64,000 bases of DNA, taken from assembly GCA_963774955.1 (NCBI GenBank), contig CAVZGV010000003.1, positions 771 to 64,770 on the forward strand. Direction: 5' to 3'. The translations under genes were made by a program, and so were the position numbers. The notes under the pieces were generated by a model. It did no database searches. It had not been told where the DNA came from and worked only from the letters and a program-made list of their open reading frames with translations. This document shows, one piece after another, positions 1 through 64,000 of the stretch (the stretch's first letter is position 1; every line of letters starts with the position of its first letter). The DNA comes from Candidatus Falkowbacteria bacterium. Lineage in GTDB: Bacteria > Patescibacteriota > Patescibacteriia > CAIXNZ01.

Positions 1-1194
1 TCTGGTTGGGGCGATGCATTTTTAGAGCCCGCTTTAAAAATTTATTTAAAGCGCTGTCGCTAATTTTCAAATTACGTTGTTTGTTGATTTCCAGAGTAAA
101 TCCAGAATTTTATGAACATGTTGGCCGGATTTGGCAGAAATGAAGATAATCGGTGCCCAGGTCAAAAAGGCAAAATAACGGTATATATAGTTTGTATATT
201 CATTGATGGTTGTAACTTCTTTATCTTCAATTAAATCCCATTTATTGGCGATAATGATAATACTCAGTTTTGGACTGCATTAAAAGATCGCTGAGTTTAT
301 TGTCCTGCACGGTGAGTGGCTGGCTGATATCCAGAGACTAAAAGGCAGATGTTGGCACTCTGGGCATTATCAATGCTTTTTCGAACGGAAATTTTTTCTA
401 AGCCCTTGCCGATATTGGCTTGGCGGCGGATGCCGGCTGTATCAATTAGAGTAAAATTTTGTCCTTTATATACTAAGTCAGTATCTATAAACTCACGTGT
501 AGTAAAAGGGATGGGTGAAACAATGACTCGGTCTTCACCTATAATCGCATTTAATAATGATGATTTTCCTACATTAGGTTTGCCGATAATAGCAATTTTG
601 ATGGATTTTAGTTTTTCTAGTTTATTGGAGACTTTACTTTTTTTAATAATTTTTAATTTGTTCACTATTTCGTGTCCAATAAATCACCGGTGGCCATGCC
701 AGTTAAGGCTGAAACAAAAAAGGTGCGCCAAGTCCCAATTGATAAAAACTCAGCTGCCCCAGTACTGAAATTTAAGTGAGTCGGTTTTATTGGCGATTAA
801 AATGATATGTTTATTTGGGAAAAGTTTCTTTAAGGTTCTGGCTAATTCACGATCCTGGGGCAGGGGACCTGTCTGGATATCAACAGTAAATAAAATTAAA
901 TCGGCGTTTTTTAGGGCCGTTTGGGTCGTTGTTTGATAATTTCATTGGCAAAATCAATATTGGCTAAAGGGGCCAATTGTTTTAATTTTTTCTTGGGTAA
1001 AATAGTTTCAATACCGCCGGTATCGATTAATTCAAAATTAATACCCTGCCAGTAAACCTGGCCGATATTAAGGTCGCGTGTGGTGCCGGCAAGTTTGGAG
1101 GTTAAGGCCTTTGGTTGTTCGATTAAGCGGTTAAATAGTGTTGATTTGCCGATATTGGCACGGCCGAAAATAATAACGTTAGGTAGGCTTTCAT
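1..1194 (-). pseudogene. der: GTPase Der/EngA with two G domains. The N-terminus is at ~1194 and the gene runs off the window start. The frame is broken at least 4 times.
   Basis: Minus-strand translation gives LPNVIIFGRANIGKSTLFNRL...TTRD...LIDTGG (GD1) and IAIIGKPNVGKSSLLNAIIGEDRVIVSPIPFTTR...LIDTAGIRR...ANKWDL (GD2), with frame changes between pieces. ORF 297..665 is one fragment. Confidence 0.7.
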
Positions 1195-1213
1195 AAATTT
1201 TAAGTTGCGATTA

Positions 1214-2630
1214 TCAATAAAAAAACCGAATAAATATAGTGTCGTTGTTTTTTAATTTTAAAGAGAGTGACTGGAGATTTTGTCCGAGGATGATAATAAA
1301 ATCAGCCTCAATATTTTGAATGTTTAGCCATTCAGGTTTGTCTGTGGCTAGAGTAGCATTTAATTTTGTTTTAAGATCATCGAGATCTTCGCCTCTTTGG
1401 CCATTAGTTAAATCATAAATCAAAGTTGACTCAATATCTTTTTGTGCCGCATTGCCGATTTTAGTTATTTTATAGCCATGGCCTTTAAATCTACAGGTGC
1501 GATAGGCCAGCCCTTCTATTTTGGTACCGTTTTGTATTTCTATTTTTACAATTTGCTTGGCTTTTTCAGGATTGCCGGTTCAAAAACATTTTTCACCATT
1601 TTTTGTAATTGTTTAAACGACATGTCCTTGGGTAAAAGCAAGTAAGCGCCATTAATCATGGTCGCATAAAGAGGGCTGTCATTGGATGGCTCTAAAACCA
1701 AGTTGGTTATATTATTAGAATCAAAGTCTTTAGCTAATTTGTAAAATTTATAGATTTCCCAAGGTTCCAGATTGGTGGACACGTTTTCCTTATACATATT
1801 TAAGAACGCCGAAATTTTACTGTAGCTGATAAAAGTCGTAAAGGATAAGGCCTTGTCTTTGATGGCTGTCAGAATTTTTTGTTGTCTTTTACTCCTGGCA
1901 AAATCTGAACTTTCACCATTATTGCCATGTCGAGACCGGGCAAAGTTTAGGGCGGTTTCGCCATCCATTTTTTGTAAACCTTGTTCAAATGATACGGTTT
2001 GATAGCCATAGTTATCAGTGGGAAACTGAGAATCAGTAAAGGCAGTATCAACATAGACTTTAATACCATCCAATTCATTGATTAATTTTTCAAAGCCGGA
2101 AAAGTCAACTCGTATATAATAATTTATAGGCTGATCAAAAATCTGGCTGATACTCTCAGCTGACTGGGCACCGGCTCCTTTTTCTTTCATTTCCCCATAA
2201 TGATTGGCTTCATTGATTTTACGCCAGCCATAGCCGGGAATGGGAACAGATAAGTCGCGAGGGATAGAAACCATTGAAACTTTCTTGGTTGATGGTTGGA
2301 CGGAAACAAGAATGTTTGTATCGGTTAAATAGGGACCAGGATGTCCTTCTCCGCCCATGCCTGTGAGTAGGATATTTATGCGATCTTCTTTTTCTCCTGC
2401 CAGCAACTTGTCTTTGCTTATCGTGAAATTTAATGTTTGGAAGATATTGATTTTCTGATGTTCGCTGAAATGCTTTCACCGGACAGCAAGATTTCAAAGG
2501 AGAAAATAAATACGAAAATTGCCAAGAAAATCAGCGGGTAAAAAAGACACTTGGAGAACTCCCCGTTTCTTTGGCTGTTTTGGAGGTTTCGAATGAAATT
2601 GGTTAGGAAATTGATTTTAGGGGTTGACAT
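1214..2630 (-). pseudogene. LytR-CpsA-Psr (LCP) family cell-envelope phosphotransferase. It has an N-terminal TM anchor and is split over at least 3 frames.
   Basis: ORF 1546..2406 contains ILLTGMGGEGHPGPYLTDTNILVSV...MVSIPRDLSV...ALNFARSRH...SDFARSKRQQKIL, the LCP signature. ORF 2430..2630 supplies a TM helix upstream and ORF 1214..1423 a C-terminal continuation. Confidence 0.6.
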
Positions 2631-2794
2631 CTAAGGTCCTAACTAAAAAATTAGGAGAAATGATTTCTCTACTATTAATTTAAACAGAAAAATAGAAAAA
2701 GACAAGGAGTGGCGAGATTTGCTGCTATCTTTATGGTTTGTGCTATCATTAGATTAAACTTATTTTAATTTTTAGTCATTCAATCTATTATGCC

Positions 2795-3416
2795 CAGCAT
2801 CAAAAATGAGGATAGCCAATTTGAATGGAAGACCAAGTCAACATACGATTCCCTGGTAAAACCATAGGGGAATTTTTTATTGAGATTGTTAAGGTCGTCA
2901 TTATTTCTTTGGCCATTATTATTCCGGTGCGTTATTTTTTAATTCAGCCTTTTATGTTAAAGGTGCTTCCATGGAACCCAGTTTTCATGATCATGAATAT
3001 TTGATAATCAATGAAATCGGTTATCGTTTGGATCAGCCACAGCGCGGTGATATTATTGTTTTTCGTTATCCCAAAGATCCGAGTCAATATTTTATCAAAA
3101 GAATTATTGGCTTGCCTGGCGAAAAAGTTAAGATTAAAGATAATAAGGTTTATGTTTATAATGATAAATTCCCAATAGCGTTGAATTAAATGAAGAGGTT
3201 GTATATTGTGAAGATGTGGAGACAACTAATGTGGGTAAATCAGAATTTATTCTAGGCGCGGATGAATATTTTGTTATGGGGGATAATCGTGAGGCTAGTT
3301 TGGATTCTAGAGGATTTGGTCCAGTGCCAAAGCGGTTGATTATTGGCAAGGCCTGGGTTCGTGGCTGGCCATTTGATAAGATTGGTGTTTTTAAACCTCC
3401 ACAATATAATTTTTAA
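2795..3416 (+). pseudogene. lepB: Signal peptidase I, fragmented by frameshifts.
   Basis: GASMEPSFHDHEYL...RGDIIVFRYPKDPSQYFIKRIIGLPGEKV (S26 boxes B-D) in ORF 2971..3189; [17 protein letters not shown]...GKAWVRGWP (box E) in ORF 3216..3416. A one-T deletion in a T-run upstream breaks the TM / Ser-box region. Confidence 0.6.
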
Positions 3417-3572
3417 TTTTAGGGGGCCTTGCTTCGGATTGATTAAATAATTTTACGAACTAAACAAAAAGCCAAGATAAAAGTTTGATTTAATCCCGTA
3501 TGCCAAAAGTTAAGAAAGATCAAAAAAATGAAAAAAGTTAAAGGTGAAATTGTTAAGCAGATGAAAGCTGAA

Positions 3573-4878
3573 ATGAAGTTGATAGAATTTCAAAGTTTCA
3601 AAACAGACGCCGCAGGTTTTGCGTGGATTTAAAGATATTTTGCCAGGGGAGCAAAAATATTGGGATTTGTTGCGGGAAAAATTAGCTATTATTGTGCGTG
3701 ATTATGGATTTGAGCGAATCGATTTGCCGCTTGTTGGAAGAAACAGCGCTTTTTGTCCCGTTCTGTTGGTAAAGAAACAGATATTGTTGACAAAGAAATG
3801 TTTAATTTTATTGATAAAGGCGGTGAAAATGTTAGTTTAAGACCAGAAGCAACTGCTCAGTTGGTCGTGCCTACATTAATCACGGTATGTTTAATTTACC
3901 CCAGCCAGTTAAACTTTATTATGTAGGCCCAATGTTTCGTTATGATCGGCCGCAATCAGGTCGTTATCGACAGTTTAATCAGTGTCGGTTGTGAGGTTTT
4001 GGGCGATATGCATCCGGTTTTGGATGCGCAGATGATTATCATGGCCTATAATTTTTTCAAAGAATTGGTATTCATGTCACGGTATTCAGATTAATAGTAT
4101 TGGTTGCGTATCAATTGCCGCAAGGATTATAAAGTTCAATTGGTGAATTATTATAAAACTCAAAGAGCTGATTTATGCGATGATTGTAAAGACCGCTCGG
4201 TCAAAAATCCCTTGCGACTTTTAGATTGTAAGGAAGAAAAGTGTATTGCCATTAGTGAAGATGCGCCGCAAATTGTGGACTTGGTTATGCGATGAGTGCA
4301 AGAATCATTTTGTCAAAGTGCTTGAATTTCTAGATGAATTGGAAATTCCTTATAATCTAAATTCTTATTTGGTTCGCGGTTTGGATTATTATACTAAAAC
4401 CGTTTTTGAGGTTTGGTCTGAAAATGAGGAAAAGAAGGGTCAAAATGCCCTGGGTGGTGGTGGCCGCTATGATGGTTTGGTGGAAATGCTGGGCGGGCGG
4501 GCAACTCCGGCTGTGGGTTTTGCTCTAGGCTTAGAACGAATCATTTTAAAAATAAAGGAGTTGAATCTGCCTGTACCCGAGAAAGAAAAACGCGATCTTT
4601 TTGTAGGACAGTTGGGCGAAGCTTCAAAAAGAAAAACGTTAAAGCTTTATGAAACCTTAAGGGCCGAGGGGCTTAAAGTGGCGGAATGCTTTGCCAAGGA
4701 TGGTTTGAAAAGTCAGTTAGAAATTGCCAATAAATTGGGAGTAAAATATACCTTGATTTTAGGTCAGAAAGAAATGTCTGAAGGGACTATCATTTTGAGG
4801 GACATGGAAGCAGGTGTCCAGGAAACAATAAATTATAATAAAGTCGTTAAAGAAGTTAAAAAACGGTTGGAAATATAG
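3573..4878 (+). pseudogene. hisS: Histidyl-tRNA synthetase. The 5' two thirds are broken by several single-base indels; the C-terminal 210 aa (anticodon-binding domain) are intact.
   Basis: RGFKDILPGEQKYWDLL...[10 protein letters not shown]; then, after frame changes, [83 protein letters not shown], and the intact LVRGLDYYTKTVFEV...GGGRYDGL tail. Confidence 0.7.
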
Positions 4879-4985
4879 AGGATAGTACAATTCGAAAAAA
4901 AGTGCTAAGGATATTGCAGGTTGAAAAAGATCAAGCTGATGGCGCGTTAGCCCGTAAAATAGTGGAAGAAGAATCAAACAAATAA
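4879..4985 (+). repeat. Degenerate remnant of the yqeY 3' end, a scar of the segmental duplication.
   Basis: 4937-4985 (gatggcgcgttagcccgtaaaatagtggaagaagaatcaaacaaataa) matches 8373-8421, the end of the yqeY-like gene, with a few substitutions. Confidence 0.6.
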
Positions 4986-5003
4986 AAAATTCAGATAATT
5001 CCC

Positions 5004-7514
5004 ATGCACAAGCACTTTCTCTTGGCGCCAGTAAAAAGCCGGGAGCAAAAAAATCATAAATTTGACAATAAGACTGCCAAAGCATTATTGATAGTTGTTT
5101 TGTTTACGGCAGTTTTTTTGTTTGTGTCTCCGGCTTTAGCCCAAACTCAGGATATTACAGGTCTAAGCTATGCTCAATACACCGGGCTGGGTACTCAGGA
5201 TATCCGGATTACAATTGCTAATTTAATCAGGATATTTTTTGGACTTTTAGGATTGGTCGCCGTTGTGATTATACTTTACGGCGGTTTTTTATACATGACT
5301 TCGCAGGGAAACCCTGAGGTAATTCAAAAGGCGAAAAAAGTACTTATCGGCGCTTTTATCGGCCTGCTTATCTGTTTATTGGCTTTTGCTATTGTTCAAT
5401 TTATAATAACCGCTATTTTAGGCGGTGGCGGAGGCGGAGAAGGTGGAGTCGGCGGTGGCTGGGGCGGTGGCGGCGGCGCTTTAGGTTCAGGCATTATAGA
5501 AAGCCATTATCCGGCACGCGATGCAGTCAATATTCCGCGCAATACAAAAATTGCCGTTACTTTTAAAGAGGCAATGTGTCTGACTAGTATAGTCAATGCC
5601 GAGACTGGTAATAAGATTAACACAGATAATATAAGAATATATCCGACGCCGGAAGGCAACGCTGAGCCTGTTTATGTTCAGGACGTTGACGCTTCATATA
5701 CTGCGGACTTAAAGACTTTTGTTTTCAGGCCTGTTAATTATCTGGGCAGTTCAGGTGCGCCTATGCGTTATACTGTGGAATTGACTGAAGATATTACTAA
5801 ATTTGGCTGTAGTAATCCGGCCTTTGGAGTCTTCAGGAATTATGCCTGGAACTTTACTGTTTCTACGGAAATAGACAATACGCCACCGCAGATTAAGTCG
5901 GTCATTCCGTATCCGGCTGAAGAAGTTGATCGTAATAATATTGTGCAGATTAATTTTACCGAACCGATAGACCCGATGACTTTACGAGGGGTAGTGCAAC
6001 TGGACGGCGGTAATAATGTGACGGTGGGCAGTTTGCAGACCGGTACATATAATTACATAAATGTTTGTGCCGCGGCAGATTGTTCTGCGAGCAATAAATT
6101 TATTGCCGGTGAATTCAGATATTCAAATCAGTATCAGACTGTAGAATTTATCACTAATGATCTTTGCGGTAAAAACAGCTGTGGCGGTGATGTTTATTGT
6201 CTGCCGGGTTTGGCTGATATATCTGTCTTGGTTAAAGCCGCTAGTTTAATCCAGGCTGAAGAAAATACTGCGCAATTTCCGTATAACGGTCTGGTTGATA
6301 TGGCTGATAATTCTTTGGATGGAAACTTGGACACTAAATCCGCAGGACCAGGCACTACGCCATACAGCCTTAATGATAATTTGGTTGGCGGAGAATATGT
6401 GACTGCTGCCGGTGAAGGTGATAATGCTATTTGGGAGTTTAGTACGACCGATAAAATTGATTTGATACCACCGCAGATAAGTGTGACTACACCTTTGGCC
6501 AATACCAAGGATGTGGATCCTGACGATACTTATATGATTGATTTTGATAAAGTCATGATGTCCAGCACCTTAAAGCCTAACGGTCAGTATGATGATGGCA
6601 AAAACTATATTACCTTGATTCAGTCAGAAGTACCGGCCGGTTTCGAAGCAGGCTATTGGCTAGAAAAAGAGGAATTTACTGTGGCCAGCAGGCTGAGAAC
6701 CAGGGCCTTAATGAAAACATCTGGTTTGGGTGAAAATCTCAATTATGGCATGAAAATAAGTTCTGACGTTTTGGATATTAAACAAAATTGTTATTTGCCA
6801 TGTTCTGGTCCTGGTTGTGTCAGGCAAGAGGTGCCTGGCGGCAAGCCGGGTCAATATGTTCAAGGCGTGCCCTGGACCCCGCCAACCGGCGCTTACCCAA
6901 CCTGTAATTTAACCGGAACAACTTATAGGTCAATCGGTAATTTTAATGTCAGCTATAGCGAGGACGGGGCAGATAAAGTGTTTTATTTTAAAGCTTTTAG
7001 TCTTATCGACAGTGCCAATACAATTAATGATTTTTATCTTTATGGTAAAGGTATTCCCAGTTCAACAAATGTAATGAAGCATGGAGCTACTTTTACTCAA
7101 ATGATAGCCACAAATAGGGCAGCAACGATGGTATATTATAGCCAATCGGAAAATAAATATTATTTAGTTAATTTTTATGGCGGTTTTGATTCCGGCGGAA
7201 CCGCAAATGCGACAATTACCGGTGGCATTAGCGTCGCCATTTCCGATGATGCGGGTGAAACCAAGGTAACTAATGCGGGGTTAAAAATTATTTCCTCCTC
7301 TCAGTCCTGGACTAGATGGATGGATGGATCGGCAATTTATATCGGCGATGGTTCGGCGGATTTCAGCGTAAAAATGAATCTGACGAGTTTTAAAAAAACT
7401 TTACCGTCTAATCAAAAATGTACCGATGCAGAATGTGAATGGTTTTTATTTGGGCCAGAAGGCCCTGTAAAATTAACAATTCCAAGTGAAGTCACGATTA
7501 ATTTTACAAAATAA
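5004..7514 (+). CDS. Secreted pilin-module adhesin paralog A1 (836 aa). It has a signal peptide, a VirB2/TrbC-like two-helix hydrophobic hairpin, a poly-Gly linker and a Cys-containing beta-rich ectodomain.
   Basis: Intact 836-aa ORF. N-terminus: KALLIVVLFTAVFLFVSPALA | QTQD...TQDIRITIANLIRIFFGLLGLVAVVIILYGGFLYMTSQGNPEVIQKAKKVLIGAFIGLLICLLAFAIVQFI, then GGGGGGEGGVGGGWGGGGG. The 5' ~1.55 kb is nearly identical to 8440-9990. Confidence 0.8.
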   Translation: MHKHFLLAPVKSREQKNHKFDNKTAKALLIVVLFTAVFLFVSPALAQTQDITGLSYAQYTGLGTQDIRITIANLIRIFFGLLGLVAVVIILYGGFLYMTSQGNPEVIQKAKKVLIGAFIGLLICLLAFAIVQFIITAILGGGGGGEGGVGGGWGGGGGALGSGIIESHYPARDAVNIPRNTKIAVTFKEAMCLTSIVNAETGNKINTDNIRIYPTPEGNAEPVYVQDVDASYTADLKTFVFRPVNYLGSSGAPMRYTVELTEDITKFGCSNPAFGVFRNYAWNFTVSTEIDNTPPQIKSVIPYPAEEVDRNNIVQINFTEPIDPMTLRGVVQLDGGNNVTVGSLQTGTYNYINVCAAADCSASNKFIAGEFRYSNQYQTVEFITNDLCGKNSCGGDVYCLPGLADISVLVKAASLIQAEENTAQFPYNGLVDMADNSLDGNLDTKSAGPGTTPYSLNDNLVGGEYVTAAGEGDNAIWEFSTTDKIDLIPPQISVTTPLANTKDVDPDDTYMIDFDKVMMSSTLKPNGQYDDGKNYITLIQSEVPAGFEAGYWLEKEEFTVASRLRTRALMKTSGLGENLNYGMKISSDVLDIKQNCYLPCSGPGCVRQEVPGGKPGQYVQGVPWTPPTGAYPTCNLTGTTYRSIGNFNVSYSEDGADKVFYFKAFSLIDSANTINDFYLYGKGIPSSTNVMKHGATFTQMIATNRAATMVYYSQSENKYYLVNFYGGFDSGGTANATITGGISVAISDDAGETKVTNAGLKIISSSQSWTRWMDGSAIYIGDGSADFSVKMNLTSFKKTLPSNQKCTDAECEWFLFGPEGPVKLTIPSEVTINFTK
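5082..5500 (+). other. Pilin-like module (two hydrophobic helices around a short GNPE..K.KK loop) plus Gly-rich linker of A1.
   Basis: Hydrophobicity pattern read from the translation. Paralogous copies at 8518-8935 and 11125-11500. Confidence 0.55.
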
Positions 7515-7529
7515 ACAGAACCCTATTTG

Positions 7530-7612
7530 AGGGACATGGAAGCAGTGTCCAGGAAGCAATAAATTATAATAAAGTCGTTAAGGAAATCAAGAAAAGACTG
7601 GAAATGTAATGA
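7530..7612 (+). repeat. Remnant copy of the hisS 3' end (out of frame).
   Basis: tttgagggacatggaagcag-tgtccaggaagcaataaattataataaagtcgttaa matches hisS 4796-4860 with ~85-90% identity and a 1-nt gap. Confidence 0.65.
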
Positions 7613-7633
7613 TAATAATTTATCAATGAGGAA

Positions 7634-7662
7634 AGTGCTAAGGCTAGCCAAGCACTTTTTTT
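7634..7662 (+). terminator. Rho-independent terminator after A1.
   Basis: agtgct-aaggctagcca-agcact stem-loop followed by a 7-T run. Confidence 0.6.
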
Positions 7663-7682
7663 ATTTATAAACAGTTTTTAAT

Positions 7683-7711
7683 TTGACTGATTAGCCAAAT
7701 ATTGGTATATT
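7683..7711 (+). promoter_or_regulatory. Sigma70-type promoter for rpsU-yqeY.
   Basis: TTGACT, 17 nt, TATATT, about 30 nt upstream of the rpsU start. Confidence 0.5.
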
Positions 7712-7738
7712 TAAAGTATCTTAATTATTGAAAGGAGA

Positions 7739-7969
7739 ATGGTTATAATGACCGAAGTTAAAAGAAAAAAGAGCGAAACCTTTGAAAGCTTATTAAGAAG
7801 GTTTAATAAAAGAATGATTCAGAGCGGCAAAATTTTGCAGGCTAAAAAAATCAGATTTAAAACTAAGGGACCCAACAAAAATTTGGCCAAGCAATTAGCC
7901 CTAAGAAGATTGAAAATCAAGACTAAAAAAGACTATTTGAGAAAAATCGGCAAGTTAATTGAGGAATAA
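7739..7969 (+). CDS. rpsU: 30S ribosomal protein S21.
   Basis: Small basic protein ...RFNKRMIQSGKILQAKKIRFKTKGPNKNLAKQLALRR..., typical of S21. An AGGAG RBS at 7733-7737 favours the second ATG at 7748 as the real start. Confidence 0.75.
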   Translation: MVIMTEVKRKKSETFESLLRRFNKRMIQSGKILQAKKIRFKTKGPNKNLAKQLALRRLKIKTKKDYLRKIGKLIEE

Positions 7970-7974
7970 TTATA

Positions 7975-8421
7975 ATGCAGATGTCAATTTTACAGCAAAT
8001 AGATACTGATTTTCAGCAAGCCCGAAAAGATCAGAATCAAGACGCCTTATCCACCTTGCGTCTGATTCTGGCTGCTTTGAAATACGAACGAATTAAAAAA
8101 ATGGTTGATTTAACTGAAGATGATGTCATTAAAATATTAAAAACAGAGACAAAGAAACGAAAAGAATCAATAGTTGAATATGAAAAAGGCAACCGTCAGG
8201 ATCTGGTTGCCAAAGAACAAACTGAAATTAAAATAATTGATAAGTATTTGCCAGCTCAGTTAAGTGAGGATGAAATCAAAGTTAAAGTCAGGGCCATACT
8301 TAGTTCCCTGGAAGACAAAGATAATGCCGGTAAGGTTATGGGTAAAGTAATGGCAGAAATGAAGGGACAGGCCGATGGCACATTAGTTCGTAAAATAGTG
8401 GAAGAAGAATCAAACAAATAA
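7975..8421 (+). CDS. yqeY: GatB/YqeY domain protein.
   Basis: 148 aa, ...ILAALKYERIKK...KRKESIVEYEKGNRQDLVAKEQTEIKIIDKYLP...AGKVMGKVM..., the YqeY family pattern. Confidence 0.6.
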   Translation: MQMSILQQIDTDFQQARKDQNQDALSTLRLILAALKYERIKKMVDLTEDDVIKILKTETKKRKESIVEYEKGNRQDLVAKEQTEIKIIDKYLPAQLSEDEIKVKVRAILSSLEDKDNAGKVMGKVMAEMKGQADGTLVRKIVEEESNK

Positions 8422-8439
8422 AAAATTCAGATAATTCCC

Positions 8440-11028
8440 ATGCTTAAAAATTTTCTCTTGGCGCCAGTAAAAAGCCGGGAGCAAAAAAATCATAAATTTG
8501 ACAATAAGACTGCCAAAGCATTATTGATAGTTGTTTTGTTTACGGCAGTTTTTTTGTTTGTGGCTCCGGCTTTAGCCCAAACTCAGGATATTACAGGTCT
8601 AAGCTATGCTCAATACACCGGGCTGGGTACTCAGGATATCCGGATTACAATTGCTAATTTAATCAGGATATTTTTTGGACTTTTAGGTTTGGTCGCCGTT
8701 GTGATTATACTTTACGGCGGTTTTTTATACATGACTTCGCAGGGAAATCCTGAGGTAATTCAAAAGGCGAAAAAAGTACTTATCGGCGCTTTTATCGGCC
8801 TGCTTATCTGTTTATTGGCTTTTGCTATTGTTCAATTTATAATAACCGCTATTTTAGGCGGAGGCGGCGGCGGAGAAGGTGGAGTCGGCGGTGGCTGGGG
8901 CGGTGGCGGCGGCGCTTTAGGTTCAGGCATTATAGAAAGCCATTATCCGGCACGCGATGCAGTCAATATTCCGCGCAATACAAAAATTGCCGTTACTTTT
9001 AAAGAGGCAATGTGTCTGACTAGTATAGTCAATGCCGAGACTGGTAATAAGATTAACACAGATAATATAAGAATATATCCGACGCCGGAAGGCAACAACG
9101 AGCCTGTTTATGTCCAGGATGTTAACGCTTCTTATACTGATGACTTAAAGACTTTTGTTTTCAGGCCTGTTAATTATCTGGGCAGTTCAGGTGCGCCTAT
9201 GCGTTATACTGTGGAATTGACTGAAGATATTACCAAATTTGGCTGTAGTAATCCGGCTTTTGGAGTCTTCAGGAATTATGCCTGGAACTTTACTGTTTCT
9301 ACGGAAATAGACAATACGCCACCGCAGATTAAGTCGGTCATTCCGTATCCGGCTGAAGAAGTTGATCGTAATAATATTGTGCAGATTAATTTTACCGAAC
9401 CGATAGACCCGATGACTTTACGAGGGGTAGTGCAACTGGACGGAGGTAATAATGTGACGGTGGGCAGTTTGCAGACCGGTACATATAATTACATAAATGT
9501 TTGTGCCGCGGCAGATTGTTCTGCGAGCAATAAATTTATTGCCGGTGAATTCAGATATTCAAATCAGTATCAGACTGTAGAATTTATCACTAATGATCTT
9601 TGCGGTAAAAACAGCTGTGGCGGTGATGTTTATTGTCTGCCGGGTTTGGCTGATATATCTGTTTTGGTCAAAGCCGCCAGTTTAATCCAGGCTGAAGAAA
9701 ATACTGCGCAATTTCCGTATAACGGTCTGGTTGATATGGCTGATAATTCTTTGGATGGTAATTTAGATAATAAATCTGCGGGGCCAAGCGCTACGCCTTA
9801 TAGCCTCAACGATAATTTGGTGGGCGGCGAATATGTAACTGCCGCCGGTGAGGGTGATAATGCTATCTGGGATTTTAGTACGACCGATAAAATTGATTTG
9901 ATACCGCCTCAGATCAGCGTGACTACTCCTTCGGCCAATACAAAAGATGTTGACCCTGACGATATTTATACAATTGATTTTGATAAGGTCATGATGTCCA
10001 GCACTTTGAAACCAAACGGGAATTATAACGGACAAACCACAGAGACTATTTATATAAATAATTTATTGGATGGATTGCAGGGTTACTATCGTTTTACGAC
10101 TAGTGCTATAGACGATTCTGGTGCTAGCCATGATGGTACCCTTATGGGTACGGCTTCCATTGTAAATGGAGAATTAAACGTTACAGGCAGTAGTAATAGC
10201 TCTGTTACTACCAGCTTTAAAATAGATCAAACATCCGGTAAGACTGCTACTTTTTGCGCTTGGGCAAATCCCAGAGGAGCGACGACTTGGCAGGGTAATG
10301 ATTTAATTTCTACAGATAATGCCGGTTATGATTGGGCAATTGATATTATACCGTCAGGATATTGGCGGGTGGCAACCGGTAAAAATTATTGGACTGCTAA
10401 TAATCAATTTCCAGCTAAATTGAACCAGTGGCAGTATGTTTGCGCTGTATTTACGACTGACAATGTTTATATATATGTAGATGGCATCGCCGCCAGTTAT
10501 GGTCAGGCGCCCGGGTATGATAGTAGTGTTAATTTTTTTACTATTGGCGCAAATCCTTCATTTCCCCCTGAAGTTTTTGACGGTAAAATTGACGCTGTTG
10601 TTGTTTATAACCGGGCTTTGGGTCCTGAAGAAATAACTGCTTTATATAATTTGGGTAAAGACGGAGATGTCTTGAGTTATCAGGGGCAACCAGTCACTCA
10701 GGTTCAGGAAGGTGAAAATTATATTACGTTAATTCAGTCGGCAGTCCCTGCCGGTCAGGAATCAGGCTATTGGATAGAAAAGGAGGAAATTACTGTGGCT
10801 AGCATACTGAGAACCAGAGCCTTAATGAAAACAACGGGTTTAGGTGAAAATCTCAGATATGGCCTGAAAATAAGTTCTAATGTTTTAGATATTAAACAAA
10901 ATTGTTATTTGCCGTGTTCCGGCCCTGGCTGTGTCAGGCGAGAAGTGCCTGGTGGTAAGCCGGGTCAATATGTGCAGGGGACACCTTGGCAGGGTACTTA
11001 CCCGACCTGCAATATCCCGCCGCAGTAA
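8440..11028 (+). CDS. Pilin-module adhesin paralog A2 (862 aa). Same N-terminal 510 aa as A1, but it carries an inserted LamG/ConA-like lectin domain and lacks the A1 C-terminal extension.
   Basis: Intact ORF. The first ~1.55 kb and 40 nt of upstream sequence are nearly identical to A1. A LamG_3-like block lies at ~10060-10665 (HDGTLMGTASIVNGEL...WQYVCAVFTTDNVYIYVDG...FDGKIDAVVVYNRALGPEEITALYN). Confidence 0.8.
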   Translation: MLKNFLLAPVKSREQKNHKFDNKTAKALLIVVLFTAVFLFVAPALAQTQDITGLSYAQYTGLGTQDIRITIANLIRIFFGLLGLVAVVIILYGGFLYMTSQGNPEVIQKAKKVLIGAFIGLLICLLAFAIVQFIITAILGGGGGGEGGVGGGWGGGGGALGSGIIESHYPARDAVNIPRNTKIAVTFKEAMCLTSIVNAETGNKINTDNIRIYPTPEGNNEPVYVQDVNASYTDDLKTFVFRPVNYLGSSGAPMRYTVELTEDITKFGCSNPAFGVFRNYAWNFTVSTEIDNTPPQIKSVIPYPAEEVDRNNIVQINFTEPIDPMTLRGVVQLDGGNNVTVGSLQTGTYNYINVCAAADCSASNKFIAGEFRYSNQYQTVEFITNDLCGKNSCGGDVYCLPGLADISVLVKAASLIQAEENTAQFPYNGLVDMADNSLDGNLDNKSAGPSATPYSLNDNLVGGEYVTAAGEGDNAIWDFSTTDKIDLIPPQISVTTPSANTKDVDPDDIYTIDFDKVMMSSTLKPNGNYNGQTTETIYINNLLDGLQGYYRFTTSAIDDSGASHDGTLMGTASIVNGELNVTGSSNSSVTTSFKIDQTSGKTATFCAWANPRGATTWQGNDLISTDNAGYDWAIDIIPSGYWRVATGKNYWTANNQFPAKLNQWQYVCAVFTTDNVYIYVDGIAASYGQAPGYDSSVNFFTIGANPSFPPEVFDGKIDAVVVYNRALGPEEITALYNLGKDGDVLSYQGQPVTQVQEGENYITLIQSAVPAGQESGYWIEKEEITVASILRTRALMKTTGLGENLRYGLKISSNVLDIKQNCYLPCSGPGCVRREVPGGKPGQYVQGTPWQGTYPTCNIPPQ
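10060..10665 (+). other. LamG / concanavalin-A-like lectin domain cassette, present in A2 and absent from A1.
   Basis: Motif pattern typical of the LamG_3 family, ending in the ...iDeV.iYNrALs.eEI..lY box. Confidence 0.6.
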
Positions 11029-11052
11029 ATTTTAATAAATTGATTTTAATTT

Positions 11053-14000
11053 ATGAGGAGGTTCAATATAAAAAATTTGTTTCTTTTAGGCCTGATTTGT
11101 TTGGGTTTATTTGTGGTTGTTAATTTCGTTAGTGCTCAGGGTTCGACCATTGATCCTGGACTTAATTATGTCGGCCCTAATATTGGCATGGGTACTCAGG
11201 ATATTAGAATTACTATTGCCAATATCATCAGAATACTTTTAGGTATTTTGGGGCTGGTTGCGGTGATAATCATTATTTACGGCGGAGTTTTGTATATGAC
11301 AGCGGCCGGTGAGGTAGAAAAAATAAAAAAGTCCAAGCAATTGATAATCGGCGCGGTTATTGGCTTAATTATTGTTTTATCAGCTTTTACCATCGCCAGT
11401 TTTATAATCAGCAGTATTCAGAACGCAACCGGACCCGGAGGAGGGCCAGGAGAAGGGCCAGGGCCAGGACCAGGACCGGGACCAGGGCCAGGACCGTTAA
11501 CTGGTTTTTGTCAGGATCCGGATTTGACTTCAGATGCCCCTTATATTTGCAGCTTATCGCCGAAACAGGCGAAAAAAGGTGATTACGTTACTATATTGGG
11601 CGGTAAATTTTTAGATTATGATAATGCCAATAGTAAAGTAGTTTTTGTAAAAGAAGGTGATACAACAGAAACAGAATATCCGGCCACTATTGTTTTATGC
11701 GCCAGTAATCCATCCTGGAAAGACTATGAAATTATAATTGAAGTGCCTAATGATTTGCCCGCAGGACCCGGCTTTAATATTTATGTAAAAAATGCCAAGG
11801 GGACCAGTAAAGATAAGCTTGTCGGCGCTTTAGATCCAAGCCATAAATTTACTTTGCTTGACGGTCAGCCTGGCCCGGGTATTGCTTGTTTAGAGCCTGA
11901 TGCCGCCAATAAGAATTTATCAATAAAAGTTTACGGTAAGCGCTTTGGAGCAGAGCAGGGTACCAGTAAATTCACCTTTACTGAAAATGCCTTAGCCGAA
12001 ACAATCGTCGGCTGGAGTGATACTGAATTAACCAGCGTTAGTGTGCCGGCAACTGCAATTAGCGGCAATGTTTTTGTCACCGTCTCAGATCAAAATAGTA
12101 ATGGTGTGTTTTTTAGATACACCTGTAATGTCAGTGATGATTGCGTCTCCACCTGTTGTACTGAAACGTATTTCGGAAAAAGCTGCGCAGCTGCTAATTA
12201 TTGTCTGCCTGGTCCTGGGGAAAGCTGTAACGGAGATACTACAGGCGGAACTTGTCAGCCGACCGAATGTCGGCCAGACTCTGTCTGTGATACAACGACT
12301 TGTGATTGTCGCTATCCACAGTCAGGTGATCCTTGCGATGCAGACCTCAACACAGCAGCCTGTCAGCCTGACGCCGCTAAATGCGGTTCAGGTTTATACT
12401 GTGCGCAAGCGAGCTGTACTTGTGCGGAAATGCCGCAAATAACCAAAGTTGAACCCAATGACGGCGCTCCTGGTAATTTTGTGACTATTTGGGGCAAGGG
12501 TTTTGAAAATAATATGGTCAAACCTGAGGATATAGTTTTTAAATCTGATTTTGATTCCGAGGCCGGCAAAGTAGGCTGGAGCTTTGATACCGGAGTATCC
12601 GGGGAGGGTGAAATCCGTACGGATGGTAAGTCTTATTCAGGTTCATCTAATATTTATCTGCGCATGCCCCAGACTGCCGAGGCTAATGATCTCTTATCAG
12701 CTTATTTGGAAGTAGCTGAAGCTTTGAATCCGGATTTGCGGCTCAATGAGGAAGATGTTCTTGTTTTTCAGTTTAAGTACAAAGGAACAGTGTCTCAAGG
12801 TTCAAGTTTTAGCCTTGGTTATATAGATAATAACAATCAAATTCATACTTGGGCTTATATGTCAGTAGGGACTTTTGAAGATTGGGATACTTATAATTAC
12901 GTAATTTATTCTATCCCTATTAATGCGGAAAAAATATTTATAACATTAAGGAGTACAGGAACTCAAGCAGAAGATAGTGAAATGTATATTGATGATGTTC
13001 AGGCATTTAGATTGCCTGAATACGGCGAAGTTAGGTTTTGCGGCCAGGGTGGCTGTGGCAATTCTGATGATAGAATTGCCCGTATGCCTATATTTGTGGC
13101 ACCTTTTTGTTCAGCTGACGGAATTTGGACTGACAATCAGATAATTGTTGAGGTCCCCCTCGGCGCTGGCTCCGGTCCACTTCAGGTGACAACAGTTAGC
13201 GGACTCCAGGATGCAACCAATGATGAAAATGGTGAGCAACTTTCAGATTTTGAGATTAATACTATTAAGAGGCCGGCTATGTGCAGACTATTTCCTGCTC
13301 AAGGTGTCTATGAACAAAGAGTTGTAATCGGAGGTATAAATTTCGGGACAGCTCTAGGTGAAGTTTTAATCGGCGGTACAAGTTTTAATACTATGTTGAG
13401 ATCTACAGTCCCGCCTTCGCGTTGGCCTAATTATATTTGGTATGACCAGATTATTGCTCAGTTAGCGGTACCGTTATTAAGCGCAGGTACTTACCCTGTG
13501 CAAGTGAAAGTTGGTGATGAATTCAGTAATCCCATGAATTTTAAAGTTTTACCGAACGTAGGCGCCCCGCATATTGACGCGATTGACCCGGTTCAAGGTC
13601 AACCAGGTCAGTATATTACTATCTTGGGCAGTAATTTCGGTAATCAACCCGGTTCAGTTAAATTTAATAATAATGAGCCATTGAAGGATAACTGGACATC
13701 TGGTGATATTTCTTTTCCGGCTCAGTGTCAAAGCAATTATTGGCATGATACATATATCGTGGTAAAGGTTCCGTCCGGACTGTCTACCGGCTTGATTGAT
13801 GTCGTGGTTAAGGCCGGTGAAGTATTTTCCAATACCACAAAATTCACGATTTGTGCTGCCGGTTCAGGCACTTGTCCATTGACCCCGGGAATTTGTGCTA
13901 TAAATCCCAAACAGGGGCCGGTGGGTTTAAGCGGAGTTACTGTTTATGGTGAAAACTTTGGTGATTATTTAAATACTAAAAGTCAAATCGTTTTTAATGA

Positions 14001-17000
14001 AGTTCCTGTCAGCGATGTTATTGGCTACTGGACTAATACCATGATTGGTCTGGGTTCGAATTTAACAGCAGCAGCTAATCCGCCGATCGTTGTGCCGGAG
14101 ACTACCAGCGGTCCGGTGCAGGTAACTGATAAAAACGGTATCCTTAGTAATACTATTAAATTTGAAGTTTCTGACTGCCGTATTGATGCGACAGTTTGTG
14201 CTGAAGGAACTAAATGTTGCGGTACTGGATCTTGTCTGGCTGAATGTCCGGTGGCAACTGTTGCCTCTTGTTCATATAATTGGAGCTTTACCACGGGAAC
14301 CAGGACACCTTATTTCGGACCTCCTTATGTGGTTGAAGATTCCGGTTGTACCAATAATACCCAAAGTCCGTCGCCCTGGATTTCTTCGGAAAATAATTGT
14401 GTTGATGCTTTGATTTCCGCCAGATTCAGACAGCCTGCGCAAAACGGAGATGTAGATGCCAATATTTTAACCTCCACCTTAATCCCCGATAATATTAAGG
14501 TTGTACCCTGCGGTAGCGCCGATGTTTTTGATGATGCAAATTGTGAGACAGCGGGCATCGCTGGTCGCGATATTAATCCGATTGAAGTGGAAAACCCCCA
14601 TGTCTTAGTGACTGGCGGTCCTACGGTAACCAATAAATTTACTTTTTATCCCAAGTCTTCCTTACTGCCAAATACTTGGTACAAGGTGGTTTTAAAAAGT
14701 AATCCCAGCACTAACCTTGGTATTAAAACAAATAATGATGTCTATCTGGACGGTGATAAAGACAGCCTGGACGGGGGAGATTACAGCTGGTATTTCAAAA
14801 TCAGAAATTCGGCGGATGAATGTCCGATTGATAAAGTTTTGGTTTCCCCTCCAACTGCCAAGCTTACTTTAATTACTCAAACGCAGGAATATAGCTCGTA
14901 TCCTATTGCCATGAATTGCAATATTTTAAATCCGGCTAATTATACCTGGAATTGGTGGAAGAAATATAGTGATGGCCATGAAGAAAATGCCGCTGACACT
15001 GATGGCGGTTATGGCGTGGCCACGCTGGCGCCAAAAACTCCGCCGCCTCAATTTATTGGCAGCTATAGCTATAAACAGCTGGCCACACCCAAAAAACAAG
15101 GCTTGGTCTATGTGGCGGTTAATATTTTTCCGAGTGAGCCTGCTAAATATAAAGAAGATACCAATAATACGCTGGTGGTTGATTTTAATATTCCCAGTAT
15201 AATTGATTTTTATCCCAAAGACGGTATTAATCAGGCGGAAGTTAATTCTTATGTAACAATTGAAGGTATAAATTTTGGTCAAAGTCAGGGCGACAGTCAG
15301 GTTTTATTCGGCGAAGCGCAAGCTCAGCTGGCAGACTGTGTTGATTCTTGGACAGATAAAAAGATTAAAGTAATTGTGCCCAAGGCCGGGCCCATTCAAA
15401 GTTCAGGCTTAAAAACACTGGCGACGCCCGAGCCAGTCAGCTTTAATAATAATCTTATTTTAGGCTATAATTTTGATGAAAATGATGATGTCTTGGTCGC
15501 TGATATTACCGGCAATTATCAGGGTGAGATTGTTAACGGATCCAAAGTAGATTCACAATTTAATAAAGCTTTACAGTTTAACGGCACTGATACTTATGTT
15601 CGAATCGGAGGCAATATCCAAGCAGCTTCTGGCAGTATTGAATTTTGGTTTAAACCCGAAGCCAGCGGAGTTCTATTTTCAGCTATGGGGCAGGCAGGCA
15701 ATGATTTTACTATCAGTTATAATGCTGCTGCCACGTTGGGAGTTATTAAAAATAATCAATGGAATCATGTAGTCTATACCTGGGATCAGGCCAAAATCGA
15801 AGACAATTTGTATATAAACGGGATAAGGCTAAGCGGAATTAATAATCCGGGCCTTGATATTGCCGGCGCTTTTATCGGGGTGAATAAAATCAGTTATATG
15901 TTGGGAACCCAAGAATCCGGCGGGTTAAGAATCAATTATTTTAAAGGGCAACTTGATGATTTTGCCATTTATAATAAGGTTTTAAGTCAGCAGGAAGTTT
16001 GGACAAATTTCGGGCTGACACCGGGACAAATTGTTTTGTTAAATTTTGAAGGAACTGGGTCGGAAATTTTAGATTCATCACTTAATAATTTTGTCGGTAT
16101 GGCTGTTGACAACCAGAATGTAAGTTTCCGGACAGCTGAAGGCAAATATGGTCAGGCCATTACTTTTGATAATAATAATCGAATAAATATTATAAATAAT
16201 CCCTCTTTGTCTTTTGATAATCAGTTTACTATTGAGGGCTGGTTTAAAATTCCCACCTTAAATTCTAACACTATTTTCGAGGCGAATAATATTAAACTGG
16301 GGGTTAACTCCGGGAATCTTAGGCTGGAATTGAAGCTTGATGTCGGCAATCGCTATCTGAATTTAGGCTTAGTTACGACGGGGGCAGACAAAAATTTTGA
16401 TATTAATGCCTGGAATTATTTTGCCGGGGTCTATGACGGAGAAAAAATCAAACTTTATTTGAATAGTTCAGAAAAAGAATATGCTACGGTTGGCAAGATA
16501 TTTCAGGAAGCAGACTTTAATAAAGCATATATCGGGGGTATCGGTAGTTCTTTTCAAGGCTCCTTGGATAATTTAGCCCTATATAATCGGGCATTATCCT
16601 CGGCGGAAATTAATAGCCGTTTGGGCGCTAAAGATAAATCTTTTATTAAAGTGGTTACCAGTTTTGGCCAGGCTATAAGCGATTTTAATAATAATGGCAT
16701 CAAAGATCCGGGTGAAATTTATACTTATAGTAATAATATTTATCCTTTCTTGTGTGCCTTGCAGCCAAATTTCGGGACTGAAGGGACAACTATCAACGTC
16801 AGTGGTGATAATCTTGGTAATAATAATAAAACTATTTATCAGAACAAACAATACGGTATTGGCAGCTATATTAAGTTCAATTATCCGAGTTTGCCTGTTT
16901 TGGACAACAACAAAATAAAGACCTGGACTAATAAGGCTCTGAGTTATGTAAATCCATTTACCAACGTGGACAGTCCAGTTATCAAGGTTTTTGCCACCAT

Positions 17001-20000
17001 TGATCCTTATTCCGAACCTTATAATGATCAAGAAAATGACGGACAGTTTATCGATGGGATGGATACTGACTACGCCGATATTAAGCCAGAACCAAACGGC
17101 AATGGTGTTTATGATAAATATAATTATTCTGTTTACGGCGGAAACGGTGACCAGCCTGAATTAGCCAGTAATACCGTGGATTTTTTTCAGCCGCCAGTAA
17201 TTGTCAGCCTGTCTCCTGATAATGGTCCGGTTAATCAATGGGTTACAATTTACGGTTATAATTTCGGTATTTTTGACCCGGAGATAAGTAAAGTACAATT
17301 TTATAATAATATTACCGGGCGCGTCATCGGCTGTCCTGATCCTGTTTGGTTTGATGATCATATTATTGTGGAAGTTCCGGTAGAGGCTCAATCAGGAGCA
17401 GTCAAAGTAATTACTGCCCAGGGTTTGGTCAGTAATGAAAAACCCTTTAAGGTAAACAATAATCCGTTGGGCGCAGGATTATGCGCTTTTCAAGATTTAT
17501 TGGGTGAACCGAAATTTAACGGCCGACCGACTGACCCGATTAAAGCAATTGGGGTGCGCTTTGATGCTGTCCAGGGCCAAAATAATTTGATTTTCAATGA
17601 TAAGCAAAATGCTCCGATTGCTGACCCGGCGGATTGGGCGGATTCGGAAATTATTTCTACTGTGCCGGTCAGTGCTGAAAGCGGCTTGGTTTATGTTAAT
17701 AAAAAAGTGGAATCAGGCAGAAAGTGCGTGGGCTTTAGTATTGCCAGCTGGTGTCCGAGTAATAAGTACGATGTTTTATATACTGATGTGCCTAGTAATT
17801 CTCTGCCTCTGGAGATTCTCAATCTCTGCGAAAGCGGTTATTACGGGACCTTGGAAGCCCGAGAAAAAGCGTTCCCAATAGAAACTTTTACCCGCGCAGA
17901 TGATAATGCCCCCAAAATAGAATTTTCCGATCTTAATATGGGCGTTTTAGCTTCTGACGGCACTTATTTGTATGCGATGTATCAGAGTGTTAATCTTTGG
18001 GGATATTCATTCTTTGGTAATCCTAATGAGGATAATGTCATGACAATCTGGAAAATCGGGTCAGGTTATAATGGCACGGAATTGGGCCGAGTTTATAAAA
18101 AATATCAGGCCACCCGAAAGCTTCTTTATCCTGATGCCGGAACATATGTTGCGGAACTTTCAGCGCCAACGGGGACCAGTTCATTAATTTATACCCCGAC
18201 CGGACTTTATGTCGGTTATGAAAATCATTTTAAGACTAGGAGCTGGCTGCCGACGACTCATCCTGATTATAAAAAGAACTGGTGGGGTATTGCCAAAATA
18301 AAATTTAATGAAGCCAGCAGTACATATGACTGGGAGATGCAAGAAATTCCTCAGGGTTTGGTTCTGGATTATTATCCTACCTGGCCAATTGTGACTAATG
18401 CAAGTTCTTCCTCTGCTAGTAATCGTTTGATGTTATATTATACCGGTAGCAATATTTTAGTTATTAGTAGAGATAATAATTTACCGGGTTTTGTCATTCA
18501 GGTTTTAAACAATGATTGGCTACAACTAGGTTTAACGTCTGTTAAAAATGCCGAGGCTAATTTTTATTCTTATAATGCTATTGTAAATACGTATTGGAAT
18601 TACACTGCAACTTATCCACAAGGTGTTGCTGATGAGCAGTATTTTTATAATATTTATAGTAACAGGGTAAATATTATTGACTGGCGTACAGGAGAGTGGG
18701 TAGGCAGGTTTGGTAATTACGCCGCGTGGACAGTTGAACAGAATGGCGTTTATGACTGGAAAAATCAAAAATACTGGTTTGGCACCAATAGAAATGATAC
18801 CCCAATTACTTGGACCTCCAATCCAGCTTATTATTCGCAAATAGTGCCGTTTACCTATGATGCTAACGGCAATCTGTCTAGCAACCATAATCGTATTTAT
18901 CGCTATGAAAAATGTCAGACTCCGATAGTCGGTTTTTGCCGTTCTGATCTTGATTGCCAGCAAGGCGGCATGTGTACGAACAGTAGATGTGAAAACGGGC
19001 AATGTACTCCGGAAATTAAGTCTTTTTCGCCGCTAGAAGGAGCAGTCGGTACTTGGATGACAATCAGCGGCTGTCATTTCGGTTGTCAGCCGGGGCAAGT
19101 ATATTTCAGCGGCGGAACATCACTTGACCAAGTATCAACTGATGGTTTATTGGCGGGCTACACCTTTGATTCAACGGAAAATAACGGATTATTCAGGAGT
19201 TCTTTTACCAACCCAGACATCAGCAGTCAACTGGTTGGTAGCGCTACCATCAGCAATGGGGTCTTGAATGTTACCGGTGATGGCTACTTGGATTTAGATA
19301 ACAGACTGGCTCAGGCTCAATATTTTGGCGGTACTGAGACCGGGAAAATGACCTTGCTGATGAAAGTAAAAACCGCTAGTTTCTCGGCCGGTAATATAAT
19401 TAATTTATCCAGGTATATCAAAGGTACGAATTATTTTGCCCTGCAGCCAAGTACCGGAGATCAGACTCAGCTTCGTATTTATGTTAAGACCAAAACTGTC
19501 GATCGGTCGATCTATTCTGCGGGGAAGATCTTGCGTAATGAATGGAATAATATCGCTTTTGTTATGGAAGCAGGAATCGGCTATAAAATTTATATTAACG
19601 GAAAGCTGACGGATGATGTTCCAGCGGCTGACCTTATATTATACAGCTGGAATGGTGATACTGCACTTGGTATAGGGTATTCTAAATTTATTGGCCAGAT
19701 TGATGATTTCTTTGTTTATAACCAGGCTTTATCCGCTGAGGAAATATTAAAATTTTCCTTAGGTGCCAAAGGACTGGAGCTGGCTGATCCGGTTTGCTGG
19801 CCAAATTGGAATTGTTCTTCTACCGGAGGTTATGATGAAGTGACCGTGGAAGTGCCTAATCGTCGGACACCTACCAATTTAGCTGATGATGCGCTAACCG
19901 GGCCAGTTCAAGTGGTCACTGCGGCTGGGTTAGTGGATAGCAGCAATGATTTGCCGCTTGCTCCGACTCCGACGCCGCCGACGCCGCCGACAGCGCCAAG

Positions 20001-20286
20001 TTTTACGGTAAATACTGAACCTTTGGGTCCGCAGATCTGCAAACTCATTCCCAATTACGGCAACCGTAAAATAAACGTCAGGATTTACGGTGAAAATTTC
20101 GGGTCTGCGCCAGCGACCGGGGATCATATTACTTTTGAACCAACAGCTAGTATTATAAGAGAGCCGTTTTTGGATTATGGTTCTGATAAACTGCCGAATC
20201 GGGAAGAACCTGATTATAATGCCCAGTCAAATCCTGATCCGAGCGGTGATGATTGCCATCGGCACAGAAGGCAATCATTCATATGA
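11053..20286 (+). CDS. Giant pilin-module surface protein B (3077 aa as annotated). It has a signal peptide, a VirB2-like two-helix module, a (GP)n linker, IPT/TIG-like repeats, Cys-rich EGF-like and Myxococcus-type repeats, Big-like domains, three LamG domains, a W/Y-rich ~450-aa block and a PT linker. It probably continues into the next ORF.
   Basis: Intact 9.2-kb ORF. N-terminus MRRFNIKNLFLLGLICLGLFVVVNFVSA | QG...TQDIRITIANIIRILLGILGLVAVIIIIYGGVLYMTAAGEVEKIKKSKQLIIGAVIGLIIVLSAFTIASFII, then GPGGGPGEGPGPGPGPGPGPGP. LamG blocks at ~15450-16015, 16036-16630 and 19140-19770. Confidence 0.8.
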   Translation: MRRFNIKNLFLLGLICLGLFVVVNFVSAQGSTIDPGLNYVGPNIGMGTQDIRITIANIIRILLGILGLVAVIIIIYGGVLYMTAAGEVEKIKKSKQLIIGAVIGLIIVLSAFTIASFIISSIQNATGPGGGPGEGPGPGPGPGPGPGPLTGFCQDPDLTSDAPYICSLSPKQAKKGDYVTILGGKFLDYDNANSKVVFVKEGDTTETEYPATIVLCASNPSWKDYEIIIEVPNDLPAGPGFNIYVKNAKGTSKDKLVGALDPSHKFTLLDGQPGPGIACLEPDAANKNLSIKVYGKRFGAEQGTSKFTFTENALAETIVGWSDTELTSVSVPATAISGNVFVTVSDQNSNGVFFRYTCNVSDDCVSTCCTETYFGKSCAAANYCLPGPGESCNGDTTGGTCQPTECRPDSVCDTTTCDCRYPQSGDPCDADLNTAACQPDAAKCGSGLYCAQASCTCAEMPQITKVEPNDGAPGNFVTIWGKGFENNMVKPEDIVFKSDFDSEAGKVGWSFDTGVSGEGEIRTDGKSYSGSSNIYLRMPQTAEANDLLSAYLEVAEALNPDLRLNEEDVLVFQFKYKGTVSQGSSFSLGYIDNNNQIHTWAYMSVGTFEDWDTYNYVIYSIPINAEKIFITLRSTGTQAEDSEMYIDDVQAFRLPEYGEVRFCGQGGCGNSDDRIARMPIFVAPFCSADGIWTDNQIIVEVPLGAGSGPLQVTTVSGLQDATNDENGEQLSDFEINTIKRPAMCRLFPAQGVYEQRVVIGGINFGTALGEVLIGGTSFNTMLRSTVPPSRWPNYIWYDQIIAQLAVPLLSAGTYPVQVKVGDEFSNPMNFKVLPNVGAPHIDAIDPVQGQPGQYITILGSNFGNQPGSVKFNNNEPLKDNWTSGDISFPAQCQSNYWHDTYIVVKVPSGLSTGLIDVVVKAGEVFSNTTKFTICAAGSGTCPLTPGICAINPKQGPVGLSGVTVYGENFGDYLNTKSQIVFNEVPVSDVIGYWTNTMIGLGSNLTAAANPPIVVPETTSGPVQVTDKNGILSNTIKFEVSDCRIDATVCAEGTKCCGTGSCLAECPVATVASCSYNWSFTTGTRTPYFGPPYVVEDSGCTNNTQSPSPWISSENNCVDALISARFRQPAQNGDVDANILTSTLIPDNIKVVPCGSADVFDDANCETAGIAGRDINPIEVENPHVLVTGGPTVTNKFTFYPKSSLLPNTWYKVVLKSNPSTNLGIKTNNDVYLDGDKDSLDGGDYSWYFKIRNSADECPIDKVLVSPPTAKLTLITQTQEYSSYPIAMNCNILNPANYTWNWWKKYSDGHEENAADTDGGYGVATLAPKTPPPQFIGSYSYKQLATPKKQGLVYVAVNIFPSEPAKYKEDTNNTLVVDFNIPSIIDFYPKDGINQAEVNSYVTIEGINFGQSQGDSQVLFGEAQAQLADCVDSWTDKKIKVIVPKAGPIQSSGLKTLATPEPVSFNNNLILGYNFDENDDVLVADITGNYQGEIVNGSKVDSQFNKALQFNGTDTYVRIGGNIQAASGSIEFWFKPEASGVLFSAMGQAGNDFTISYNAAATLGVIKNNQWNHVVYTWDQAKIEDNLYINGIRLSGINNPGLDIAGAFIGVNKISYMLGTQESGGLRINYFKGQLDDFAIYNKVLSQQEVWTNFGLTPGQIVLLNFEGTGSEILDSSLNNFVGMAVDNQNVSFRTAEGKYGQAITFDNNNRINIINNPSLSFDNQFTIEGWFKIPTLNSNTIFEANNIKLGVNSGNLRLELKLDVGNRYLNLGLVTTGADKNFDINAWNYFAGVYDGEKIKLYLNSSEKEYATVGKIFQEADFNKAYIGGIGSSFQGSLDNLALYNRALSSAEINSRLGAKDKSFIKVVTSFGQAISDFNNNGIKDPGEIYTYSNNIYPFLCALQPNFGTEGTTINVSGDNLGNNNKTIYQNKQYGIGSYIKFNYPSLPVLDNNKIKTWTNKALSYVNPFTNVDSPVIKVFATIDPYSEPYNDQENDGQFIDGMDTDYADIKPEPNGNGVYDKYNYSVYGGNGDQPELASNTVDFFQPPVIVSLSPDNGPVNQWVTIYGYNFGIFDPEISKVQFYNNITGRVIGCPDPVWFDDHIIVEVPVEAQSGAVKVITAQGLVSNEKPFKVNNNPLGAGLCAFQDLLGEPKFNGRPTDPIKAIGVRFDAVQGQNNLIFNDKQNAPIADPADWADSEIISTVPVSAESGLVYVNKKVESGRKCVGFSIASWCPSNKYDVLYTDVPSNSLPLEILNLCESGYYGTLEAREKAFPIETFTRADDNAPKIEFSDLNMGVLASDGTYLYAMYQSVNLWGYSFFGNPNEDNVMTIWKIGSGYNGTELGRVYKKYQATRKLLYPDAGTYVAELSAPTGTSSLIYTPTGLYVGYENHFKTRSWLPTTHPDYKKNWWGIAKIKFNEASSTYDWEMQEIPQGLVLDYYPTWPIVTNASSSSASNRLMLYYTGSNILVISRDNNLPGFVIQVLNNDWLQLGLTSVKNAEANFYSYNAIVNTYWNYTATYPQGVADEQYFYNIYSNRVNIIDWRTGEWVGRFGNYAAWTVEQNGVYDWKNQKYWFGTNRNDTPITWTSNPAYYSQIVPFTYDANGNLSSNHNRIYRYEKCQTPIVGFCRSDLDCQQGGMCTNSRCENGQCTPEIKSFSPLEGAVGTWMTISGCHFGCQPGQVYFSGGTSLDQVSTDGLLAGYTFDSTENNGLFRSSFTNPDISSQLVGSATISNGVLNVTGDGYLDLDNRLAQAQYFGGTETGKMTLLMKVKTASFSAGNIINLSRYIKGTNYFALQPSTGDQTQLRIYVKTKTVDRSIYSAGKILRNEWNNIAFVMEAGIGYKIYINGKLTDDVPAADLILYSWNGDTALGIGYSKFIGQIDDFFVYNQALSAEEILKFSLGAKGLELADPVCWPNWNCSSTGGYDEVTVEVPNRRTPTNLADDALTGPVQVVTAAGLVDSSNDLPLAPTPTPPTPPTAPSFTVNTEPLGPQICKLIPNYGNRKINVRIYGENFGSAPATGDHITFEPTASIIREPFLDYGSDKLPNREEPDYNAQSNPDPSGDDCHRHRRQSFI
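11125..11500 (+). other. Pilin-like module plus Pro/Gly linker of protein B.
   Basis: About 65% aa identity to the A1/A2 module. The (ggacca/gggcca) repeat at 11431-11496 encodes (GP)n. Confidence 0.55.
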
Positions 20287-23200
20287 TATTGGTGAGCCGT
20301 TTATTGATTTTGCCAATCCCGGAAATTACGATTCGAATTTAGCTGGGGCAAATTTTATTTCTCAAATTATTAAGTTTGTGACCAAAACAGACTGGGGCAG
20401 TTGTCCTGAAACCGGCTGGGATGATAAGAATATTTGTTTTAGCGTGCCAGATAATGCCGCGGGTTTTGGTACCGGATCTGAAACAGCTTTAAATAATGTT
20501 TCAGTGACTAAGGGTGATCAGCAAAGCGGCACCAAGCAGTTTGAAGTGACTTTTGGATCTTGCGGCAATCAGAAAATTGAGCGCGATAAAGGTGAAATGT
20601 GTGATGGTACATTAATGCCGACTATTACGCCTACAGAATTAATAAATATCTGCACGCAATTGTTTTCGCCGCTTTATCCTGATGATGAAATTTCCCAATG
20701 TTATGCTGAATGTAATATCGGCTGCAGTTTGTCATTCTGTGTCGGTTCTGATTGCAAAATCATCAAGGAGTTGTGCGGTAATGATACTATTGATGAATTT
20801 TACAGTGTCAATAAGGAGACCTTTTATCATGAACAATGCGATAATAATACTTTCCCCTCAGGTTTGACCTGCAGCCAAGCCGGTTATGCATCTGATAAAG
20901 TTTGTGTCAGTGGTGACAAGGCAGGGGAGCCTTGCTACGGCGACGATCAGTGCTCTGATAATAAGACTTGTGCCGGTGGTGATAATCAGGGTGCGGCCTG
21001 CACAACTAATACTGATTGCCCGCAAAGCACTTGTCAAAGCGATATTGCCTGCGTTCAGTCTTGTACTTTCCGGTGTGATACCTGTCAACTTTTAGTTTGC
21101 GATAAAAATGGGGATAATTGCGAACTGAGTCTGAAATTAACTTGCGGTAATGACCAGCTTGATATTAATGAAGAATGCGATGGTACCAATTTAAATGGAA
21201 AAACTTGCACTGATTTTAATAATCAGGAAGGAACATTGGCCTGCTATCCGCCCCAGGATCCTATTGGCATTAATGACTGCAGATTGAATACTGATGATTG
21301 TGAAGGCGGAACTTTGCCCGGACCGGTTTGTACGGCTGATAGTGATTGTCAGGCATGCGGAGTCGGTACCAGCAGCTGTGTCAAGGGTTTTTGTACGCCC
21401 TATATTACTAAATTTAGTCCCACAGACGGCCAGATCGGCACCTGGACAACCTTAGAAGGCTGTTATTTTGGCTGTGAACAAGGCGAAGTTTATTTTGAAG
21501 GAGATAAACTGACAGAATTACCTGCTGAAAATAAAAATGGACTCGTGGCCGGTTATTTATTTAACAATGATGGCAATGTCAATGATATTTCCGGTAATTT
21601 CCCAGGAACCTTAAATGGAGGCGCCAGCGTGCAAAACGGTTATCTATCTCTTGGCGGCGCCGATAGTGATTATGTTTCTCTTGGGTTATTAAACGCTGGT
21701 AGTTTATATGATGTTAACGGCAATAGCTCTGAAACATTTATTACCAGGATAAATTGGACCCAAAATCAAGATTTAAAAATACAACCGATTGGCACTGCTT
21801 TGGGCCTAATGCATATTATTGCCGTCATTGGCCAATCAGGTCATATAGGTGTTTATCTTGCTTCTCAGAATCAGGACGGGGGTTGGATTTATTCAGCCAA
21901 TAGAATTAATCCCGGAGAATGGGTGGAGATTGCGTTGGTGATTTCTAGTGGCAGCAATCTGAAATTTTATATTAACGGTATTTTAGATAAAGAAGTTAGT
22001 ATCTCTGGTCTGAAATTGTGGGGCCCGGCTTGGGAAACTACACTTGGTCAGCGATATCCTGGCGATCCTGATGCTTATAGGAATTTTAGCGGTCAAATTG
22101 ATCATTTATTAATTTATAACAGCGCTTTGTCAGAAGATGAAATCGCCAATATTTACAAATTGACTCATAAACAAGGCTTGAATCCGGGTGAAGCCTGCCC
22201 GGCCAATTGGATGTGCCATAAGAGTTGTTCTGATAAATATTGTGTCGGCGGTACAAATGACAATAAGCCATGTGCTAATAATGCTGCCTGTCCGGGTGGC
22301 GATTGCCAGTCAAATACCAGGGCATGTACTACGAATGATTCTTGTAAAGTTTGTTTGGGTGGTACTAATGCCGGTGGTTTATGCACCACTAATCAAGATT
22401 GTCCAGCTTCTCAGTGCGGAACAGGTACTTGCAGGCCTGATTGGATAGGAGATCTGGTCACGATGGAAGTGCCGAATGAAAATACTGAGGTCACCACCGA
22501 TGATGCCATAACCGGTCCAATTAACTTAGTTACGAGATATAATTTACAGAATGATACTCAGCATTTACCATATCTTACAGCTCCGTATACTCCACAAACC
22601 TCTGATTTTATGATTAGTAGTAATGAGTATCCTCAAATTTGTCTGGCTGCTGATCAAATTAAAGTAGAGTCAACAAATCCGGCTGATAACGACGGTATTA
22701 CCAACGACAATTTGATTTGCCGTAATGCCAAGATTAACATTAATTTTGATAAAATAGTTGATCAAAAGAAGATTACCAAGGGTAACTTTTTAATCAGTAC
22801 CTGCGAGTCCGGAATTGTTACGCCTAAAACTGCGTTTAATGAAGGCTTGATAAATAGGGCCATAGCTTTTGTTTTCGATATTGTTCAGAAATTAATCAGC
22901 ATTAAAAAAGATGTTTCAGCTCAGGCCGGATGTACTACTATTGCTGATTACAATCTGGAGGTTTCCAATAGCGGTGCCACCAAAGTTTCCATTGTGCCTA
23001 AGGGACTTTTGGCCCCTGAACAAGTTTATGCCGTGACAATTTTAGGCGGTCTGACTGGTATTACGGGTATTGACGGCGCGATTTTGGATTATAGTGAGTC
23101 ACCTAAAAAGATAAATGTCAACGGAACTGATCTGGAAGCTTATATCTTTGAATTTAAAACTATGGGCACGACCGCTGATCCCAAAAGCGGTATTTGCAAT

Positions 23201-24487
23201 GTTGATTGGCTTGATGTCGAGGTATACCGCAAAGCACCGATTGACAACATAAAACAGGCAGAACTCCGCAATAATGATTTATTTATCTGCGCCGGGAAAA
23301 ATAATTGTCAGTTAGCCGCTGACTATGATCAAGATGCGGTTAAGGCAGGTAATCAGCATATGTATAAGGCTTTAGCCAAATATAACGGCAGTCAGGAATT
23401 GCAGGCTACTTTCCAATGGTCAAAAACTGATACTTCTGATCCGCAAGAAGCAATTAATATTTCCAATGATTATGGCTCCTGCACAGCAGGTGATACCAAT
23501 ATTGAATTTTGTACTAATGATGCTGATTGCGGTTCCGGCGGAATTTGTGATCTGACGCAGGGTGATCTGCTCACTGAAGATCAGTATAAAGTAAAAAATT
23601 ATTCCGGGGTGACTTTTGCCACGGCTGCGGCCCTTAAAGAAGGCGTGTCAAGGTTAGTTATTGAAGCTCAAGCTTTGGGCAGCACTGTTTCGGCGCAAAA
23701 AGAATTTACAGTTTACATTTTACTGTGCGAAAATCCTTGGCCGGGCATAGATGAAAAGTTCCCGATATCTTCCATTATTAATGCTTATAATTTCCAGACT
23801 TATTATTGCCGCGATGCCACCACTCCGGGCGGACCGCTTTTACCGGCAGCACGCTGGCTGGCGCCCAAAGAAGGAAAATTAAATATTTTACAAAATGTTG
23901 ATTTTGAATTCGGTAATTTGACTTACTGGGCCGATTTGACCGGCAATGCTTTTAATTCCCAGCCGGTTTTCCGTGATTTGCCAAAAGAGAGGGGACTGGC
24001 AGCTGCCGGGATTCAGGGTGCCTGGTGGATAAATACCTATGAAAGATATCGCGGTCAGTCTTGGGAAAATATAAATGTTGTTCAGGGTAATACACCGTTG
24101 GGAATATTACAGTCTGCCGCTTTTGTCATTGAAGGTGCTAAATTGGAATTTAAGATTGGCGGCACAGCTTCTTCTCCTGCTTGGCCTATAAATTTACCTG
24201 TGGTTAATTTTAATGACACGACTGATACTAACCGTGCGGCTATACAAGGCGTAACCGCTGCCGTGTTGTTTGTTCGAGATGATAATAGTTCTTCTTTTTA
24301 CAGTATTGCCTCAGAGTCTGGCAACAATTCCCAGGTGATGACGACGAAAAATTGGGTCATTGATGGCGCACATAGGGGAAAAACTGGTATAATATATATA
24401 TATGACAATAGTACAGGTGGTTATATAAGTTTTGACGACTTAAGACAGTATGATGACAACAACGTAGAAATACCAATTAGGTTTTAG
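20177..24487 (+). CDS. Giant Cys-rich surface protein C (1436 aa ORF). It is almost certainly the C-terminal continuation of protein B across a frameshift near 20255. It contains IPT-like, Myxococcus-type Cys repeats and a fourth LamG domain (~21538-22170).
   Basis: The ORF overlaps the end of B by 110 nt in the +1 frame. An IPT-like domain is split across the two ORFs (RIYGENFGSAPATGDHITFEP... in B; ...TDWGSCPETGWDDKNICFSVPDNAAGFGTG...VSVTKGDQQSGTKQFEV in C). The module pair IPT(C.FGC..G.VYF) + LamG is repeated at ~19010 and ~21400. The annotated N-terminus is not signal-like. Confidence 0.7.
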   Translation: MVLINCRIGKNLIIMPSQILIRAVMIAIGTEGNHSYDIGEPFIDFANPGNYDSNLAGANFISQIIKFVTKTDWGSCPETGWDDKNICFSVPDNAAGFGTGSETALNNVSVTKGDQQSGTKQFEVTFGSCGNQKIERDKGEMCDGTLMPTITPTELINICTQLFSPLYPDDEISQCYAECNIGCSLSFCVGSDCKIIKELCGNDTIDEFYSVNKETFYHEQCDNNTFPSGLTCSQAGYASDKVCVSGDKAGEPCYGDDQCSDNKTCAGGDNQGAACTTNTDCPQSTCQSDIACVQSCTFRCDTCQLLVCDKNGDNCELSLKLTCGNDQLDINEECDGTNLNGKTCTDFNNQEGTLACYPPQDPIGINDCRLNTDDCEGGTLPGPVCTADSDCQACGVGTSSCVKGFCTPYITKFSPTDGQIGTWTTLEGCYFGCEQGEVYFEGDKLTELPAENKNGLVAGYLFNNDGNVNDISGNFPGTLNGGASVQNGYLSLGGADSDYVSLGLLNAGSLYDVNGNSSETFITRINWTQNQDLKIQPIGTALGLMHIIAVIGQSGHIGVYLASQNQDGGWIYSANRINPGEWVEIALVISSGSNLKFYINGILDKEVSISGLKLWGPAWETTLGQRYPGDPDAYRNFSGQIDHLLIYNSALSEDEIANIYKLTHKQGLNPGEACPANWMCHKSCSDKYCVGGTNDNKPCANNAACPGGDCQSNTRACTTNDSCKVCLGGTNAGGLCTTNQDCPASQCGTGTCRPDWIGDLVTMEVPNENTEVTTDDAITGPINLVTRYNLQNDTQHLPYLTAPYTPQTSDFMISSNEYPQICLAADQIKVESTNPADNDGITNDNLICRNAKININFDKIVDQKKITKGNFLISTCESGIVTPKTAFNEGLINRAIAFVFDIVQKLISIKKDVSAQAGCTTIADYNLEVSNSGATKVSIVPKGLLAPEQVYAVTILGGLTGITGIDGAILDYSESPKKINVNGTDLEAYIFEFKTMGTTADPKSGICNVDWLDVEVYRKAPIDNIKQAELRNNDLFICAGKNNCQLAADYDQDAVKAGNQHMYKALAKYNGSQELQATFQWSKTDTSDPQEAINISNDYGSCTAGDTNIEFCTNDADCGSGGICDLTQGDLLTEDQYKVKNYSGVTFATAAALKEGVSRLVIEAQALGSTVSAQKEFTVYILLCENPWPGIDEKFPISSIINAYNFQTYYCRDATTPGGPLLPAARWLAPKEGKLNILQNVDFEFGNLTYWADLTGNAFNSQPVFRDLPKERGLAAAGIQGAWWINTYERYRGQSWENINVVQGNTPLGILQSAAFVIEGAKLEFKIGGTASSPAWPINLPVVNFNDTTDTNRAAIQGVTAAVLFVRDDNSSSFYSIASESGNNSQVMTTKNWVIDGAHRGKTGIIYIYDNSTGGYISFDDLRQYDDNNVEIPIRF

Positions 24488-24497
24488 ATAAAAAAGT

Positions 24498-27400
24498 ATG
24501 AAAAAACTAAAAATAAAATTTTTGCTGGCTGCTTTAGCGTTGCTTTTATTGCCGGTGGCCGGTATTGCTCAGGATGCTAATTTAGCGCCTTCAAGCCAGG
24601 ATACTTTGCTGGAACAATATTTGTTTCCTGTTAGTTCGTATTTGGAAAGCGGTACGTCCATAGGCAAAGCCGCCTCTGAATGCGACAGTTATGCGACATA
24701 TGATGAAACCAATAATGTCTGGGCGGCTAGTACAGCTTGTTCGGCTTTAACAAGTGATTCCGGCATAGTACAAAAAACAGGGGATGGCAAAGGAATCTAC
24801 GGCTCGAGTTTAATGGCGTTAACTTATAAATTTAGCGTTCCTCTGGAAGGCAATTATGATTTTAAAATCAAGGCAGCCAATTCCTTTGATAATTTTGCGA
24901 ACCTAAATAGTCAGCAGTTGGATTATATTTTCCAAAATTCTGATACTACAAATTATGATTCTTATCAGATTGATCCTGCGACAAAAAGTTTAACAGTTTT
25001 AGAATATAGCGATGATAATGTAATAACGGATAACGTTAAATATGAGATGTTTAAAAGTATAATTTTCAGTGTTTATCTGGATATGCCCGCTGTTTTTAGC
25101 GGTGAGGATAAAGAAGAAAATTATCGTCAGGGGTATATCATAATTTCAGCGACTGATTTTTCTCAGTTGCAGGACGGTTCGGTCTTATTGGGCAATTTAA
25201 AGCCCGGAGAACATACCGTCAACCTGCGTTTTTTAAGTGATTATTATTTTAATCCTTCGGCTAATCCATTATCTGGTAATCTGAATACTTTTGATGAAGT
25301 TAATATTGAGGCCGGTCAGTGCGCAGTCGGCCCCAACGAAGCTGCTAAAAACTGTACAAGTAATAAGGATTGCCCTTCAAAGGTTTGTAATAAAATAAAC
25401 AATGTTTTAGATATTAATCCGGTGATTGCCGGTGTTTCCATAAATCAAACTCAGCCGACTACTGATGTAATCGGTGTTAGAATCTATACCAATAAAGATC
25501 ATAAGGATCCGGAAACTTGGTATCGGGAAAATGTGATTCAGCCTATGGCTAGCGTCAAACCAATAAAGGTTGACGGTTATTTGGGTGTTCAGGATGAACG
25601 CACCACTTATGTCAGTGCGGCCAATATTGACCGTAACAATTTTTTCACCAATATTTATGTCATGGCTTATAACCAGGATGCGGCGCCCCCCTCAATTAAT
25701 ATTTTCAAGCAGCTGATCGCCAATTGGGTTTTTAATAAAAATATTTACACAACATATACTTTAAAAACAGAGGCTGAAAAACAAAAAGATAAATTGCGCC
25801 GTGATACCATCAGATTAGCTGATATGTTTAAATTGGGCCGTCTTTTGGGAAATTATAAATCTAATAATGGCGGAAAATGTCCGGTTTTAGATGCGGGAAC
25901 CTATATAAAAAATCATTCCATCTCCACCTGGCCTTCATGGCAGGCGACTTTAGGAAATGAATTGGGTACGGTTTTGCCCATAGATCCATTAAATATAATG
26001 TCAGCCACTAAAGAAAGTCAGTATGACTGTACAAATGCCATTGATAAAGAAAATTGCCAAAATATTTGTACCCGAGATGCTGCCAATAATCCATTGACAG
26101 GCTGTCCTCTGACCCAGCAGTGTATGTCTGATTATTGTAGCAGTTGTTCTGCCAGCTATGATCCGCTGACCTGCTGGGATAAAGCAAATTTGAAATTTTA
26201 CGATGAAACTTTTTTTTCAGGCTGTAAAATGCCTAACAGCGAGGCGTATAGTGTATTTGACGGCGCTTTGCGAGTCGGCGCTTCTGACTGTAAAGAAGGT
26301 TTATTTGCAGAAACCGGCCAAGCCTATGTACTTGACGGAGATTTTGTTTACCAATACGTTTCTCGTGATAACGGACAAAGCTGTTCCTTTATCAATCGTT
26401 TTGAATATACGGAGCCAGATCTATGCCAGCCGGGTTTTTGTTATTACGATAATAATGATACCAACCCCACTAATGACTGTTATCAGCCGGGTGCTTGTTT
26501 AGCCGGTTGCGACAGTCAGGCTGCAAATTGCCTTAATACCCAATACAAAAATTTATATTGTTATTCAGGCAGCTGGCGGCAATCTTGCGGCGACGGATTT
26601 TGGCAGACTCAATGCGGAGAAAGTTGTGACCCGAATTCGCCTTTGACACCAGGAGATTCCTGGTGCGACCGGCTTTTTGGACCTCAGGATTGGTATAACG
26701 AATCAAGTATCAAGGCTTCCTGTACCTCAGCCTGCACTATCAGCGAAGGCAATAATTTGACTATTGCAGATTGCGGCGGTTTTTGCGGGGATAAAGTAGT
26801 TGAAGCAAAAGGCGGAGAACAATGTGATGAAGGTTTGGTTCCGACAGAGATGAAAAAGGGCAGTGCCGGCTTTGATCAGAATTCTCAATATATGTGTTCA
26901 GGCAAGGGCGGCAGTTCTGTTCCGGTGTTAAATGGAGCCGATTGCCTGAATTACAGTAATGATTGGGATTTGCCTACTACAAGAGAGGCTGATCCTTATT
27001 TTGATCTTTTATTTTGCTCTTCTTTATCAACAAGAAGCTATTGGATAAATAAATTAGCGGATAATTCTATAAAGTCTAACGGTGGTTTTAGGGTAAGTTA
27101 TAATTTTTCATTGCCCCAATATGGCGGTTATAATCTGACGATAAAAGCAGCTAATTATCAAGATGATTTGACTAAATTGACGACGACGCAGCTTGATTAT
27201 TTAATCAGCCAGAAACAGCCGGTTGATGATTTATACAATATTACAGGCGTTTGTCGTAATTCTGATGTTATTACCTGTGCTAGTGATGTCGATTGTCAAA
27301 TAAATAATCAGCCGACTGGTTATTGCCAGCAGGGTGCGGTCAATATTCCGGAATACGGCTTGATTGAGCCGACAGATAACAGAAAATATGATTTACTGCG

Positions 27401-29891
27401 AAGTTTAATCTTTAGTGTGTATCTTGATATTGATAGCGACTCCGAGTTAAGTATACCAGGTAATTTGGTTGGCTTTATAATTATGCCCGCCAGCAATGTT
27501 GAACAACCAGGAAGTTTATTTATCAGCGGATTAGCAGCCGGGCCTCATACTGTATATTTACATTTTGTCGGTGATCATTTTTATTATCAGTTACCTAATG
27601 ATCCTCCGGGTAGCGCAGTCGATAACCCCTTGGCAGAAGTAGCTGCCGGTTTACCTGATCCGTTGGCTCTGGATATAAATCCCATAATTTATTCAATTTC
27701 CATGTATTCGCCGCAGGCAGCAGTCGGTGACTGTATGACTTATGGCGGCTGGTGCGGTGATGGCCAGGTGGAGCTACAGTTTGGGGAACAATGTGATGTT
27801 AAAAATTATTTGCCGCCGAGTGCTGAACAAACAGTAAATATTGCCTATAATCCGGGATTTGAAGGCTATTTTACACCTTGGCAAAAATCCGGCGGAACAG
27901 TAAGTCTGAATACTGATCAGTATTTCGAAGGCAGATCCGGCCTGAAAATGGTGGCTGATTCGGCTGATATAGCCATGAATTTGCAACAATTAATTAATTT
28001 TTCTCCGAATAAAAATTATACCATTTCTGTGCGGGTCAAAGGTGCTGTTGATTCAATCAAATTTCAAGTCGGTAATTTGTCCCAACTTGTGGGTTGGCTG
28101 GGCAGCCCGATTGATTTGCCGGAAAAAACCGCAGAGGAAAAAGCTGGTTGGAAGCTTTATCAGCTTGATGAATTTTTGACTCCGGCTCTGAGTACCGGTT
28201 TGAGTGATGAATTTAGATTAATTTTTACGCCGAATTCAGGAGCTACATTAAATATAAACGTTGATGATATAAAAATAGTTGCCGAAGCCAGTGCCAGACC
28301 GCAGTATCAGTGTGGTACGGTTAGCGGGTCATTGTGTCAGTATCGCGGGGGCTATTGCGGTGACGGGCAAATTCAGACTACTTATGGAGAAAATTGCGAT
28401 GATCGAGTAGGTTTGAGTTGTGCTAATGGTGAAGGTTGTGGTAAAAATGGAAACTGCAATTCTACTACTAATATTTGTGAAAGTATTGCCTGCAATAATA
28501 TATGTAAAAGCACTTATTGCGGGGACGGTACTGTTCAGCGGCCAAATTCTGTGAGCACCTATGAAACTTGCGATTATAAATCCGATCCTATGTGCTCATC
28601 AGACTGTACTCATATTAAAATGGGAGGTGTTTGTACGACTGATACTTATGGGCAGACCTGTCAAACTAAAGACAGCGCTGATTGCCGGGTTTGCGCCAAC
28701 AGTTTATCTTGTTCCATCAGGAATTTCGGCGATACTGATAAAAAATGTTTGGGCGCCAGAAACAGTTATGGCTGTAAAAGCGATAGTGATTGCATTTTAG
28801 GCTATTATTGCGATACGGCGCAAAATAAGTGTAAAGAAGAAGTTTCTACTTATTTAAGATATCATCCGGAAGCAGAAACCAGTCTGACTTTACCTGTTCC
28901 TCCGGCGCCGACTGGTATTTCTTATGACATTAATATCAGCAAATGCCCGGATTTGAAGACGGTTACTTTGGGGAATGAAACCTATGTTGTTGATCGTTGC
29001 AGCAATATAAGCTGGCTGTCAGCTGATAATATTACGAGAATTGACGTTAATTGGAACAATAATGATGCCGTGACTATCGGCTGTCCAGCGCCAACGCGCT
29101 TGCCGACCGTGGCTGAACTATACAGCCTGGTCAGGCAGACAAATTCCGGATTACTATATGCGGACAAGAATTTATTGAAATTATGTCCGGCCAGTTGCAG
29201 TTATTCCGAAAATGCGGATAATCTCTGTTCCACCGACTGCCGTATTCCCAATGATGACAATTATATTTATTGGACCAGTACTTGCGTGGACAAAGACGGT
29301 ACCGGGTGTAAAAAGGCCTTGGCTGTAAATTTTAAATACGGCAGTATTGAAAGTTATCCGGCAGCTTCGGCTTTAAAGGTCCATTGCTTAAAAGAAACAA
29401 ACTGCGGTGATGGTCTGCTTGATCCCGGTGAATCATGTGAATTTTTTACCTCAGCATCCGACAGTAATATTAAAATTGAAAAGAATATTGAGCGGGAATA
29501 TAGTAAGAGCTGTAAAAATTTCGGTTATGACGGCGGTTTTTTGCATTGCGATCGGGAAACTTGCGGTATCAGAGTAGATAATTGTTATTTGAATAGCCGG
29601 CCGGCTCAATCCTGCGAACAAGTCTGTCAGGATAAAAAAACCTTAGCCTGTCAGTCAGTTGGCCTGGATATCAGTACGGATGCTTTTGATCAGGCGGGCC
29701 TGGCTTCATGGATTGCCTCGAATAATAGAATGGTTGATGTTGATGCGAATGGCAATTGTTTGCCGAATCAGTCTATTGCTAGCGGTTGTAATTATACCTT
29801 TAATAATAGGGAAAAAAGCTGTATTGATACTTATACCAATAAGCCCGCGCCGTTTAATTCCGAATATTCTTATTGCAATTGTCAGGAGTAA
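24498..29891 (+). CDS. Giant secreted Cys-rich protein D (1797 aa). It has a signal peptide, two copies of a ~200-aa beta domain, a CBM4/9-like domain, CGDG...CD Cys repeats and a C-terminal DUF1566 (Lcl-like) domain.
   Basis: Signal peptide MKKLKIKFLLAALALLLLPVAGIAQDA. Internal duplicate modules near 24800-25300 and 27090-27640 (LDYIFQNSD.../LDYLISQKQ..., SIIFSVYLDM.../SLIFSVYLDI...). CBM-like NPGFEGYFTPWQKSGG...NYTISVRVKG at ~27840-28310. DUF1566-like RLPTVAELYSLV...YWTST at ~28990-29410. Confidence 0.75.
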   Translation: MKKLKIKFLLAALALLLLPVAGIAQDANLAPSSQDTLLEQYLFPVSSYLESGTSIGKAASECDSYATYDETNNVWAASTACSALTSDSGIVQKTGDGKGIYGSSLMALTYKFSVPLEGNYDFKIKAANSFDNFANLNSQQLDYIFQNSDTTNYDSYQIDPATKSLTVLEYSDDNVITDNVKYEMFKSIIFSVYLDMPAVFSGEDKEENYRQGYIIISATDFSQLQDGSVLLGNLKPGEHTVNLRFLSDYYFNPSANPLSGNLNTFDEVNIEAGQCAVGPNEAAKNCTSNKDCPSKVCNKINNVLDINPVIAGVSINQTQPTTDVIGVRIYTNKDHKDPETWYRENVIQPMASVKPIKVDGYLGVQDERTTYVSAANIDRNNFFTNIYVMAYNQDAAPPSINIFKQLIANWVFNKNIYTTYTLKTEAEKQKDKLRRDTIRLADMFKLGRLLGNYKSNNGGKCPVLDAGTYIKNHSISTWPSWQATLGNELGTVLPIDPLNIMSATKESQYDCTNAIDKENCQNICTRDAANNPLTGCPLTQQCMSDYCSSCSASYDPLTCWDKANLKFYDETFFSGCKMPNSEAYSVFDGALRVGASDCKEGLFAETGQAYVLDGDFVYQYVSRDNGQSCSFINRFEYTEPDLCQPGFCYYDNNDTNPTNDCYQPGACLAGCDSQAANCLNTQYKNLYCYSGSWRQSCGDGFWQTQCGESCDPNSPLTPGDSWCDRLFGPQDWYNESSIKASCTSACTISEGNNLTIADCGGFCGDKVVEAKGGEQCDEGLVPTEMKKGSAGFDQNSQYMCSGKGGSSVPVLNGADCLNYSNDWDLPTTREADPYFDLLFCSSLSTRSYWINKLADNSIKSNGGFRVSYNFSLPQYGGYNLTIKAANYQDDLTKLTTTQLDYLISQKQPVDDLYNITGVCRNSDVITCASDVDCQINNQPTGYCQQGAVNIPEYGLIEPTDNRKYDLLRSLIFSVYLDIDSDSELSIPGNLVGFIIMPASNVEQPGSLFISGLAAGPHTVYLHFVGDHFYYQLPNDPPGSAVDNPLAEVAAGLPDPLALDINPIIYSISMYSPQAAVGDCMTYGGWCGDGQVELQFGEQCDVKNYLPPSAEQTVNIAYNPGFEGYFTPWQKSGGTVSLNTDQYFEGRSGLKMVADSADIAMNLQQLINFSPNKNYTISVRVKGAVDSIKFQVGNLSQLVGWLGSPIDLPEKTAEEKAGWKLYQLDEFLTPALSTGLSDEFRLIFTPNSGATLNINVDDIKIVAEASARPQYQCGTVSGSLCQYRGGYCGDGQIQTTYGENCDDRVGLSCANGEGCGKNGNCNSTTNICESIACNNICKSTYCGDGTVQRPNSVSTYETCDYKSDPMCSSDCTHIKMGGVCTTDTYGQTCQTKDSADCRVCANSLSCSIRNFGDTDKKCLGARNSYGCKSDSDCILGYYCDTAQNKCKEEVSTYLRYHPEAETSLTLPVPPAPTGISYDINISKCPDLKTVTLGNETYVVDRCSNISWLSADNITRIDVNWNNNDAVTIGCPAPTRLPTVAELYSLVRQTNSGLLYADKNLLKLCPASCSYSENADNLCSTDCRIPNDDNYIYWTSTCVDKDGTGCKKALAVNFKYGSIESYPAASALKVHCLKETNCGDGLLDPGESCEFFTSASDSNIKIEKNIEREYSKSCKNFGYDGGFLHCDRETCGIRVDNCYLNSRPAQSCEQVCQDKKTLACQSVGLDISTDAFDQAGLASWIASNNRMVDVDANGNCLPNQSIASGCNYTFNNREKSCIDTYTNKPAPFNSEYSYCNCQE

Positions 29892-29929
29892 CTTCAAACT
29901 TAAGTTTATTATGTTTATAATAACAAAAT

Positions 29930-32407
29930 ATGGTTAATGCGAATTGGTTTAAAATTTTTATAATTTGCCTGGTTATAATTTGCCTGGGTTTTTTGAGCTG
30001 GCAGATCGTTGCCATGGTGGAAACAGCAAATTCAGTCAAGGATTATCTGAAAGTTGCGGCGACCTGCCCTAATTTTTCAGCTTTTGCTTCTGATAATGTT
30101 GATCACAATTATCTAACTATGAAAGACAGTTGTACCGGTTTGGTCTGGATGAGCCGTCCTTTGCCGATTTATAAGACAGCTGGAATTGAGGTTCAGCCAG
30201 GGTATGTTTGGCAAAATGCGAAAAATACCTGCGCGGGAATAGCCCAGGTTGATGGTACTTCTTTATTTCGTTTGCCGACAGTTGAGGAATTACTCAGTTT
30301 GGTTAAAGTTAGCTGTGATAATGCCAGTTGTACGGTTAATTCTGATTTTTTTCCAGCGGATATTGATAAGACATTTGCTAACGGCTATTATTGGTCTGCC
30401 AATGATTTCAATGAAGATGCCAGCTGGGCAACAGATAATGCCGGACGTGATTATAAACGTTCAGTTAATTTGCTGACCGGCCAGGTTGATTCCCCGGTTT
30501 TTGGTAAAGATGTCCAGTTGAATGCCTGGTGCGTGGTAGCACGCCAGCCGGAAATTATTGAACGTAAATTTACCAGCGTTACCAATCAAGTTATAAGTAA
30601 CGGCAGTCAGGCTCTTGGTGGCAGTTTGCGCACTGTATATAACAGAAAATGCGCCGTAGCTACTGTAGATGATGATTGCAGTGCTTTGAGTGCCTTAGCA
30701 GGCACAGTTGCGTGTGAGAACAATGTTGCTGGTGACGGGAATTTTTATTGTGTTAAAACAGCAAATATAAATCTTACAGACATAATAGTCGCAAGTTGCG
30801 ACCCAAATTACCATGTAGCAGCTGATGTATGTCAGCTAAATCCGCCATCTGATAATTGCGGAAATAGTTATATAGATCTTACGCCCTTACCGGCAGAGCT
30901 TTGCGATGACGGTGCTACTTTAAATGGTAAACCCGGACAATGCAATGGTACCTGTAGTGGCTGCGGATTGGGTTATCGGATTGATTCGGCCAAATGCGTA
31001 TCTAATTGTGGTAATGGGACTGTTGATCTTAAACCGGATAATTCCTTAGAAATCTGTGATAATGGTGCTTTAAATGGACAAACAGGTAAATGTAATTCTA
31101 CCTGTACTGGTTGCGATGCTGGTTATTATAATGTTAATAATGTGTGTACACCAAATTGCGGTAATGGCGATATCGATCTTACGCCCTTACCGGCAGAGCT
31201 TTGTGATGACGGCCCTGATAATGGTCAGCCTGATAAATGCAATAGTACTTGTAATGGTTGTGGAACAGGTTTTTATTTAAATTCTACAACTAATGAATGT
31301 AATTATAATTGTGGTAATGGTACATTTGAAGACCCAGAACTTTGTGATGACGGCGTTGATAACGGTCAACCCGGTAAATGTAATACAGCCTGTACCGGCT
31401 GCGCAACAGGTTATCACCTGGAAGGTAAGTATTGTATCGCTGATGTCATTGTTTATCAGTGTGTTGGCACTTTAGCCAATGCCACAATTTGTCCGGAGCC
31501 AAATGCTACAGGGTTGATAGCAGATACAAACATTGAGTTAGTAACTGCTTGCGCTGACGCTGTTGAAAAATGTGAATATACCTGTAATCCCGACTATATT
31601 GCGTTTAATAATACTTGTATTGAGCTTAAGTGCGGTGATGGCGTGGTTACACCAGGATCACCGGAAATTTGTGATGACGGTGATCCATTAACCGGTGGTA
31701 AAAACGGAGTTTTTGGTTATTGTAATAGCACTTGTACTGGTATTCAGGGCTTTGGTAGCCCATTCTTTTATGATAATTTTGAACTGCCTTTAACTGGTTG
31801 GATGCAAGGTTATTGTCCAACCGGTAGTGTTAATTGTTCCTGGTCCAGAGTAATTCATCCTCTTGGTTCCACAAATTATTCATTAGAGTCAATTGGAGGT
31901 AGTGATAGCTCTCTTTATCCTAGAGATTATTGGGTTGATCGGGCAGGTTTAAATGAAAAAGTTGATGTTGATGTATTAGTTATGATTGATTTTCCGCCAG
32001 CAGTTGGCTTAAAGGATGCAATGTTAATTGCACGACGATCAGGGTCCGGTACAACTGAAAATTATTATGGTTTATTGACTAATAATGGTTCTGCATCAGA
32101 CGATCCCAATATTCTGGTACGTTATAAAAATGGGAGTCAATCAATTTTGGTAACAGGACCAGATGTAAATATTACCGGCAGAAATTGGCTGCGTTTACAG
32201 GTATATAATGATTCTGCAACAGGCAATGTTGTCATCAGATCAAAATGGTGGCCAGAAGGGCAGTTAATGCCTACTGCTTGGGAAATGACATACACAGATA
32301 CTGATACTACTAATAATATTACTACTGGTGGCAATGTTGGTTTGGCCGGCTGGAAAACAAATACCCTTTACTTCGACAATTTTCAGGCTTATGATTATGT
32401 GCCTTAA
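29930..32407 (+). CDS. Membrane-anchored Cys-rich protein E (825 aa). It has an N-terminal TM anchor, a DUF1566 (Lcl-like) domain, four tandem Myxococcus-type cysteine-rich repeats and a C-terminal ConA-like jelly-roll domain.
   Basis: TM at WFKIFIICLVIICLGFLSWQIVAMV. DUF1566 pattern TGLVWMSRP...WQNAKNTCAGIAQVDGTSLFRLPTVEELLSLV (~30100-30545). Four ~47-aa repeats NCGNG..D....E.CDDG..NGQPGKCN.TC.GC..GY at 30840-31440. C-terminus FYDNFE...FDNFQAYDY. Confidence 0.7.
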   Translation: MVNANWFKIFIICLVIICLGFLSWQIVAMVETANSVKDYLKVAATCPNFSAFASDNVDHNYLTMKDSCTGLVWMSRPLPIYKTAGIEVQPGYVWQNAKNTCAGIAQVDGTSLFRLPTVEELLSLVKVSCDNASCTVNSDFFPADIDKTFANGYYWSANDFNEDASWATDNAGRDYKRSVNLLTGQVDSPVFGKDVQLNAWCVVARQPEIIERKFTSVTNQVISNGSQALGGSLRTVYNRKCAVATVDDDCSALSALAGTVACENNVAGDGNFYCVKTANINLTDIIVASCDPNYHVAADVCQLNPPSDNCGNSYIDLTPLPAELCDDGATLNGKPGQCNGTCSGCGLGYRIDSAKCVSNCGNGTVDLKPDNSLEICDNGALNGQTGKCNSTCTGCDAGYYNVNNVCTPNCGNGDIDLTPLPAELCDDGPDNGQPDKCNSTCNGCGTGFYLNSTTNECNYNCGNGTFEDPELCDDGVDNGQPGKCNTACTGCATGYHLEGKYCIADVIVYQCVGTLANATICPEPNATGLIADTNIELVTACADAVEKCEYTCNPDYIAFNNTCIELKCGDGVVTPGSPEICDDGDPLTGGKNGVFGYCNSTCTGIQGFGSPFFYDNFELPLTGWMQGYCPTGSVNCSWSRVIHPLGSTNYSLESIGGSDSSLYPRDYWVDRAGLNEKVDVDVLVMIDFPPAVGLKDAMLIARRSGSGTTENYYGLLTNNGSASDDPNILVRYKNGSQSILVTGPDVNITGRNWLRLQVYNDSATGNVVIRSKWWPEGQLMPTAWEMTYTDTDTTNNITTGGNVGLAGWKTNTLYFDNFQAYDYVP
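30840..31440 (+). repeat. Four tandem ~141-nt coding repeats (Myxococcus-type cysteine-rich repeat units) inside E, with near-identical 38-mers.
   Basis: gatcttacgcccttaccggcagagctttgcgatgacgg (30881) against gatcttacgcccttaccggcagagctttgtgatgacgg (31176); the protein repeat is CGNG..DLTPLPAELCDDG. Confidence 0.75.
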
Positions 32408-32447
32408 AAAATATTAATATTTAAATTTAACCATTAATTACAAACTT

Positions 32448-33248
32448 ATGTTTGATACACCAAACCCACAATCAGGCGGTATGCCGCCACGGCAAGCTAT
32501 GCCGCAACCAGGCGCTCCTAGGCCGGCTCAGCCAGGGCAGCCGGCACCACGACCAATGCAGGCTGGTCCGGCTCCCAGACCAATGAAAGAGCCAGAAGAC
32601 ATTTTTGCCGGCATCGGCGGAGGTTCGAGAACACCACAACCGCCATTAACGCCTGAAGTCAGGCCAGGGAAGGGCAAGAAAGTGTTATTAATTATTTTAC
32701 TTGCGGTTATCATTATATTGCTTGGAGTTGGCGGTGTTTTGGCTTACCTTAGTTTTGTGGCTCAGCCGACACAGCCAGTCGATAACGATAATATGAATCT
32801 GCCCCCAGTTGATATTACTTTGCCCAATATCAATGATAATGAAAATATGAACTTTAATTTCAATGATAATTTGAACGCAGGTTTGAATCTAAATGACAAT
32901 CTCAATATTAATGATAATTTGAATGCTAATTTAAATGACAATCTTAATATCAATGATAATTTGAATGTCAATTTAAACACTAATTTAAATGACAATCTTA
33001 ATATCAATGCTGCTCTTGATTCTGATAATGATGGACTGACTGATGAACAGGAAATAAACCTTGGCACTAATCCGCAAAGCCCGGATACAGATAATGACGG
33101 TTTATTTGATAAGGAAGAGATTGAAAATTATATGACAGATCCTTTGAACTCAGATACTGACGGTGATGGCTACTTAGATGGCGATGAGATAAAAAACGGC
33201 TATAATCCCAATGGCCCCGGCAAATTACCGGAGCCTCTGGTGCCTTAA
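32448..33248 (+). CDS. Small bitopic membrane protein F. It has a Pro-rich cytoplasmic N-terminus, one TM, extracellular Asn/Leu-rich hexapeptide repeats and three bacterial TSP3-type Ca-binding repeats.
   Basis: TM VLLIILLAVIIILLGVGGVLAYL. Repeats NDNLNINDNLNANLNDNLNINDNLNVNLNTNLNDNLNI. Ca-binding repeats DSDNDGLTDEQE..GTNP, DTDNDGLFDKEE, DTDGDGYLDGDE..GYNP. Confidence 0.65.
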   Translation: MFDTPNPQSGGMPPRQAMPQPGAPRPAQPGQPAPRPMQAGPAPRPMKEPEDIFAGIGGGSRTPQPPLTPEVRPGKGKKVLLIILLAVIIILLGVGGVLAYLSFVAQPTQPVDNDNMNLPPVDITLPNINDNENMNFNFNDNLNAGLNLNDNLNINDNLNANLNDNLNINDNLNVNLNTNLNDNLNINAALDSDNDGLTDEQEINLGTNPQSPDTDNDGLFDKEEIENYMTDPLNSDTDGDGYLDGDEIKNGYNPNGPGKLPEPLVP

Positions 33249-33353
33249 TCCCAGGTTTAAATTTATTTTAGGCCTTGATTATTGCCAGTTAATAATTTTT
33301 TCACCTAAAAACAGACTCCAATTTATTGAATTTGTTTATTTAGTTTTTTATTT

Positions 33354-34445
33354 ATGTTTAATCAACCAAAAAAAGGCGTAGCAACTCAACCTCAAGAAAA
33401 AGCAAAAACAGATCCTTATGAAATGCATGTTATGCCGGCAAAATTTCATCAGTATTTATCTCCCAGGAAAAAAAGCAAATTCGGGAAATTTCTGCTTGTT
33501 TTCGTGGTAATTTTTCTGGTTTTAGCCGGGATGGCTTTTGGCGCTTATTATTTATACACGTCCTTACAACAAGCTGCGCCGTCGGTCATTAATCAAAACA
33601 GCCAGCCAGCGATTCCGAATATTAATCTTAATCAAAATCAGCCTGAAGAAAACCTGAATCAGGTCAATGAAAATTTAAACACTGATATTAATCCCGACAT
33701 CAATGATGATAATGTTAATGAAAATCTCAATAGTAATGAGAATTTGAACATTAATATTAATCTTAATGAAAATTTAAACATTAATGAAAATCAAAATACT
33801 AATGAGGCTTTAAATCTCAATATTGATGTGCCTATTCTTATAAATTATAGTAGCAGTGCTGATGCTGATTTGGATAGGCTGACAGATATGGAGGAAGACC
33901 TTTACACTACGGAAAAACGAAAGCCTGATACTGACGGAGACGGTTATTTGGACGGCGATGAAATAATCGGTGGCTATAACCCCAAAGAAGGCGGCGGTGC
34001 GTTATTGGCTAATTCCGGCCTGGTCAACAAATATTCCAATCCGCTTTTTAGCTATGAAGTTTTATACCTTAAGGATTTTCTGGCCAAGCCCACCGATTCC
34101 AGTCTGAGTGAAGTAATTTTTCAGTCCAGTACCGAAGAATATTTTATTCTTAGCGTTGAGAGTAATCCAGAGGCAGTAGATTTGGTCAATTGGTATCTGA
34201 CCCAATCGCCCGGAGTCAACTTGAATGATTTAGAAAAAATTACCACTAAAAAGGGATATACTGCGTTAATAAGTCCGGATAGGCTGACGTATTATCTTCA
34301 GGTTGCCGATAAGCCCGATCAGGTTTTTATGATTAGCTATAATATTGGGACGCTCAAAGCGGTAAATTTTTTGACTACTTTAGAGATGATGGTGAATAGC
34401 TTTAGTTTCGTTGTTAATTCAAATGCGGACGCCAACATGCAGTAA
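33354..34445 (+). CDS. Paralog G of F. Same layout, plus a ~180-aa C-terminal domain of unknown function.
   Basis: TM FLLVFVVIFLVLAGMAFGAYYLY. Repeats NLNQVNENLN...NENLNININLNENLNINENQN. Ca-binding repeats DTDGDGYLDGDEIIGGYNP. Confidence 0.65.
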   Translation: MFNQPKKGVATQPQEKAKTDPYEMHVMPAKFHQYLSPRKKSKFGKFLLVFVVIFLVLAGMAFGAYYLYTSLQQAAPSVINQNSQPAIPNINLNQNQPEENLNQVNENLNTDINPDINDDNVNENLNSNENLNININLNENLNINENQNTNEALNLNIDVPILINYSSSADADLDRLTDMEEDLYTTEKRKPDTDGDGYLDGDEIIGGYNPKEGGGALLANSGLVNKYSNPLFSYEVLYLKDFLAKPTDSSLSEVIFQSSTEEYFILSVESNPEAVDLVNWYLTQSPGVNLNDLEKITTKKGYTALISPDRLTYYLQVADKPDQVFMISYNIGTLKAVNFLTTLEMMVNSFSFVVNSNADANMQ

Positions 34446-34454
34446 ACGCAAAAT

Positions 34455-34901
34455 ATGAAGCATAATATTTATTGGGAGATCAAGAGTAAACCGCCGAAAG
34501 ATTTTAAGCTTTTGGGGAAAATACTGGACCAGGCGGCCAAGGTTTTAAAAATTGGGGCTAAAACGGAAATTAGTCTTATTATAGTTGATACAGCCAAAAT
34601 ACGAAGTTTAAATAAGCAATATAGGCGTAAAGATAAAGTTACTGATGTTTTGTCATTTAGTCAGCAAGAAGGCTTAGCTTTAAATAATCCCAAAGGGCTA
34701 GTTTACTTGGGAGATATTGTTATTTGTTATACGCAAGTGAAAAAGCAGGCCAAAGTTTTCGGCTTGGCCCGGGAAAAAGAATTAGCTTTTTTGGCTATTC
34801 ACGGTTTATTGCATTTATTGGGTTATCAGGACAAAACTCAAAAACAATATTTAAAAATGGAAAAATTACAAAATAAAATTTTATCATACTTTTATGATTA
34901 A
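34455..34901 (+). CDS. ybeY: rRNA maturation endoribonuclease YbeY.
   Basis: HGLLHLLGYQD matches the Zn-binding H-x3-H-x5-H motif; size 148 aa. Confidence 0.75.
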   Translation: MKHNIYWEIKSKPPKDFKLLGKILDQAAKVLKIGAKTEISLIIVDTAKIRSLNKQYRRKDKVTDVLSFSQQEGLALNNPKGLVYLGDIVICYTQVKKQAKVFGLAREKELAFLAIHGLLHLLGYQDKTQKQYLKMEKLQNKILSYFYD

Positions 34902-35262
34902 TTTTCGACGTTTGGCTAAAAGTTTTAAATACGCATTTGCTGGCTGGCAGAAAGTTTTCTGGTCTGAACAGAATTTTCGGATTCATAATTTAGTGGCTTT
35001 GGTCATTCTGGTTTTAGCCCTTATTTTCCGGGTTAATATTTTCGAATTTATAATTATTATTTTTATTATCGGCTTTATTCTTATTTTGGAGATAGTAAAT
35101 ACTATTTTTGAAAGATTACTTGATCTGATTAAACCCAGACTTCACAGCTACGTCCAGGATATAAAAGATATGACCGCAGCGATCGTCCTTATTGGTTCGC
35201 TGGTGGCAGCGGTTATCGGTTTTTTGATTTTTTACCCTTATTTTTTAGCGTTAATAATTTAG
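34894..35262 (+). CDS. dgkA: Diacylglycerol / undecaprenol kinase (DgkA family).
   Basis: 122 aa, three TM helices, ...NFRIHNLVALVILVLALIF...LEIVNTIFERLLDLIKPRLHSYVQDIKDMTAAIVL.... Confidence 0.65.
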   Translation: MINFRRLAKSFKYAFAGWQKVFWSEQNFRIHNLVALVILVLALIFRVNIFEFIIIIFIIGFILILEIVNTIFERLLDLIKPRLHSYVQDIKDMTAAIVLIGSLVAAVIGFLIFYPYFLALII

Positions 35263-35308
35263 TAGTTTATTTTCTGGAATCAAGGAATTTAATTATCCAA
35301 TCAAATTT

Positions 35309-36573
35309 ATGTCTCAAGAAGAAATTATTGTCGGCTTAGATGTGGGTTCTACTTCGATTAAGGTCGTGGTGGCAACGCGAATGTCCAAAGAAGCCAATCA
35401 AAAAATACATATTATTGGAGCGGTTGCTCAGGAGTCAGAGGGTATTAATCGCGGGGTTATTACCAGTATTGAAGACGCTGCTTCGAGTATTAGCAAGGCT
35501 TTGGATAAAGCTGAAAAATTAACGGGTATTGCCTATTGAACAAGCTTGGGTTAGTATTTCCGGCGGTACATATTATTTCGCAAATCAGCCAGGGTGTCGT
35601 GGCGGTTTCAAAAACGGACGGTGAAATCAGGGAAGAAGATTATGAAAGAGCTTTAGAAGCGGCTAAGGCAGTAACCACGCCGCCTAATTATGAGATTCTG
35701 CATGTAATACCTCGCAGTTTTACTGTTGACGGTCAAAGCAGTATTAAAGATCCGATTGGCATGACCGGAGTTCGTTTGGAAGTAGAAACCTATATTATTA
35801 GGGTTTAAGTTCGCAGATAAAAAATTTAACCAAATGCGTTTATCAGACAGGCTTGGATATTGAAGATTTGATTTTAGGGTATATTGGCGACTAGCGAAGC
35901 GGTTTTGACCAGTCGACAGAAAGAATTGGGTGTGGCCGTAGTTAATATTGGCGGTGCCACTACCAGTTTGGCTGTTTTTGAACAGGGTGATTTGCTGACA
36001 ACTGCGATTTTACCCATTGGGTTCAGAACATATTACTTCTGATATTGCCATTGGTTTAAGGACATCTATTGAAGCGGCTGAAGCGATTAAATTAAAATAT
36101 GGAGCGGCAACTTCCAAAGGAATTGATAAAAAAGAGCGAATTTGATTTGAGTGAATTTGATGAAAATGAAGAAGGTTTAATCAGCAGAAAATATTTGGCT
36201 GAAATTATTGAAGCCCGAGTTGAAGAAATTTTGGACAAAGTTGATATTGAACTGAAAAAAATTGACCGTAGCGGTTCTTTGCCCGCTGGTATTATTCTGA
36301 CCGGTGGAGGGGCCAAATTACCGAAAATTATTGAGGTTTGCAAAAGGAACCTTACGTTTACCGGCAGCCTTGGGTTATCCTTATGACATTATTAGTGTTA
36401 TTGATAAGGTTAATGATTTATCTTTTACCACTGCTGTCGGTTTAGTAAAATGGGCTGGCCATATGATGAAGCAGCGTAAAGGGATTTCACGTTTTAAAAG
36501 TGTGACCGGGGTAACCGATAAAATGAAAAAATGGTTTAAATCTTTGTGCCTTAAAATGGTGCTGAACAAATAA
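35309..36573 (+). pseudogene. ftsA: Cell-division protein FtsA, split into at least 5 frame segments.
   Basis: IIVGLDVGSTSIKVVVA...; ISGGTYYFANQPG / VVAVSKTDGEIREEDYERALEAAKAV...EILHVIPRSFTVDGQSSIKDPIGMTGVRLEVE; ILTGGGAKLPKIIEV...; LRLPAALGYPYDIISVIDKVNDLSFTTAVGLVKWAG. All FtsA-typical, but in different frames. Confidence 0.7.
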
Positions 36574-36657
36574 TGTGTCCAATATTGTGCAAAAAGTAGT
36601 TTACTAATAGCTTGAAAGTTGATATTATAATAGTAATTAATATAAGCGTTAAAATAT

Positions 36658-37763
36658 ATGGAAATTAAGCCAGAAATCGAAACTTTTGCTAAAATTAAAA
36701 TTGTTGGTGTCGGCGGTAGTGGAGGCTCAGCTGTTAATCGTATGATTGATTCGAAAATTAGAGGTGTGGAATTTGTTAGTGTAAATACTGATATTCAGGC
36801 TTTGCATTATTCTCGGCTCATAAAAAACTACATATCGGCAAAATCGATTACCCGTGGCTTGGTGCCGGTATGGATCCGGAAATCGGCTATAAAGCCGCTG
36901 AAGAGTCACAAAATGAAATCAGTGAGTTCTCAAAGGAGCAGATATGGTTTTTATAACTTGTGGCTTGGGCGGCGGTACTGGTAGCGGTGCTTCGCCGGTA
37001 ATAGCAGAAATTGCCAAAGAGCTGGGGGCTTTGACTGTGGCGGTCATTACCAAGCCTTTTTCTTTTGAAGGCGCCCAACGCAAAGGTATTGCTGATGGAG
37101 CCTGGGACAGATTGAGCGAAAAAGTGGATACTATTATAACTATTCAAAATGATCGTCTTTTACAAATAATTGATAAGAAGACTTCGTTGCTGGAAGCTTT
37201 TGGCATTGTTGATGATGTTTTAAGACAGGCGGTTCAGGGAATTTCTGAATTGGTTACTATTCCCGGTTTGATTAATGTTGACTTTGCAGATGTTAAATCA
37301 ATTATGAAAGATCAGGGTACGGCTTTGATGGGCATTGGTCAGGCCAGGCGGTGAAAATCGTGCAATTGACGCAGCTAAGGCAGCTATTTCCAGTCCGCTT
37401 CTGGAATTATCAATGGATGGGGCCAAAGGCGTCTTATTTATTGTTTCTGGCGGTCCGGAATTAAGCATGCATGAAGTTAATGAAGCAGCTAAGATAATTA
37501 CTGCTTCAGCTGATAATAATGCCAAAATTATTTTTGGTACGGTTATTGATAAAGATTTGGGTGATCAAATCAAAATTACCGTTATTGCTACTGGTTTTGA
37601 ACCAAAGTCAATAAAAAATAAAGAAGTTGAAACTAAAATATATACTCCGGAAAAAAATTTATATAAACCAAGTCAATTTTTAAATAAAGAAAGCCAGGAA
37701 GATAAGATTGATGACAAACCAAAGAAAAAAGACGCGGATGATTATAAGATTAATGTTAGATAA
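36658..37763 (+). pseudogene. ftsZ: Cell-division GTPase FtsZ, split into 3 frame segments by homopolymer-type indels.
   Basis: IKIVGVGGSGGSAVNRMI...GVEFVSVNTDIQAL; then [43 protein letters not shown]...NDRLL (tubulin signature GGGTGSG); then AIDAAKAAISSPLLE...ATGFE. The breaks fall at a GGG run and an AAAA run. Confidence 0.75.
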
Positions 37764-37869
37764 AAATGAAAGTGAGGAGGAAGATTTGGATATCCCGGCC
37801 TTTATCAGGAAAAAGATGATGTAAGCCTGAATCACGGATTTTTCTCACGGATAATACAGATTTTGGTTA

Positions 37870-38205
37870 ATGTTAAAAATAATTTTAATAAGTAACGAAG
37901 AAAATAATATGTCGGAGCTATCAAAACCACCAGCAGCTGAAAAAAAAGAAGCTGAGCCTAGTTTGGAAAATATTAGATCTGGAACTTGGGCTTATACTCT
38001 TGATCTTTACGGAAAGGGTATAGGTGGAGTTAAATATGAATTGTCTGCGTCCGAAACCGTGGAACGGTTAAATAAAGCCTTAGAATTAATTAAAAGTCAG
38101 TCGGGACGTGTTGTTAATTTAATGGAAATTAATGTGAGGGAGGCAAAGGGTGGAAGTTTTGGCGGCGCAGTAGAAAAAGCCACTATTATTATTGTAGAGA
38201 AATAA
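37870..38205 (+). CDS. Hypothetical protein (111 aa).
   Basis: Intact ORF followed by a terminator; no family recognised. Confidence 0.4.
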   Translation: MLKIILISNEENNMSELSKPPAAEKKEAEPSLENIRSGTWAYTLDLYGKGIGGVKYELSASETVERLNKALELIKSQSGRVVNLMEINVREAKGGSFGGAVEKATIIIVEK

Positions 38206-38256
38206 CTCAATGATCAAAGAGTCCCTCTCTGAGATATAAAATTATAATAAAAAAAA

Positions 38257-38283
38257 GTCGCTTGCATTGCAGGCGGCTTTTTG
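38257..38283 (+). terminator. Rho-independent terminator.
   Basis: gtcgcttgcattgcaggcggc stem-loop followed by tttttg. Confidence 0.5.
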
Positions 38284-38449
38284 TGTGGGTAAAAATTTTT
38301 TGGGAAAAGTTATCCACATTTTTTTTATAAAATATGAATAAATCAGTTTAAAAATTTTTACGACGCAGAGAAAAACTTGATTTTAAGCGTCAAAATGTTA
38401 TCTTGGTCAAAAACAATATTTTATGGCCGATACCCTTGACACGAGGTTG

Positions 38450-38505
38450 TTGACGTATACTACATGTAGTATTAAAATAAATACAAGAGATACTAAATAT
38501 AGTAT
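38450..38505 (+). promoter_or_regulatory. nrdR promoter (TTGACG, 17 nt, TAAAAT) overlapped by two 16-nt palindromic NrdR-box-like operators, ATACTACATGTAGTAT (38457-38472) and ATACTAAATATAGTAT (38490-38505), centred 33 nt apart.
   Basis: Perfect and near-perfect 16-nt palindromes of the acacTAtATATaGTgt class, with the spacing characteristic of NrdR tandem boxes. Box 1 fills the promoter spacer. Confidence 0.6.
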
Positions 38506-38576
38506 TTCAAGATTATTTAAAGAAATAAGCAAAATATTGTTTTGCATTGGGGTTTTGCTTCTTTAAAATAAAGATT

Positions 38577-39047
38577 ATGAAATGTCCTGTTTGTAATTAT
38601 CAGGAAACTAAGGTTGTTGATTCTCGTGAAGGTTCTGACGGTATTACCATCAGAAGACGCCGTGAATGCTTAAAATGCGGTTTTCGCTTTAGCACATATG
38701 AGCAGGTGGAGCTTTTAGAGGTTTCGGTTATTAAGCGTGACGGCCGCAAAGTAGCTTATGCTCGAGAAAAACTGGAGAGCGGGCTGAAAAAAGCCTTTGA
38801 AAAAAGACCGATTGGCAATGAGGATTTACGAATTTTAGTTAATAAAATTGAAAGAAATATTCAGGCCAGGAAGAAAAATGAGATTACCAGTCAGGAAATA
38901 GGGGAATTGGTTATAAAAGAGTTAAAAAAGAAAGATCCGGTTGCTTATATCAGATTCGCCTCAGTTTATCGGGCTTTTAATAACCTGGAAAGTTTCCAAA
39001 AAGAAATCAATGCGGTTTTTAAAAAGAAAGTTAAACGGAACCATTGA
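38577..39047 (+). CDS. nrdR: Transcriptional repressor NrdR (zinc ribbon plus ATP cone).
   Basis: MKCPVCNYQETKVVDSRE...RRRECLKCGFRFSTYE. Start taken at the internal ATG at 38577. Confidence 0.85.
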   Translation: MKCPVCNYQETKVVDSREGSDGITIRRRRECLKCGFRFSTYEQVELLEVSVIKRDGRKVAYAREKLESGLKKAFEKRPIGNEDLRILVNKIERNIQARKKNEITSQEIGELVIKELKKKDPVAYIRFASVYRAFNNLESFQKEINAVFKKKVKRNH

Positions 39048-39130
39048 TTGTTGATCACAGATTACCCTGATAAGTAATTTGTGGAATCAGTGAAAATAAA
39101 TCAGTCTTTAAGAACTTACATATATATACT

Positions 39131-41173
39131 ATGGGTAAAATTACCAAAATCAAAAAACGTGATGACCGTATCGTTGATTTTGATCTAGCTAAGATTGAAG
39201 CCGCCATTTATAAAGCTATGGAAGCTGTAGGTGATCCTAATCGCAAAAAGGCAGCCAAGCTGGCATTACAACTGGAAAAGGAAGTAAATCATAAATTTCA
39301 TGAACGTACTATTCCGGCAGTGGAAGAAATCCAGGATATAGTGGAAGAGGTTTTAATTAAGGACAAACAAATTAAAACAGCAAAAGCTTATATTATTTAT
39401 CGCGAACAGCATGCTCAGATCAGGAATTTGAAGACCTTGATTGATTCTGACGCCTTAATGGAAGGTTATTTGGTCCAGAGTGACTGGCGGGTCAAAGAAA
39501 ATAGTAATATGGCTTATTCTTTGCAGGGTTTGAATAATCACGTGTCTTCGGCTGTTTCGGCTCATTACTGGTTACATAAAGTTTATCCTCAGGATGTGCG
39601 TGATGCCCATGGCACTGCTGATATCCATATTCATGATCTGCAGACTTTGGCGGCTTATTGCTGCGGCTGGGATTTGCGTGAATTATTAATGAAAGGTTTT
39701 GGCGGGGTGGAGAGCAAGGTTACTGCCAGGCCAGCCAAGCATTTTCGAACCGCTTTGGGACATATTGTGAATTTCTTTTATACTTTGCAGGGTGAAACCG
39801 CCGGTGCTCAGGCTTTTTCCAGTTTTGATACATATTTAGCGCCTTTTATTGCTTTTGATAATTTGGATTATAATAATGTTAAACAGTGTATTCAGGAATT
39901 TTTATTCAATATGAATGTGCCTACTCGTGTCGGTTTTCAAACTCCATTTACCAATATCACCATGGATTTAGTCGTACCTGAAATGATGAAAGACGAGCCG
40001 GTAATTATCGGCGGTAAGTTTCAGGATAAAACATATAAAGAATTTACCAAGGAAATGGAAATGATTAATTTGGCCTTTACTGAAGTCATGACTACGGGTG
40101 ACGCTAACGGCAGAGTTTTTACCTTTCCAATTCCGACTTACAATATTACCAAAGATTTTGACTGGAATAATCCGGTAGTTGAAAAAATCATGGAAATGAC
40201 CTCAAAATACGGTATTCCATATTTTTCCAATTTTGTCAATAGCGACATGAAGCCTGAAGATGCGCGTAGTATGTGCTGTCGTCTGCGCTTGGATAACCGT
40301 GAATTGAGAAAAAGAGGCGGAGGTTTATTTGCGGCCAATCCTTTGACCGGTTCTATCGGCGTAGTAACGATTAATCTGGCCCGGCTGGGTTATGTGGCTG
40401 AAGATAAAAATGACTTTATTGCCAGACTGGAAAAGATTATGATGACCTGCAGGCACAGCCTGGAATTAAAACGCAAGGTGGTAGAAAAATTTACTGAAGA
40501 AGGCTTGTATCCCTATTCCAGATTTTATTTGCAGGATATTAAAAGTCGTTATGGTGAGTACTGGAAAAATCATTTTAATACCATTGGCATTAATGGCATG
40601 AATGAAGCGGCTATAAATTTATTGGGTCAGGACATTACAACTACGGCCGGCCATGAATTTGCCAGAGATATTTTAGATTTTATGCGGGAAAAATTAATGG
40701 ATTATCAGATTGAGAGCAATAATTTATATAATTTAGAGGCAACACCGGCCGAAGGCACTTCTTATCGTTTTGCCAAGGCAGATAAACAGCGTTATCCCGA
40801 CATTGTCTGCGCTAATGAAAAAGCTTATCGCGAAAGAGGGGCTGAACCTTACTATACCAATTCTTCCCAATTACCTGTAGATTATACCGATGACATTTTT
40901 GCGGCGTTAGATTTGCAGGATGATTTGCAAACACGATATACCGGCGGTACTGTTTTTCACGGTTTTATCGGAGAACGCATGCCGTCTTCGGAATCAACAA
41001 AAAATTTAGTCAGAAAAATTGCGGAAAAGTATCATTTGCCATATTTTACTGTTACTCCGACTTTCAGTGTCTGTCCGGTGCACGGTTATATAAGCGGGGA
41101 ACATTTTTTCTGCCCCAAATGTGATGCAGAAATTGGATATGTGGAAAATACCACCCAGGCATTAGCAGCTTAA
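39131..41173 (+). CDS. nrdD: Anaerobic (class III) ribonucleoside-triphosphate reductase, main body. It has an N-terminal ATP cone and ends after the C-terminal Zn ribbon, without the glycyl-radical motif.
   Basis: ATP cone KIKKRDDRIVDFDLAKIEAAIYKAM. The core includes CCRLRLD. The C-terminus ...SVCPVHGYISGEHFFCPKCDAE... then stops. The expected RxxGY / NWNKGK segment is missing from this ORF. Confidence 0.75.
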   Translation: MGKITKIKKRDDRIVDFDLAKIEAAIYKAMEAVGDPNRKKAAKLALQLEKEVNHKFHERTIPAVEEIQDIVEEVLIKDKQIKTAKAYIIYREQHAQIRNLKTLIDSDALMEGYLVQSDWRVKENSNMAYSLQGLNNHVSSAVSAHYWLHKVYPQDVRDAHGTADIHIHDLQTLAAYCCGWDLRELLMKGFGGVESKVTARPAKHFRTALGHIVNFFYTLQGETAGAQAFSSFDTYLAPFIAFDNLDYNNVKQCIQEFLFNMNVPTRVGFQTPFTNITMDLVVPEMMKDEPVIIGGKFQDKTYKEFTKEMEMINLAFTEVMTTGDANGRVFTFPIPTYNITKDFDWNNPVVEKIMEMTSKYGIPYFSNFVNSDMKPEDARSMCCRLRLDNRELRKRGGGLFAANPLTGSIGVVTINLARLGYVAEDKNDFIARLEKIMMTCRHSLELKRKVVEKFTEEGLYPYSRFYLQDIKSRYGEYWKNHFNTIGINGMNEAAINLLGQDITTTAGHEFARDILDFMREKLMDYQIESNNLYNLEATPAEGTSYRFAKADKQRYPDIVCANEKAYRERGAEPYYTNSSQLPVDYTDDIFAALDLQDDLQTRYTGGTVFHGFIGERMPSSESTKNLVRKIAEKYHLPYFTVTPTFSVCPVHGYISGEHFFCPKCDAEIGYVENTTQALAA

Positions 41174-41182
41174 AATTTAATG

Positions 41183-41191
41183 TGCTATAAT
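41183..41191 (+). promoter_or_regulatory. Extended -10 promoter element (TGcTATAAT) just after the nrdD stop.
   Basis: tgctataat; no good -35. Confidence 0.35.
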
Positions 41192-41358
41192 AGGATTAAC
41201 CCCAAGCAAAGGGCATTCCTTGTAGTCGGGGGTAAGTTGTTTTCGTGGAAAATTCAGTTAAAAAATGATATTCAGCCCGGGGCTATCAAATTAGGCTAAC
41301 AAAAATATTTATATAATTGTTGCCGGTTTTTTTAAACTGGCAGCCAGGTGGGAAATTT

Positions 41359-41499
41359 ATGAACACAAGATTACAACGCACACCCTGCGAAGTTTATTCT
41401 CGGATAGTTGGTTACATCCGCCCTGTTAATCAGTGGAACAAGGGCAAACGCGCAGAATTTACTGACAGAAAAGAGTTCAACAAGCAACTAGCCGGGTAG
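41359..41499 (+). CDS. Stand-alone glycyl-radical domain mini-protein, the detached C-terminal radical domain of NrdD (46 aa from the RBS-supported start).
   Basis: MNTRLQRTPCEVYSRIVGYIRPVNQWNKGKRAEFTDRKEF carries the NrdD glycyl-radical signature R-I-V-G-Y followed by NxWNKGK..E..DR. A strong RBS AGGTGGG sits 6 nt upstream of the ATG at 41359. Confidence 0.6.
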   Translation: MNTRLQRTPCEVYSRIVGYIRPVNQWNKGKRAEFTDRKEFNKQLAG

Positions 41500-41592
41500 A
41501 GTTCTTTCAAGGTTCGCCTAAGCTTTGATTAGCTGAAGACAAAATAGCTCGGGTGAGCAAGGGAGGGGTCAAATATAGTTCTTTAAATAATA

Positions 41593-41702
41593 CCAACCTC
41601 AACTTGTAGCGACTGTATAGTTAACAGTTAAGTGCGTCAGGGTACGTATTGGTGCGTTTGGCTGTTAACTATATAAACTACTTGCCGAGGTTGGTTTTTT
41701 TG
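41593..41702 (+). terminator. Long imperfect hairpin (~100 nt) ending in a T8 run. It is either a terminator or a structured RNA between the nrdD-associated mini-ORF and nrdG.
   Basis: ccaacctc...tatagttaacag (loop) ctgttaactata...gaggttgg followed by tttttttt. Confidence 0.45.
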
Positions 41703-41781
41703 TTGTAAAATTAGGCTACAAATATAAAAATCGGCTACAAGTGATTACAGCTTGGGTCGTCTAAGTTAAAAATTTCAGTAC

Positions 41782-41816
41782 ATTTGTAATAATTTGTATT
41801 TATTTGTATATTTGTA
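41782..41816 (+). promoter_or_regulatory. Four direct ATTTGTA repeats at 10/11/7-nt spacing, immediately upstream of the nrdG start.
   Basis: cATTTGTAataATTTGTAtttATTTGTAtATTTGTAacatATG. Confidence 0.35.
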
Positions 41817-41820
41817 ACAT

Positions 41821-42516
41821 ATGATTAAGATTGCCGGACTACAAAGAATGACTCTAATGGATTATCCCGGTAAAGTAGCTACCGCGGTTTTTTTGGCTGG
41901 ATGTAATTTTCACTGCGGTTTTTGTCATAATCCGGAGATTGTGGAAATTAATCCGGATCAAGTAATCATTGAGGAAGAGGATTTTTTTGACTTTTTAAAA
42001 AGCCGACAAGGGTTATTAGACGGCGTTTGTGTCAGTGGGGGAGAACCCTTGATTTATGAGGCGTTACCTGAGTTTTTGAATAAAATTAAGTCTTTAGGCT
42101 TTACCATAAAGTTGGATACTAATGGGCTCAATTTTTCTTTACTGCAAAAAATATTAAAAGAAAAGCTGGTTGATTATATTGCTATGGATATAAAAGCATC
42201 TTTGGCCAATTATCATAAAGTTACTAATATAAAGGCTGATTTTAATAATATTGAGCAAAGCATTAAGGCGATTATGGACAGCGGCCTTGGCTATGAATTT
42301 CGCACTACGGTAATGCCCAGATTTCATAATGAAGAGGAAATTGAAAAAATGGCCCGGATGATTAAGGGCGCGAAAAAATACTATCTGCAGAATTTTCGTA
42401 ATCAGAAAACTTTGGATCCTGAATTTAGGGACGATAATTGCTTTACAGAAGAGCAGTTAGCGGCCTTAAGGCAGATTGCCGCCAAATATGTTAATTTGTG
42501 TGAAATAAGAAATTAA
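41821..42516 (+). CDS. nrdG: Anaerobic RNR activating protein (radical SAM).
   Basis: CNFHCGFCHN CxxxCxxC cluster motif near the N-terminus; 231 aa. Confidence 0.8.
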   Translation: MIKIAGLQRMTLMDYPGKVATAVFLAGCNFHCGFCHNPEIVEINPDQVIIEEEDFFDFLKSRQGLLDGVCVSGGEPLIYEALPEFLNKIKSLGFTIKLDTNGLNFSLLQKILKEKLVDYIAMDIKASLANYHKVTNIKADFNNIEQSIKAIMDSGLGYEFRTTVMPRFHNEEEIEKMARMIKGAKKYYLQNFRNQKTLDPEFRDDNCFTEEQLAALRQIAAKYVNLCEIRN

Positions 42517-42559
42517 TCAATTTTGTATTATATTTAAGAATTAGCGATTTTTATCACTA

Positions 42560-42862
42560 ATGACGATATTTGAAAACAAAGTCCTGTCTTTGGTCTCAAA
42601 AATACCTATTGGCAAGGTCAGCACTTATCAGCTTATTGCCGCTAAAATTGGCAATAAAAGCCTGGCTCGGGCGGTTGGAAATGCATTACATAAAAATCCT
42701 TGTTTAATTAAAGTACCTTGCCATCGTGTTATTAAATCTAACGGCAGTATCGGCGGTTATGCCAAGGGACTTGCCAAAAAAGCTCAATTGTTGCAAAATG
42801 AAGGCATAATAATAAAAGGGGGGAACGTAGCCAATTTGGCTAAGTATCTTTACCACTTTTAA
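42560..42862 (+). CDS. ogt: Methylated-DNA-protein-cysteine methyltransferase family protein, C-terminal domain only.
   Basis: Active-site motif PCHRV with the catalytic Cys retained; 100 aa. Confidence 0.7.
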   Translation: MTIFENKVLSLVSKIPIGKVSTYQLIAAKIGNKSLARAVGNALHKNPCLIKVPCHRVIKSNGSIGGYAKGLAKKAQLLQNEGIIIKGGNVANLAKYLYHF

Positions 42863-42903
42863 TGCGCTGAAATTATTTGGTTTTAGCGTGAAAGGAAAGC
42901 TTT

Positions 42904-43179
42904 ATGAAAAAATGTCAAAAATGCGGGGCGCCGTTGGAAGGATTTTTGTATAACACTATCGGCAAGTTATTGGGAGTTAAGCCGTCAGCAAGCAACCCTG
43001 AAATTTGTAATAAATGCGAAGCTGAAAAGCCGGCTGAACCCGCTAAATCAGAACAGCCAGTAGTCAGCCCGATGTCAGAAACTTCAGAGCCTCAAGCACC
43101 AGCTATGCCCGAAGTAAAGGTAGATTCATCTGCTGCTGTGTCTACTGAGGATAAAGAAAAAGACGATCTTATCTCATAA
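42904..43179 (+). CDS. Small zinc-ribbon protein with an acidic Pro/Ala-rich tail.
   Basis: CQKCG...CNKCE. Confidence 0.4.
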   Translation: MKKCQKCGAPLEGFLYNTIGKLLGVKPSASNPEICNKCEAEKPAEPAKSEQPVVSPMSETSEPQAPAMPEVKVDSSAAVSTEDKEKDDLIS

Positions 43180-43273
43180 TCAATTAAAATACTTTTAGAT
43201 AAGGACAGGAAAATTTTTCCTGTCTTTATTTCTGCCATTTAAGCTTTGACTTAGATGGCCAAAGGGGAAAAAT

Positions 43274-44578
43274 ATGTTAATACCAGAACAAAATAATCCT
43301 AATTTGTTTAAAGAACCGTCAGCCAAAAAAAGATTTTCTCAAAGCGTAATAATTATTACGCTTGTACTTAGTTTGGTTTTGGGCAGTGTCTCAGGCGGGG
43401 TAGCCACACTTCTTATAATGAAAAATCTTGATAAGTTTGGTTTCCTCATCGGTCAAAATAACGGGCAGACAGCGATTCAAAATGTAACTAAGGAAACAAT
43501 AATTGAAAGTGATTTGGGCTCAGACACTATCAGGGTGGTTAAAGACGTTCAGCCTTCGGTGGTCAGTATCATTATTTCCAAAACTTTAAAGCAGATTTAT
43601 AGTTCAACCGAGCCGACTCAATTTGATCAGTTTTTTCAGTTTGGCTGGCCGTTTCAGATGCAGCAGCCGGAACCGCAAGTTCCTAAGGGCAGGGAAGATG
43701 ATAAGCAGGAAGTGGGCGGCGGCAGCGGCTTTATTGTCTCAGCAGACGGTTTAATTATTACCAATAAACATGTGGTCGTTGATGAAGATGCGACATACAC
43801 AGTTGTAACTAATGACGGGACCAAGTATGAGGCGCAGGTTTTGGCTCGTGATTCCATTAATGATTTGGCGGTATTAAAAATAGAAGCCAAGGATTTAAAG
43901 CCGGTTACTTTGGGTGATTCTGATAATATCGAAATTGGTCAGACAGTCATTGCCATTGGTAATTCATTGGCCCAATTTCAGAATTCAGTTACCCGCGGAG
44001 TAGTTAGCGGCATAAATCGTCGTATTGAAGCCGGAGGCAGCCAGGGTTTCACCGAAGTTTTGGAAGAAGCGATTCAGACTGATGCTGCCATTAACCCGGG
44101 CAATTCCGGCGGACCGCTTTTAAATTTAAAAGGCGAAGTTATCGGTATTAATACTGCTATTTCTCAATCAGGACAATTATTGGGCTTTGCTATTCCAATT
44201 AATGAAGCCAAACAGGTGATAGATAGTATCCAGAAAAATGGTAAAATTGTCAGACCGTTTTTGGGAGTGCGTTATGTAATCATTGATTCCCAGATTTCCA
44301 AGGCCAATAGCTTACAATATGATTACGGCGCTCTAATCAGCCAGGGGCAATCACCAGCGGATATTGCGGTGGTGCCAGGTTCACCGGCAGATAAGGCTGG
44401 TTTGGTGGCCAATGATATTATTTTAGAAATAAATGGCTTGAAGATTGATGACAGTCATTCATTAGCCCGCATGCTGGCCAAATATGCGCCGGGTGATGAA
44501 GTAGAATTGAAGATTTTCCATAAGGACGGGGAAAAGACAGTTAAGGTTAAATTAACGGAACGACCGGAAGGAAATTAA
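43274..44578 (+). CDS. htrA: HtrA/DegP-family serine protease with an N-terminal TM anchor and a C-terminal PDZ domain.
   Basis: GSGFIVSADGLIITNKHVV (His box), DLAVLKI (Asp), GNSGGPLLN (Ser box), PDZ-like tail. Confidence 0.8.
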   Translation: MLIPEQNNPNLFKEPSAKKRFSQSVIIITLVLSLVLGSVSGGVATLLIMKNLDKFGFLIGQNNGQTAIQNVTKETIIESDLGSDTIRVVKDVQPSVVSIIISKTLKQIYSSTEPTQFDQFFQFGWPFQMQQPEPQVPKGREDDKQEVGGGSGFIVSADGLIITNKHVVVDEDATYTVVTNDGTKYEAQVLARDSINDLAVLKIEAKDLKPVTLGDSDNIEIGQTVIAIGNSLAQFQNSVTRGVVSGINRRIEAGGSQGFTEVLEEAIQTDAAINPGNSGGPLLNLKGEVIGINTAISQSGQLLGFAIPINEAKQVIDSIQKNGKIVRPFLGVRYVIIDSQISKANSLQYDYGALISQGQSPADIAVVPGSPADKAGLVANDIILEINGLKIDDSHSLARMLAKYAPGDEVELKIFHKDGEKTVKVKLTERPEGN

Positions 44579-44592
44579 AATTTTAGATCCTC

Positions 44593-44652
44593 GGAATCCA
44601 ATTCCCAATTGGGAATTGGATTCCACAAGAAGCCACGTGACGCGGTTTTTTT
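44593..44652 (+). terminator. 32-nt perfect palindrome (ggaatccaattcccaattgggaattggattcc) followed by a GC stem and a T7 run.
   Basis: Read directly from the sequence. Confidence 0.55.
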
Positions 44653-44668
44653 GTTTGTACTTTAAATC

Positions 44669-44697
44669 TTGACATTGTGATTTTTGTATGTTAGGAT
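44669..44697 (+). promoter_or_regulatory. Sigma70-like promoter for the pilin gene (TTGACA, 17 nt, TAGGAT).
   Basis: Perfect -35, 17-nt spacer and a TAnnnT -10. Confidence 0.45.
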
Positions 44698-44730
44698 ATA
44701 AAATCAATGTTTGAAAGGAGGAATATCAGG

Positions 44731-45039
44731 ATGAGGAGAAAAGGGAGTCCGGGGTTTACTTTGATTGAGCTGATGATCGTCGTGGCCATTATTGGCATTC
44801 TGGTGGTCGGTGTCGGCTTGATCGGAGTAGGGGTTAAAGGCAATTTCTGGTGGACCCAGAGCGGAGTTGTTACCCAACTTCAGGAAGAACAACAGGGCGT
44901 GGAAAAAATGATCGTTTCCAAATCCGAGCGCAATATCTGGCGTGATTCCAGAATCACAGTCGTCCGAAACGGTCAGCCCGTGACCTATTGCCTGGATTCG
45001 GATATCTTTTTCGACTATGATCTTCATGACTGTAACTAG
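44731..45039 (+). CDS. Type IV pilin / pseudopilin with a class III (prepilin peptidase) signal.
   Basis: MRRKGSPG | FTLIELMIVVAIIGILVVGV N-methylation motif. C-terminal Cys pair (YCLDSDIFFDYDLHDC). AGGAGG RBS 9 nt upstream of the ATG at 44731. Confidence 0.8.
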   Translation: MRRKGSPGFTLIELMIVVAIIGILVVGVGLIGVGVKGNFWWTQSGVVTQLQEEQQGVEKMIVSKSERNIWRDSRITVVRNGQPVTYCLDSDIFFDYDLHDCN

Positions 45040-45053
45040 ACTTTATTTCCTAA

Positions 45054-45086
45054 ACGGCTTGCTCAATGTAGCAGGCCGTTTTTTTA
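45054..45086 (+). terminator. Rho-independent terminator after the pilin gene.
   Basis: acggcttgct-caatgt-agcaggccgt followed by ttttttt. Confidence 0.7.
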
Positions 45087-45135
45087 TTGATGATAAGCTT
45101 TTCAAATGAGATATTTTTTGCTAAGATGAGGTTAT

Positions 45136-46233
45136 ATGAAGGAGTCAGAATTAATTGTAAATATCAAGGAATTACAGCGGAAAATAAGTGAATCATGGAG
45201 TTTTTTGGAGATTGATCAGAAGCTTGCTGAAGTTGCCAAATTAGACAGCCAAATGAGCCGGTCTGATTTTTGGCAAGACCAGAATCAGGCCAAGTCTGTC
45301 AGTCAAAAGGCTAGTGATTTGAAAACTGAAATTACCACCTGGCAAAAGATTAAAAATGATGTGGAGGAACTTTTAGATATGGCGCAATTGGATGCCAAGG
45401 ATCAGTCAGTTGATTTGCGGGAGGAAATTGAAGCTAATTATGGAGCCTTGGAGAAGAAATTTAAAAATTTAGAATTTTTTCTTTTATTCAACGGTCCGCA
45501 TGATAAAGAAAATGCCATTTTGGCGATCCATGCCGGTACCGGCGGAGTTGACGCCATGGACTGGGCCCAAATGCTTTTGCGCATGTATCTTCGTTATTGT
45601 GATCAAAAAGGCTTTAAAACAGAAATTATTGATAAAATTACCGGGGCTGAGGCCGGGATAAAAAGCGTAGTCATAGAAGTTCGGGGCAGTTATGCTTTTG
45701 GCAATTTGAAATCAGAGCACGGTGTTCATCGTTTAGTTAGGATTTCACCGTTTGACGCTGAAGCTATGCGCCACACTTCTTTTGCCTTAGTAGAAGTGAT
45801 TCCGGAAATCGAGTCAGACCTTAAAATTGACATCAAACCTGAAGATTTGAAAATCGATACTTTTCGCGCTTCAGGCCATGGCGGTCAGAATGTGCAGAAA
45901 ACTGAAAGCGCGGTGCGCATTACCCATTTGCCGTCAAAAATTGTGGTTACCTGCCAGACTGAAAGATCCCAGGTGCAGAATAAGGAACGGGCCATGAAAA
46001 TTCTCAAATCTAAATTGCAGATACTGGCCGAGACTCACGCTGAAGCTGAGAAAAAACAATTGCGCGGTGAGTATTCGGAAGCCGTCTGGGGTAATCAGAT
46101 CCGTTCTTATGTTTTGCAGCCGTATCATCTGGTCAAAGATCACCGGACTGAATTTGAGGAAAGTGATGTGGATGGTGTTTTGGATGGTAAATTGGACGGA
46201 TTTGTAGAAGCATATTTAAAAAGCAAATCTTAA
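45136..46233 (+). CDS. prfB: Peptide chain release factor 2, uninterrupted with no programmed +1 frameshift.
   Basis: SPF tripeptide (UGA/UAA recognition) and GGQ (RASGHGGQNVQK); 365 aa. Confidence 0.85.
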   Translation: MKESELIVNIKELQRKISESWSFLEIDQKLAEVAKLDSQMSRSDFWQDQNQAKSVSQKASDLKTEITTWQKIKNDVEELLDMAQLDAKDQSVDLREEIEANYGALEKKFKNLEFFLLFNGPHDKENAILAIHAGTGGVDAMDWAQMLLRMYLRYCDQKGFKTEIIDKITGAEAGIKSVVIEVRGSYAFGNLKSEHGVHRLVRISPFDAEAMRHTSFALVEVIPEIESDLKIDIKPEDLKIDTFRASGHGGQNVQKTESAVRITHLPSKIVVTCQTERSQVQNKERAMKILKSKLQILAETHAEAEKKQLRGEYSEAVWGNQIRSYVLQPYHLVKDHRTEFEESDVDGVLDGKLDGFVEAYLKSKS

Positions 46234-46260
46234 AATATTTTACTATTTAATTTTAAAAGC

Positions 46261-46632
46261 ATGGATCAGCAAAACCAATACGCTCCAATGCCTGAGCCCG
46301 GTCAAGTCCAGCCAACTTTACCGCCAAAGAAAGCTCTTAAAAAATTAGGGCTAATTTTAATCATTGCACCATTCGCCGGCTTGATTGCTATATTAATACT
46401 TTATGCTGTGACATCTTTTATTTTACAGGCGTTTATGGCTGGTTCAGGTCCGGAGGTGGTAAATGGTGTCGTTGAATTATCAACCCAACCCAGCCTAGGA
46501 CTGACTATCGGCAAAATTATAACTGCTGTCTTGGGCTTTTTAGGTATAATCTGTGTTTTGGGAATTTTTACGGCATTTCCTGCTGGCATAATTTTATTAA
46601 TTATTGAGGCCGTGAGAAAAAATAAATCTTAA
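46261..46632 (+). CDS. Hypothetical polytopic membrane protein.
   Basis: 123 aa with three hydrophobic helices. Confidence 0.4.
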   Translation: MDQQNQYAPMPEPGQVQPTLPPKKALKKLGLILIIAPFAGLIAILILYAVTSFILQAFMAGSGPEVVNGVVELSTQPSLGLTIGKIITAVLGFLGIICVLGIFTAFPAGIILLIIEAVRKNKS

Positions 46633-46648
46633 ATTTAACAACAAAAAA

Positions 46649-47584
46649 ATGTTTTCCCAGGAAAAATATAAAATCTTAGTTACCGGCGGAGCCGGGTTTA
46701 TCGGTTCAAATTTAGTTGATGCTTTGATTGAGCGTGGGCATGAGGTTTTTATTATTGATAATTTATCCACCGGACAAAAGCAGAATATCAATCCGAAAGC
46801 CAAATTTTTTGAAATGGATATTCAGGCTCAGCAGGTCGAGGCTATATTTAAAGCCACTGCCTTTGATTATGTTTTTCATACGGCCGCTCAGATCAATGTA
46901 CGTAAATCAGTGGAAGATCCCATGGCTGATGCCCGCGCTAATATTTTGGGTGGTTTGAATATTTTGGAAAACTGCAAGAAATACAAAGTTAAGAAATTCA
47001 TCTTTTCTTCAACTGGCGGAGCTATTTATGGCGATGCCGAGGTTGTGCCGACACCGGAAACTTATCAGACCAAACCGATAAGTCCGTATGGTGTGGCCAA
47101 ATTGACTATTGAAAATTATCTGCATTATTATCAGCAGGTTTTTAATCTTAATTATACGGTTTTACGCTATGCTAATGTTTATGGTCCGCGGCAAAACAGC
47201 TTGGCTGAGGCCGGTGTCGTGGCAATTTTTATTACAAAAATACTTAAAGGTGAACAGCCGGTAATTAACGGCGAAGGCAACCAAACCCGCGATTATGTTT
47301 TTGTAGCTGATGTTGTCAGAGCCAATCTGGCAGCTATGGAACATGAGCCTATTGGTATTTATAATGTCGCCACTGAAAAACAAACAGATGTTAATCATTT
47401 GTTTCAGCTGATTACTGCTAATTTCCCTGATAAAAATATTGAGGCTAAGCACGGGCCAGCCATGCTGGGCGAACAAATGACCAGTTGCCTGGCTATAAGT
47501 AAAATTAAAAAAGATCTGGGCTGGCAGCCGGAAATTGAATTGGCCGGGGGTATTAAATTAACAGTTGATTGGTTTAAAAAATAA
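46649..47584 (+). CDS. NAD-dependent sugar epimerase (UDP-glucose 4-epimerase-like SDR).
   Basis: KILVTGGAGFIGSNL Rossmann motif and the YGVAK catalytic YxxxK. Confidence 0.75.
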   Translation: MFSQEKYKILVTGGAGFIGSNLVDALIERGHEVFIIDNLSTGQKQNINPKAKFFEMDIQAQQVEAIFKATAFDYVFHTAAQINVRKSVEDPMADARANILGGLNILENCKKYKVKKFIFSSTGGAIYGDAEVVPTPETYQTKPISPYGVAKLTIENYLHYYQQVFNLNYTVLRYANVYGPRQNSLAEAGVVAIFITKILKGEQPVINGEGNQTRDYVFVADVVRANLAAMEHEPIGIYNVATEKQTDVNHLFQLITANFPDKNIEAKHGPAMLGEQMTSCLAISKIKKDLGWQPEIELAGGIKLTVDWFKK

Positions 47585-47586
47585 TT

Positions 47587-48261
47587 ATGCAAAATAATAA
47601 AATCTGGATCGTGATTCCAGCCTACAATGAAGCTAAAAATATCGGCGGAGTAACTTCACTGTTAAAAGAAGTTACCACCAATATTGTAGTTGTTGATGAT
47701 TGTTCAGCTGACAATACTTTTGAAGTTGTAAATAATTCAGGTGTTTATTTGCTGCGCCATTTTATTAATCGGGGACAGGGTGCGGCTTTGCAGACAGGTA
47801 CAGAGTTTGCCTTAAGACAAGGCGCGGAAATAATTGTTCATTTTGACGCAGACGGTCAGATGCAGGTTAAAGATATTGCCAAAGTAATTGAGCCGATAAT
47901 TAAAGGCGAAGCTGAGATTGTTTTTGGCTCCAGACATTTAAACAAACAAAATAAAACTCCCTGGACAAAAAAATATTTTATCCATTATCCGGCGATAATT
48001 TTCAACTGGTTGTTTACGGGCGTTAAATTGACTGACGCGCACTGCGGCTTTCGCGCGCTTTCAAGAAAAGTAGCTGCGAAAATTGAAATTACCCAGGATG
48101 GCATGGCTCATGCCACGGAAATATTGGATTTGGTCCGGCAAAATGATTGTAAATACCAGGAAGTGCCGGTGGAAATTCTATACCATGAATATGGACAACG
48201 GTTTGGCAGTGGGTTGAGGATTATCCGTGATTTGCTCTTGGCAAAAATTTTGAGGAAATAA
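47587..48261 (+). CDS. Family-2 glycosyltransferase (polyprenyl-phosphate sugar synthase, DPM1/GtrB-like).
   Basis: IVIPAYNEAKNI...VVVDDCSADNT...DADGQ. Confidence 0.7.
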   Translation: MQNNKIWIVIPAYNEAKNIGGVTSLLKEVTTNIVVVDDCSADNTFEVVNNSGVYLLRHFINRGQGAALQTGTEFALRQGAEIIVHFDADGQMQVKDIAKVIEPIIKGEAEIVFGSRHLNKQNKTPWTKKYFIHYPAIIFNWLFTGVKLTDAHCGFRALSRKVAAKIEITQDGMAHATEILDLVRQNDCKYQEVPVEILYHEYGQRFGSGLRIIRDLLLAKILRK

Positions 48262-48409
48262 ATATTTTAAAATAACAAATAGCAAATTCTAAGCTCCAAA
48301 TAAAATACAAATCTCAAATTCCAAGCTCCAAACCTTTTTGTTATTTATTATATTGGGATTTGGGATTTATTTGATATTTGTGATTTGAAATTTGTAATTT
48401 ATCAACCAT

Positions 48410-48748
48410 ATGTTAATCAAAATCATTTTAATCATTTTTGTCCTGTTTGCGGTTATTAAAGTTGCTTTACGGTACAAAGATAAAAATATTTCTTTGCAGG
48501 AGTTTATGCTCTGGACAATTTTTTGGTTTATTACCGCCTTTTTAGTTTTATTTCCGGACGTGACCTCTTATGCGGCTAGTTTTGTCGGCGTGGGCAGGGG
48601 AGTTGATCTGGTAATTTACATCGCGATTCTAATTTTGTTTTACCTGATGTTTCGGGCTTTGGTTAAATTAGACAAAGTTGAAAAGGATGTGACTAAGGTG
48701 GTGAGGAAAGTGGCGCTGGAAGAAGGGGAAAAAGGGAAAGAGGAGTAA
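48410..48748 (+). CDS. Small membrane protein (DUF2304-like partner of the GT2 enzyme) with an EEGEKGKEE tail.
   Basis: 112 aa with hydrophobic helices, located directly after the GT2 gene. Confidence 0.4.
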   Translation: MLIKIILIIFVLFAVIKVALRYKDKNISLQEFMLWTIFWFITAFLVLFPDVTSYAASFVGVGRGVDLVIYIAILILFYLMFRALVKLDKVEKDVTKVVRKVALEEGEKGKEE

Positions 48749-48783
48749 AAGGGGGAAGAAGGGTTTTACGTCCGTTTATATTT

Positions 48784-49653
48784 ATGACAATTGATGAAAT
48801 AAAAAAATTAATAAACGATTCTGGTATTAAGCCCAGCAAAGGCAAGGGCCAGAATTTTTTAATTGACGATAATGTTTTGACAAAGATCGTAGCCACGGCC
48901 AATTTGAACGCTGAAGATTGTGTTTTGGAAATCGGGCCTGGCTTTGGCGTTTTGACTCAGGAGTTAATTAGGTCCAGTAAAAAAGTTTTAAGCGTGGAAT
49001 TAGACACTAAATTAATTTTTTATATCAAACGTAAATTTAAGGGCGTTAAAAATTGGGAACTGCTGGAAGGGGATATTTTGAAAATTAAAAATGAACTGTT
49101 GGCGCAAAAGTTAGATTCTACAAAGTATAAGCTGGTGGCCAATTTGCCCTATGCCATCACCAAACCGATCATCCAGAAGTTTTTAAATTATGAGCCCAAA
49201 CCCCAGGAACTGGTTATTTTAGTCCAAAAAGAAGTAGCCGAAAAAATTGTAGCTAAACCGGGGGAAATGAGTATTTTAAGCTTGTCAGTCCAGTATTATG
49301 GCCAGCCGCAAATTGCCGGGTTGGTTTCCCGTGACAGTTTTTTCCCCATACCTGCCGTAGATAGCGCTATTTTAAAAATCGTGTTGCGTCAGACAGTTAT
49401 TCCTTCTGAAATTAGCCAAATTTTAACACCAGACCAGGCCGCCAGTTTTCAGGAAAAAAGGTTCTGGCAACTGATAAAAATCGGTTTTTCTTCGCCGAGA
49501 AAACAGTTGCAAAATAATCTGGCCAATGGGTTTAAAGTTGCCAATACTGAGGTGAAAAATAGGCTGATCAAAGCCGGCTTAAAAGAGCTCTGCCGGCCCC
49601 AAGATTTAAGCCTGTCAGATTGGGCAAAGATTTATCAACAGTTTATGGCTTAA
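48784..49653 (+). CDS. rsmA: 16S rRNA (adenine1518/1519-N6)-dimethyltransferase.
   Basis: GQNFLIDDNVLTKIV...EIGPGFGVLTQ SAM-binding motifs; 289 aa. Confidence 0.8.
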   Translation: MTIDEIKKLINDSGIKPSKGKGQNFLIDDNVLTKIVATANLNAEDCVLEIGPGFGVLTQELIRSSKKVLSVELDTKLIFYIKRKFKGVKNWELLEGDILKIKNELLAQKLDSTKYKLVANLPYAITKPIIQKFLNYEPKPQELVILVQKEVAEKIVAKPGEMSILSLSVQYYGQPQIAGLVSRDSFFPIPAVDSAILKIVLRQTVIPSEISQILTPDQAASFQEKRFWQLIKIGFSSPRKQLQNNLANGFKVANTEVKNRLIKAGLKELCRPQDLSLSDWAKIYQQFMA

Positions 49654-49712
49654 CAGTTAATTTTGTGGTATAATTTATTTAAGCAATAGTTTTAATTAGA
49701 TTAGCTGAAAAA

Positions 49713-50495
49713 ATGCTACCAGGTGAAGAAAAAATTAAGGATTATTTAGAGGAAAAAACCGAAGCAATTGCCAATAAGATCGAAAAAACGCCCATGGAGA
49801 AATTTTTCGTGTTTTTTTTGATTTTAATTACCGTGGCTTCGGTAGTTTTGGGCTATATGCAATTCAAGCAAAACCTGGAATCACCCTTTTATCAATCACG
49901 TCAAAAAATCGTCAGAGCTGAAATCAAGGATAAATATAATATTAATTCGTTAAACTCCAATACTAATTTGCTTGATACTGAAGGTTTAAAAACAAAAGAC
50001 AGTGATCTGGACGGACTGGATGATTATAGTGAAATTTATATTTATGGCACCAATCCTTACCTGGAAGATACTGATAATGACGGTGTTTGGGATAAGCAGG
50101 AGATTATCAATGGTCAGAATCCCAATTGCGCTCAGGGTACAGATTGCGCGACAACCAGTCAGCAATTCAGCGCGGCAGAGAATATGCCTACTTTGGAAGA
50201 AATAATTCCGCCCATTCCAAGTTTTAATGAAAATTTAAATTTAAGCTACGGTGATAATTCAATGGGTTTGCAAAACGAAGATTTTCAGTCAATTATCAAT
50301 CAGCTGCAAAATCAGACTTTGACCCCCGAAGAAAAAGCTCAGGGCTTAGAGCAATTGAAAAATTTAACCCCGGCACAAATACGGGAACAATTAATCTCCA
50401 GCGGCTTTGATCCCGCTATGCTGGATGAGATTGATGATCAGACCTTACAGCAGGCGTTTATGGATCTGGTCAGCGCCTATTCTCAAAACCAATAA
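49713..50495 (+). CDS. Paralog H of the F/G family. It is a bitopic membrane protein with bacterial TSP3-type Ca-binding repeats and lies directly upstream of giant gene I.
   Basis: TM FFVFFLILITVASVVLGYM; repeats DSDLDGLDDYSEIYIYGTNP, DTDNDGVWDKQEIINGQNP. Confidence 0.6.
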   Translation: MLPGEEKIKDYLEEKTEAIANKIEKTPMEKFFVFFLILITVASVVLGYMQFKQNLESPFYQSRQKIVRAEIKDKYNINSLNSNTNLLDTEGLKTKDSDLDGLDDYSEIYIYGTNPYLEDTDNDGVWDKQEIINGQNPNCAQGTDCATTSQQFSAAENMPTLEEIIPPIPSFNENLNLSYGDNSMGLQNEDFQSIINQLQNQTLTPEEKAQGLEQLKNLTPAQIREQLISSGFDPAMLDEIDDQTLQQAFMDLVSAYSQNQ

Positions 50496-50524
50496 AAATA
50501 TAAATTAAAAATAAACAGGAACAT

Positions 50525-53500
50525 ATGTCTAAATCAGCGGAAACAAAATATTCCCAAACCACAATTTCAATTTTTGTTTTAGGTTTGGTTCTGACTTTTA
50601 TTTGCGGTGTTGTATTTTTTCTACCTCAGCCGGTTTTGGCTGTGCCGGTAATCCCTGCGACCGGCACCATGCCGTCTACTGACACATTTTTGAATTTGAC
50701 CCAGGCCAATTATTCGGTAAGTGAAGCCGCAAAATTTACTTTTCTACAATCATTGGATGAAACCACGGCATATTTTTTTAATACAGCTTTGGCTTCAGTT
50801 TTAAATGATATTGCCAGGCAATCAGCCACTTGGATCGCCACTGGCGGTGCCGGCCAAAAACCTCAATTTTTAACTGATCCGCATTACTGGGCCAAGACCT
50901 ATGATGCCCAATTGGGCGGTTTGATCCAAACAGCCCTGCAAAGATGGCTGCCTTTTAATATTTGTGATTTTGATCCTAAACTGGCTATCAACCTTACGTT
51001 GTCCAATCCTTTTACCCTACCGCCTGAATCAGAAGGCCAAGTGCCGGGTAATCCTGGTAAAACCTGTAGCTGGACGGAATTGCGTGATAAATGGACGGCT
51101 TTTTTTGCTGATCCTTTGAAAACTTTTCAGTTCAATTTGAGTCAGGGTTCTGGCAGTCTGGGTTCTCGAACTACTGATTTAAATACCATGGTTTTGGATA
51201 ATTCAATTCTGGGTAAATGGGACCAAAGATTTTGTAATAGCAGTCAGCCGGCGCCGGTCACGGCTTGCGATAATAAAAGTTTTGTCTCTGCTGATTATTG
51301 CCCGGCAGTAAGTCCCGGCGGAACTCAAGTTTTAACTACTTTGTATGCTACTCCGCTGACGACTCAGGATATAATTTGTACTCAAGAAAAAGAAATTCAA
51401 AAATTTCTTGGAGAGTATGTTAAAAATATTAATGATTTAATGGAGGCTTTGCGTTTTGATCTGGATTTCGCAGTAAATTGTAAACAAACTGCAGCCGGTA
51501 TCTCCGGTCAAATGAAAATCTGGAAATTATTGCAGGAGAAGGGACTTAGCGAAACTTATAGTATAACCAGTTTTGATTGCAGTCTTAATGAATTCGGAGA
51601 AGAACAGGTTGCGGAAGTCGGTAGGGCCTATCAGCAGGTTATTGAGTTATTCCGCGGGACTGAAAACGAAGGCATAAAATTCAATATGAGCAATCTGAGG
51701 AAATGCGCTTATGGTAATTATGACAAATTAGCTACGTGTCCGGCAATTTCAGGCGCGGGCACTTCCAGCCAATGGAAAACGCTGGTTGAACAGCTGGGTA
51801 TTAAGCCTTGGGATGATATAGATTTAGCCCCCATTCAATTGGCATATGCCGAACAATTTGAAAAAGATTTTTGCGCGGTGGCCTCAAATCAGGCAGCTTA
51901 TTGCCCGCCAAGCCCGGCTGACACCAACAGCTTAGATAATATAAAAACTGTGCAAATCCCTAATTATGTTGAAGGCAGGTACAAATCCATTTATTATACC
52001 CAGGTTAAAGAAAAGACTGATTATGTAATTAAAATCATTGAGACCATGGATAGTTATTACGGTGAAATAAGCAGGGAAGTGGCCAAGAATTTTGCGCCCT
52101 CAAATTGGGCTGATGCGGCTGCGTATGATGCTGGTATGGCCAAAGAGTATTTCAGTGATGTCAAAGAAACTCAGACACTTGATTATGTGACCAAGACCAT
52201 TGCCAATCAGGGCATTGGTGGTTACGTTTCATCTTTATTGCAATCAGGTCTGGATAACGGCTGGGTGGGGCAGACTGAAACAATTTCCGGTAAAAGAAAA
52301 AGTCCGCCGTCATTAGTGGAAAATCAGGCTAAAGAATCAATGACCACAACCTATAAGGAACAGGTAAAAAGTTATACCAAAAATGTTTTAGCTGATGCCT
52401 GGGCTATTTTTCAGGCCACTTTATTCGATGAATTAACCAAGAATCTACTGGCCAATCTTTTTTCCAGCAAGACTCAGTCCCAAGCAAGAAATCAAGCTAA
52501 TGTCGTGAAAAAAAGCGCCACTGAAGTTTTGCCGATTAAAACGCTGAGTCCTTATGAACAGGAAATCAATACTGCCGAAGGTTTTGCTGATTATGCCCAA
52601 AAAACCGTGGAAAAATATGCTGCCAAAATCGCTTCAGGGGCTGATTTAAATCTGCTTTTGGATTTTCAGATGACGACTGCCAATACAGCTAATCCCAATT
52701 TATATAACGGAGTTATTGATAAGAACTTTGTTCAGGCGATTAACCAAAAAATGACTATTGGCGAAGCCATGGCTGACGGTAAATTAGTGGCTAACCGTAA
52801 ATTTTCTTGGGATGGAGAGCTTGCAGATAATACTTATAGTTTGGATAATATTAAAAAATTAAGAAAGGCGCGGGTGGTTCCCTTGGGTCTGGAATTAGCC
52901 ATAGAACTTATTCGTGATTGTAAATACAGACAAGGTCTGGGGTTGGGCGATTTTAGTGATATTAATTTTAACGGCGGTAATCCTGATGGCTTTAATGATC
53001 CGTTGCAGCCGTTTAAAACTCAAAGGCTGCAAAATTGTATATTTAGAATTCCAAATAGCGTAGAGACGGAACAATTAGCTAAGGACTATAATAGTCAAAA
53101 ACTTAATCAGGTAATTGAGGCCAATCTGGATGATGTTGTCAATGGCTTTAATCAGGTCGGTTCCGGAATTTGCGGTGATTTTGATTTTGGGGAATCACCA
53201 TTCTGTAATTTGGTTGATCCTAACTGGGTGCTGAAAATTCCGCCCACTCGCTGCGGTTTGAAATCAGACACGCCGTTATGGGGAGAAGTGATTCAAAGTA
53301 ATGAATCCGGTCAGCGTTATGATTATTGCCCGGATTTTATGAGTTGTCTGGAAGAAGACGGTAAGGGCGGTTGTATTAATGATCGTTACGGCTATTGCGT
53401 CAAAGAACAAAATCTCTGGCAGTTTGGTTCCGGTTATTGCCCGGCTGCTTTTACCAGCTGTAAAAATTATACTTTAGTTACTTCAGCCGGTGATTTGCCC

Positions 53501-56500
53501 GTTTCCTATCTGAAAAACACTTTGTCAGGCAATGATATTTGCGGGCCAAATAACGCAGGCTGTTTGTGGTATTCCAGTAAATATGCCGGCGGCTTTTGGA
53601 ACAGCGACCAGAGAATTTATTTAAATCGTTATGTTGCAAGTTGTGACCGTACCGCTGCCGGCTGTACTGCCATGTCTTTATATCGCGATCCGGCTAACAA
53701 TCTGGTGCCTGATTCTTCGTTTGAATACACTAAAGCTAATTCTTTCCCGGCTAATTGGGAGTTATATTTAAAGCAGGATATAACCGCCCAGGCGTCTCCG
53801 ACTTGTGCGGGTACAAATTATGCCAGCTGTTCCAATTATAATTATGCTTTATTGCCGGCAACTACGCAGACTGATGTAACTATCAATCAGCTTGCATGTC
53901 TGGACAATGGCGGTACCTGGGAGAATATCTGTTCTGACACAACGAAAGTTACGGAACAGGAATGTACTGATGCCGGAGGAGTTTGGGGCAATAGATGTTC
54001 AAACGCTTCTAAGATTGTTGATCTGGCTGACTTGGCCGGAGAAAAAACTGATTGCATTGCTAGGGAGGGCACTTTTAAACAGTATTGTTTAACCAGTATT
54101 TTAAAATATGATTTATGTTCAAACCCTCAGTTCAATGATATTGAGGGTGGGGATTCTGCTCAGGTGCAATGCGAAGGTCATGGTGGTACCTGGAAAACCG
54201 AGTGCCAGACAGAAGCCGGGATTATACCTGAATTAAGCGCCAGTGGGATGCAGGCTGACTGCCAATCTGTCCTCAACGGCGGTAGTTGGCGTGAATATTG
54301 TCAGGGCGCATTACTATATGGTTCCAGCCGTGACCAGTGCTTGAAGCTGCAGGGTGAGTGGCGTGGTTATGGTCCTTTTAGCGATGTAGCTAAAGTCAAT
54401 AGTGACGCTATTTTAACTTTGGACGGTGCTAATAAATTAGAAATCGATATAAGCGGCTTAACAGCTGATCAGCAATTACAGCTTATGTACCGCAGCCAAT
54501 TTCAGGAATTGAATAAGAGTTTAACTAAAGCAGGTGATGTGTATACAGCGACTGCTTATTTACGGGCCAGCCATTCGCTTTATCAGCCAATAACTTTCAG
54601 TTTGTCCAAGACTCCGCCGACTGAATTAAACAGTCAAAATGTTGTTTTATATGATAATAATATTCAGGCTTCCAGTACGCTGGTGACCACAACCTCTGGC
54701 ACAGAATTGGATTTAACTATTACTTTGCCGGGTAATGAGGGCGCCGGCAGTAAAATTTATCTGGACGCGGTTGATCTGTATTTAAATACGGTTGATCAGG
54801 TTACTAATAATGATTTTGTCAGATTAAGTTCTAATTATGACAATAATAGCAAAGTATATTATAAAATACCGCCGCAAAGTCTGGCTTGTCGGGGTTATGG
54901 ACCGGGTGATCCACCCCCTGTGCTTAAAGGGTTAACCAATAGCACTATGTGTAACGGTTATTGGGATGAAAGTGGTATTTTTACGGGCATTAAAAATATT
55001 TGTTATAAATATGGACCTGATAATGATGCTTGTAATGATTATACGAAAGTCTGCGAGGCTGAAGAGGTAGGTTGTCAGCTGTACAATCCTCAAAATAATG
55101 ATCCTGAAGTCCCGGGCGTTATTGCGACCACTGATTTTTGTCCGGCTGAATGTGTCGGTTATAATACCTATACTCAGGAGCCGACTTTGTACGATCCCAA
55201 GCCAGAGCCTTTATATAATTACTTTATTCCTCAAACAGCCAGTGCCTGCAGTGTTGACCAGGTTGGCTGTACTCAATTTACGAATTTGGATGCAGCGACT
55301 ATTGGCGGGGAAACCGTTCAGTATTTCACTTATCTCAAACAATGTATCAAACCGAACCTGGGGCTGGGTGAAAAATTCTTCTATTCCTGGCCGGGTTTGG
55401 ATCGTCCGCTTGATCCTTCTCAGATCATAAAATATGAATTTCAGGCAGATTCAAACGGTGCTCCCAAGCTTTTTGATGATTTGACTTATACTGATGATTT
55501 GCAGAAAGATTGTCGTTCTTCTTTGGGTAGTGCTGATTTGTATTGCGTTAAATTTTATGATGATAACGGTATAATTTATTATCGTGATATCCGCAGGGTA
55601 ATCTCGGTTTCAGCGAATTGTCATCCATATTTAAAGAGTTTACAGGCTAATGCTTCAGCTGAACGGCTGATAATTGAGCAGAAAAATTGCACCATAACTA
55701 ATGGCCGCTGGCAGGCAGTCGGAGGTCAGGATGGCTGTGTTTATGACGCCATTCCCAATGAAGGGCTTCAATGTCAGGCGGCAAATAATGGCTGTCGGGC
55801 TTATATCGGCAATCGCGGCAATAATGTTTATGTTACTTTGTTTGATACTTTTGAAGATACCGATTCTTTAGACTGGTATTCTGGGGAGACCGGTTTGACA
55901 ACTTCTGGGCTGACCAGATCAGGTGAATCAGTGGCGGTTGGCGGTCATTCCATGCAGGTAGCAGCAGGCGTCAGTATCATTCATAACTATATTGATATTG
56001 AGAAGGGCGAGGTTTATACTTTGTCTTTCTGGGGTAAAACTTCGGATCCGGCCGGCAATGTTTTAGAAATTAAATTCAGCGGCGCACCTGCTGATCAGGC
56101 CTTTGCGACCATTGTTTCTCAGAAAGTCAGACTGACTTCAGACTGGAAAAATTATATAATAGGTCCGGTTAATATTACCTGGGATGGCTTGGAAAATAAT
56201 AGTTTAATATTTAACGGTATTAACGGCCAGATTAATCTCGACAATATTTTGCTTCGGGTTGTTCGTGATAATGTTTATGTGGTTAAAGACAGCTGGGTAA
56301 CGCCGACAAGTTGTGATCGTAATATTTACGGCCGGATTGAACCGCAAAATCCTCATCCAATGCTTGGCTGTCAGGCTTATGCCGATCCTTATTCCAGAAT
56401 TTATAATTTGAAATCGTTCAGCAGTTTATGTCGAAATAGCGTGGTTGGCTGTGAGCTTTTATTTGATACTAAAAATTCTCAAAATCCTAATAGTCAGAAA

Positions 56501-59500
56501 TATAACGAGGACACTGAGTCAAGCCTGGACGATGTGCAAATTCCGGCTGATAATTTAATCAGCGTGGTTTTGGATAGCAATTTTACCTGTAGTCCTGCCG
56601 TTAAAAGTTGTCAGAGACTGGGCGTGGCCCTTAATGCCAATACGGCCCAGCAAAGCTTTGCTGACATTTATTTACTAAATGATCCAGATAAATATATCAA
56701 TGTCCCCAACGCAATTTTATGTAATGATCCTGCTTATGGCTGCAGTGAATTGGTCAATGATCAGGGTATCAGTGAATATTATAAAATTGAGCCGAATAAA
56801 CTTTGTGCTTATTCCAAGGGCGAAGCCAATACTGGCAGGCCTGAAGGTTGGTATAAAAAGAACTCCAATTTCAGTTTAGGTTGCGGTTCCTTTGATATTT
56901 CCGAAAATCTTAAATTATCAGAAGCTGACTGTCAACTTAAAGGCGGACGGATTAGTACTAATTATAACCAATGCGTGGCTGTTTTATCAGGAGTCAGCAA
57001 GGTAGAAGATTGTACCAGAGTTAAAGGTGAATGGCTGGCCGGTGAAAAAATTTGTTTGGCTTGGCCTTTCAGTATTTATAAAACTTATGAAGCCAATAAA
57101 TTTCAGGGCTATATCGGCGAATGTGACTCGGCTTTTTCCGGCTGTAATGCTTTTACAGATATCAACCCCAATTTTATTTTTAATAGTAATTTTGAATCAG
57201 TCGGCGAAAACAACAGTGTTTCTGCCTGGCAGAGCCGTTTTACCAGTTCCGGCGGCAGGTTATTTGAAACTGCCAGCGCTCGGGCCGGCAATCAGTCAAT
57301 TAGATTGATCAAACGTACGGCTGCTGATTGTCCGGAGACTGCCACCGCGCCCGGCTGTACTGCCCAGCCTTATGCTTTAAATCAGCAAATCAGCAGATTG
57401 GAAAAGGGTAAAACTTATAAGATTAGTTTTTATTATCGTATGCCGTCTGATTCGAGCGGTCGAGGTGAAACTTGCGAAAAGCCGCAGGCAGCTATGACTT
57501 TTAATCCGTTAGGTTATTGTTTGAACAGTACTTATCAGACTGAAACCGCCTGCAGTACCGGCGGTTCCAGCTGGGTAGCCTTGCCCAAAGAGCAGCTTTA
57601 CGTATTTGAGCCTGAAAGCTCCTGGAAAAAAGTCGAAGCTTATTACACTGTGCCTTCCGGTCGTTGTGGTGATGAGATTCACACCAATCAAGCTGAGTGT
57701 AATGCTGCCAACCAAACCTGGACAGAATATAATTTCTTACTGGATTACGATCTTAGTTTATATGCGCCGTTAAACGGTTATTGTTTGGTCGGTAATAAAA
57801 AAGTGTATCAGGATTCAAGCTTAAACTGGATTTTAAATCAGTCTGCTTGTACTTCGTTAGGCGGTACTTGGCAGGGGAATTGTCCGGAATCATATGTCCT
57901 CTATGATTTGGTGGAAGTAAAAGAAGACAGCGAGGATAATTATTCGGTTATTGATGATGATGTTAACATTAACCGTTCCAGCTGTAATGGTGTGGTTAAT
58001 TGGGATAATGGCTGTGTACAATTTTTAAATAATAATTATGATTCCTTTGAGATCCTAAAAGTTCAGCGTGACAGAAAATGTGAACAATGGGCAGTCTGTG
58101 ACAGTAATTGCAGTGATCCCCAATATAAAATCAAGGAAGATTGCGAGAATAATCAGAAAATCTGGGATACTAATATCTGTACAGCCACTAATTTGTGCCA
58201 GGGTTCGGCCTCTGATGTCTGCACCACTTATGCTCCCAAAAAGGATAATGTGCGTTATGACCTGGCCGAACAGCCTTTGGAATTAAAACGAATTACCGAT
58301 TCTGCTTTGCATCAGGGTTATATTTACCGTTTTGGCACTGCGGCTCTTGATCGGCTGACCCAGTGGCGTGGCGGGGATTATTCCGGTTATTCTATACCTT
58401 ACCGCTATCCGCTAGAACAGGAATTGAATTTTGATTCAGTAGAGAAATTTGCCACCTATGATCAGATTAATGATTTGGATAATAAAGTGGATAAGGATAA
58501 ACGCTATCTTTTGCCGATCTGTAAAGTCTTCCCGGCTCAAGATTCACCTTTCCCGGCAGAAATGGCCAAGGTTCCCAAATATAAAAATTTACTGAATTTA
58601 TTCAGCCAGAGTTATGAAGTTACTGAACTGGGTAATTTGTGCTCTTATGAACGTGCGGATTTTTCCGGCATGACAGTATATCTGCCTATCTTGGACAGTC
58701 AGAAAGTAAAAAGAGTCTGTTCCAGTCCGGTTTCCAAGCGAGGGTTGGATTGTACTTATGGTGGCGAAGAGGTTTGTAAAATACCAGGCATGAAAAACAG
58801 TGATGTTAATCGTTGTGAGGATATCGAGGATATCAAACAATTTTATGGCATGGAAAACATGTGTCTGGAATTTGACCGTTTAAATCCGCTTTACGGAGAT
58901 ATTTATAAAAATATTTACAATACAGGAATTTATCAGCCATATGCCTGTCTGACATCTTATCCGTTTGGTTCTGATTTATGCCCGATGCATAATTCTCCTT
59001 CAACCTGCCAGACTAATGTTTTCTGCCTTTGGGATACTGATAATGACAAATGTATTTTGAATTTTGCCAGGTTGAAGCCGGTTTTATCCGAAGTTACTGG
59101 TGTGGCTAATGAAATTGCTGATGATTCTCCCAATTATATATTTTTCTCAACTGAAGATGGCAGGCTGAGTCTGGACGGTAAATGTTGTACAGACCAAACT
59201 AGGGCTGTTGCCGGCAATAATACAATTGCCTTGGGTGAAAAGGTAGATCAGGGTGATAATACTTATACTTGCCAGCCAATGTCACTGGGCTCCTATGATG
59301 ACTGCAGGGTAAAAGTGACTGATGTCACAGGCCAGATCAGTGATCCGCTTCAGATTTCGCCTTTTGAAGTGGTCATGTTGTCTGAAGTTAGTCCTGTACC
59401 CGCAGTGCTTAGTGTTGATTACGCTAATTACGTTTTTGCTTCAATGATTTCAGGCCCGATTACTTATCCGGGGGATTGTAGCAGTCCGACCCTTACTGCC

Positions 59501-60226
59501 AACAGCGGTATTAATACTATAGAATTTAAGAATTTGACTGCTGATTTTCATAATAACTGTGTAATTCTAATTACAGATAATAGCGGTAGTGTTCCGGTTG
59601 ACTATACTTTGCTTGTTAGCCCATTTACAGTCGGGGCGATTGAAGAGGTTACTCCGGTATTTACTCCTTCTACCAACCAAACACCGAGTTATACTTTCAA
59701 ATCTCATGTTATGGGAACCATTGCTTATGAGGGTGATTGTACCAATAGCAGTGTCAAGACGGTTACAGCAGAAATGGTCGGCAATGATATTACGCTTGCC
59801 TTCAATAAAATGAGCTTTGGTGTTCACAGTAACTGTAAAATAAAAGTAACCTCGGCCTCGACGCCACCGGTAACATTAACCTTAGCGGTTACGAGTTTTG
59901 AGATTAAAGATATTATGGAAATTCAGGGTATGCCCAACCCGGCCTATCAGCCTACTAGCGTCTATGTTTATAAGTTTCGCTCTGCTTTACCTGGCACAAT
60001 CTCAGTTGTCGGCCCCTGTTTCGCTTCTACCAGTATTGTTATCAAACTAGACGGAATCAATCAGAATTATTCGTTAGACTTTAAAAATTTAGATCCAGGT
60101 ACATACGGTCCGACTCAAGACGCCGCCCATAAATGTCAGGTCAAAGTCACTGATCCATCGGCAGTCGTGCATACGCTTGATGTTTCCGCTTTTCAGGTAT
60201 TTACCGCCCCAGCCTTAGGCGTCTAG
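50525..60226 (+). CDS. Giant surface protein I (3233 aa). It has an N-terminal signal-anchor and a very large Cys-rich ectodomain with at least 3 CBM4/9-like domains, recurring C-x(3-4)-GG[ST]W-x(3)-C mini-motifs and five tandem ~88-aa Ig-like repeats at the C-terminus.
   Basis: Intact 9.7-kb ORF. TM ISIFVLGLVLTFICGVVFFLP. CBM-like NLVPDSSFEYTKANSFPANWE (~53700), FDTFEDTDSLDWYSGE...VYTLSFWGK (~55830-56270), FNSNFESVGENNSVSAWQS...KTYKISFYYR (~57180-57650). Ig-like repeats at 59100-60220, each with GDC...NC.I.VTD. Confidence 0.8.
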   Translation: MSKSAETKYSQTTISIFVLGLVLTFICGVVFFLPQPVLAVPVIPATGTMPSTDTFLNLTQANYSVSEAAKFTFLQSLDETTAYFFNTALASVLNDIARQSATWIATGGAGQKPQFLTDPHYWAKTYDAQLGGLIQTALQRWLPFNICDFDPKLAINLTLSNPFTLPPESEGQVPGNPGKTCSWTELRDKWTAFFADPLKTFQFNLSQGSGSLGSRTTDLNTMVLDNSILGKWDQRFCNSSQPAPVTACDNKSFVSADYCPAVSPGGTQVLTTLYATPLTTQDIICTQEKEIQKFLGEYVKNINDLMEALRFDLDFAVNCKQTAAGISGQMKIWKLLQEKGLSETYSITSFDCSLNEFGEEQVAEVGRAYQQVIELFRGTENEGIKFNMSNLRKCAYGNYDKLATCPAISGAGTSSQWKTLVEQLGIKPWDDIDLAPIQLAYAEQFEKDFCAVASNQAAYCPPSPADTNSLDNIKTVQIPNYVEGRYKSIYYTQVKEKTDYVIKIIETMDSYYGEISREVAKNFAPSNWADAAAYDAGMAKEYFSDVKETQTLDYVTKTIANQGIGGYVSSLLQSGLDNGWVGQTETISGKRKSPPSLVENQAKESMTTTYKEQVKSYTKNVLADAWAIFQATLFDELTKNLLANLFSSKTQSQARNQANVVKKSATEVLPIKTLSPYEQEINTAEGFADYAQKTVEKYAAKIASGADLNLLLDFQMTTANTANPNLYNGVIDKNFVQAINQKMTIGEAMADGKLVANRKFSWDGELADNTYSLDNIKKLRKARVVPLGLELAIELIRDCKYRQGLGLGDFSDINFNGGNPDGFNDPLQPFKTQRLQNCIFRIPNSVETEQLAKDYNSQKLNQVIEANLDDVVNGFNQVGSGICGDFDFGESPFCNLVDPNWVLKIPPTRCGLKSDTPLWGEVIQSNESGQRYDYCPDFMSCLEEDGKGGCINDRYGYCVKEQNLWQFGSGYCPAAFTSCKNYTLVTSAGDLPVSYLKNTLSGNDICGPNNAGCLWYSSKYAGGFWNSDQRIYLNRYVASCDRTAAGCTAMSLYRDPANNLVPDSSFEYTKANSFPANWELYLKQDITAQASPTCAGTNYASCSNYNYALLPATTQTDVTINQLACLDNGGTWENICSDTTKVTEQECTDAGGVWGNRCSNASKIVDLADLAGEKTDCIAREGTFKQYCLTSILKYDLCSNPQFNDIEGGDSAQVQCEGHGGTWKTECQTEAGIIPELSASGMQADCQSVLNGGSWREYCQGALLYGSSRDQCLKLQGEWRGYGPFSDVAKVNSDAILTLDGANKLEIDISGLTADQQLQLMYRSQFQELNKSLTKAGDVYTATAYLRASHSLYQPITFSLSKTPPTELNSQNVVLYDNNIQASSTLVTTTSGTELDLTITLPGNEGAGSKIYLDAVDLYLNTVDQVTNNDFVRLSSNYDNNSKVYYKIPPQSLACRGYGPGDPPPVLKGLTNSTMCNGYWDESGIFTGIKNICYKYGPDNDACNDYTKVCEAEEVGCQLYNPQNNDPEVPGVIATTDFCPAECVGYNTYTQEPTLYDPKPEPLYNYFIPQTASACSVDQVGCTQFTNLDAATIGGETVQYFTYLKQCIKPNLGLGEKFFYSWPGLDRPLDPSQIIKYEFQADSNGAPKLFDDLTYTDDLQKDCRSSLGSADLYCVKFYDDNGIIYYRDIRRVISVSANCHPYLKSLQANASAERLIIEQKNCTITNGRWQAVGGQDGCVYDAIPNEGLQCQAANNGCRAYIGNRGNNVYVTLFDTFEDTDSLDWYSGETGLTTSGLTRSGESVAVGGHSMQVAAGVSIIHNYIDIEKGEVYTLSFWGKTSDPAGNVLEIKFSGAPADQAFATIVSQKVRLTSDWKNYIIGPVNITWDGLENNSLIFNGINGQINLDNILLRVVRDNVYVVKDSWVTPTSCDRNIYGRIEPQNPHPMLGCQAYADPYSRIYNLKSFSSLCRNSVVGCELLFDTKNSQNPNSQKYNEDTESSLDDVQIPADNLISVVLDSNFTCSPAVKSCQRLGVALNANTAQQSFADIYLLNDPDKYINVPNAILCNDPAYGCSELVNDQGISEYYKIEPNKLCAYSKGEANTGRPEGWYKKNSNFSLGCGSFDISENLKLSEADCQLKGGRISTNYNQCVAVLSGVSKVEDCTRVKGEWLAGEKICLAWPFSIYKTYEANKFQGYIGECDSAFSGCNAFTDINPNFIFNSNFESVGENNSVSAWQSRFTSSGGRLFETASARAGNQSIRLIKRTAADCPETATAPGCTAQPYALNQQISRLEKGKTYKISFYYRMPSDSSGRGETCEKPQAAMTFNPLGYCLNSTYQTETACSTGGSSWVALPKEQLYVFEPESSWKKVEAYYTVPSGRCGDEIHTNQAECNAANQTWTEYNFLLDYDLSLYAPLNGYCLVGNKKVYQDSSLNWILNQSACTSLGGTWQGNCPESYVLYDLVEVKEDSEDNYSVIDDDVNINRSSCNGVVNWDNGCVQFLNNNYDSFEILKVQRDRKCEQWAVCDSNCSDPQYKIKEDCENNQKIWDTNICTATNLCQGSASDVCTTYAPKKDNVRYDLAEQPLELKRITDSALHQGYIYRFGTAALDRLTQWRGGDYSGYSIPYRYPLEQELNFDSVEKFATYDQINDLDNKVDKDKRYLLPICKVFPAQDSPFPAEMAKVPKYKNLLNLFSQSYEVTELGNLCSYERADFSGMTVYLPILDSQKVKRVCSSPVSKRGLDCTYGGEEVCKIPGMKNSDVNRCEDIEDIKQFYGMENMCLEFDRLNPLYGDIYKNIYNTGIYQPYACLTSYPFGSDLCPMHNSPSTCQTNVFCLWDTDNDKCILNFARLKPVLSEVTGVANEIADDSPNYIFFSTEDGRLSLDGKCCTDQTRAVAGNNTIALGEKVDQGDNTYTCQPMSLGSYDDCRVKVTDVTGQISDPLQISPFEVVMLSEVSPVPAVLSVDYANYVFASMISGPITYPGDCSSPTLTANSGINTIEFKNLTADFHNNCVILITDNSGSVPVDYTLLVSPFTVGAIEEVTPVFTPSTNQTPSYTFKSHVMGTIAYEGDCTNSSVKTVTAEMVGNDITLAFNKMSFGVHSNCKIKVTSASTPPVTLTLAVTSFEIKDIMEIQGMPNPAYQPTSVYVYKFRSALPGTISVVGPCFASTSIVIKLDGINQNYSLDFKNLDPGTYGPTQDAAHKCQVKVTDPSAVVHTLDVSAFQVFTAPALGV
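59100..60220 (+). repeat. Five tandem Ig-like coding repeats (~255-270 nt each) at the C-terminus of protein I.
   Basis: Repeated units ...ISPFEVVMLSEVSPVPAVLSVDYANYVFASMISGPITYPGDCSSP...NNCVILITDNSGS.. / ..VSPFTVGAIEEVTPVFTPS...GDCTNSS...SNCKIKVTSAS.. / ..VTSFEIKDIMEIQGMP...GPCFAS...HKCQVKVTDPS... Confidence 0.65.
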
Positions 60227-60341
60227 ACCAAGCCCAACTTTATAACCTTATTCTAAAATTAACATATGGGACTCAAATTCCGGAATAAAATTAAAAAAAC
60301 ATCTGCGAATCTCGGCTTTTGTCTTTGTATTTTTCGGTAGC

Positions 60342-63300
60342 TTGTTTTTAGTAAATAATGCTTTAGCCGCTCCATGTGTATTACCTAATAAATGTTTGGG
60401 AATTTGTCCAAGTGGTTCAACCCCATTAACAACCCAGACTTGTACAGCACCAGAAGGAAGCATGGATGTAGCAAGTTGTTGTCCACCAGTGGCTTGTCCT
60501 ACAGCTCAAGGTTATTCTTGCAAGGCTTCGACTACCTGTTCTGATTTAACCAAGTTTGATGTCTTGAATCCGACTGACTGTGAAAATACCGCTGGTAATA
60601 TTTGCTGTAAGGAAAAAGTTGCGTCAGATGGCGCTGCCTGTCAATCTTCGACTGATGCTACTAAAACTGGTAAATGCCAGGCGATCGCTTGCACGTCAGC
60701 TAATCCAGAAATTAAACCTGTAAAAACAGCTTGTCCTACGGGTAACTTTTGTTGTACTACGGCAGCTGCTGCTACCCAGGCAACCTGTAAAGATGCGGGT
60801 GGCACCTGTAAGGATAAAGATGCAACTTCCGGTAAATGTCCGGGAGAGGAACAGCTAATTGCAACGCAGAAAACCTGTAAGGAGTCTGGTGATGGTAAAG
60901 ACAATCAGATTTGTTGTAAAGCTGCGGCGTCTACTGCCGGTGATCAGTCTGGTGCAGGCGGGGGAGATAGCGGTGGTGGCTCTGATCCGTTTACCAGAAT
61001 TTTTAATATTTTCATTGCTTGTCTGACTTACAGTATTTCGTTGCTGATTCATTTGGCCGCCTGGTTAGCCGGTCAGATCGTCGTGCTTTTAATGGAAGTT
61101 TTGGTTTTTATTTCCGGTTATAACAGTTTTATCAGAAATTCCTATGTCAGCGAAGGCTGGCGCATCTTGCGCGATCTGGTCAATATGTTTTTCGTGCTGG
61201 GTATGCTTTTTATCGCCTTTGCTACGGTTTTAAAAATTGAAAAATATTCCTGGAATAAGCTTTTAGGCAAATTACTGATGATGGCGGTTTTGGTTAATTT
61301 CAGCAAAACAATCTGCGGTCTTATAATCGATTTTTTTCAGGTGTTATTAATGACTTTTGCCAATGCGTATAAAGATATCACTGCCGGTAATATTTTTTCC
61401 GGTTTGGGTATGGTGGATTGGTTCAAAGTCCAGTCTCAGGCTGTGGCCGGAAATGTTTCAGCCGGTGTCCAGCTGGGCATGATTGCTTCCGCCTTTTTGG
61501 GACTTATTCTGGCCATTGTGTCCATGATTGTCATTTTTATATTCTGCGTGATTCTGATCGTCAGGATTGTCGGTTTGTGGGTTTTGGTGACATTTTCACC
61601 CCTGGCGTTTTTTGCCTATACTTTTGAAGGCACTAAAGGACTGGGGACTATTTCTTCCACCTGGTGGAAAGAATTTTTGGAATATTGTATGGTCGGCCCG
61701 TTTGTGGGTTTTATTTTATGGATTTCCGTGGCAACACTGCCCAAGCTTGATGTTAACCAGATGATACCCGGTAGCTGGTATGATACCAGTAAAAGAGAAG
61801 GCTTACAGGTGACTTTTTCCGAAGCCGGCAGTATGGATAGGATTTTAAAGTATATGATGTCTATAGTCACCATGATTGTCGGGCTGGGTTATGCCAAGAA
61901 ATTCAGTATTATCGGCGCCAGTGCTTTATCAGGCGTAGCTGAAAAATTCAAAGATCAGACAGTGGGCCGGGCTCAGCGTTTTGGCAAGTCAGCTGGAGAG
62001 ACGGCCATGGCTCCGGTAAAAGGTGCCATGAAAGGTGTCGGTGATGCTATGCGTGATAATAAATATTTAAGGTATATGACCACTGAAGGCCGTAAAGAAG
62101 CAGCTCAGGTTCATGAGGCAAATGCGCGCGGTAAATTCGGTCCGCGGACAGGTGAGAAGGAAAGAATGATGCGGCAGATTACTGAGGCGGATGTGAAAAG
62201 ACTGGATGCGCAACAAGCATTTGTCAATCCCAACGCGTTTAACGGGAAATTAAAAGAAGCTTTTGACAAAGGCGATTACAGAAATGCCAGAGCCTTGATG
62301 AATGAAGGCGCCAAAAAAGGCTGGATCGGCACAAATGATATTGATACATTTAAGGATAAATTCCGCGATAAAATGGGTGACAAGGCACACTTTGAATTTA
62401 CTGAGCAATTAGGCAAAGATTTCAAAGAGGCAACCGGCAGACATTTGCGCACTAATGACGAATATATTTCACCTGAAGGTAAGGTCATGAAAAAATCAGA
62501 TTCAGTGGAAAAAGAATACAAAGATGCAGTCGGCAGAATGAGCGCCAGTCAGCAAAGCGATATGGCGGAGAATTCTAAAGTATTTAAAAATGAAAATGGT
62601 AATAATAAATATTGGAAAGAAGATATCCTTGCTTTTACCGGCAATGAAATGAATTCCGGCCGTTGGACTCAGAAAGCCAGAAATAATATGCGCGACGGTA
62701 TTGATGAAATCAGAAAAGATCCCAACAAGATGAAAGAATTCACTAAGGATCAGCTCCAAGATCTTAATGTTTTGTATGAAGCGGCAACCGCAGAGTACGA
62801 GGGTCTTAACCGCTCTAAGGATGCAGCTGGCAATAAGTCTCAAGGTAAGGTGGCCTTTAATCATCAAGATTTAATAAATGATCCAAGCCGCGGTATTGAT
62901 TTGACAACTGCTGGCACAAACGGCGCAACTGCAGTCTCAGATGATGACATTGATCATTTAAAACCCAAAGAAGATGAAGGGGCGCCATTATTACCGACAA
63001 GAATTCCAGGAGCGCCTCAAGCGCCAGCTTCCAGGATTTTTGATGTTTTAGGAAAGAAAACGAGTGACAGACTTCTGGCTGCTACGGGTAAACCCGTTAC
63101 CAGAACAGCTGAAGCTGCTAGTCGTTTTGGCAGGCAAGTAATTCAATTTGCTAAGAAAAAGCCGTTCAAAACAGGAGAGGAAGGGTCTTATGTTCCTCCA
63201 GAAGCCAAGAAAATTGGCGGTACCGAAGGCATTAGCGATGTTGATGTTAATACAATTATTGATGAACAAGGCAGGGATGGTGTTTTACAATTTGAAGATA

Positions 63301-63872
63301 AACAAGGCAATTCAAGAATGACAGCTGCTGGAACTTTTTCCGCTCAAAATAGAGAAATCGCCATAAAGGCATTAACTAAAGAGTTGACAGATAAAGGTGT
63401 CAGAGCAGATGCAGCAAGTAATAAAGCCGGACAAATGGTCAGGTTTAAGGAAGATGAATATAAACATCAACAAGGTGTTCAAAATGTGCATGAGAATGTA
63501 CTTGTAAATATCGATTTAGCCGGAGGCAATTCTCCAGCGAGTATTAATGATCTTAATCAACAGGCTAAATTCGTTTATGGAGATACTGATAAGGAAAGAG
63601 CAGTAAAAGCGGCCAATGTTAATCAGTCTGATATATCTAAAGCAATTCATGAAGTCAGCAGCGCCTTTGATAAATACCAGTCTGAATTAACTAAACGTGG
63701 AGTAGAAATGGATCAAGCTGCAGCTGCCCAGGTCCAGGCTGCTTTAGCTGATATGAGAAATCAAAGTCGAACTACGAAAAATTTATCCGGTCAAGAAAAG
63801 ATGACCATGGTTGATAATCTTACAATTACGGTTGCGGCAATGCAGGATGGCATTTTATTAAAGAAAAAATAA
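60342..63872 (+). CDS. VirB6/TrbL-like polytopic membrane protein J (1176 aa ORF). The true start is probably the ATG at 60266, giving a complete signal peptide if the A7 run is read as A6. It has an N-terminal Cys-rich extracytoplasmic domain, a Gly/Ser linker, a ~450-aa core with 5-6 TM helices, and a ~600-aa hydrophilic K/E/D-rich C-terminal domain.
   Basis: TM helices IFNIFIACLTYSISLLIHLAAWLAGQIVVLL, MFFVLGMLFIAFATVL, LLGKLLMMAVLVNFSKTICGLIIDFF, LGMIASAFLGLILAIVSMIVIFIFCVILIVRIVGLWVLVTF, FLEYCMVGPFVGFILWISVATL. This layout resembles TrbL/VirB6-family proteins with extended C-termini. The upstream ATG at 60266 is in the +1 frame and encodes MGLKFRNKIKK, which joins onto HLRISAFVFVFFGSLFLVNNALA|AP. 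Confidence 0.6.
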   Translation: MFLVNNALAAPCVLPNKCLGICPSGSTPLTTQTCTAPEGSMDVASCCPPVACPTAQGYSCKASTTCSDLTKFDVLNPTDCENTAGNICCKEKVASDGAACQSSTDATKTGKCQAIACTSANPEIKPVKTACPTGNFCCTTAAAATQATCKDAGGTCKDKDATSGKCPGEEQLIATQKTCKESGDGKDNQICCKAAASTAGDQSGAGGGDSGGGSDPFTRIFNIFIACLTYSISLLIHLAAWLAGQIVVLLMEVLVFISGYNSFIRNSYVSEGWRILRDLVNMFFVLGMLFIAFATVLKIEKYSWNKLLGKLLMMAVLVNFSKTICGLIIDFFQVLLMTFANAYKDITAGNIFSGLGMVDWFKVQSQAVAGNVSAGVQLGMIASAFLGLILAIVSMIVIFIFCVILIVRIVGLWVLVTFSPLAFFAYTFEGTKGLGTISSTWWKEFLEYCMVGPFVGFILWISVATLPKLDVNQMIPGSWYDTSKREGLQVTFSEAGSMDRILKYMMSIVTMIVGLGYAKKFSIIGASALSGVAEKFKDQTVGRAQRFGKSAGETAMAPVKGAMKGVGDAMRDNKYLRYMTTEGRKEAAQVHEANARGKFGPRTGEKERMMRQITEADVKRLDAQQAFVNPNAFNGKLKEAFDKGDYRNARALMNEGAKKGWIGTNDIDTFKDKFRDKMGDKAHFEFTEQLGKDFKEATGRHLRTNDEYISPEGKVMKKSDSVEKEYKDAVGRMSASQQSDMAENSKVFKNENGNNKYWKEDILAFTGNEMNSGRWTQKARNNMRDGIDEIRKDPNKMKEFTKDQLQDLNVLYEAATAEYEGLNRSKDAAGNKSQGKVAFNHQDLINDPSRGIDLTTAGTNGATAVSDDDIDHLKPKEDEGAPLLPTRIPGAPQAPASRIFDVLGKKTSDRLLAATGKPVTRTAEAASRFGRQVIQFAKKKPFKTGEEGSYVPPEAKKIGGTEGISDVDVNTIIDEQGRDGVLQFEDKQGNSRMTAAGTFSAQNREIAIKALTKELTDKGVRADAASNKAGQMVRFKEDEYKHQQGVQNVHENVLVNIDLAGGNSPASINDLNQQAKFVYGDTDKERAVKAANVNQSDISKAIHEVSSAFDKYQSELTKRGVEMDQAAAAQVQAALADMRNQSRTTKNLSGQEKMTMVDNLTITVAAMQDGILLKKK

Positions 63873-64000
63873 AAATAAATTAATTAATCATCAAGTGTTA
63901 TGGCAGAATTAAGTACAATTTTAGCGCAATTAAATATTTCAGATAAAATTAAGGAATTGACAAATAAATTTCAGATTGACCCGTCTAAACTGGATGTTGT

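Follow-up and report, generated by a model that had tools for sequence, protein, structure and literature searches.

Gene organization and the pilin-domain proteins Z, A and BC

The segment 5004-34445 of the window (i.e. of the whole 64,000-nt stretch of DNA analysed) encodes the proteins designated Z and A to G, with B and C as the two parts of a giant protein, BC. The features of A and BC were as follows.

8440..11028, + strand: A, small, putatively pilin-anchored surface protein, 862 aa (Pfam, N-terminal sequence, hydrophobic segments)
8647-8841, + strand: T4SS_pilin domain of A, with a signal peptide (Pfam, N-terminal sequence)
about 8932-10200, + strand: three Big_5 domains of A, after a Gly-rich linker (Pfam)
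10195-10635, + strand: LamG of A (Pfam Laminin_G_3, aa 586-732, 78 bits)
11053..20253, + strand: B, N-terminal 3,067 aa of BC (Pfam, whole protein and tiles)
11212-11406, + strand: T4SS_pilin domain of B, with a signal peptide and a Pro/Gly linker (Pfam)
11914-12120, 13567-13851, 15193-15390 and 17194-17448, + strand: TIG domains of B, among others (Pfam)
15589-15999, + strand: LamG1 of B (Pfam Laminin_G_3)
16174-16614, + strand: LamG2 of B (Pfam Laminin_G_3)
19333-19746, + strand: LamG3 of B (Pfam Laminin_G_3)
20254..20260, + strand: frame break between B and C, 7 nt versus an in-frame linker of 15 nt in relative L033 or 21 nt in relative L034 (blastx, DNA alignment)
20261..24487, + strand: C, C-terminal 1,408 aa of BC, without a signal peptide of its own (Pfam, motifs)
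21713-22147, + strand: LamG of C (Pfam Laminin_G_3, 58-62 bits)
about 22655-22807, + strand: Big_5 of C (Pfam, 24.7 bits on a tile)
about 23730-23820, + strand: conserved 'CENPWP...YYCRD' module of C (motif)
23864-24484, + strand: C-terminal candidate beta-sandwich of C, 207 aa, with the motif NVDFEFGNLTYW at 23891 (motif)

Z, A and B all begin with a signal peptide followed by a VirB2-like T4SS_pilin two-helix domain. The domain (PF18895; Pfam cut-off 26.6 bits) scored 33-40 bits in the three proteins, with weaker matches to TrbC/VirB2 (PF04956), and Z gave 40 bits for T4SS_pilin and 60 bits for Big_5. Along each sequence the signal peptide precedes a pair of hydrophobic helices joined by a KAKK loop, and this module occupies only the first ~130 residues of proteins that are 836 to about 4,477 aa long. 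The pilin domains of A and B are about 51% identical. Z and A share 91% identity over 575 aa, and a gapless direct repeat of 1,652 nt (4932-6583 versus 8368-10019, 95.8% identical) points to a recent duplication with an altered C-terminus. A search with T4SS_pilin returned 35,492 cluster representatives at E <= 1e-3; among the best 150 of them, 92 were longer than 500 aa and 18 longer than 2,000 aa. When 33 long pilin fusions were analysed, all carried T4SS_pilin, 32 carried Big_5, 13 TIG and five LamG. Fusion of the pilin domain to long proteins is a common architecture, and we found no description of pilin-adhesin fusions in the literature searched on CPR/Patescibacteria. The databases also contain tandem multi-pilin polyproteins.

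The earlier note on this DNA had treated the large ORFs as a set of independent giant proteins. However, blastx moved from frame +1 to frame +2 between nt 20253 and 20261, collinear with one ORF in each of L033 and L034, and the gene calls of these single-ORF relatives were 2,394 aa (truncated where the contig stops) and 4,067 aa. B and C form a single gene (about 4,477 aa), split by an 8-nt length difference at 20254-20260. Programmed frameshifting was considered and rejected: the slippery homopolymer is absent, the 8-nt difference falls in a linker of variable length and indel errors occur elsewhere in the assembly, so that an artefact or a simple mutation is the more likely cause of the break. 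The ftsA and ftsZ genes, for instance, are indel-ridden in this assembly and intact in an independent one. Thus the B/C split and the several broken housekeeping genes of this assembly are not to be taken as biology. If the 8-nt difference were real, the C part, with one LamG and the C-terminal module, would not be produced in this strain.

LamG modules and Ig-like stalks

Five LamG domains had been proposed, and the count was correct (one in A, three in B and one in C), although the first lies in A, outside the range given for the group, and each domain begins 135-195 nt downstream of the position quoted for it. The matches to Laminin_G_3 (PF13385; curated cut-off 27.6 bits) had Pfam E-values of 1e-15 to 1e-37, which excludes chance matches; the total for B was 156 bits, with single stretches at 56-128 bits on tiles. 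The L034 orthologue is without the segment that contains LamG3 (B aa about 2690-2902). This LamG3 aligned over 145 residues, at the level of weak similarity (E 3.8e-4), with the CBM40 lectin of a clostridial sialidase (PDB 2v73), and several of the LamG modules gave secondary matches to the Sialidase N-terminal domain (PF02973). Unlike the clostridial sialidases, the proteins studied here have no sialidase catalytic domain.

The stalks of IPT/Ig repeats were recovered as described, with both TIG and Big_5 matching above the Pfam cut-offs: TIG reached 105.5 bits in B, in several copies on tiles, and Big_5 60-70 bits in Z and A. The remarked density of cysteine was likewise found, at 1.6% in A, 2.0% in B, 4.7% in C, 5.1% in D, 6.1% in E and 3.6% in I, a separate giant protein described below.

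Proteins D, E and I

The genes that follow BC, and the region around I, gave the following features.

24498..29891, + strand: D, secreted Cys-rich protein, 1,797 aa (Pfam, N-terminal sequence)
D aa 1-24, + strand: cleavable-looking signal peptide (N-terminal sequence)
24765-25433 and 27045-27743, + strand: repeats 1 and 2 of an internal duplication in D (hhalign E 1e-58)
25395-26177, + strand: D-core, a conserved module (homologue family)
27837-28277, + strand: CBM_4_9 of D (Pfam)
29097-29387, + strand: Lcl_C-like domain of D (Pfam, below cut-off; homologues)
29930..32407, + strand: E, Cys-rich (6.1%) protein, 825 aa, with an N-terminal hydrophobic anchor or signal (Pfam, N-terminal sequence)
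30116-30493, + strand: Lcl_C/DUF1566 of E (Pfam, aa 63-188)
about 30953-31375, + strand: DUF4215 Cys-rich repeats of E (Pfam)
49713-50495: TSP3-repeat protein upstream of I
50525..60226, + strand: I, separate Cys-rich giant protein, 3,233 aa, with an N-terminal TM segment, outside the range of the earlier note
55841-56155 and 57170-57454, + strand: two copies of CBM_4_9 in I (Pfam)
60342-63872: J, polytopic protein after I

D belongs to a family of 17 full-length homologues (38-80% identity), throughout which many cysteine residues are invariant. NCBI names these homologues 'carbohydrate binding domain-containing protein' and, in one case, 'DUF1566 domain-containing protein', and single members additionally carry Lectin_C, H_lectin, CBM_6 or Sushi. 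In 13 distant relatives the D-core is found within the giant pilin protein itself. The AF2 model of the D-core (pLDDT 73) gave no PDB fold match and no Foldseek match at E <= 1e-3; as modelled, the D-core would be a widely conserved module without a match among solved structures. Its RDxxR...YP...WPSW motif was also considered as a GspG/pseudopilin-like head, but this was not supported, as PDB sequences searched with the profile yielded nothing above noise and no pilin was among the top Foldseek matches. Pfam scans, tiles included, assigned no domain to about half of D (unassigned stretches include aa 560-850 and 1270-1500), to C aa 1-500 or to most of I, and Pfam likewise assigned none to the C-terminal roughly 300 aa of E. 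The E orthologues in L033 and L034 combine Lcl_C with DUF2341.

Of the 'at least 4' CBM4/9-like domains that had been claimed, the one in D was borne out and two in I were supported, three in all, whereas the ones in C and at a third place in I amount to motifs only. In D, CBM_4_9 (PF02018; cut-off 25.9 bits) was found at aa 1114-1193, starting at nt 27837 where ~27840 had been predicted, with 32.1-33.6 bits. The same match was obtained in nine of the 17 D homologues, and the D-family profile was weakly similar to solved CBMs (4d0q at E 0.004, and the CBM4 1gui). Three copies had been counted in I; two stretches together reached 37.9 bits over the whole protein (23.0 and 27.3 bits singly on tiles), but the third is a DSSFE...W motif near aa 1060. 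For C, the motif NVDFEFGNLTYW is indeed present close to the predicted ~23880, at nt 23891, but no Pfam match was obtained at E <= 0.1. Comparison of the C-terminal domain of C with the CBM of D by hhalign matched 25 columns at a probability of 0.6%, a PDB profile search gave only spurious EF-hand loops, and phmmer found no mutual similarity among the CBM-like segments of D, I and C. Homologue searches with this domain returned just one and two proteins. Its AF2 model, built from four sequences, had a pLDDT of 54 and was too poor for classification, and its best Foldseek matches were mostly jelly-roll CBMs, all above E 1e-3; a beta-sandwich fold is plausible.

DUF1566 had been reported twice. 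The copy in E was clear, at 53.5-55.9 bits against a cut-off of 34.9 bits for Lcl_C/DUF1566 (PF07603), but that in D (aa 1534-1630) scored 24.2 bits, below the cut-off; 15 of the 17 D homologues have Lcl_C when matches are counted at E <= 0.01, and the RLPT..EL...YW motif is conserved throughout the family. This domain is shared, by sequence resemblance, with the Lcl adhesin of Legionella pneumophila, above the cut-off for E and, as a candidate, below it for D. In contrast to Lcl, no collagen-like repeats were seen, the organism is monoderm, and the Lcl_C module is N-terminal in E and internal in D where that of Lcl is C-terminal.

Glycoside hydrolases are the usual companions of CBM_4_9 and LamG modules, and the NCBI name of the D homologues points to carbohydrate as well. 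Giant genes of predatory bacteria have been tied to cell-wall degradation in a preprint (10.1101/2023.11.21.568195). The modules could target enzymes to the host wall or to environmental glycans, in a machinery for harvesting polysaccharides or attacking walls that would resemble cellulosomes or the giant proteins of predators. However, no catalytic family was detected in whole-protein scans, in tiles of B, C, D and I and of the greater part of E, or in PDB sequence searches, all of which gave only binding or Ig modules, and the D-core model fits no solved enzyme fold. We regard such a machinery as very improbable.

Conservation and chromosomal position of the locus

Downstream of E lie two further membrane proteins.

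32448..33248, + strand: F, single-pass membrane protein, 266 aa (one TM segment)
33018-33233, + strand: bacterial TSP3 repeats of F, of the Ca-binding type (Pfam TSP3_bac, 60.7 bits)
33354..34445, + strand: G, single-pass membrane protein, 363 aa, with a spacer rich in Asn and, at aa 170-352, a conserved C-terminal domain

G is distantly related to F by sequence similarity, with a weak TSP3_bac match. In 13 related loci F is retained on the downstream side of the giant gene; G is conserved in ten.

All 32 related loci came from CPR bacteria (Parcubacteria, Patescibacteria and similar genomes), in agreement with the suggestion that the organism, an ultra-small, symbiotic and monoderm CPR bacterium, lacks a classical periplasm. 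Parcubacteria-type CPR genomes share the order lepB-hisS-rpsU-yqeY-[small pilin protein]-[giant pilin protein]-F-G-...-ftsA-ftsZ. Orthologues of A occupy the same position in the 32 loci, and in about 30 of them an A-like ORF is followed immediately by a giant ORF; rpsU lies upstream in 26 and yqeY in 24, and in relatives F and G stand downstream of the giant gene, with ftsA and ftsZ farther on. In more distant relatives B, C, D and E jointly match one giant protein. The segment 5004-34445 is a lineage-expanded copy of a conserved Parcubacteria-type CPR cell-surface locus, which has apparently been inherited vertically in this group. Rfam and tRNA scans of the window gave no match.

The pilin domain raises the question of whether A and BC are themselves built into a pilus. 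Z, A and BC would then polymerize through their VirB2-like domains, by means of the patescibacterial T4SS, into a pilus of the conjugative type, with A and BC as minor or tip subunits that bear the lectins. The match of the domain to T4SS_pilin/TrbC is genuine, and Patescibacteria carry divergent VirB2-like pilin arrays and may build T4SS pili (PMC12102498, PMC12857230). Tandem polyproteins of several pilins are known, and a conserved pair in which one pilin-fused protein is small and the other giant resembles the pairing of different pilin subunits. However, in the 64-kb window we detected neither VirB4 nor any other T4SS gene, and none of VirB4, VirB6, VirB3 or other T4SS genes was present among the large ORFs checked in ~10 kb around the loci of relatives, so that a link to a T4SS machine is unsupported at this locus. 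An appendage of 4,300 aa on each subunit is, furthermore, sterically incompatible with the tight helical packing of a VirB2 filament, and such a protein could thus be at best a rare or terminal subunit. No VirB2 fusion is known from experiment to occur in a pilus. Incorporation into a pilus is in our view unlikely.

Conserved scaffold and variable lectin modules

We compared the domain content of 18 giants. T4SS_pilin and Big_5 were each present in 17 and TIG in 16, whereas LamG was found in only two, and neither CBM_4_9 nor Lcl_C occurred in any. What is conserved is the scaffold (pilin, Big_5, TIG and D-core), while the lectin modules vary between lineages.

This conservation also bears on whether the proteins form a general envelope or S-layer-like coat, a structural layer or spacer required in all Parcubacteria for integrity or division, whose modules bind the wall polymers of the cell itself. 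Over divergent CPR classes, the position between hisS/rpsU/yqeY on one side and ybeY/dgkA/ftsA/ftsZ on the other is strictly conserved, as are the scaffold, the D-core strongly so, and the putatively Ca-binding TSP3 proteins F and G. Against such a coat, the outer modules turn over fast among close relatives and Z/A is a recent duplication with an altered C-terminus, both more typical of molecules with variable partners, and domains of the SLH, LysM or PG-binding types were not detected. Overall, a coat function seems quite improbable. The place of the locus amid housekeeping and division genes, conserved over very different habitats, is as compatible with a general component of the envelope as with a host-specific adhesin.

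A probable membrane-anchored adhesion apparatus

We consider it probable, judging from sequence evidence, that 5004-34445 encodes an adhesion apparatus, anchored in the membrane and rich in disulfides, that is directed at glycans of the host surface. The earlier note had already proposed a host-surface-binding apparatus, and the lectin/CBM/Ig-stalk architecture, the export signals and the swapping of lectin modules speak for it, but the conserved pilin domain and the conserved locus had been overlooked. A, duplicated as Z, would be the small partner and BC the giant, each starting with a Sec signal peptide followed by a VirB2-like pilin hairpin, in which a short basic loop connects two TM helices. 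This topology would place the entire C-terminal part outside the cell. The pilin domain may serve as a membrane anchor and possibly as an assembly module, and the Gly/Pro linker and Big_5/TIG Ig-like stalk would hold lectin-type modules off the membrane. Five LamG/ConA-like modules would be carried at the stalk, the nearest solved relative of one being the CBM40 sialidase lectin. D and E, exported separately here yet incorporated into the giant polypeptide of distant relatives, would contribute CBM_4_9, two C-type-lectin-like Lcl_C/DUF1566 modules, DUF4215 repeats and the D-core, and F and G would be the single-pass TSP3-repeat membrane proteins of the apparatus. The many conserved cysteine residues may form extracellular disulfides, and the apparatus would bind glycans or other host-cell surface polymers during episymbiosis. 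Given the export signals, the lack of catalytic domains in the scans described above and the lectin modules swapped between relatives, host-surface binding is the most economical reading. Lectin-type folds may also bind proteins or be purely structural. Turnover of the lectin modules may tune host specificity.

Several published observations concern such components. Patescibacteria widely possess VirB2-like pilins, and one cultured species cannot grow epibiotically without its T4SS (PMC12102498, PMC12857230). Paceibacterales co-cultures showed high expression of T4SS-pilin and Ig-fold proteins (PMC10936435), and CPR bacteria are enriched in MdbA-like oxidoreductase and VKOR, which are able to form extracellular disulfides (PMC6744442). 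In the CPR bacterium Vampirococcus, giant membrane proteins are thought to mediate host attachment (PMC8080830).

Relation to known systems and significance

With the VirB2-like T4SS pilins of Patescibacteria, Z, A and B share the phylum and the N-terminal module of a signal peptide and two hydrophobic helices, and A and B are adjacent divergent copies, as in the pilin arrays described. However, the described pilins are small and many lie near virB4, whereas here the domain is fused to proteins of 836 to about 4,477 aa with housekeeping neighbours. The RTX adhesins MpIBP, LapA and SiiE project sugar- or protein-binding modules on Ig-like stalks, have Ca-binding elements and are T1SS substrates retained at the outer membrane. 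The stalk-plus-module logic is the same here, and Ca-binding elements occur here too, but export is by Sec, the putative anchor in this monoderm is a VirB2-like hairpin in the cytoplasmic membrane and there is no sequence relationship past generic Ig and lectin folds. Vampirococcus lugosii, a predator that is likewise a CPR bacterium, has several membrane-associated proteins of 1,400-4,200 aa with interaction or adhesion domains, for which a role in recognizing the host and attaching to it has been proposed (PMC8080830). Compared by description, these domains are WD40, PKD, integrin and fibronectin, as against the pilin anchor, Big_5/TIG, LamG, CBM_4_9 and Lcl_C here, and that paper describes neither a conserved locus nor a pilin anchor.

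How CPR/Patescibacteria recognize and attach to their hosts is largely unexplained, and these organisms may hold a large share of bacterial diversity. Prior work has focused on type IV pili and on small VirB2-like pilins in Saccharibacteria. The locus adds a syntenic and easily spotted gene pair over Parcubacteria classes, in which a VirB2-like domain is fused to very large ectodomains. The rapidly exchanged lectin modules are candidate determinants of host specificity, and LamG, CBM_4_9, Lcl_C and the D-core are defined modules suited to expression and binding tests. A tentative extension, which we hold to be possible though doubtful, is that the VirB2-type fold has been co-opted in Parcubacteria-type CPR as a universal N-terminal anchor or assembly module of a small and giant surface pair at the fixed site hisS/rpsU–ftsA/ftsZ. 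The giant would then form long surface fibres with interchangeable host-range lectin cassettes, and such pilin-fused adhesins, possibly put together by the essential T4SS of Patescibacteria, would be a class not described before. If the pilin domain is an assembly module, the view of the role of this T4SS would change; if it is merely an anchor, the result would still be a useful annotation for an abundant and mostly 'hypothetical' class of proteins.

Gene organization of the locus

In the ORF map, the large ORFs from 4.2 kb to 64 kb of the window are on the + strand throughout.

Principal genes of the window (nucleotides, strand, description)
2825-4878, fragmented lepB and hisS (ORF fragments)
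7739-7969, +, rpsU-like gene
7975-8421, +, yqeY
8440-11028, +, A, small pilin-anchored surface protein, 862 aa
11053-20286, +, B, ORF of 3,077 aa
20177-24487, +, C, ORF of 1,436 aa
24498-29891, +, D, Cys-rich exported protein, 1,797 aa
29930-32407, +, E, Cys-rich exported protein, 825 aa
32448-33248, +, F, single-pass TSP3-repeat membrane protein
33354-34445, +, G, single-pass TSP3-repeat membrane protein
35309-37763, fragmented ftsA and ftsZ (ORF fragments)
49713-50495, +, TSP3 protein of a second group
50525-60226, +, I, Cys-rich giant, 3,233 aa

Downstream of G are ybeY, dgkA, ftsA, ftsZ, nrdR, nrdD, nrdG and htrA, and beyond htrA a peptide-chain release factor gene, sugar-nucleotide and glycosyltransferase genes and ksgA. 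One transcript for A through ybeY is plausible, since the intergenic spacing for A, B, C, D, E, F, G and ybeY is only 9-105 nt. A second surface-protein group (49713-63872) comprises the TSP3-repeat protein, I and J; the TSP3 protein-giant pairing echoes F and G beside BC (B and C read as one gene) and D. J, a polytopic protein of 1,176 aa, has a Cys-rich N-terminus, a block of predicted transmembrane helices at about residues 218-468 and a ~700-residue hydrophilic tail, with no match in the Pfam scan.

The B/C junction

A signal peptide is missing from C, and its ORF shares 110 nt with that of B in a different frame. Two relatives, L033 and L034, have one ORF ahead of the D orthologue (2,394 aa in L033, where the contig stops within it; 4,067 aa in L034), and blastx of nt 19900-20600 was collinear with both, the frame passing from +1 to +2 between 20253 and 20261. 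In the DNA alignment the window has 7 nt at the junction against 15 (L033) and 21 (L034) in-frame nucleotides, within a variable linker. Judged from these sequences, B and C are a single gene, BC, whose product would be about 4,477 aa.

Several housekeeping genes are also broken: ftsA, ftsZ, hisS and lepB are each split into 3-5 ORF fragments, as is a der/engA-like gene (about 297-768), and the ftsA-ftsZ alignment with the closest relative, L033, contained 16 gap openings (17 gap positions). Giant ORFs of 5-10 kb in the same assembly are clean, without breaks. In a separate short-read assembly from this population (ERR12035938), D is identical, and E, F, G, ybeY and dgkA each have the same length as here. 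Because its ftsA (413 aa) and ftsZ (388 aa) are intact, the broken housekeeping genes are products of patchy errors in assembly or polishing and not pseudogenes. With indel problems thus demonstrable elsewhere, an assembly artefact is favoured for the B/C frame break; a real truncating mutation is possible, as a difference of 8 nt is unlike the usual single-base error.

Putative VirB2-like pilin anchors

The N-termini of A, B and Z (an A-like small protein encoded upstream of rpsU-yqeY) each contain a signal peptide and, after it, a T4SS_pilin domain (PF18895; 33-40 bits compared with a cut-off of 26.6), accompanied by weaker TrbC/VirB2 matches, a putative anchor that the earlier note had overlooked. 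It consists of two long hydrophobic helices with a short basic loop (...TSQGNPEVIQKAKK...) between them, and a Gly- or Pro/Gly-rich linker comes after this hairpin. In the VirB2 topology, everything beyond the second helix is outside the cell.

Using a 150-residue pilin-module query in phmmer against 1.84 billion cluster representatives, 35,492 proteins matched at E <= 1e-3. Among the best 150 of these matches, lengths above 500, 1,000 and 2,000 aa were found for 92, 41 and 18 proteins, respectively, and the long proteins mostly had one match, at the N-terminus. T4SS_pilin was present in all 33 long pilin-matching proteins, Big_5 in 32, TIG in 13 and LamG in five. By these lengths and domain contents, large surface proteins fused to a pilin domain are a common architecture. 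For Patescibacteria, the literature searched is limited to small VirB2-like pilins and arrays of them (PMC12102498, PMC12857230) and mentions no fusions to large proteins. In Paceibacterales co-cultures, 'T4SS pilin' and Ig-fold proteins are highly expressed (PMC10936435).

Incorporation of the pilin-domain proteins A and BC in a T4SS pilus is an alternative that we consider unlikely; no T4SS ATPase was found in the window or in any large ORF checked in relatives, over a distance of about 10 kb.

Public databases also hold polyproteins of many tandem VirB2-like pilin domains (P0002-P0005, P0012, P0016, P0020 and P0123), seemingly an odd architecture for a pilin; 17 stretches matched in the 1,775-aa P0012 and 11 each in P0020 and P0123. 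In the window, a direct repeat of 1,652 nt (4932-6583 and 8368-10019; 95.8% identical, without gaps) begins 72 nt 5' of the start codons, its copies flanking rpsU-yqeY. Z has its own different C-terminus without LamG, which A carries, and relatives have a single copy of the small pilin-anchored gene, after yqeY. The repeat reflects a recent duplication (or gene conversion) of this gene.

Lectin, CBM and stalk modules

Pfam scans were run on whole proteins and tiles. The five LamG domains claimed by the earlier note were all recovered as Laminin_G_3 (E-values 1e-15 to 1e-37), each starting 135-195 nt downstream of the position it had given.

Laminin_G_3 domains (Pfam)
10195-10635, +, in A
15589-15999, +, in B
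16174-16614, +, in B
19333-19746, +, in B (LamG3)
21713-22147, +, in C

The nearest solved structure to LamG3 of B was the CBM40 sialidase lectin 2v73 (E 3.8e-4). The CBM_4_9 domain expected in D was found in its predicted place, at nt 27837 (32 bits; cut-off 25.9), and a profile from 17 D homologues weakly matched the solved CBMs 4d0q (E 0.004) and 1gui, a laminarinase CBM4. Of three such domains proposed for I, two were supported and are its only CBM_4_9 matches, the third being a motif only; the remainder of I has no assigned domain. The CBM_4_9 proposed for C near nt 23880 was not supported: the motif NVDFEFGNLTYW is present at nt 23891, but the domain had no Pfam match, shared just 25 aligned columns with the profile of the D CBM (probability 0.6%) and returned very few relatives in homologue searches. 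Its AF2 model was poor (pLDDT 54), and the best Foldseek matches of this model were mostly jelly-roll CBMs, none reaching E 1e-3. From this model a candidate beta-sandwich is plausible, with CBM_4_9 membership unsupported. The end of this C-terminal domain (24383-24430; C residues about 1403-1418) has a conserved stretch, IYIYDNxxGGYISFDDLRQY, similar to Ca-binding loops of the EF-hand or dockerin type; its matches to calmodulin-family proteins were weak and looked spurious.

DUF1566/Lcl_C, claimed in both D and E, was clear in E (53.5-55.9 bits; cut-off 34.9), whereas D itself scored 24.2 bits, below the cut-off, with 15 of its 17 full-length homologues matching. The claimed Ig-type stalks were confirmed as TIG and Big_5, and DUF4215 repeats were also confirmed. 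The high Cys density reported earlier was borne out (1.6% in A up to 6.1% in E), and dozens of Cys positions are invariant across the D family. No catalytic domain was detected in the whole-protein and tile Pfam scans or PDB sequence searches, and it is very improbable that the locus is polysaccharide- or wall-degrading machinery.

Protein D and its conserved core

The D family has at least 17 full-length proteins (38-80% identity), some named 'carbohydrate binding domain-containing protein' or 'DUF1566 domain-containing protein' at NCBI. D contains an internal duplication of a ~220-residue module (residues 90-312 and 850-1082; 24765-25433 and 27045-27743; hhalign E 1e-58), which had no detectable relation to the CBM_4_9 of D and no Pfam assignment apart from a weak OstA_2 match. 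The D-core (residues 300-560; 25395-26177) is strongly conserved, with the motifs VDGYxAL, AAN, YTNIY, FNTN, KLRRDxxRL, YP, GTY, WPSWQ, LPVDPLN and TCW. The module also lies inside giants with a pilin domain, and other secreted proteins carry it N-terminally; in one case it has a LamG-like insert. Foldseek matched its AF2 model (pLDDT 73, pTM 0.64) to no PDB entry at E <= 1e-3 and its sequence profile found no solved relative, leaving a pseudopilin identity unsupported.

A conserved locus in CPR

Scanning one genome per GTDB species with A revealed 32 related loci, every one in a CPR lineage (Parcubacteria, Falkow-, Buchanan-, Uhr- and Nomurabacteria and 'Patescibacteria group'); the closest, from Lac Pavin, belongs to a Ca. 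Parcubacteria MAG (73% identity to A, 67% to B). Several TPA MAGs with this typical CPR locus bear the title 'uncultured Gammaproteobacteria bacterium', and one that of 'Candidatus Nanoarchaeia archaeon' (L002, L006, L008, L010, L012, L017, L026, L029, L031 and L032 being oddly titled); these are probably mislabelled or chimeric bins.

By tblastn and ORF maps, the recurrent order is lepB-hisS-rpsU-yqeY, an A-like gene (520-1,100 aa), a giant (1,700 to >3,500 aa), F, G and, further on, ftsA-ftsZ, the same neighbourhood as that of the A/giant pair in the window. The giant of many distant relatives includes segments homologous to B, the C-terminal part of C and D, so that B-C-D(-E) of the window equates to one polypeptide elsewhere; in closer relatives D is encoded separately and has a signal peptide of its own.

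Among 18 giants, T4SS_pilin (17), Big_5 (17) and TIG (16) were near-universal, whereas LamG occurred in two and CBM_4_9 and Lcl_C in none. Individual D-family members carry extra Lectin_C, H_lectin, CBM_6 or Sushi modules, and the L034 orthologue (54% identity, otherwise collinear) lacks a ~210-aa segment bearing LamG3 of B. Related genomes thus differ cleanly in the presence or absence of this lectin module. By these comparisons the scaffold is conserved, and the lectin modules are exchangeable. That this conserved locus is instead a general envelope or S-layer-like coat seems to us quite doubtful.

Proposed role of the assembly

The domains themselves, and the domain names on D homologues in public annotation, are already known, and giant adhesin-like proteins in CPR are expected. 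Compared with the literature found, the VirB2-like pilin fusion as a common anchor, the pairing of a small with a giant protein at a fixed conserved locus, and the way in which scaffold and lectin cassettes differ appear to be new.

Export signals, VirB2-like hairpins, Ig-like stalks, lectin-type modules, conserved synteny and lectin-module turnover were observed. We propose that the hairpin would hold A and BC in the cytoplasmic membrane and that LamG modules would be carried outward on the stalks, with D and E contributing CBM and C-type-lectin-like modules. The conserved cysteines may form disulfides, which are feasible because CPR are enriched in an MdbA-like oxidoreductase and VKOR (PMC6744442). 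The assembly would most likely bind host-surface polymers, which fits what has been proposed for Parcubacteria generally (PMC4508563) and for Vampirococcus with its giant proteins (PMC8080830).

Follow-up and report, generated by a model that had tools for sequence, protein, structure and literature searches.

Organization of the locus

The 64,000-nt stretch of bacterial DNA analyzed here (the window) carries two very long same-strand reading frames, ORF B and ORF C (Table 1), and, as the original prediction had it and the ORF listing agrees, these overlap in different frames by 110 nt (20177-20286). As 11053 mod 3 equals 1 and 20177 mod 3 equals 2, passage from B to C skips one base (+1). At the junction, frame 1 carries the ORF B tail, ...NPDPSGDDCHRHRRQSFI*, and frame 2, open from 20159, reads ...AVMIAIGTEGNHSYDIGEPFIDFANPGNY...; the peptide of ORF B in its own frame ends ...SGDDCHRHRRQSFI, and a full-length product would contain the ORF C peptide ...SGDDAIGTEGNH.... 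Three in-frame ATGs (20177, 20219 and 20249) are available to ORF C, and the annotation of the source record begins at 20249, yielding a protein of 1412 aa. The joined protein has a calculated mass of ~486 kDa and a pI of 4.5. No tRNA or Rfam element was found within the 64-kb window.

Table 1. Coordinates of the reading frames, the frame defect and the associated features in the window
Feature	Position	Strand	Description
ORF B	11053..20286	+	frame 1, 3077 aa, ATG start; homology in its own frame stops at 20253 (...SGDD)
ORF C	20177..24487	+	frame 2, 1436 aa counted from the first ATG; homology in frame starts only at 20255-20261
Reconstructed single gene	11053..24487	+	13,435 nt including one extra base; 4,477 codons and a stop
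ORF B out-of-frame tail	20254..20286	+	CHRHRRQSFI, then TGA
Frame defect	20254..20260	+	7 nt (TGCCATC) against 15 nt (TTTAATGGCTCAGCA) in the nearest orthologue; DNA and protein alignment
Inverted repeat, left arm	20249..20257		ATGATTGCC; perfect 9 bp, holds the extra T
Inverted repeat, right arm	20270..20278		GGCAATCAT; after a 12-nt loop, in conserved G-N-H codons
VirB2-like pilin domain (Pfam T4SS_pilin, PF18895)	11212..11406	+	behind the signal peptide; 33.4 bits against a cut-off of 26.6
Repeated-module motif, B side	19072..19107	+	CHFGCQPGQVYF; C.FGC..G.VYF
IPT/TIG-like beta-sandwich	19999..20581	+	194 aa when joined, with a long inserted loop; cut by the defect
Repeated-module motif, C side	21461..21496	+	CYFGCEQGEVYF; C.FGC..G.VYF, followed by Laminin_G_3
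Laminin_G_3, C side	21713-22147	+	ORF C residues 513-657
C-terminal jelly-roll, CBM/MAM-like	23816..24484	+	conserved; ends ...IIYIYDN..SFDDLRQY..IPIRF

ORF B and ORF C are halves of one gene

Comparison with relatives identifies ORF B and ORF C as the halves of one ancestral cell-surface protein gene of a Parcubacteria-type bacterium (probability about 0.97). In the closest relative found, a Parcubacteria metagenome-assembled genome from Lac Pavin (L001), the orthologue is one open frame (frame 1, open over 1-7182), and a single HSP with 68% identity aligns it to residues 2092-4477 of the joined protein. The residue-by-residue alignment is continuous through the junction (..PDPAGDDFNGSAGTEGNH.. 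in the Lac Pavin protein and ..PDPSGDD-AIGTEGNH.. here), and a single HSP also spans the junction in 12 more homologues, that is, in 13 including the Lac Pavin protein, all of them in frame there. A B-like start and a C-like end occur together in at least four full-length relatives (3466-4067 aa): P0002, P0003, P0004 and P0005 combine a pilin-like N terminus with the ending ...IPIRF, with P0002 (4067 aa) collinear with the joined protein end to end and P0004 and P0005 giving single HSPs over the junction. These comparisons bear out the original prediction of one ~4500-aa gene interrupted by a single +1 shift. Its estimate of a ~13.5-kb gene also agrees with the reconstruction, whereas the suggestion that this would be among the largest bacterial genes was overstated, as predicted bacterial proteins reach 85,804 aa (bioRxiv 10.1101/2023.11.21.568195). 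In the annotation, B and C should become one frameshifted gene of 4,477 codons.

Very large surface proteins (3.2-4.1 k aa) of Parcubacteria/Patescibacteria form a conserved family of which this gene is a member, and as reconstructed it would exceed in length each of the 35 representative homologues with the same N-terminal domain (842-4067 aa). Other searches returned nothing: junction-spanning queries gave no match in a word-index search for homologous proteins, the index evidently lacking these proteins; scanning of metagenome contigs with conserved peptides revealed no relative; and exact protein look-up among contigs found no copy of ORF B, of ORF C (from 20177 or 20249) or of the 862-, 836- and 3233-aa genes.

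The break is judged to be recent because the two parts are equally conserved relative to the Lac Pavin orthologue (69.9% for B, 70.0% for C) and the 4.2 kb of ORF C contain no further stop or shift. Relative-rate tests (45 vs 41 and 69 vs 63 for the B part; 107 vs 77, p = 0.027 with one outgroup, and 41 vs 46 for the C part) revealed no robust acceleration indicative of decay of ORF C, the lone nominal p value failing over four tests.

The composition of the ORF B terminus, which had been described as atypical, is consistent with an out-of-frame tail: five of the last ten residues are R or H, a density not reached in any of the joined protein's 4468 windows of ten residues (R and H together make up 2.6% of its residues). 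The reported presence of a repeated module on both sides of the junction was recovered as well, the C.FGC..G.VYF motif occurring once on each side and Laminin_G_3 matches being present in both ORF B (the mapped stretch, 1708-1854, is the best one) and ORF C.

An IPT/TIG-like domain is split by the junction

The original prediction also placed an IPT-like beta-sandwich across the two ORFs and proposed structure prediction of the joined sequence as a check. Modeled with AF2, the joined domain folds as one confident unit (pLDDT 80.6, pTM 0.75), with both halves scoring ~84-97 and only the loop 64-92 falling below 50. Frame 1 supplies strands A-C and frame 2 the others; the N-terminal half in ORF B is PQICKLIPNYGNRKINVRIYGENFG, and the C-terminal half in ORF C is CPETGWDDKNICFSVP...VSVTKG...FEVTF. 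Alignment by hhalign to the TIG domain of ORF B (residues 831-945, of which 839-933 cover Pfam TIG positions 1-84 of 84) gave a probability of 89.7% and E = 1.9e-6, and the match spans both the B-side and the C-side half. Foldseek retrieved NF-kB IPT domains as the highest-probability matches (probability 0.8-0.96, TMt 0.5-0.6), although these are weak by E value (E > 0.09). The joined 330-aa segment has no Pfam match at E <= 10, TIG (PF01833) included, and an insertion of 60-85 aa probably breaks the TIG match. The predicted structure and the profile alignment together support a single TIG-like domain that is cut between the ORFs and complete when they are joined.

Position of the frame defect

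Alignment with the nearest orthologue at both the DNA and protein levels places the defect between the conserved flanks GATGAT and GGCACAGAAGGC, within a length-variable loop that is inserted in the IPT-like domain and absent from many family members. The simplest repair is to drop one T of the TT at 20253-20254, giving ...SGDD-AIGTEGNH...; the T in gatgatTgccatc proposed earlier as the shifted base lies at the same place. The deposited allele with the extra T is GATGATTGCCATC (longer stretch, GGTGATGATTGCCATCGGCAC), and without it the allele would read GGTGATGATGCCATCGGC (longer stretch, GGTGATGATGCCATCGGCAC). The frame preferred by codon usage changes at ~20280. A run of five T at 20167-20171 was rejected as the shift site, frame 1 being homologous to the relatives up to 20253.

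The break is an ordinary lesion or a sequence error, not a new mechanism or a designed feature. Adjacent same-strand ORFs in different frames with continuous orthologues are typical of young pseudogenes and assembly frameshifts (the ‘frameshifted’ genes of NCBI PGAP), and the interruption of a domain where the two ORFs meet is a further shared feature. In such genes the downstream portion is also expected to lack signals for its own start and export; ORF C shows no signal peptide on inspection, its first ~26 codons (MVLINCRIGKNLIIMPSQILIRAVMI) have no counterpart in any homologue, and ATGs are present at 20177, 20219 and 20249. Nothing essential differs from ordinary cases of this kind, apart from the unusual length (13.4 kb) and the location of the lesion on a perfect inverted repeat.

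Origin of the extra base

The site of the defect falls in one arm of a 9-bp inverted repeat, of a kind represented only 10 times in the 64 kb; for a random site, the probability of falling in an arm of >=9 bp is P = 0.0023, a value to be discounted several-fold given that the repeat was noticed after the fact. Template switching at quasi-palindromes perfects imperfect inverted repeats and thereby produces frameshifts (Klaric, Perr and Lovett 2020, PMC7202029). A replication template switch of this type could have inserted the T very recently, converting ATGAT-GCC ... GGCAATCAT to the perfect repeat; the in-frame allele preceding the insertion would then have been ATGATGCC...GGCAATCAT, an 8/9 repeat with one bulged A. 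The perfecting step is inferred here, no in-frame allele of this lineage having been found. The nearest orthologue (70% amino acid identity) has no repeat at all, with GGCAACCAT at the right-arm position and no matching left arm, which counts for a templated mutation. The one-base insertion in a repeat arm resembles the E. coli thyA hotspot and the mutations in lacZ quasi-palindrome reporters (PMC7202029), with the differences that the imperfect ancestral allele is a reconstruction in the present case and that the coincidence, scored post hoc, could be due to chance.

Given this coincidence, we slightly prefer to read the extra T as a genuine templated mutation rather than an error of the record, and put the chance of this at about even. 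Outside two error-rich patches of the record, all other genes compared with L002 are of about the expected length, which counts for a genuine mutation. If the T is genuine, the product in this strain would be a 3,077-aa protein, still anchored but missing the distal 1,410 aa and with them the CBM-like tip, and ORF C, having no signal peptide, would be a remnant whose decay is still to come. It would then be a clear-cut natural case of a templated frameshift at a quasi-palindrome, with loss of a distal binding tip. It is very doubtful that, beyond this, the quasi-palindrome is a recurrent hotspot at which populations switch between a 4,477-aa adhesin, anchored through the VirB2-like pilin domain, and a 3,077-aa form without the CBM-like tip; if so, this would be a phase-variation-like mechanism operating by template switching instead of simple repeats, in an uncharacterized family of giant proteins for which display on type IV secretion system (T4SS) pilins, or anchoring in the manner of such pilins, is conceivable.

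An error in the deposited sequence, introduced in the long-read consensus, by polishing or by consensus over a strain mixture, is a serious competitor to which we assign somewhat less than an even chance; the organism would then produce the protein at its full length of 4,477 aa. At least 22 single-base indels fall in four essential genes of the window, lepB, hisS, ftsA and ftsZ: relative to the orthologues there are 8 in ftsA and 6 in ftsZ (the FtsZ reference was taken from the homologous-protein search), and the frame changes at least twice in lepB and at least six times in hisS. An independently assembled Logan contig, apparently derived from the same strain, has both ftsA (413 aa) and ftsZ (388 aa) intact, and its other genes match the record exactly. 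In a record with such demonstrable faults, a further single-base error is plausible, and the inserted T, like several artefact insertions, repeats its neighbor base. The source record consists of one contig of 565,549 nt, which would suggest a long-read assembly; strain polymorphism in the length-variable loop could confuse the consensus at this very site; and the undecayed state of ORF C is just as compatible with a sequence error. However, the proven errors are confined to two dense patches, at about 2825-4250 and 35529-37761, the other ~45 kb of coding sequence have no other frame break, and none of the 14 mapped artefact indels lies in a repeat longer than 5 bp, whereas the present site has its perfect 9-bp repeat. 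Whichever origin applies to the extra T, indel-error patches in essential genes imply that frameshift inferences from this record need read support. The cell may not actually make the 4,477-aa product, given that the extra base could be a real mutation of recent date instead of a sequence error.

Established gene fission, with two separate functional genes and translation of ORF C from the ATG at 20249 or 20177, is highly improbable. The in-frame ATGs and the 1412-aa protein annotated in the source record are compatible with it, but ORF C, although built of Cys-rich extracellular modules, has no anchor and, by eye, no signal peptide, whereas ORF B and the next gene each have one. Fission would also halve the beta-sandwich domain, and the same arrangement is seen in no homologue. 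A promoter and terminator scan found no terminator-like site between the ORFs and, on the + strand of the junction region, no promoter match upstream of any ORF C start; the sole promoter-like match there (20259-20287) falls downstream of all three ATGs, and the number of such matches is not above the shuffle expectation.

We are confident that the shift is not programmed, because there is no slippery site and the shift is not conserved; a +1 ribosomal frameshift or transcriptional slippage yielding 3,077-aa and 4,477-aa products from one mRNA, which the original prediction had named as an alternative, is the least probable of these explanations. The +1 geometry and a Shine-Dalgarno-like element a few bases upstream (GGUGAU, 3 nt upstream of 20254) recall prfB (RF2), and a hairpin is possible over the site, but its fold z-score (-1.72) is unremarkable. 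Any shift would be confined to T-GCC-ATC / UGC-CAU-C (mRNA 20251-20262, GAU UGC CAU CGG), where tRNA-Asp, tRNA-Cys and tRNA-His cannot re-pair in +1. The site has neither a CUU-U type slippery codon nor a homopolymer for slippage, its A site holds no stop and no obviously hungry codon (the frame-1 stop comes 10 codons later), and 13 of 13 homologues are in frame.

Architecture of the protein and its family

Judging by its domain content, the full-length protein would comprise a signal peptide, a VirB2-like pilin domain, a long acidic ectodomain with IPT/TIG, LamG, Big_5 and Cys-rich modules, and a distal CBM-like jelly-roll, an arrangement that suggests an adhesin or glycan-binding function. 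The last ~600 aa are common to at least 11 relatives. The AF2 model of the C-terminal jelly-roll has a pLDDT of 66, and its Foldseek matches are LAST-MAM, a hyaluronan-binding module, CBM16 and CBM61 (E 4e-4 to 2e-3).

In its great length, its secretion or anchoring and its multiple domains, among them modules for attachment and carbohydrate binding, this protein of a small-genome bacterium recalls the giant genes of Omnitrophota (bioRxiv 10.1101/2023.11.21.568195). The Omnitrophota proteins, however, exceed 30 k aa, compared with ~4.5 k aa here, and belong to another phylum; the architecture differs as well, the N terminus being VirB2-like here and a SecA DEAD domain not being detected.

VirB2-like pilins and pilin arrays have been described in Patescibacteria (PMC12102498); in that study VirB2 is treated as a small protein and adhesins are reported as not found. 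As in those arrays, pilin-domain genes occur here in tandem, three in number (5004, 8440 and 11053), with PF18895 at the N terminus above the Pfam cut-off (the gene at 8440 scores 38.5 bits). In contrast to the published pilins, the pilin-like domain is here fused to large ectodomains, of 0.8-4.4 k aa. Neither virB4 nor any other T4SS gene was apparent among those window and L002 genes that were identified. The VirB2-like N terminus presumably serves as a membrane anchor or a pilus-incorporation module. Neither the pilin-domain fusion nor a templated frameshift changes current understanding. The T4SS_pilin domain is shared by 35 of the 150 representative homologues, and the presence of an N-terminal VirB2-like pilin domain in giant adhesin-like proteins of Parcubacteria is a side observation of mild interest in its own right.

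Two overlapping reading frames represent one gene

The ORF listing bears out the 110-nt overlap of two ORFs in different frames described in the original prediction (see the table). Since ORF B lies in frame 1 and ORF C in frame 2, one base has to be skipped for passage from B to C. Frame 1 terminates in ...NPDPSGDDCHRHRRQSFI*, and this tail is indeed atypical: R or H account for five of the ten final residues, against 2.6% R+H and a pI of 4.5 overall, and nowhere in the joined protein do ten consecutive residues include as many as five R/H. The open stretch of frame 2 starts at 20159, where an uninformative leader precedes ...AIGTEGNHSYDIGEPFIDFANPGNY.... Of the repeated module (IPT motif plus LamG) reported on both sides, the motif is found on each side and a Laminin_G_3 domain (ORF C residues 513-657) follows the C-side copy; ORF B also contains Laminin_G_3 matches, with positions assigned for the top-scoring one alone (1708-1854). 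Apart from the placement of LamG after the B-side motif, everything in that description is present in the sequence.

Coordinates of the features of the interrupted gene
Feature	Position	Strand	Details
ORF B	11053..20286	+	3077 aa, frame 1
Motif C.FGC..G.VYF, B-side copy	19072-19107		single copy on the B side
Inverted repeat, left arm	20249-57		ATGATTGCC; contains the extra T
Frame defect	20254-20260		TGCCATC, 7 nt, between conserved GATGAT (D-D) and GGCACAGAAGGC (G-T-E-G)
Inverted repeat, right arm	20270-78		GGCAATCAT
ORF C	20177..24487	+	1436 aa, frame 2
Motif C.FGC..G.VYF, C-side copy	21461-21496		single copy on the C side
C-terminal domain, conserved	23816-24484		ends ...IIYIYDN..SFDDLRQY..IPIRF; no Pfam match

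The reading of ORF B and ORF C as one interrupted gene is supported by four independent lines of evidence that concur: continuity of the orthologue, the wider family, a domain split between the ORFs, and the apparent lack of an export signal in ORF C. In the nearest public relative, a Lac Pavin MAG assigned to Candidatus Parcubacteria, frame 1 of the orthologous locus (L001, JAPLYC010000023.1) runs without a stop between the contig end and 7182, and the joined protein matches it in one HSP (residues 2092-4477, 68% identity, single frame); across the junction, ..NPDPSGDD---AIGTEGNHSYDIGEPFIDFAN in the window is aligned with ..IPDPAGDDFNGSAGTEGNHIYNAGEPFIDFAN in the orthologue. An exhaustive HMMER search for the family returned 361 matches, and the junction is spanned by a single HSP in thirteen homologues, this orthologue included. 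Four full-length homologues, P0002 (4067 aa), P0003 (3466 aa), P0004 (4051 aa) and P0005 (3771 aa), combine an ORF B-like, pilin-like N terminus with the ORF C-like end ...IIYIYDN..SFDDLRQY..IPIRF and are collinear with the joined protein from end to end; the last ~600 residues are common to at least 11 relatives. ORF C comprises Cys-rich extracellular modules, yet inspection of its N terminus by eye showed no signal peptide, the first ~26 residues being noise-like; ORF D (24498..), the next gene downstream, has a signal peptide. A scan for terminators between the ORFs was negative, and no + strand promoter-like match lies upstream of the ORF C starts, the sole match (20259-20287) being downstream of all three candidate starts.

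The IPT-like beta-sandwich is split as proposed. The joined 194-aa junction profile matches a TIG domain of ORF B (segment 831-945, in which residues 839-933 cover Pfam TIG positions 1-84 of 84) with a probability of 89.7% and E = 1.9e-6, the N half of the alignment falling on the B side and the C half on the C side. AlphaFold2 prediction of the joined segment from 13 sequences, the check originally suggested, gave two confident halves (pLDDT 80.6, pTM 0.75), with ten-residue block means of 84-97 both on the B side (residues 11-55) and on the C side (residues 100-185), and values below 50 only in the loop 64-92, which contains the junction. Foldseek lent weak support, with no match to the junction domain model at E <= 0.001 and NF-kB IPT dimerisation domains as the highest-probability matches. 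The Pfam TIG model did not match the joined segment directly, which is probably explained by a 60-85-aa insertion. In the repeated module (19072-19900, 21461-22300), LamG is seemingly inserted within an IPT-like domain, in the same loop as the junction insertion, giving the order N-terminal strands (..GTW.T..GC.FGC..G.VYF), LamG, closing strands (..VEVPN...GP..VVT..G).

Position of the defect

In the DNA alignment, the orthologue has 15 nt where the window has 7 nt, a multiple of three plus one. With a single T instead of TT at 20253-20254, the sequence becomes GAT GAT GCC ATC GGC and encodes exactly the ...SGDD-AIGTEGNH... suggested, which confirms the proposed position. The defect sits in a ~35-aa sub-loop (KLPNREEPDYNAQSNPDPSGDD/AIGTEGNH) that is present in only 5 of the 14 aligned sequences and varies in length among those five; judged from this alignment, it is an indel-tolerant region. 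A T5 run at 20167-20171 was rejected as the shift site because frame 1 homology persists to 20253.

Origin of the extra base

Genes interrupted by a frameshift are commonplace. The cause of the shift here is divided between recent templated mutation and an error of the deposited record. To a genuine templated insertion of the extra T we assign a probability of about one half. The defect coincides with a perfect 9-bp inverted repeat with a 12-nt loop; comparable repeats number only 10 in the window, and a random site falls within an arm of at least 9 bp with P = 0.0023, a value to be discounted because the repeat was noticed after the fact. At the 14 mapped artefact indels, repeats do not exceed 5 bp. 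Removal of the extra T would leave an 8/9 repeat with a single bulged A; insertion of a base opposite the bulge is what quasi-palindrome template switching produces (PMC7202029). The orthologue at L001 has no corresponding inverted repeat at the junction in the DNA alignment. Decay of ORF C is not evident: its identity to this orthologue is 70.0%, against 69.9% for ORF B, and it shows no further stops and no robust rate acceleration. The lesion, if real, is very recent, and the strain would lose the distal 1,410 aa including the conserved jelly-roll.

An error of the record is a serious contender that we place somewhat short of even odds. In the record, ftsA and ftsZ are fragmented into many pieces, with 8 and 6 single-base indels, respectively, mostly outside homopolymers, relative to the Lac Pavin orthologues (L002), and there are at least two frame changes in lepB and at least six in hisS. 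A Logan contig (run ERR12035938), an independent assembly apparently of the same strain (ORF D identical across 1797 aa, neighbours equal in length), carries intact ftsA (413 aa) and ftsZ (388 aa), so these indels are of the record, not the organism; over this region, the coordinates of contig and window go from an offset of 22080 to one of 22085. However, the proven errors are all densely clustered in two patches, one at about 2825-4250 and the other at about 35529-37761. Frame breaks are absent from the ~45 kb of coding sequence outside them, where gene lengths agree with L002. The ftsA/ftsZ patch (35309-37824) mixes insertions with deletions; the second (2825-4250) comprises lepB (signal peptidase I) and hisS. 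Any cause besides these two is highly improbable. A programmed +1 shift is rejected, as the shift would be confined to UGC-CAU-C, where +1 re-pairing is impossible for any P-site tRNA, the site has neither a homopolymer nor a stop codon (the nearest is 10 codons downstream), and all homologues are in frame at the junction. The +1 geometry resembles that of prfB, but the defining features of prfB-type frameshifting are absent.

Protein architecture and family

The joined protein is acidic (~486 kDa). Judging from its domains, the VirB2-like N terminus probably anchors it, either to the membrane or as part of a pilus-like structure, with tandem IPT/TIG, LamG, Big_5 and Cys-rich modules probably displayed along the surface protein. 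In Foldseek comparisons (E from 4e-4 to 2e-3), the model of the distal C-terminal domain (AF2 pLDDT 66) resembles jelly-rolls of the CBM16, CBM61, MAM and hyaluronan-binding types, and the domains suggest attachment to host or environmental glycans.

The claim that the gene is among the largest in bacteria is overstated, 4,477 aa being far below the 30,000-85,804 aa reported in Omnitrophota and other phyla (bioRxiv 10.1101/2023.11.21.568195); the protein would nevertheless be longer than all 35 representative homologues with the same N-terminal domain (842-4067 aa). This VirB2-like pilin domain (11212-11406 in the window) occurs in 35 of 150 representative homologues, among P0002-P0140. Sequence comparison points to pilin-domain-anchored giant surface proteins as a broad, apparently undescribed Patescibacteria family. 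A survey of Patescibacteria T4SS (PMC12102498) describes small VirB2 paralogue arrays and no adhesins, and does not discuss fusion of the pilin domain to a giant ectodomain. Such fusion is a side matter to the frameshift; no T4SS genes were noticed near the pilin-domain giant genes of the window.

Genomic setting

The window has a G+C content of ~40% and no tRNA genes or Rfam families at gathering score across its 64 kb. ORF B and the two preceding genes (5004..7514, 8440..11028) each begin with a signal peptide, behind which lies a VirB2-like pilin domain (Pfam T4SS_pilin, PF18895; 33.4 bits for ORF B and 38.5 bits for 8440..11028, cut-off 26.6); together they form a three-gene array joining this domain to large ectodomains. 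The two preceding genes are 97% identical over their N-terminal 530 aa and have 51 upstream bases in common, implying recent tandem duplication. Between the HtrA-like protease and release-factor genes, the gap (44578-45136) is 558 nt vs 94 nt in the Lac Pavin relative, ~460 nt wider, and contains a 110-aa ORF (44707..45039). The window encodes several very large secreted proteins, which are unusually abundant here; a further giant gene (50525-60226, 3233 aa) is followed by a Cys-rich ORF of at least 1176 aa with a TTG start (60342-63872).

Follow-up and report, generated by a model that had tools for sequence, protein, structure and literature searches.

The 64-kb window (the whole stretch of Candidatus Falkowbacteria DNA that was analysed) encodes three small membrane proteins, F, G and H, which represent three distinct conserved families of Patescibacteria rather than one design, and which are new families assembled from known parts. 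In the best explanation of their function, to which we assign a probability of about 45%, they serve giant surface proteins as accessory or tether subunits that are anchored in the membrane and stiffened by calcium. They would hold, space or stabilise these giants in the cell envelope. The stalk would span the wall, and Ca2+ would stiffen the TSP3 knob, which is small and would lie outside the membrane at the end of the stalk. Specific contact could come from the C-terminal module of each family (PsbP-like in G, helical in H) or from the conserved TM and cytoplasmic motifs. What was observed of the three proteins is their architecture, the signals of their topology, the conservation of each family, the folds assigned to them and a synteny of great depth; these are described below with the features of Table 1.

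Table 1. Coordinates of F, G, H and neighbouring genes in the window
Feature	Position	Strand	Description
Giant C (3077 aa)	11053..20286	+	VirB2-like T4SS_pilin N-terminus, TIG, three LamG-like domains
Giants D1 (20177-24487), D2 (24498-29891), E (29930-32407)	20177..32407	+	Cys-rich surface proteins between C and F
F	32448..33248	+	266-aa bitopic protein: Pro-rich cytoplasmic tail, TM, (N-x)n spacer, three TSP3 Ca-type repeats, end GYNPNGPGKL...
F cytoplasmic short motif EPEDIFA (aa 48-54)	32589..32609	+	Kept in positional orthologs, consensus epeDiFa
F TM core (aa 79-98)	32682..32741	+	GKGKK just before it
F alternating-Asn spacer	32826..33008	+	(N-x)n runs aa 127-143 and 147-187; includes 42-nt repeat unit
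F TSP3 repeats 1-3 (DSDNDGLTDEQE, DTDNDGLFDKEE, DTDGDGYLDGDE)	33018..33218	+	Through GYNP; motif starts aa 191/213/236
G	33354..34445	+	363-aa bitopic protein: cytoplasmic motif, TM, (N-x)n spacer, two TSP3 repeats, PsbP/Mog1-fold C-domain
G cytoplasmic motif YEMHVMPAKFH (aa 22-32)	33417..33449	+	P28 invariant; M27, F31 ≥90% conserved (47 orthologs)
G TM helix (aa 43-72)	33480..33569	+	AlphaFold2 helix, pLDDT up to 95
G Asn-rich low-complexity spacer (aa ~80-158)	33591..33827	+	Predicted disordered; 18-nt period at 65-83%
G TSP3 pair (DADLDRLTDMEE, DTDGDGYLDGDE) through NP210	33861..33983	+	Motif starts aa 170/192; pLDDT ~97
G C-terminal alpha/beta domain (aa ~215-352)	33996..34409	+	PsbP/Mog1-like fold by Foldseek
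ybeY (34455-34901), dgkA (34894-35262), ftsA (35309-~36555), ftsZ (36658-~37824)	34455..37824	+	Housekeeping block conserved directly 3' of G
ksgA (RrnaAD)	48784..49653	+	Conserved directly upstream of H
H	49713..50495	+	260-aa bitopic protein: strongly conserved N-terminal region and TM, TSP3 pair, Cys pair, disordered stretch, C-terminal helical domain
H TM core (aa 28-47)	49794..49853	+	Conserved KIEKTPMEKFF precedes; K22 I23 T26 P27 K30 F31 F32 F34 F35 ≥90%
H TSP3 pair (DSDLDGLDDYSE, DTDNDGVWDKQE) and NPNC..C pair (C139, C145)	49998..50147	+	Motif starts aa 96/119
H C-terminal helical domain (aa 189-259)	50277..50492	+	R224, G231, D242 invariant
Giants I (50525-60226, 3233 aa, signal-anchor, CBM_4_9) and J (60342-63872)	50525..63872	+	Conserved directly downstream of H

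The three open reading frames were found where the original prediction had placed them, flanking the giant genes: the stop codon of E lies 40 nt before F and that of H 29 nt before I. An N-terminal tail followed by a single TM segment had been described for all three proteins, with a Pro-rich tail in F, and the topology signals agree with this. A lone hydrophobic segment with a basic N-terminal side marks each of them as single-pass and N-in/C-out (K/R in the 15 residues before and after the TM: 4 vs 0 in F, 5 vs 0 in G and 3 vs 1 in H). The proteins had further been regarded as paralogues that share one design. This was borne out for F and G, which aligned across TM, spacer and TSP3 stretch (BLASTP E 4e-13) and have an MF(D/N) start in common, but not for H, whose similarity to both is confined to a TSP3 stretch of ~55-70 residues. 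Each of the three forms a family of one-to-one orthologs with one fixed gene position, and the flexible, low-complexity extracellular stalk measures between 30 and 290 residues across the families. Two C-terminal domains had been overlooked, a globular one of ~140 aa in G and a helical one in H.

F consists of stalk and knob alone and lacks an extra C-terminal domain. Its consensus, MFDD..EPEDIF..TM..3xTSP3, is common to 69 positional orthologs. EPEDIFA was considered as a mimic of the C-terminal peptide of FtsZ (EIPAFIRKKMM in this lineage) and discarded, the likeness being too loose.

The stretch behind the TM segment had been described as a run of LN.N[DE]N hexads with an 18-nt period. Tandem Repeats Finder did detect this period in F and G, but only weakly (63-68% matches). 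In the F spacer a 42-nt (14-aa) unit was found at 90% identity (32886-32977), against 63% for the 18-nt period. The clean periodicity is that of an N-x dyad: 72-91% of the Asn residues are followed by Asn at +2 and 0% at +1. The Asn-rich run that had also been attributed to H is not present there, as H contains no (N-x)≥4N stretch. A beta-helix or solenoid had been suggested for the Asn repeat. Neither the AlphaFold2 model of G, in which pLDDT stays below 50 over residues 91-158, nor the use of other spacer types in most orthologs supports this, and the idea was rejected. The Asn stretch is an (N-x)n dyad spacer that is predicted to be disordered. Stalks of the (N-x)n type were found in ~10/72 orthologs of G and ~8/71 of F, the remainder being rich in Pro, Thr, Ser, Ala or Glu; the stalk sequence is unconstrained except for its length and low complexity. 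Within the loci (N-x)n runs were restricted to F and G and never seen in giants or other neighbours, and the stalk types of F and G co-vary inside a genome. Asn richness was negatively correlated with GC content (Spearman rho -0.36 for G and -0.52 for F). Its explanation as a by-product of low GC is only partly true, for (N-x)n stalks also occur at 53-58% GC and, within loci, in F and G only.

About 75 full-length orthologs of G were collected. In 47 orthologs D170, D172, D174, T177, E180, E181, D192, D194, D196, D200, E203 and P210 were invariant and D178 was conserved at ≥90%; in the first TSP3 repeat of G an R replaces the G of the motif (DADLDR). The AlphaFold2 model reached a pLDDT above 95 over residues 160-350. 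Foldseek comparison of the C-terminal domain with the PDB returned CyanoP (2lnj, E 1.1e-5), 2xb3, Mog1p (1eq6), PsbP (2vu4, TMt 0.56) and Tsi3 at a probability of 1.0, with TM-scores of 0.45-0.56 to PsbP/Mog1-type targets and a sequence identity of 8-13%. No Pfam model, PsbP (PF01789) and PsbP_2 (PF18933) included, matched this domain of the window protein at E ≤ 1, and weak PsbP_2 or PsbP matches that stayed under the cutoff (E 1e-4 to 1e-3) were obtained for 3/47 orthologs. The domain family comprises 795 cluster representatives at E ≤ 1e-3. Members of the PsbP/Mog1 fold are typically non-enzymatic protein-binding modules and are frequently extracytoplasmic. An FtsQ/DivIB-like role of G, an idea that came from its place upstream of ftsA, was rejected at the domain level because the fold is PsbP-like and not POTRA. 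The ectodomain had no Pfam FtsQ or POTRA match, and the fold search gave PsbP-type folds only.

The H family counts about 70 orthologs. Its conserved parts are the N-terminal and TM region, over which AlphaFold2 places a helix (residues 27-74), and the C-terminal helical domain, for which no fold match was found in the PDB. The TSP3 pair is an optional insert that is missing from 6/34 orthologs.

Two or three D-x-D-x-D-G-x-x-D-x-x-E motifs had been claimed for each protein, and a regular expression indeed recovered three in F, two in G and two in H. The Pfam model of bacterial TSP3 repeats (PF18884, TSP3_bac) matched all three proteins, although only F exceeded its gathering cutoff of 25 bits: F scored 60.7 bits (E 1.2e-16, three stretches), H 24.7 bits (E 2.2e-5), just below the cutoff, and G 16.6 bits (E 7e-3). 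Within the families 24/47 members of G and 25/34 of H were matched at E ≤ 1e-3. No other ORF of the window, giants included, carries the motif, and like the (N-x)n runs it was never seen in giants or other neighbouring genes. EF-hand models remained under their cutoffs of 25 and 25.4 bits (PF13405 and PF00036), with 22.5 bits for F on EF-hand_6, 14.8 on EF-hand_1, and 12.1 for G. Dockerin type I (PF00404) had no match at E ≤ 1 in F, G or H, and the Pfam scan revealed no cohesin in the giants. The 13-residue segment DTDGDGYLDGDEI is identical in F and G, yet its DNA differs at 9 synonymous sites. This indicates selection, and a recent gene conversion between F and G was therefore discarded. Among solved structures the TSP3 module has relatives, in sequence as well as in fold, only in the Ca-binding motifs within region B of Staphylococcus aureus Bap: Bap (7c7r) was the sole match of F among PDB sequences (E 3.7e-4), and the H pair superposes on the same structure with an rmsd of 1.3 Å over 48 columns. 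Judged from their sequence, the predicted TSP3 sites of F, G and H would bind Ca2+.

An operon-like block, headed by a giant with a VirB2-like pilin hairpin as its anchor, invariably closes with F and G. The consistent placement next to giant genes had been part of the original prediction, and it proved to be deeply conserved. An ORF of ≥1000 aa was present upstream of F-G in 55/57 testable species-level genomes and downstream in 5/57 (Fisher p 1e-23). The divergence among these genomes is considerable, with a median identity of 54% for FtsA and 39% for YbeY. Directly upstream of G an F-like gene was found in 65/68 loci, at a median gap of 15 nt. The search for related loci used a query set of 17 close sequences, and three F homologs for which a long contig was the sole selection criterion all lay in the same module. 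In 40 loci the upstream giant was homologous to giant C of the window (aa 600-1400), and wherever its N-terminus was in view it bore a VirB2-like pilin domain. Across lineages the giant paired with F-G is of this pilin-anchored C type and not of the type of the adjoining E. D1, D2 and E are lineage-specific additions: D1-like genes were seen at 4 related loci, D2-like genes at 19 and E-like genes at 2 only. No LPXTG motif with hydrophobic segment and basic tail was seen at the C-terminal end of A, B, C, D1, D2, E, I or J.

Downstream of G, FtsA was encoded in 56/62 loci and FtsZ in 55/62, the linkage of ybeY-dgkA-ftsA-ftsZ amounting to 53-56/62. The genes ybeY and dgkA always lie between G and ftsA, and in some genomes the stop codon of G overlaps the start of ybeY. 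In six loci ftsA was not found among the six genes downstream of G. Here F-G was intact, and a giant was present in the 3/3 with enough upstream sequence. In locus L104 a 5.5-kb insertion parts dgkA from ftsA and leaves F-G-ybeY-dgkA unbroken. In the window itself the reading frames of ftsA and ftsZ are shifted, and the source genome also has putative frameshifts at lepB/hisS.

The H-I-J block of giant proteins begins with H. The order H-I(-J) was observed in 18/18 H loci with downstream sequence, as expected from the claimed placement beside the giants. The order ksgA-H-I(-J) is kept down to 28-31% identity of H, even where the genes 5' of ksgA differ, and among the 18 H loci none was found in which H is apart from ksgA. 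One of the six orthologs without TSP3 (P0187, locus L008) still lies between ksgA and a giant. This implies that TSP3 is not what ties H to I.

The motif match and the deep giant synteny together make a functional link of F, G and H with the giants a reasonable inference, and we infer that the small proteins contact the giants physically and tether them. That they are dedicated partners, as had been proposed, stands in part: the giant adjacency is deeply conserved, but the linkage of F-G to ybeY-dgkA-ftsA-ftsZ is almost equally tight. Because of this link and of the overlap between the G stop and the ybeY start, co-transcription alone could explain the adjacency, which in an almost wholly co-directional window is in any case weaker evidence than in typical genomes. 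Ca-dependent docking as the specific role is a guess. It is weakened by the TSP3-less H that keeps its place, by the tie of F-G to the housekeeping block, and by the search of the giants for a complementary partner domain of F, G or H, which found none. The co-directional window and the tie of F-G to the housekeeping block lend weight to the possibility, which we consider real if rather doubtful, that F, G and H are generic Ca-binding proteins of the envelope or wall, serving in cation binding, wall spacing or stabilisation, and that they adjoin the giants through long co-transcribed operons and not through a specific partnership. Small proteins with a TM and TSP3 are abundant in Patescibacteria (more than 2,213 matches at E ≤ 1e-3 among 8,000 candidates scored), some of them fused to sortase, OmpA or Binary_toxB-type domains, and such numbers suggest a general envelope module over a dedicated partner; a stalk that is constrained in length and low complexity only fits equally well. 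However, giant-F-G keeps its order in 55/57 genomes whose housekeeping proteins are 39-54% identical, a stability that is unusual for surface genes. The link persists where ftsA and ftsZ are not found within six genes downstream, and the fixed position and one-to-one orthology of each of the three families likewise speak against generic proteins.

The fixed place of F-G upstream of ybeY-dgkA-ftsA-ftsZ would be explained if F and G were couplers of the divisome or of envelope growth, analogous to FtsQ/DivIB, FtsN or MapZ, with EPEDIF and HVMPxKF contacting FtsA/FtsZ or another cytoplasmic machine and the ectodomains contacting the wall. FtsQ, FtsN and MapZ are bitopic with N-in topology, as are F and G, whose cytoplasmic motifs are conserved to the same degree as the Ca ligands, and the frequency of FtsA and FtsZ downstream has been given above. 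Nevertheless, we regard such a role as unlikely, given the PsbP fold of the G ectodomain, the constant intervention of ybeY and dgkA, the loose likeness of EPEDIFA to the FtsZ peptide and the absence of any link between H and division genes. Moreover, F-G stays with the giants in the six loci without nearby ftsA, and in L104 it is dgkA and ftsA that are split. Still less probable is a Ca-switched self-assembly in the (N-x)n lineages, in which the Asn/hydrophobic stalks would form amphipathic beta-strands that zipper into an amyloid-like or polar-zipper matrix with Bap-like Ca sites as the switch. Bap is a Ca-regulated, aggregating biofilm protein of staphylococci, and its region B holds the only solved relatives of the module; the Asn pattern with its strict period of two residues, seen in F and G only, and the co-variation of their stalk types also accord with assembly. 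Against it, AlphaFold2 gives the segment no structure, and the (N-x)n stalk is so rare among orthologs that the families cannot have self-assembly as their core function.

Patescibacteria (CPR) are ultra-small and believed to be host-attached, and the leading candidates for host recognition are their giant surface proteins. To our knowledge, nothing is known about how these giants are anchored or organised. Three small, conserved and easily expressed proteins beside giants across many candidate phyla offer experimental handles. The G family adds a sizeable group of PsbP-like ectodomains to which Pfam gives at most weak matches, and giant-F-G-ybeY-dgkA-ftsA-ftsZ is a strikingly stable landmark in poorly understood genomes. 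Even if F, G and H were only generic envelope spacers, their annotation as TM-stalk-TSP3 proteins, and of the G family as 'TSP3 + PsbP-like', would be useful. A literature search yielded no paper that ties TSP3 repeats to small proteins of Patescibacteria/CPR; the two matches for thrombospondin and CPR deal with giant genes of Omnitrophota and with PVC genomes.

The D-x-D-x-D-G-x-x-D-x-x-E loop followed by a short helix is shared with the bacterial TSP3 proteins of PF18884 (Myxococcus CglD/MtsD, to which NCBIfam gave weak local matches, and OmpA-TSP3) and with Bap region B (7c7r, 7c7u). Unlike these, F, G and H are tiny and bitopic, have two or three repeats, and are without VWA, OmpA or Bap-type beta-rich domains; their position beside giant genes is fixed, and G and H fall under the Pfam cutoff. 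The C-terminal domain of G has its fold in common with PsbP/Mog1/DUF1795-type proteins (CyanoP, PsbP, Mog1p, BT_1490, Tsi3, Eag chaperones), but here it follows TM anchor, stalk and TSP3 pair in one polypeptide and forms a large family of its own. With FtsQ/DivIB, FtsN and MapZ, F and G share the bitopic N-in/C-out layout, a short conserved motif on the cytoplasmic side and genes that lie upstream of ftsA-ftsZ, whereas they do not have a POTRA, SPOR or MapZ domain, ybeY-dgkA lies between, and their linkage to giants is no weaker. The giants upstream of F-G begin with the same pilin domain (PF18895/PF04956) as the VirB2-like pilin genes and arrays of Patescibacteria described in PMC12102498, and tandem variable pilin copies as reported there also occur in the window (genes A, B and C). 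Here, in contrast, the domain is the N-terminal anchor of proteins of 800-3300 aa. No T4SS genes were present among the window ORFs scanned against Pfam, and at the keyword level PMC12102498 contains neither thrombospondin, TSP3, calcium or ftsZ nor fusions of pilins to giants. The likeness to type I dockerin and cohesin of the cellulosome is conceptual, a tandem pair of ~22-residue Ca loop-helix units on a linker whose gene lies beside those of very large multi-domain surface proteins, and Ca-dependent docking would find a natural model in it. The loop consensus differs, however, no cohesin-like partner was found in the giants, and the synteny of H survives without the repeats. It is a speculative extension, with a small chance of being right, that Patescibacteria possess a surface-display system not described before, with F, G and H as its small subunits. 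A VirB2-like pilin hairpin or a signal-anchor would fix the giants in the envelope, dedicated bitopic partners, each made up of cytoplasmic motif, TM, stalk, Ca-knob and a PsbP-like or helical head, would dock the giants or keep them at a fixed distance, and conserved cytoplasmic motifs would wire the system to ybeY-dgkA-ftsA-ftsZ. Such a system would be a functional analogue of dockerin/cohesin or adhesin-anchor systems, built from different parts.

F, G and H, the three small genes under study, each encode a protein with a single hydrophobic segment that has basic residues on its N-terminal side. The Lys and Arg residues in the 15 positions before versus after this transmembrane (TM) segment number 4 and 0 in F, 5 and 0 in G, and 3 and 1 in H, and AlphaFold2 predicted TM helices at residues 43-72 of G and 27-74 of H. 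For these reasons an N-in/C-out topology is predicted for all three proteins, with which the conserved, extracellular Cys pair of H (C139, C145) is consistent. An M-P/P-M..K-F motif, conserved in both G and H, lies just N-terminal to the TM (HVMPAKF, 33417-33449, in G; KTPMEKFF, 49785-49808, in H).

Positions of the three small genes in the window
Gene	Position (nt)	Strand	Product
F	32448-33248	+	ORF, 266 aa
G	33354-34445	+	ORF, 363 aa
H	49713-50495	+	ORF, 260 aa

The original prediction of small single-TM proteins of one paralogous design was right in that three such ORFs exist, each with one TM, but they represent three families, and H resembles F and G over the TSP3 pair alone. The similarity of F and G extends over all of F (BLASTP E 4e-13), and both have an MF(D/N) start; nearly all F and G proteins and their orthologs start with MF(D/E/N/G). 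The 13-residue peptide DTDGDGYLDGDEI is identical in F (33153-33191) and G (33927-33965), with 9 synonymous differences in the DNA that speak against gene conversion between the two and indicate, as judged from the sequence, selection on the motif. The F family (69 positional orthologs) is characterized by MFDD...(E/D)PEDIF(A/S), a Pro-rich tail, the TM, a stalk and three TSP3 repeats ending in GYNPxGxGKL. The G family (about 75 full-length orthologs) conserves a cytoplasmic (Y/F)(E/D)IHVMPxKF motif, the TM and the stalk, together with the Ca ligands and a domain at the C-terminus. This domain was modelled at pLDDT > 95 with a PsbP/Mog1 fold, matching CyanoP (E 1e-5), PsbP (TM-score 0.56), Mog1p, BT_1490 and Tsi3; weak PsbP_2/PsbP sequence matches were found in three G orthologs, and the domain alone has 795 cluster representatives among 1.84 billion proteins. 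In the H family (about 70 orthologs) the best-conserved parts are KIEKTPMEKFF at the N-terminus, together with the TM, and a helical domain at the C-terminus (R224, G231 and D242 invariant); a PDB fold search with the helical domain gave no match, and six orthologs have neither the TSP3 pair nor the Cys pair. Public records name these proteins 'hypothetical' or 'thrombospondin type 3 repeat-containing'. The exact F protein is absent from a collection of 15 billion proteins in which G and H are present, on the same 565,549-bp contig (NCBI/ENA); F may have been overlooked at the source or called differently there.

The presence of TSP3-type repeats was borne out. D-x-D-x-D-G-x-x-D-x-x-E occurs three times in F and twice each in G and H, and is absent from all remaining ORFs in the window, the giants with their roughly 13,000 residues among them. 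Pfam TSP3_bac (cutoff 25 bits) scored above its cutoff for F (60.7 bits) and below it for H (24.7) and G (16.6); among family members it was found at E ≤ 1e-3 in 25/34 H and 24/47 G proteins. Pfam EF-hand models stayed below their own cutoffs for F, G and H, and dockerin gave no match. In some Patescibacteria proteins (P0198, P0097) TSP3 is fused to a sortase (PF04203) or OmpA (PF00691) domain, which hints that TSP3 serves this phylum generally as a wall-proximal element.

An LN.N[DE]N hexad had been described for the extracellular stretch. Asn-rich runs are present in F and G, but their true unit is an (N-x)n dyad: 72-91% of the Asn residues in these runs have Asn at +2 and none have it at +1, and the 18-nt period matches at only 63-68%. 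The F stalk also has a 42-nt (14-aa) unit of 90% identity. No such run was found in H, and across all ORFs in the window and in six further loci only F and G have (N-x)n runs. The suggested beta-helix or solenoid did not hold up, as the Asn segment was modelled at pLDDT < 50 and most F and G orthologs have stalks of similar length rich in Pro/Thr/Ser/Ala/Glu (median 84 aa in G and 64 aa in F, range 32-289). The stalk type tends to match between F and G of one genome, even at 53-58% GC. The conserved element is a flexible spacer with no repeat fold.

Six genes for large surface proteins lie upstream of F in the window. Three of them (A, B and C) have an N-terminal VirB2-like T4SS_pilin domain and, after it, Big_5, LamG or TIG domains; D1, D2 and E, which are lineage-specific insertions, are Cys-rich with LamG, CBM_4_9, Lcl_C and DUF4215 domains. 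On the 3' side of G lie ybeY, dgkA, ftsA, ftsZ, nrdR, nrdD, nrdG, htrA and a release-factor gene, followed by epimerase, GT2, DUF2304 and ksgA genes, then H and finally the giants I (3233 aa) and J. A 110-aa ORF (44707-45039), situated after htrA and before the release-factor gene, matches the prepilin N-terminal methylation motif (PF07963, E 8e-9) and would encode a type IV pilin-like protein.

Gene order was compared at 80 loci (one genome per species; ORFs called anew and labelled with phmmer), titled Falkow-, Kerfeld-, Komeili-, Buchanan-, Jackson-, Kuenen-, Uhr- and Magasanik-bacteria, among others. The titles 'uncultured Gammaproteobacteria bacterium' (L010, L013, L020, L022, L026 and about 20 further loci) and 'Bdellovibrionales' (L011) stand on loci with a typical Patescibacteria module and are likely taxonomic mislabels. 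The predicted adjacency of small genes and giants was confirmed across CPR genomes. A TM+TSP3 gene lies directly upstream of G on the same strand in 65/68 loci (median gap 15 nt), the other three being ORF-calling artefacts. An ORF of at least 1000 aa was found upstream of G in 55/57 loci (at least 1700 aa in 52) versus downstream in 5/57 (Fisher p 1e-23). This giant is homologous to C (aa 600-1400) in 40 loci and has a pilin domain wherever its N-terminus is visible. Downstream of G, YbeY, FtsA and FtsZ occur in 53, 56 and 55 of 62 loci, and three F homologs picked solely for long surrounding sequence all had the same module. The genomes sharing it are deeply diverged, with FtsA, the FtsZ core and YbeY at median identities of 54%, 70% and 39% to the reference copy (L001 or the window). 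In locus L104 dgkA and ftsA are parted by a 5.5-kb insert (10711-16300) that includes an RVT_1 reverse-transcriptase ORF as well as an apiosidase-like gene; giant-F-G-ybeY-dgkA is intact despite this insert. The order ksgA-H-I(-J) was present in 18/18 H loci, including two with differing genes upstream of ksgA and one whose H is without TSP3; in none of the 18 was H parted from ksgA.

Two patches of the window are dense in frameshifts. The genes ftsA and ftsZ (35309-37824) are each disrupted by about four or five (tblastn frames 2>3>1>2>3>1 and 1>3>2>3>1, respectively), with net +5 nt inside ftsA. In a 17-kb Logan contig (ERR12035938) with an identical G, FtsA (413 aa) and FtsZ (388 aa) are both intact; the frameshifts probably arose locally in assembly or polishing and do not mark real pseudogenes. 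At 2825-4878 pieces lie in different frames, and by eye a signal peptidase I-like gene (2825-3416) and a histidyl-tRNA synthetase-like gene (3619-4878) are split; the 210-aa C-terminal piece of the latter (4246-4878), the sole piece scanned, matches Pfam tRNA-synt_His and HGTP_anticodon. C (11053-20286) and D1 (20177-24487) overlap by 110 nt (20177-20286) in different frames and, because of these patches elsewhere, may be one gene of about 4,500 aa.

The layout of F, G and H corresponds to that of an envelope-spanning tether with a cytoplasmic motif, a TM, a long flexible stalk, a Ca knob and an optional protein-binding head. In view of this architecture and the conserved position beside the giants, we favour, at a probability of roughly 45%, that they serve the giants as accessory or tether subunits anchored in the membrane, with a knob that Ca2+ would stiffen. 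A generic role as Ca-binding proteins of the envelope, with nothing more than co-transcription linking them to the giants, appears less likely; the TSP3 module may be wall-proximal in general, and the positional conservation beside the giants exceeds what is usual for surface genes. The docking through TSP3 that had been proposed is hypothetical for F and G and is not supported for H, of which one ortholog without TSP3 keeps its place between ksgA and the giant. If contact with the giants is specific, the PsbP-like head of G, the helical head of H and the highly conserved TM/cytoplasmic segments are better candidates.

The neighbouring ftsA and ftsZ bring to mind divisome or envelope-growth couplers, a role that we consider improbable; at six loci without ftsA within six genes downstream of G, F and G are still paired, and a giant is present in all three that have enough upstream sequence. 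A Bap-like Ca-switched self-assembly via the (N-x)n stalk, limited to some lineages, is very improbable. PDB searches by sequence and by fold gave as the only solved relatives the Ca-binding motifs in region B of S. aureus Bap (sequence match to F, E 3.7e-4; fold match to H, rmsd 1.3 Å over 48 columns), and an Asn-rich stalk occurs only in about 10/72 G and 8/71 F orthologs.

Descriptions of the three families, of the TM-stalk-TSP3-PsbP architecture, or of the modules pilin-anchored giant-F-G-ybeY-dgkA-ftsA-ftsZ and ksgA-H-I-J were not found in the searchable literature; of their parts, the TSP3 repeat and PsbP fold were already known. The families provide a useful, testable entry for CPR surface biology. 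Among the large genes, A (5004-7514) and B (8440-11028) encode proteins that agree in 108 of the first 110 residues and diverge thereafter, B gaining LamG; between them lie small ORFs at 7739-7969 (resembling ribosomal protein S21) and 7975-8421. From its sequence the pair looks like a recent duplication. The A/B pair fits the 'VirB2 arrays' described from Patescibacteria (PMC12102498).
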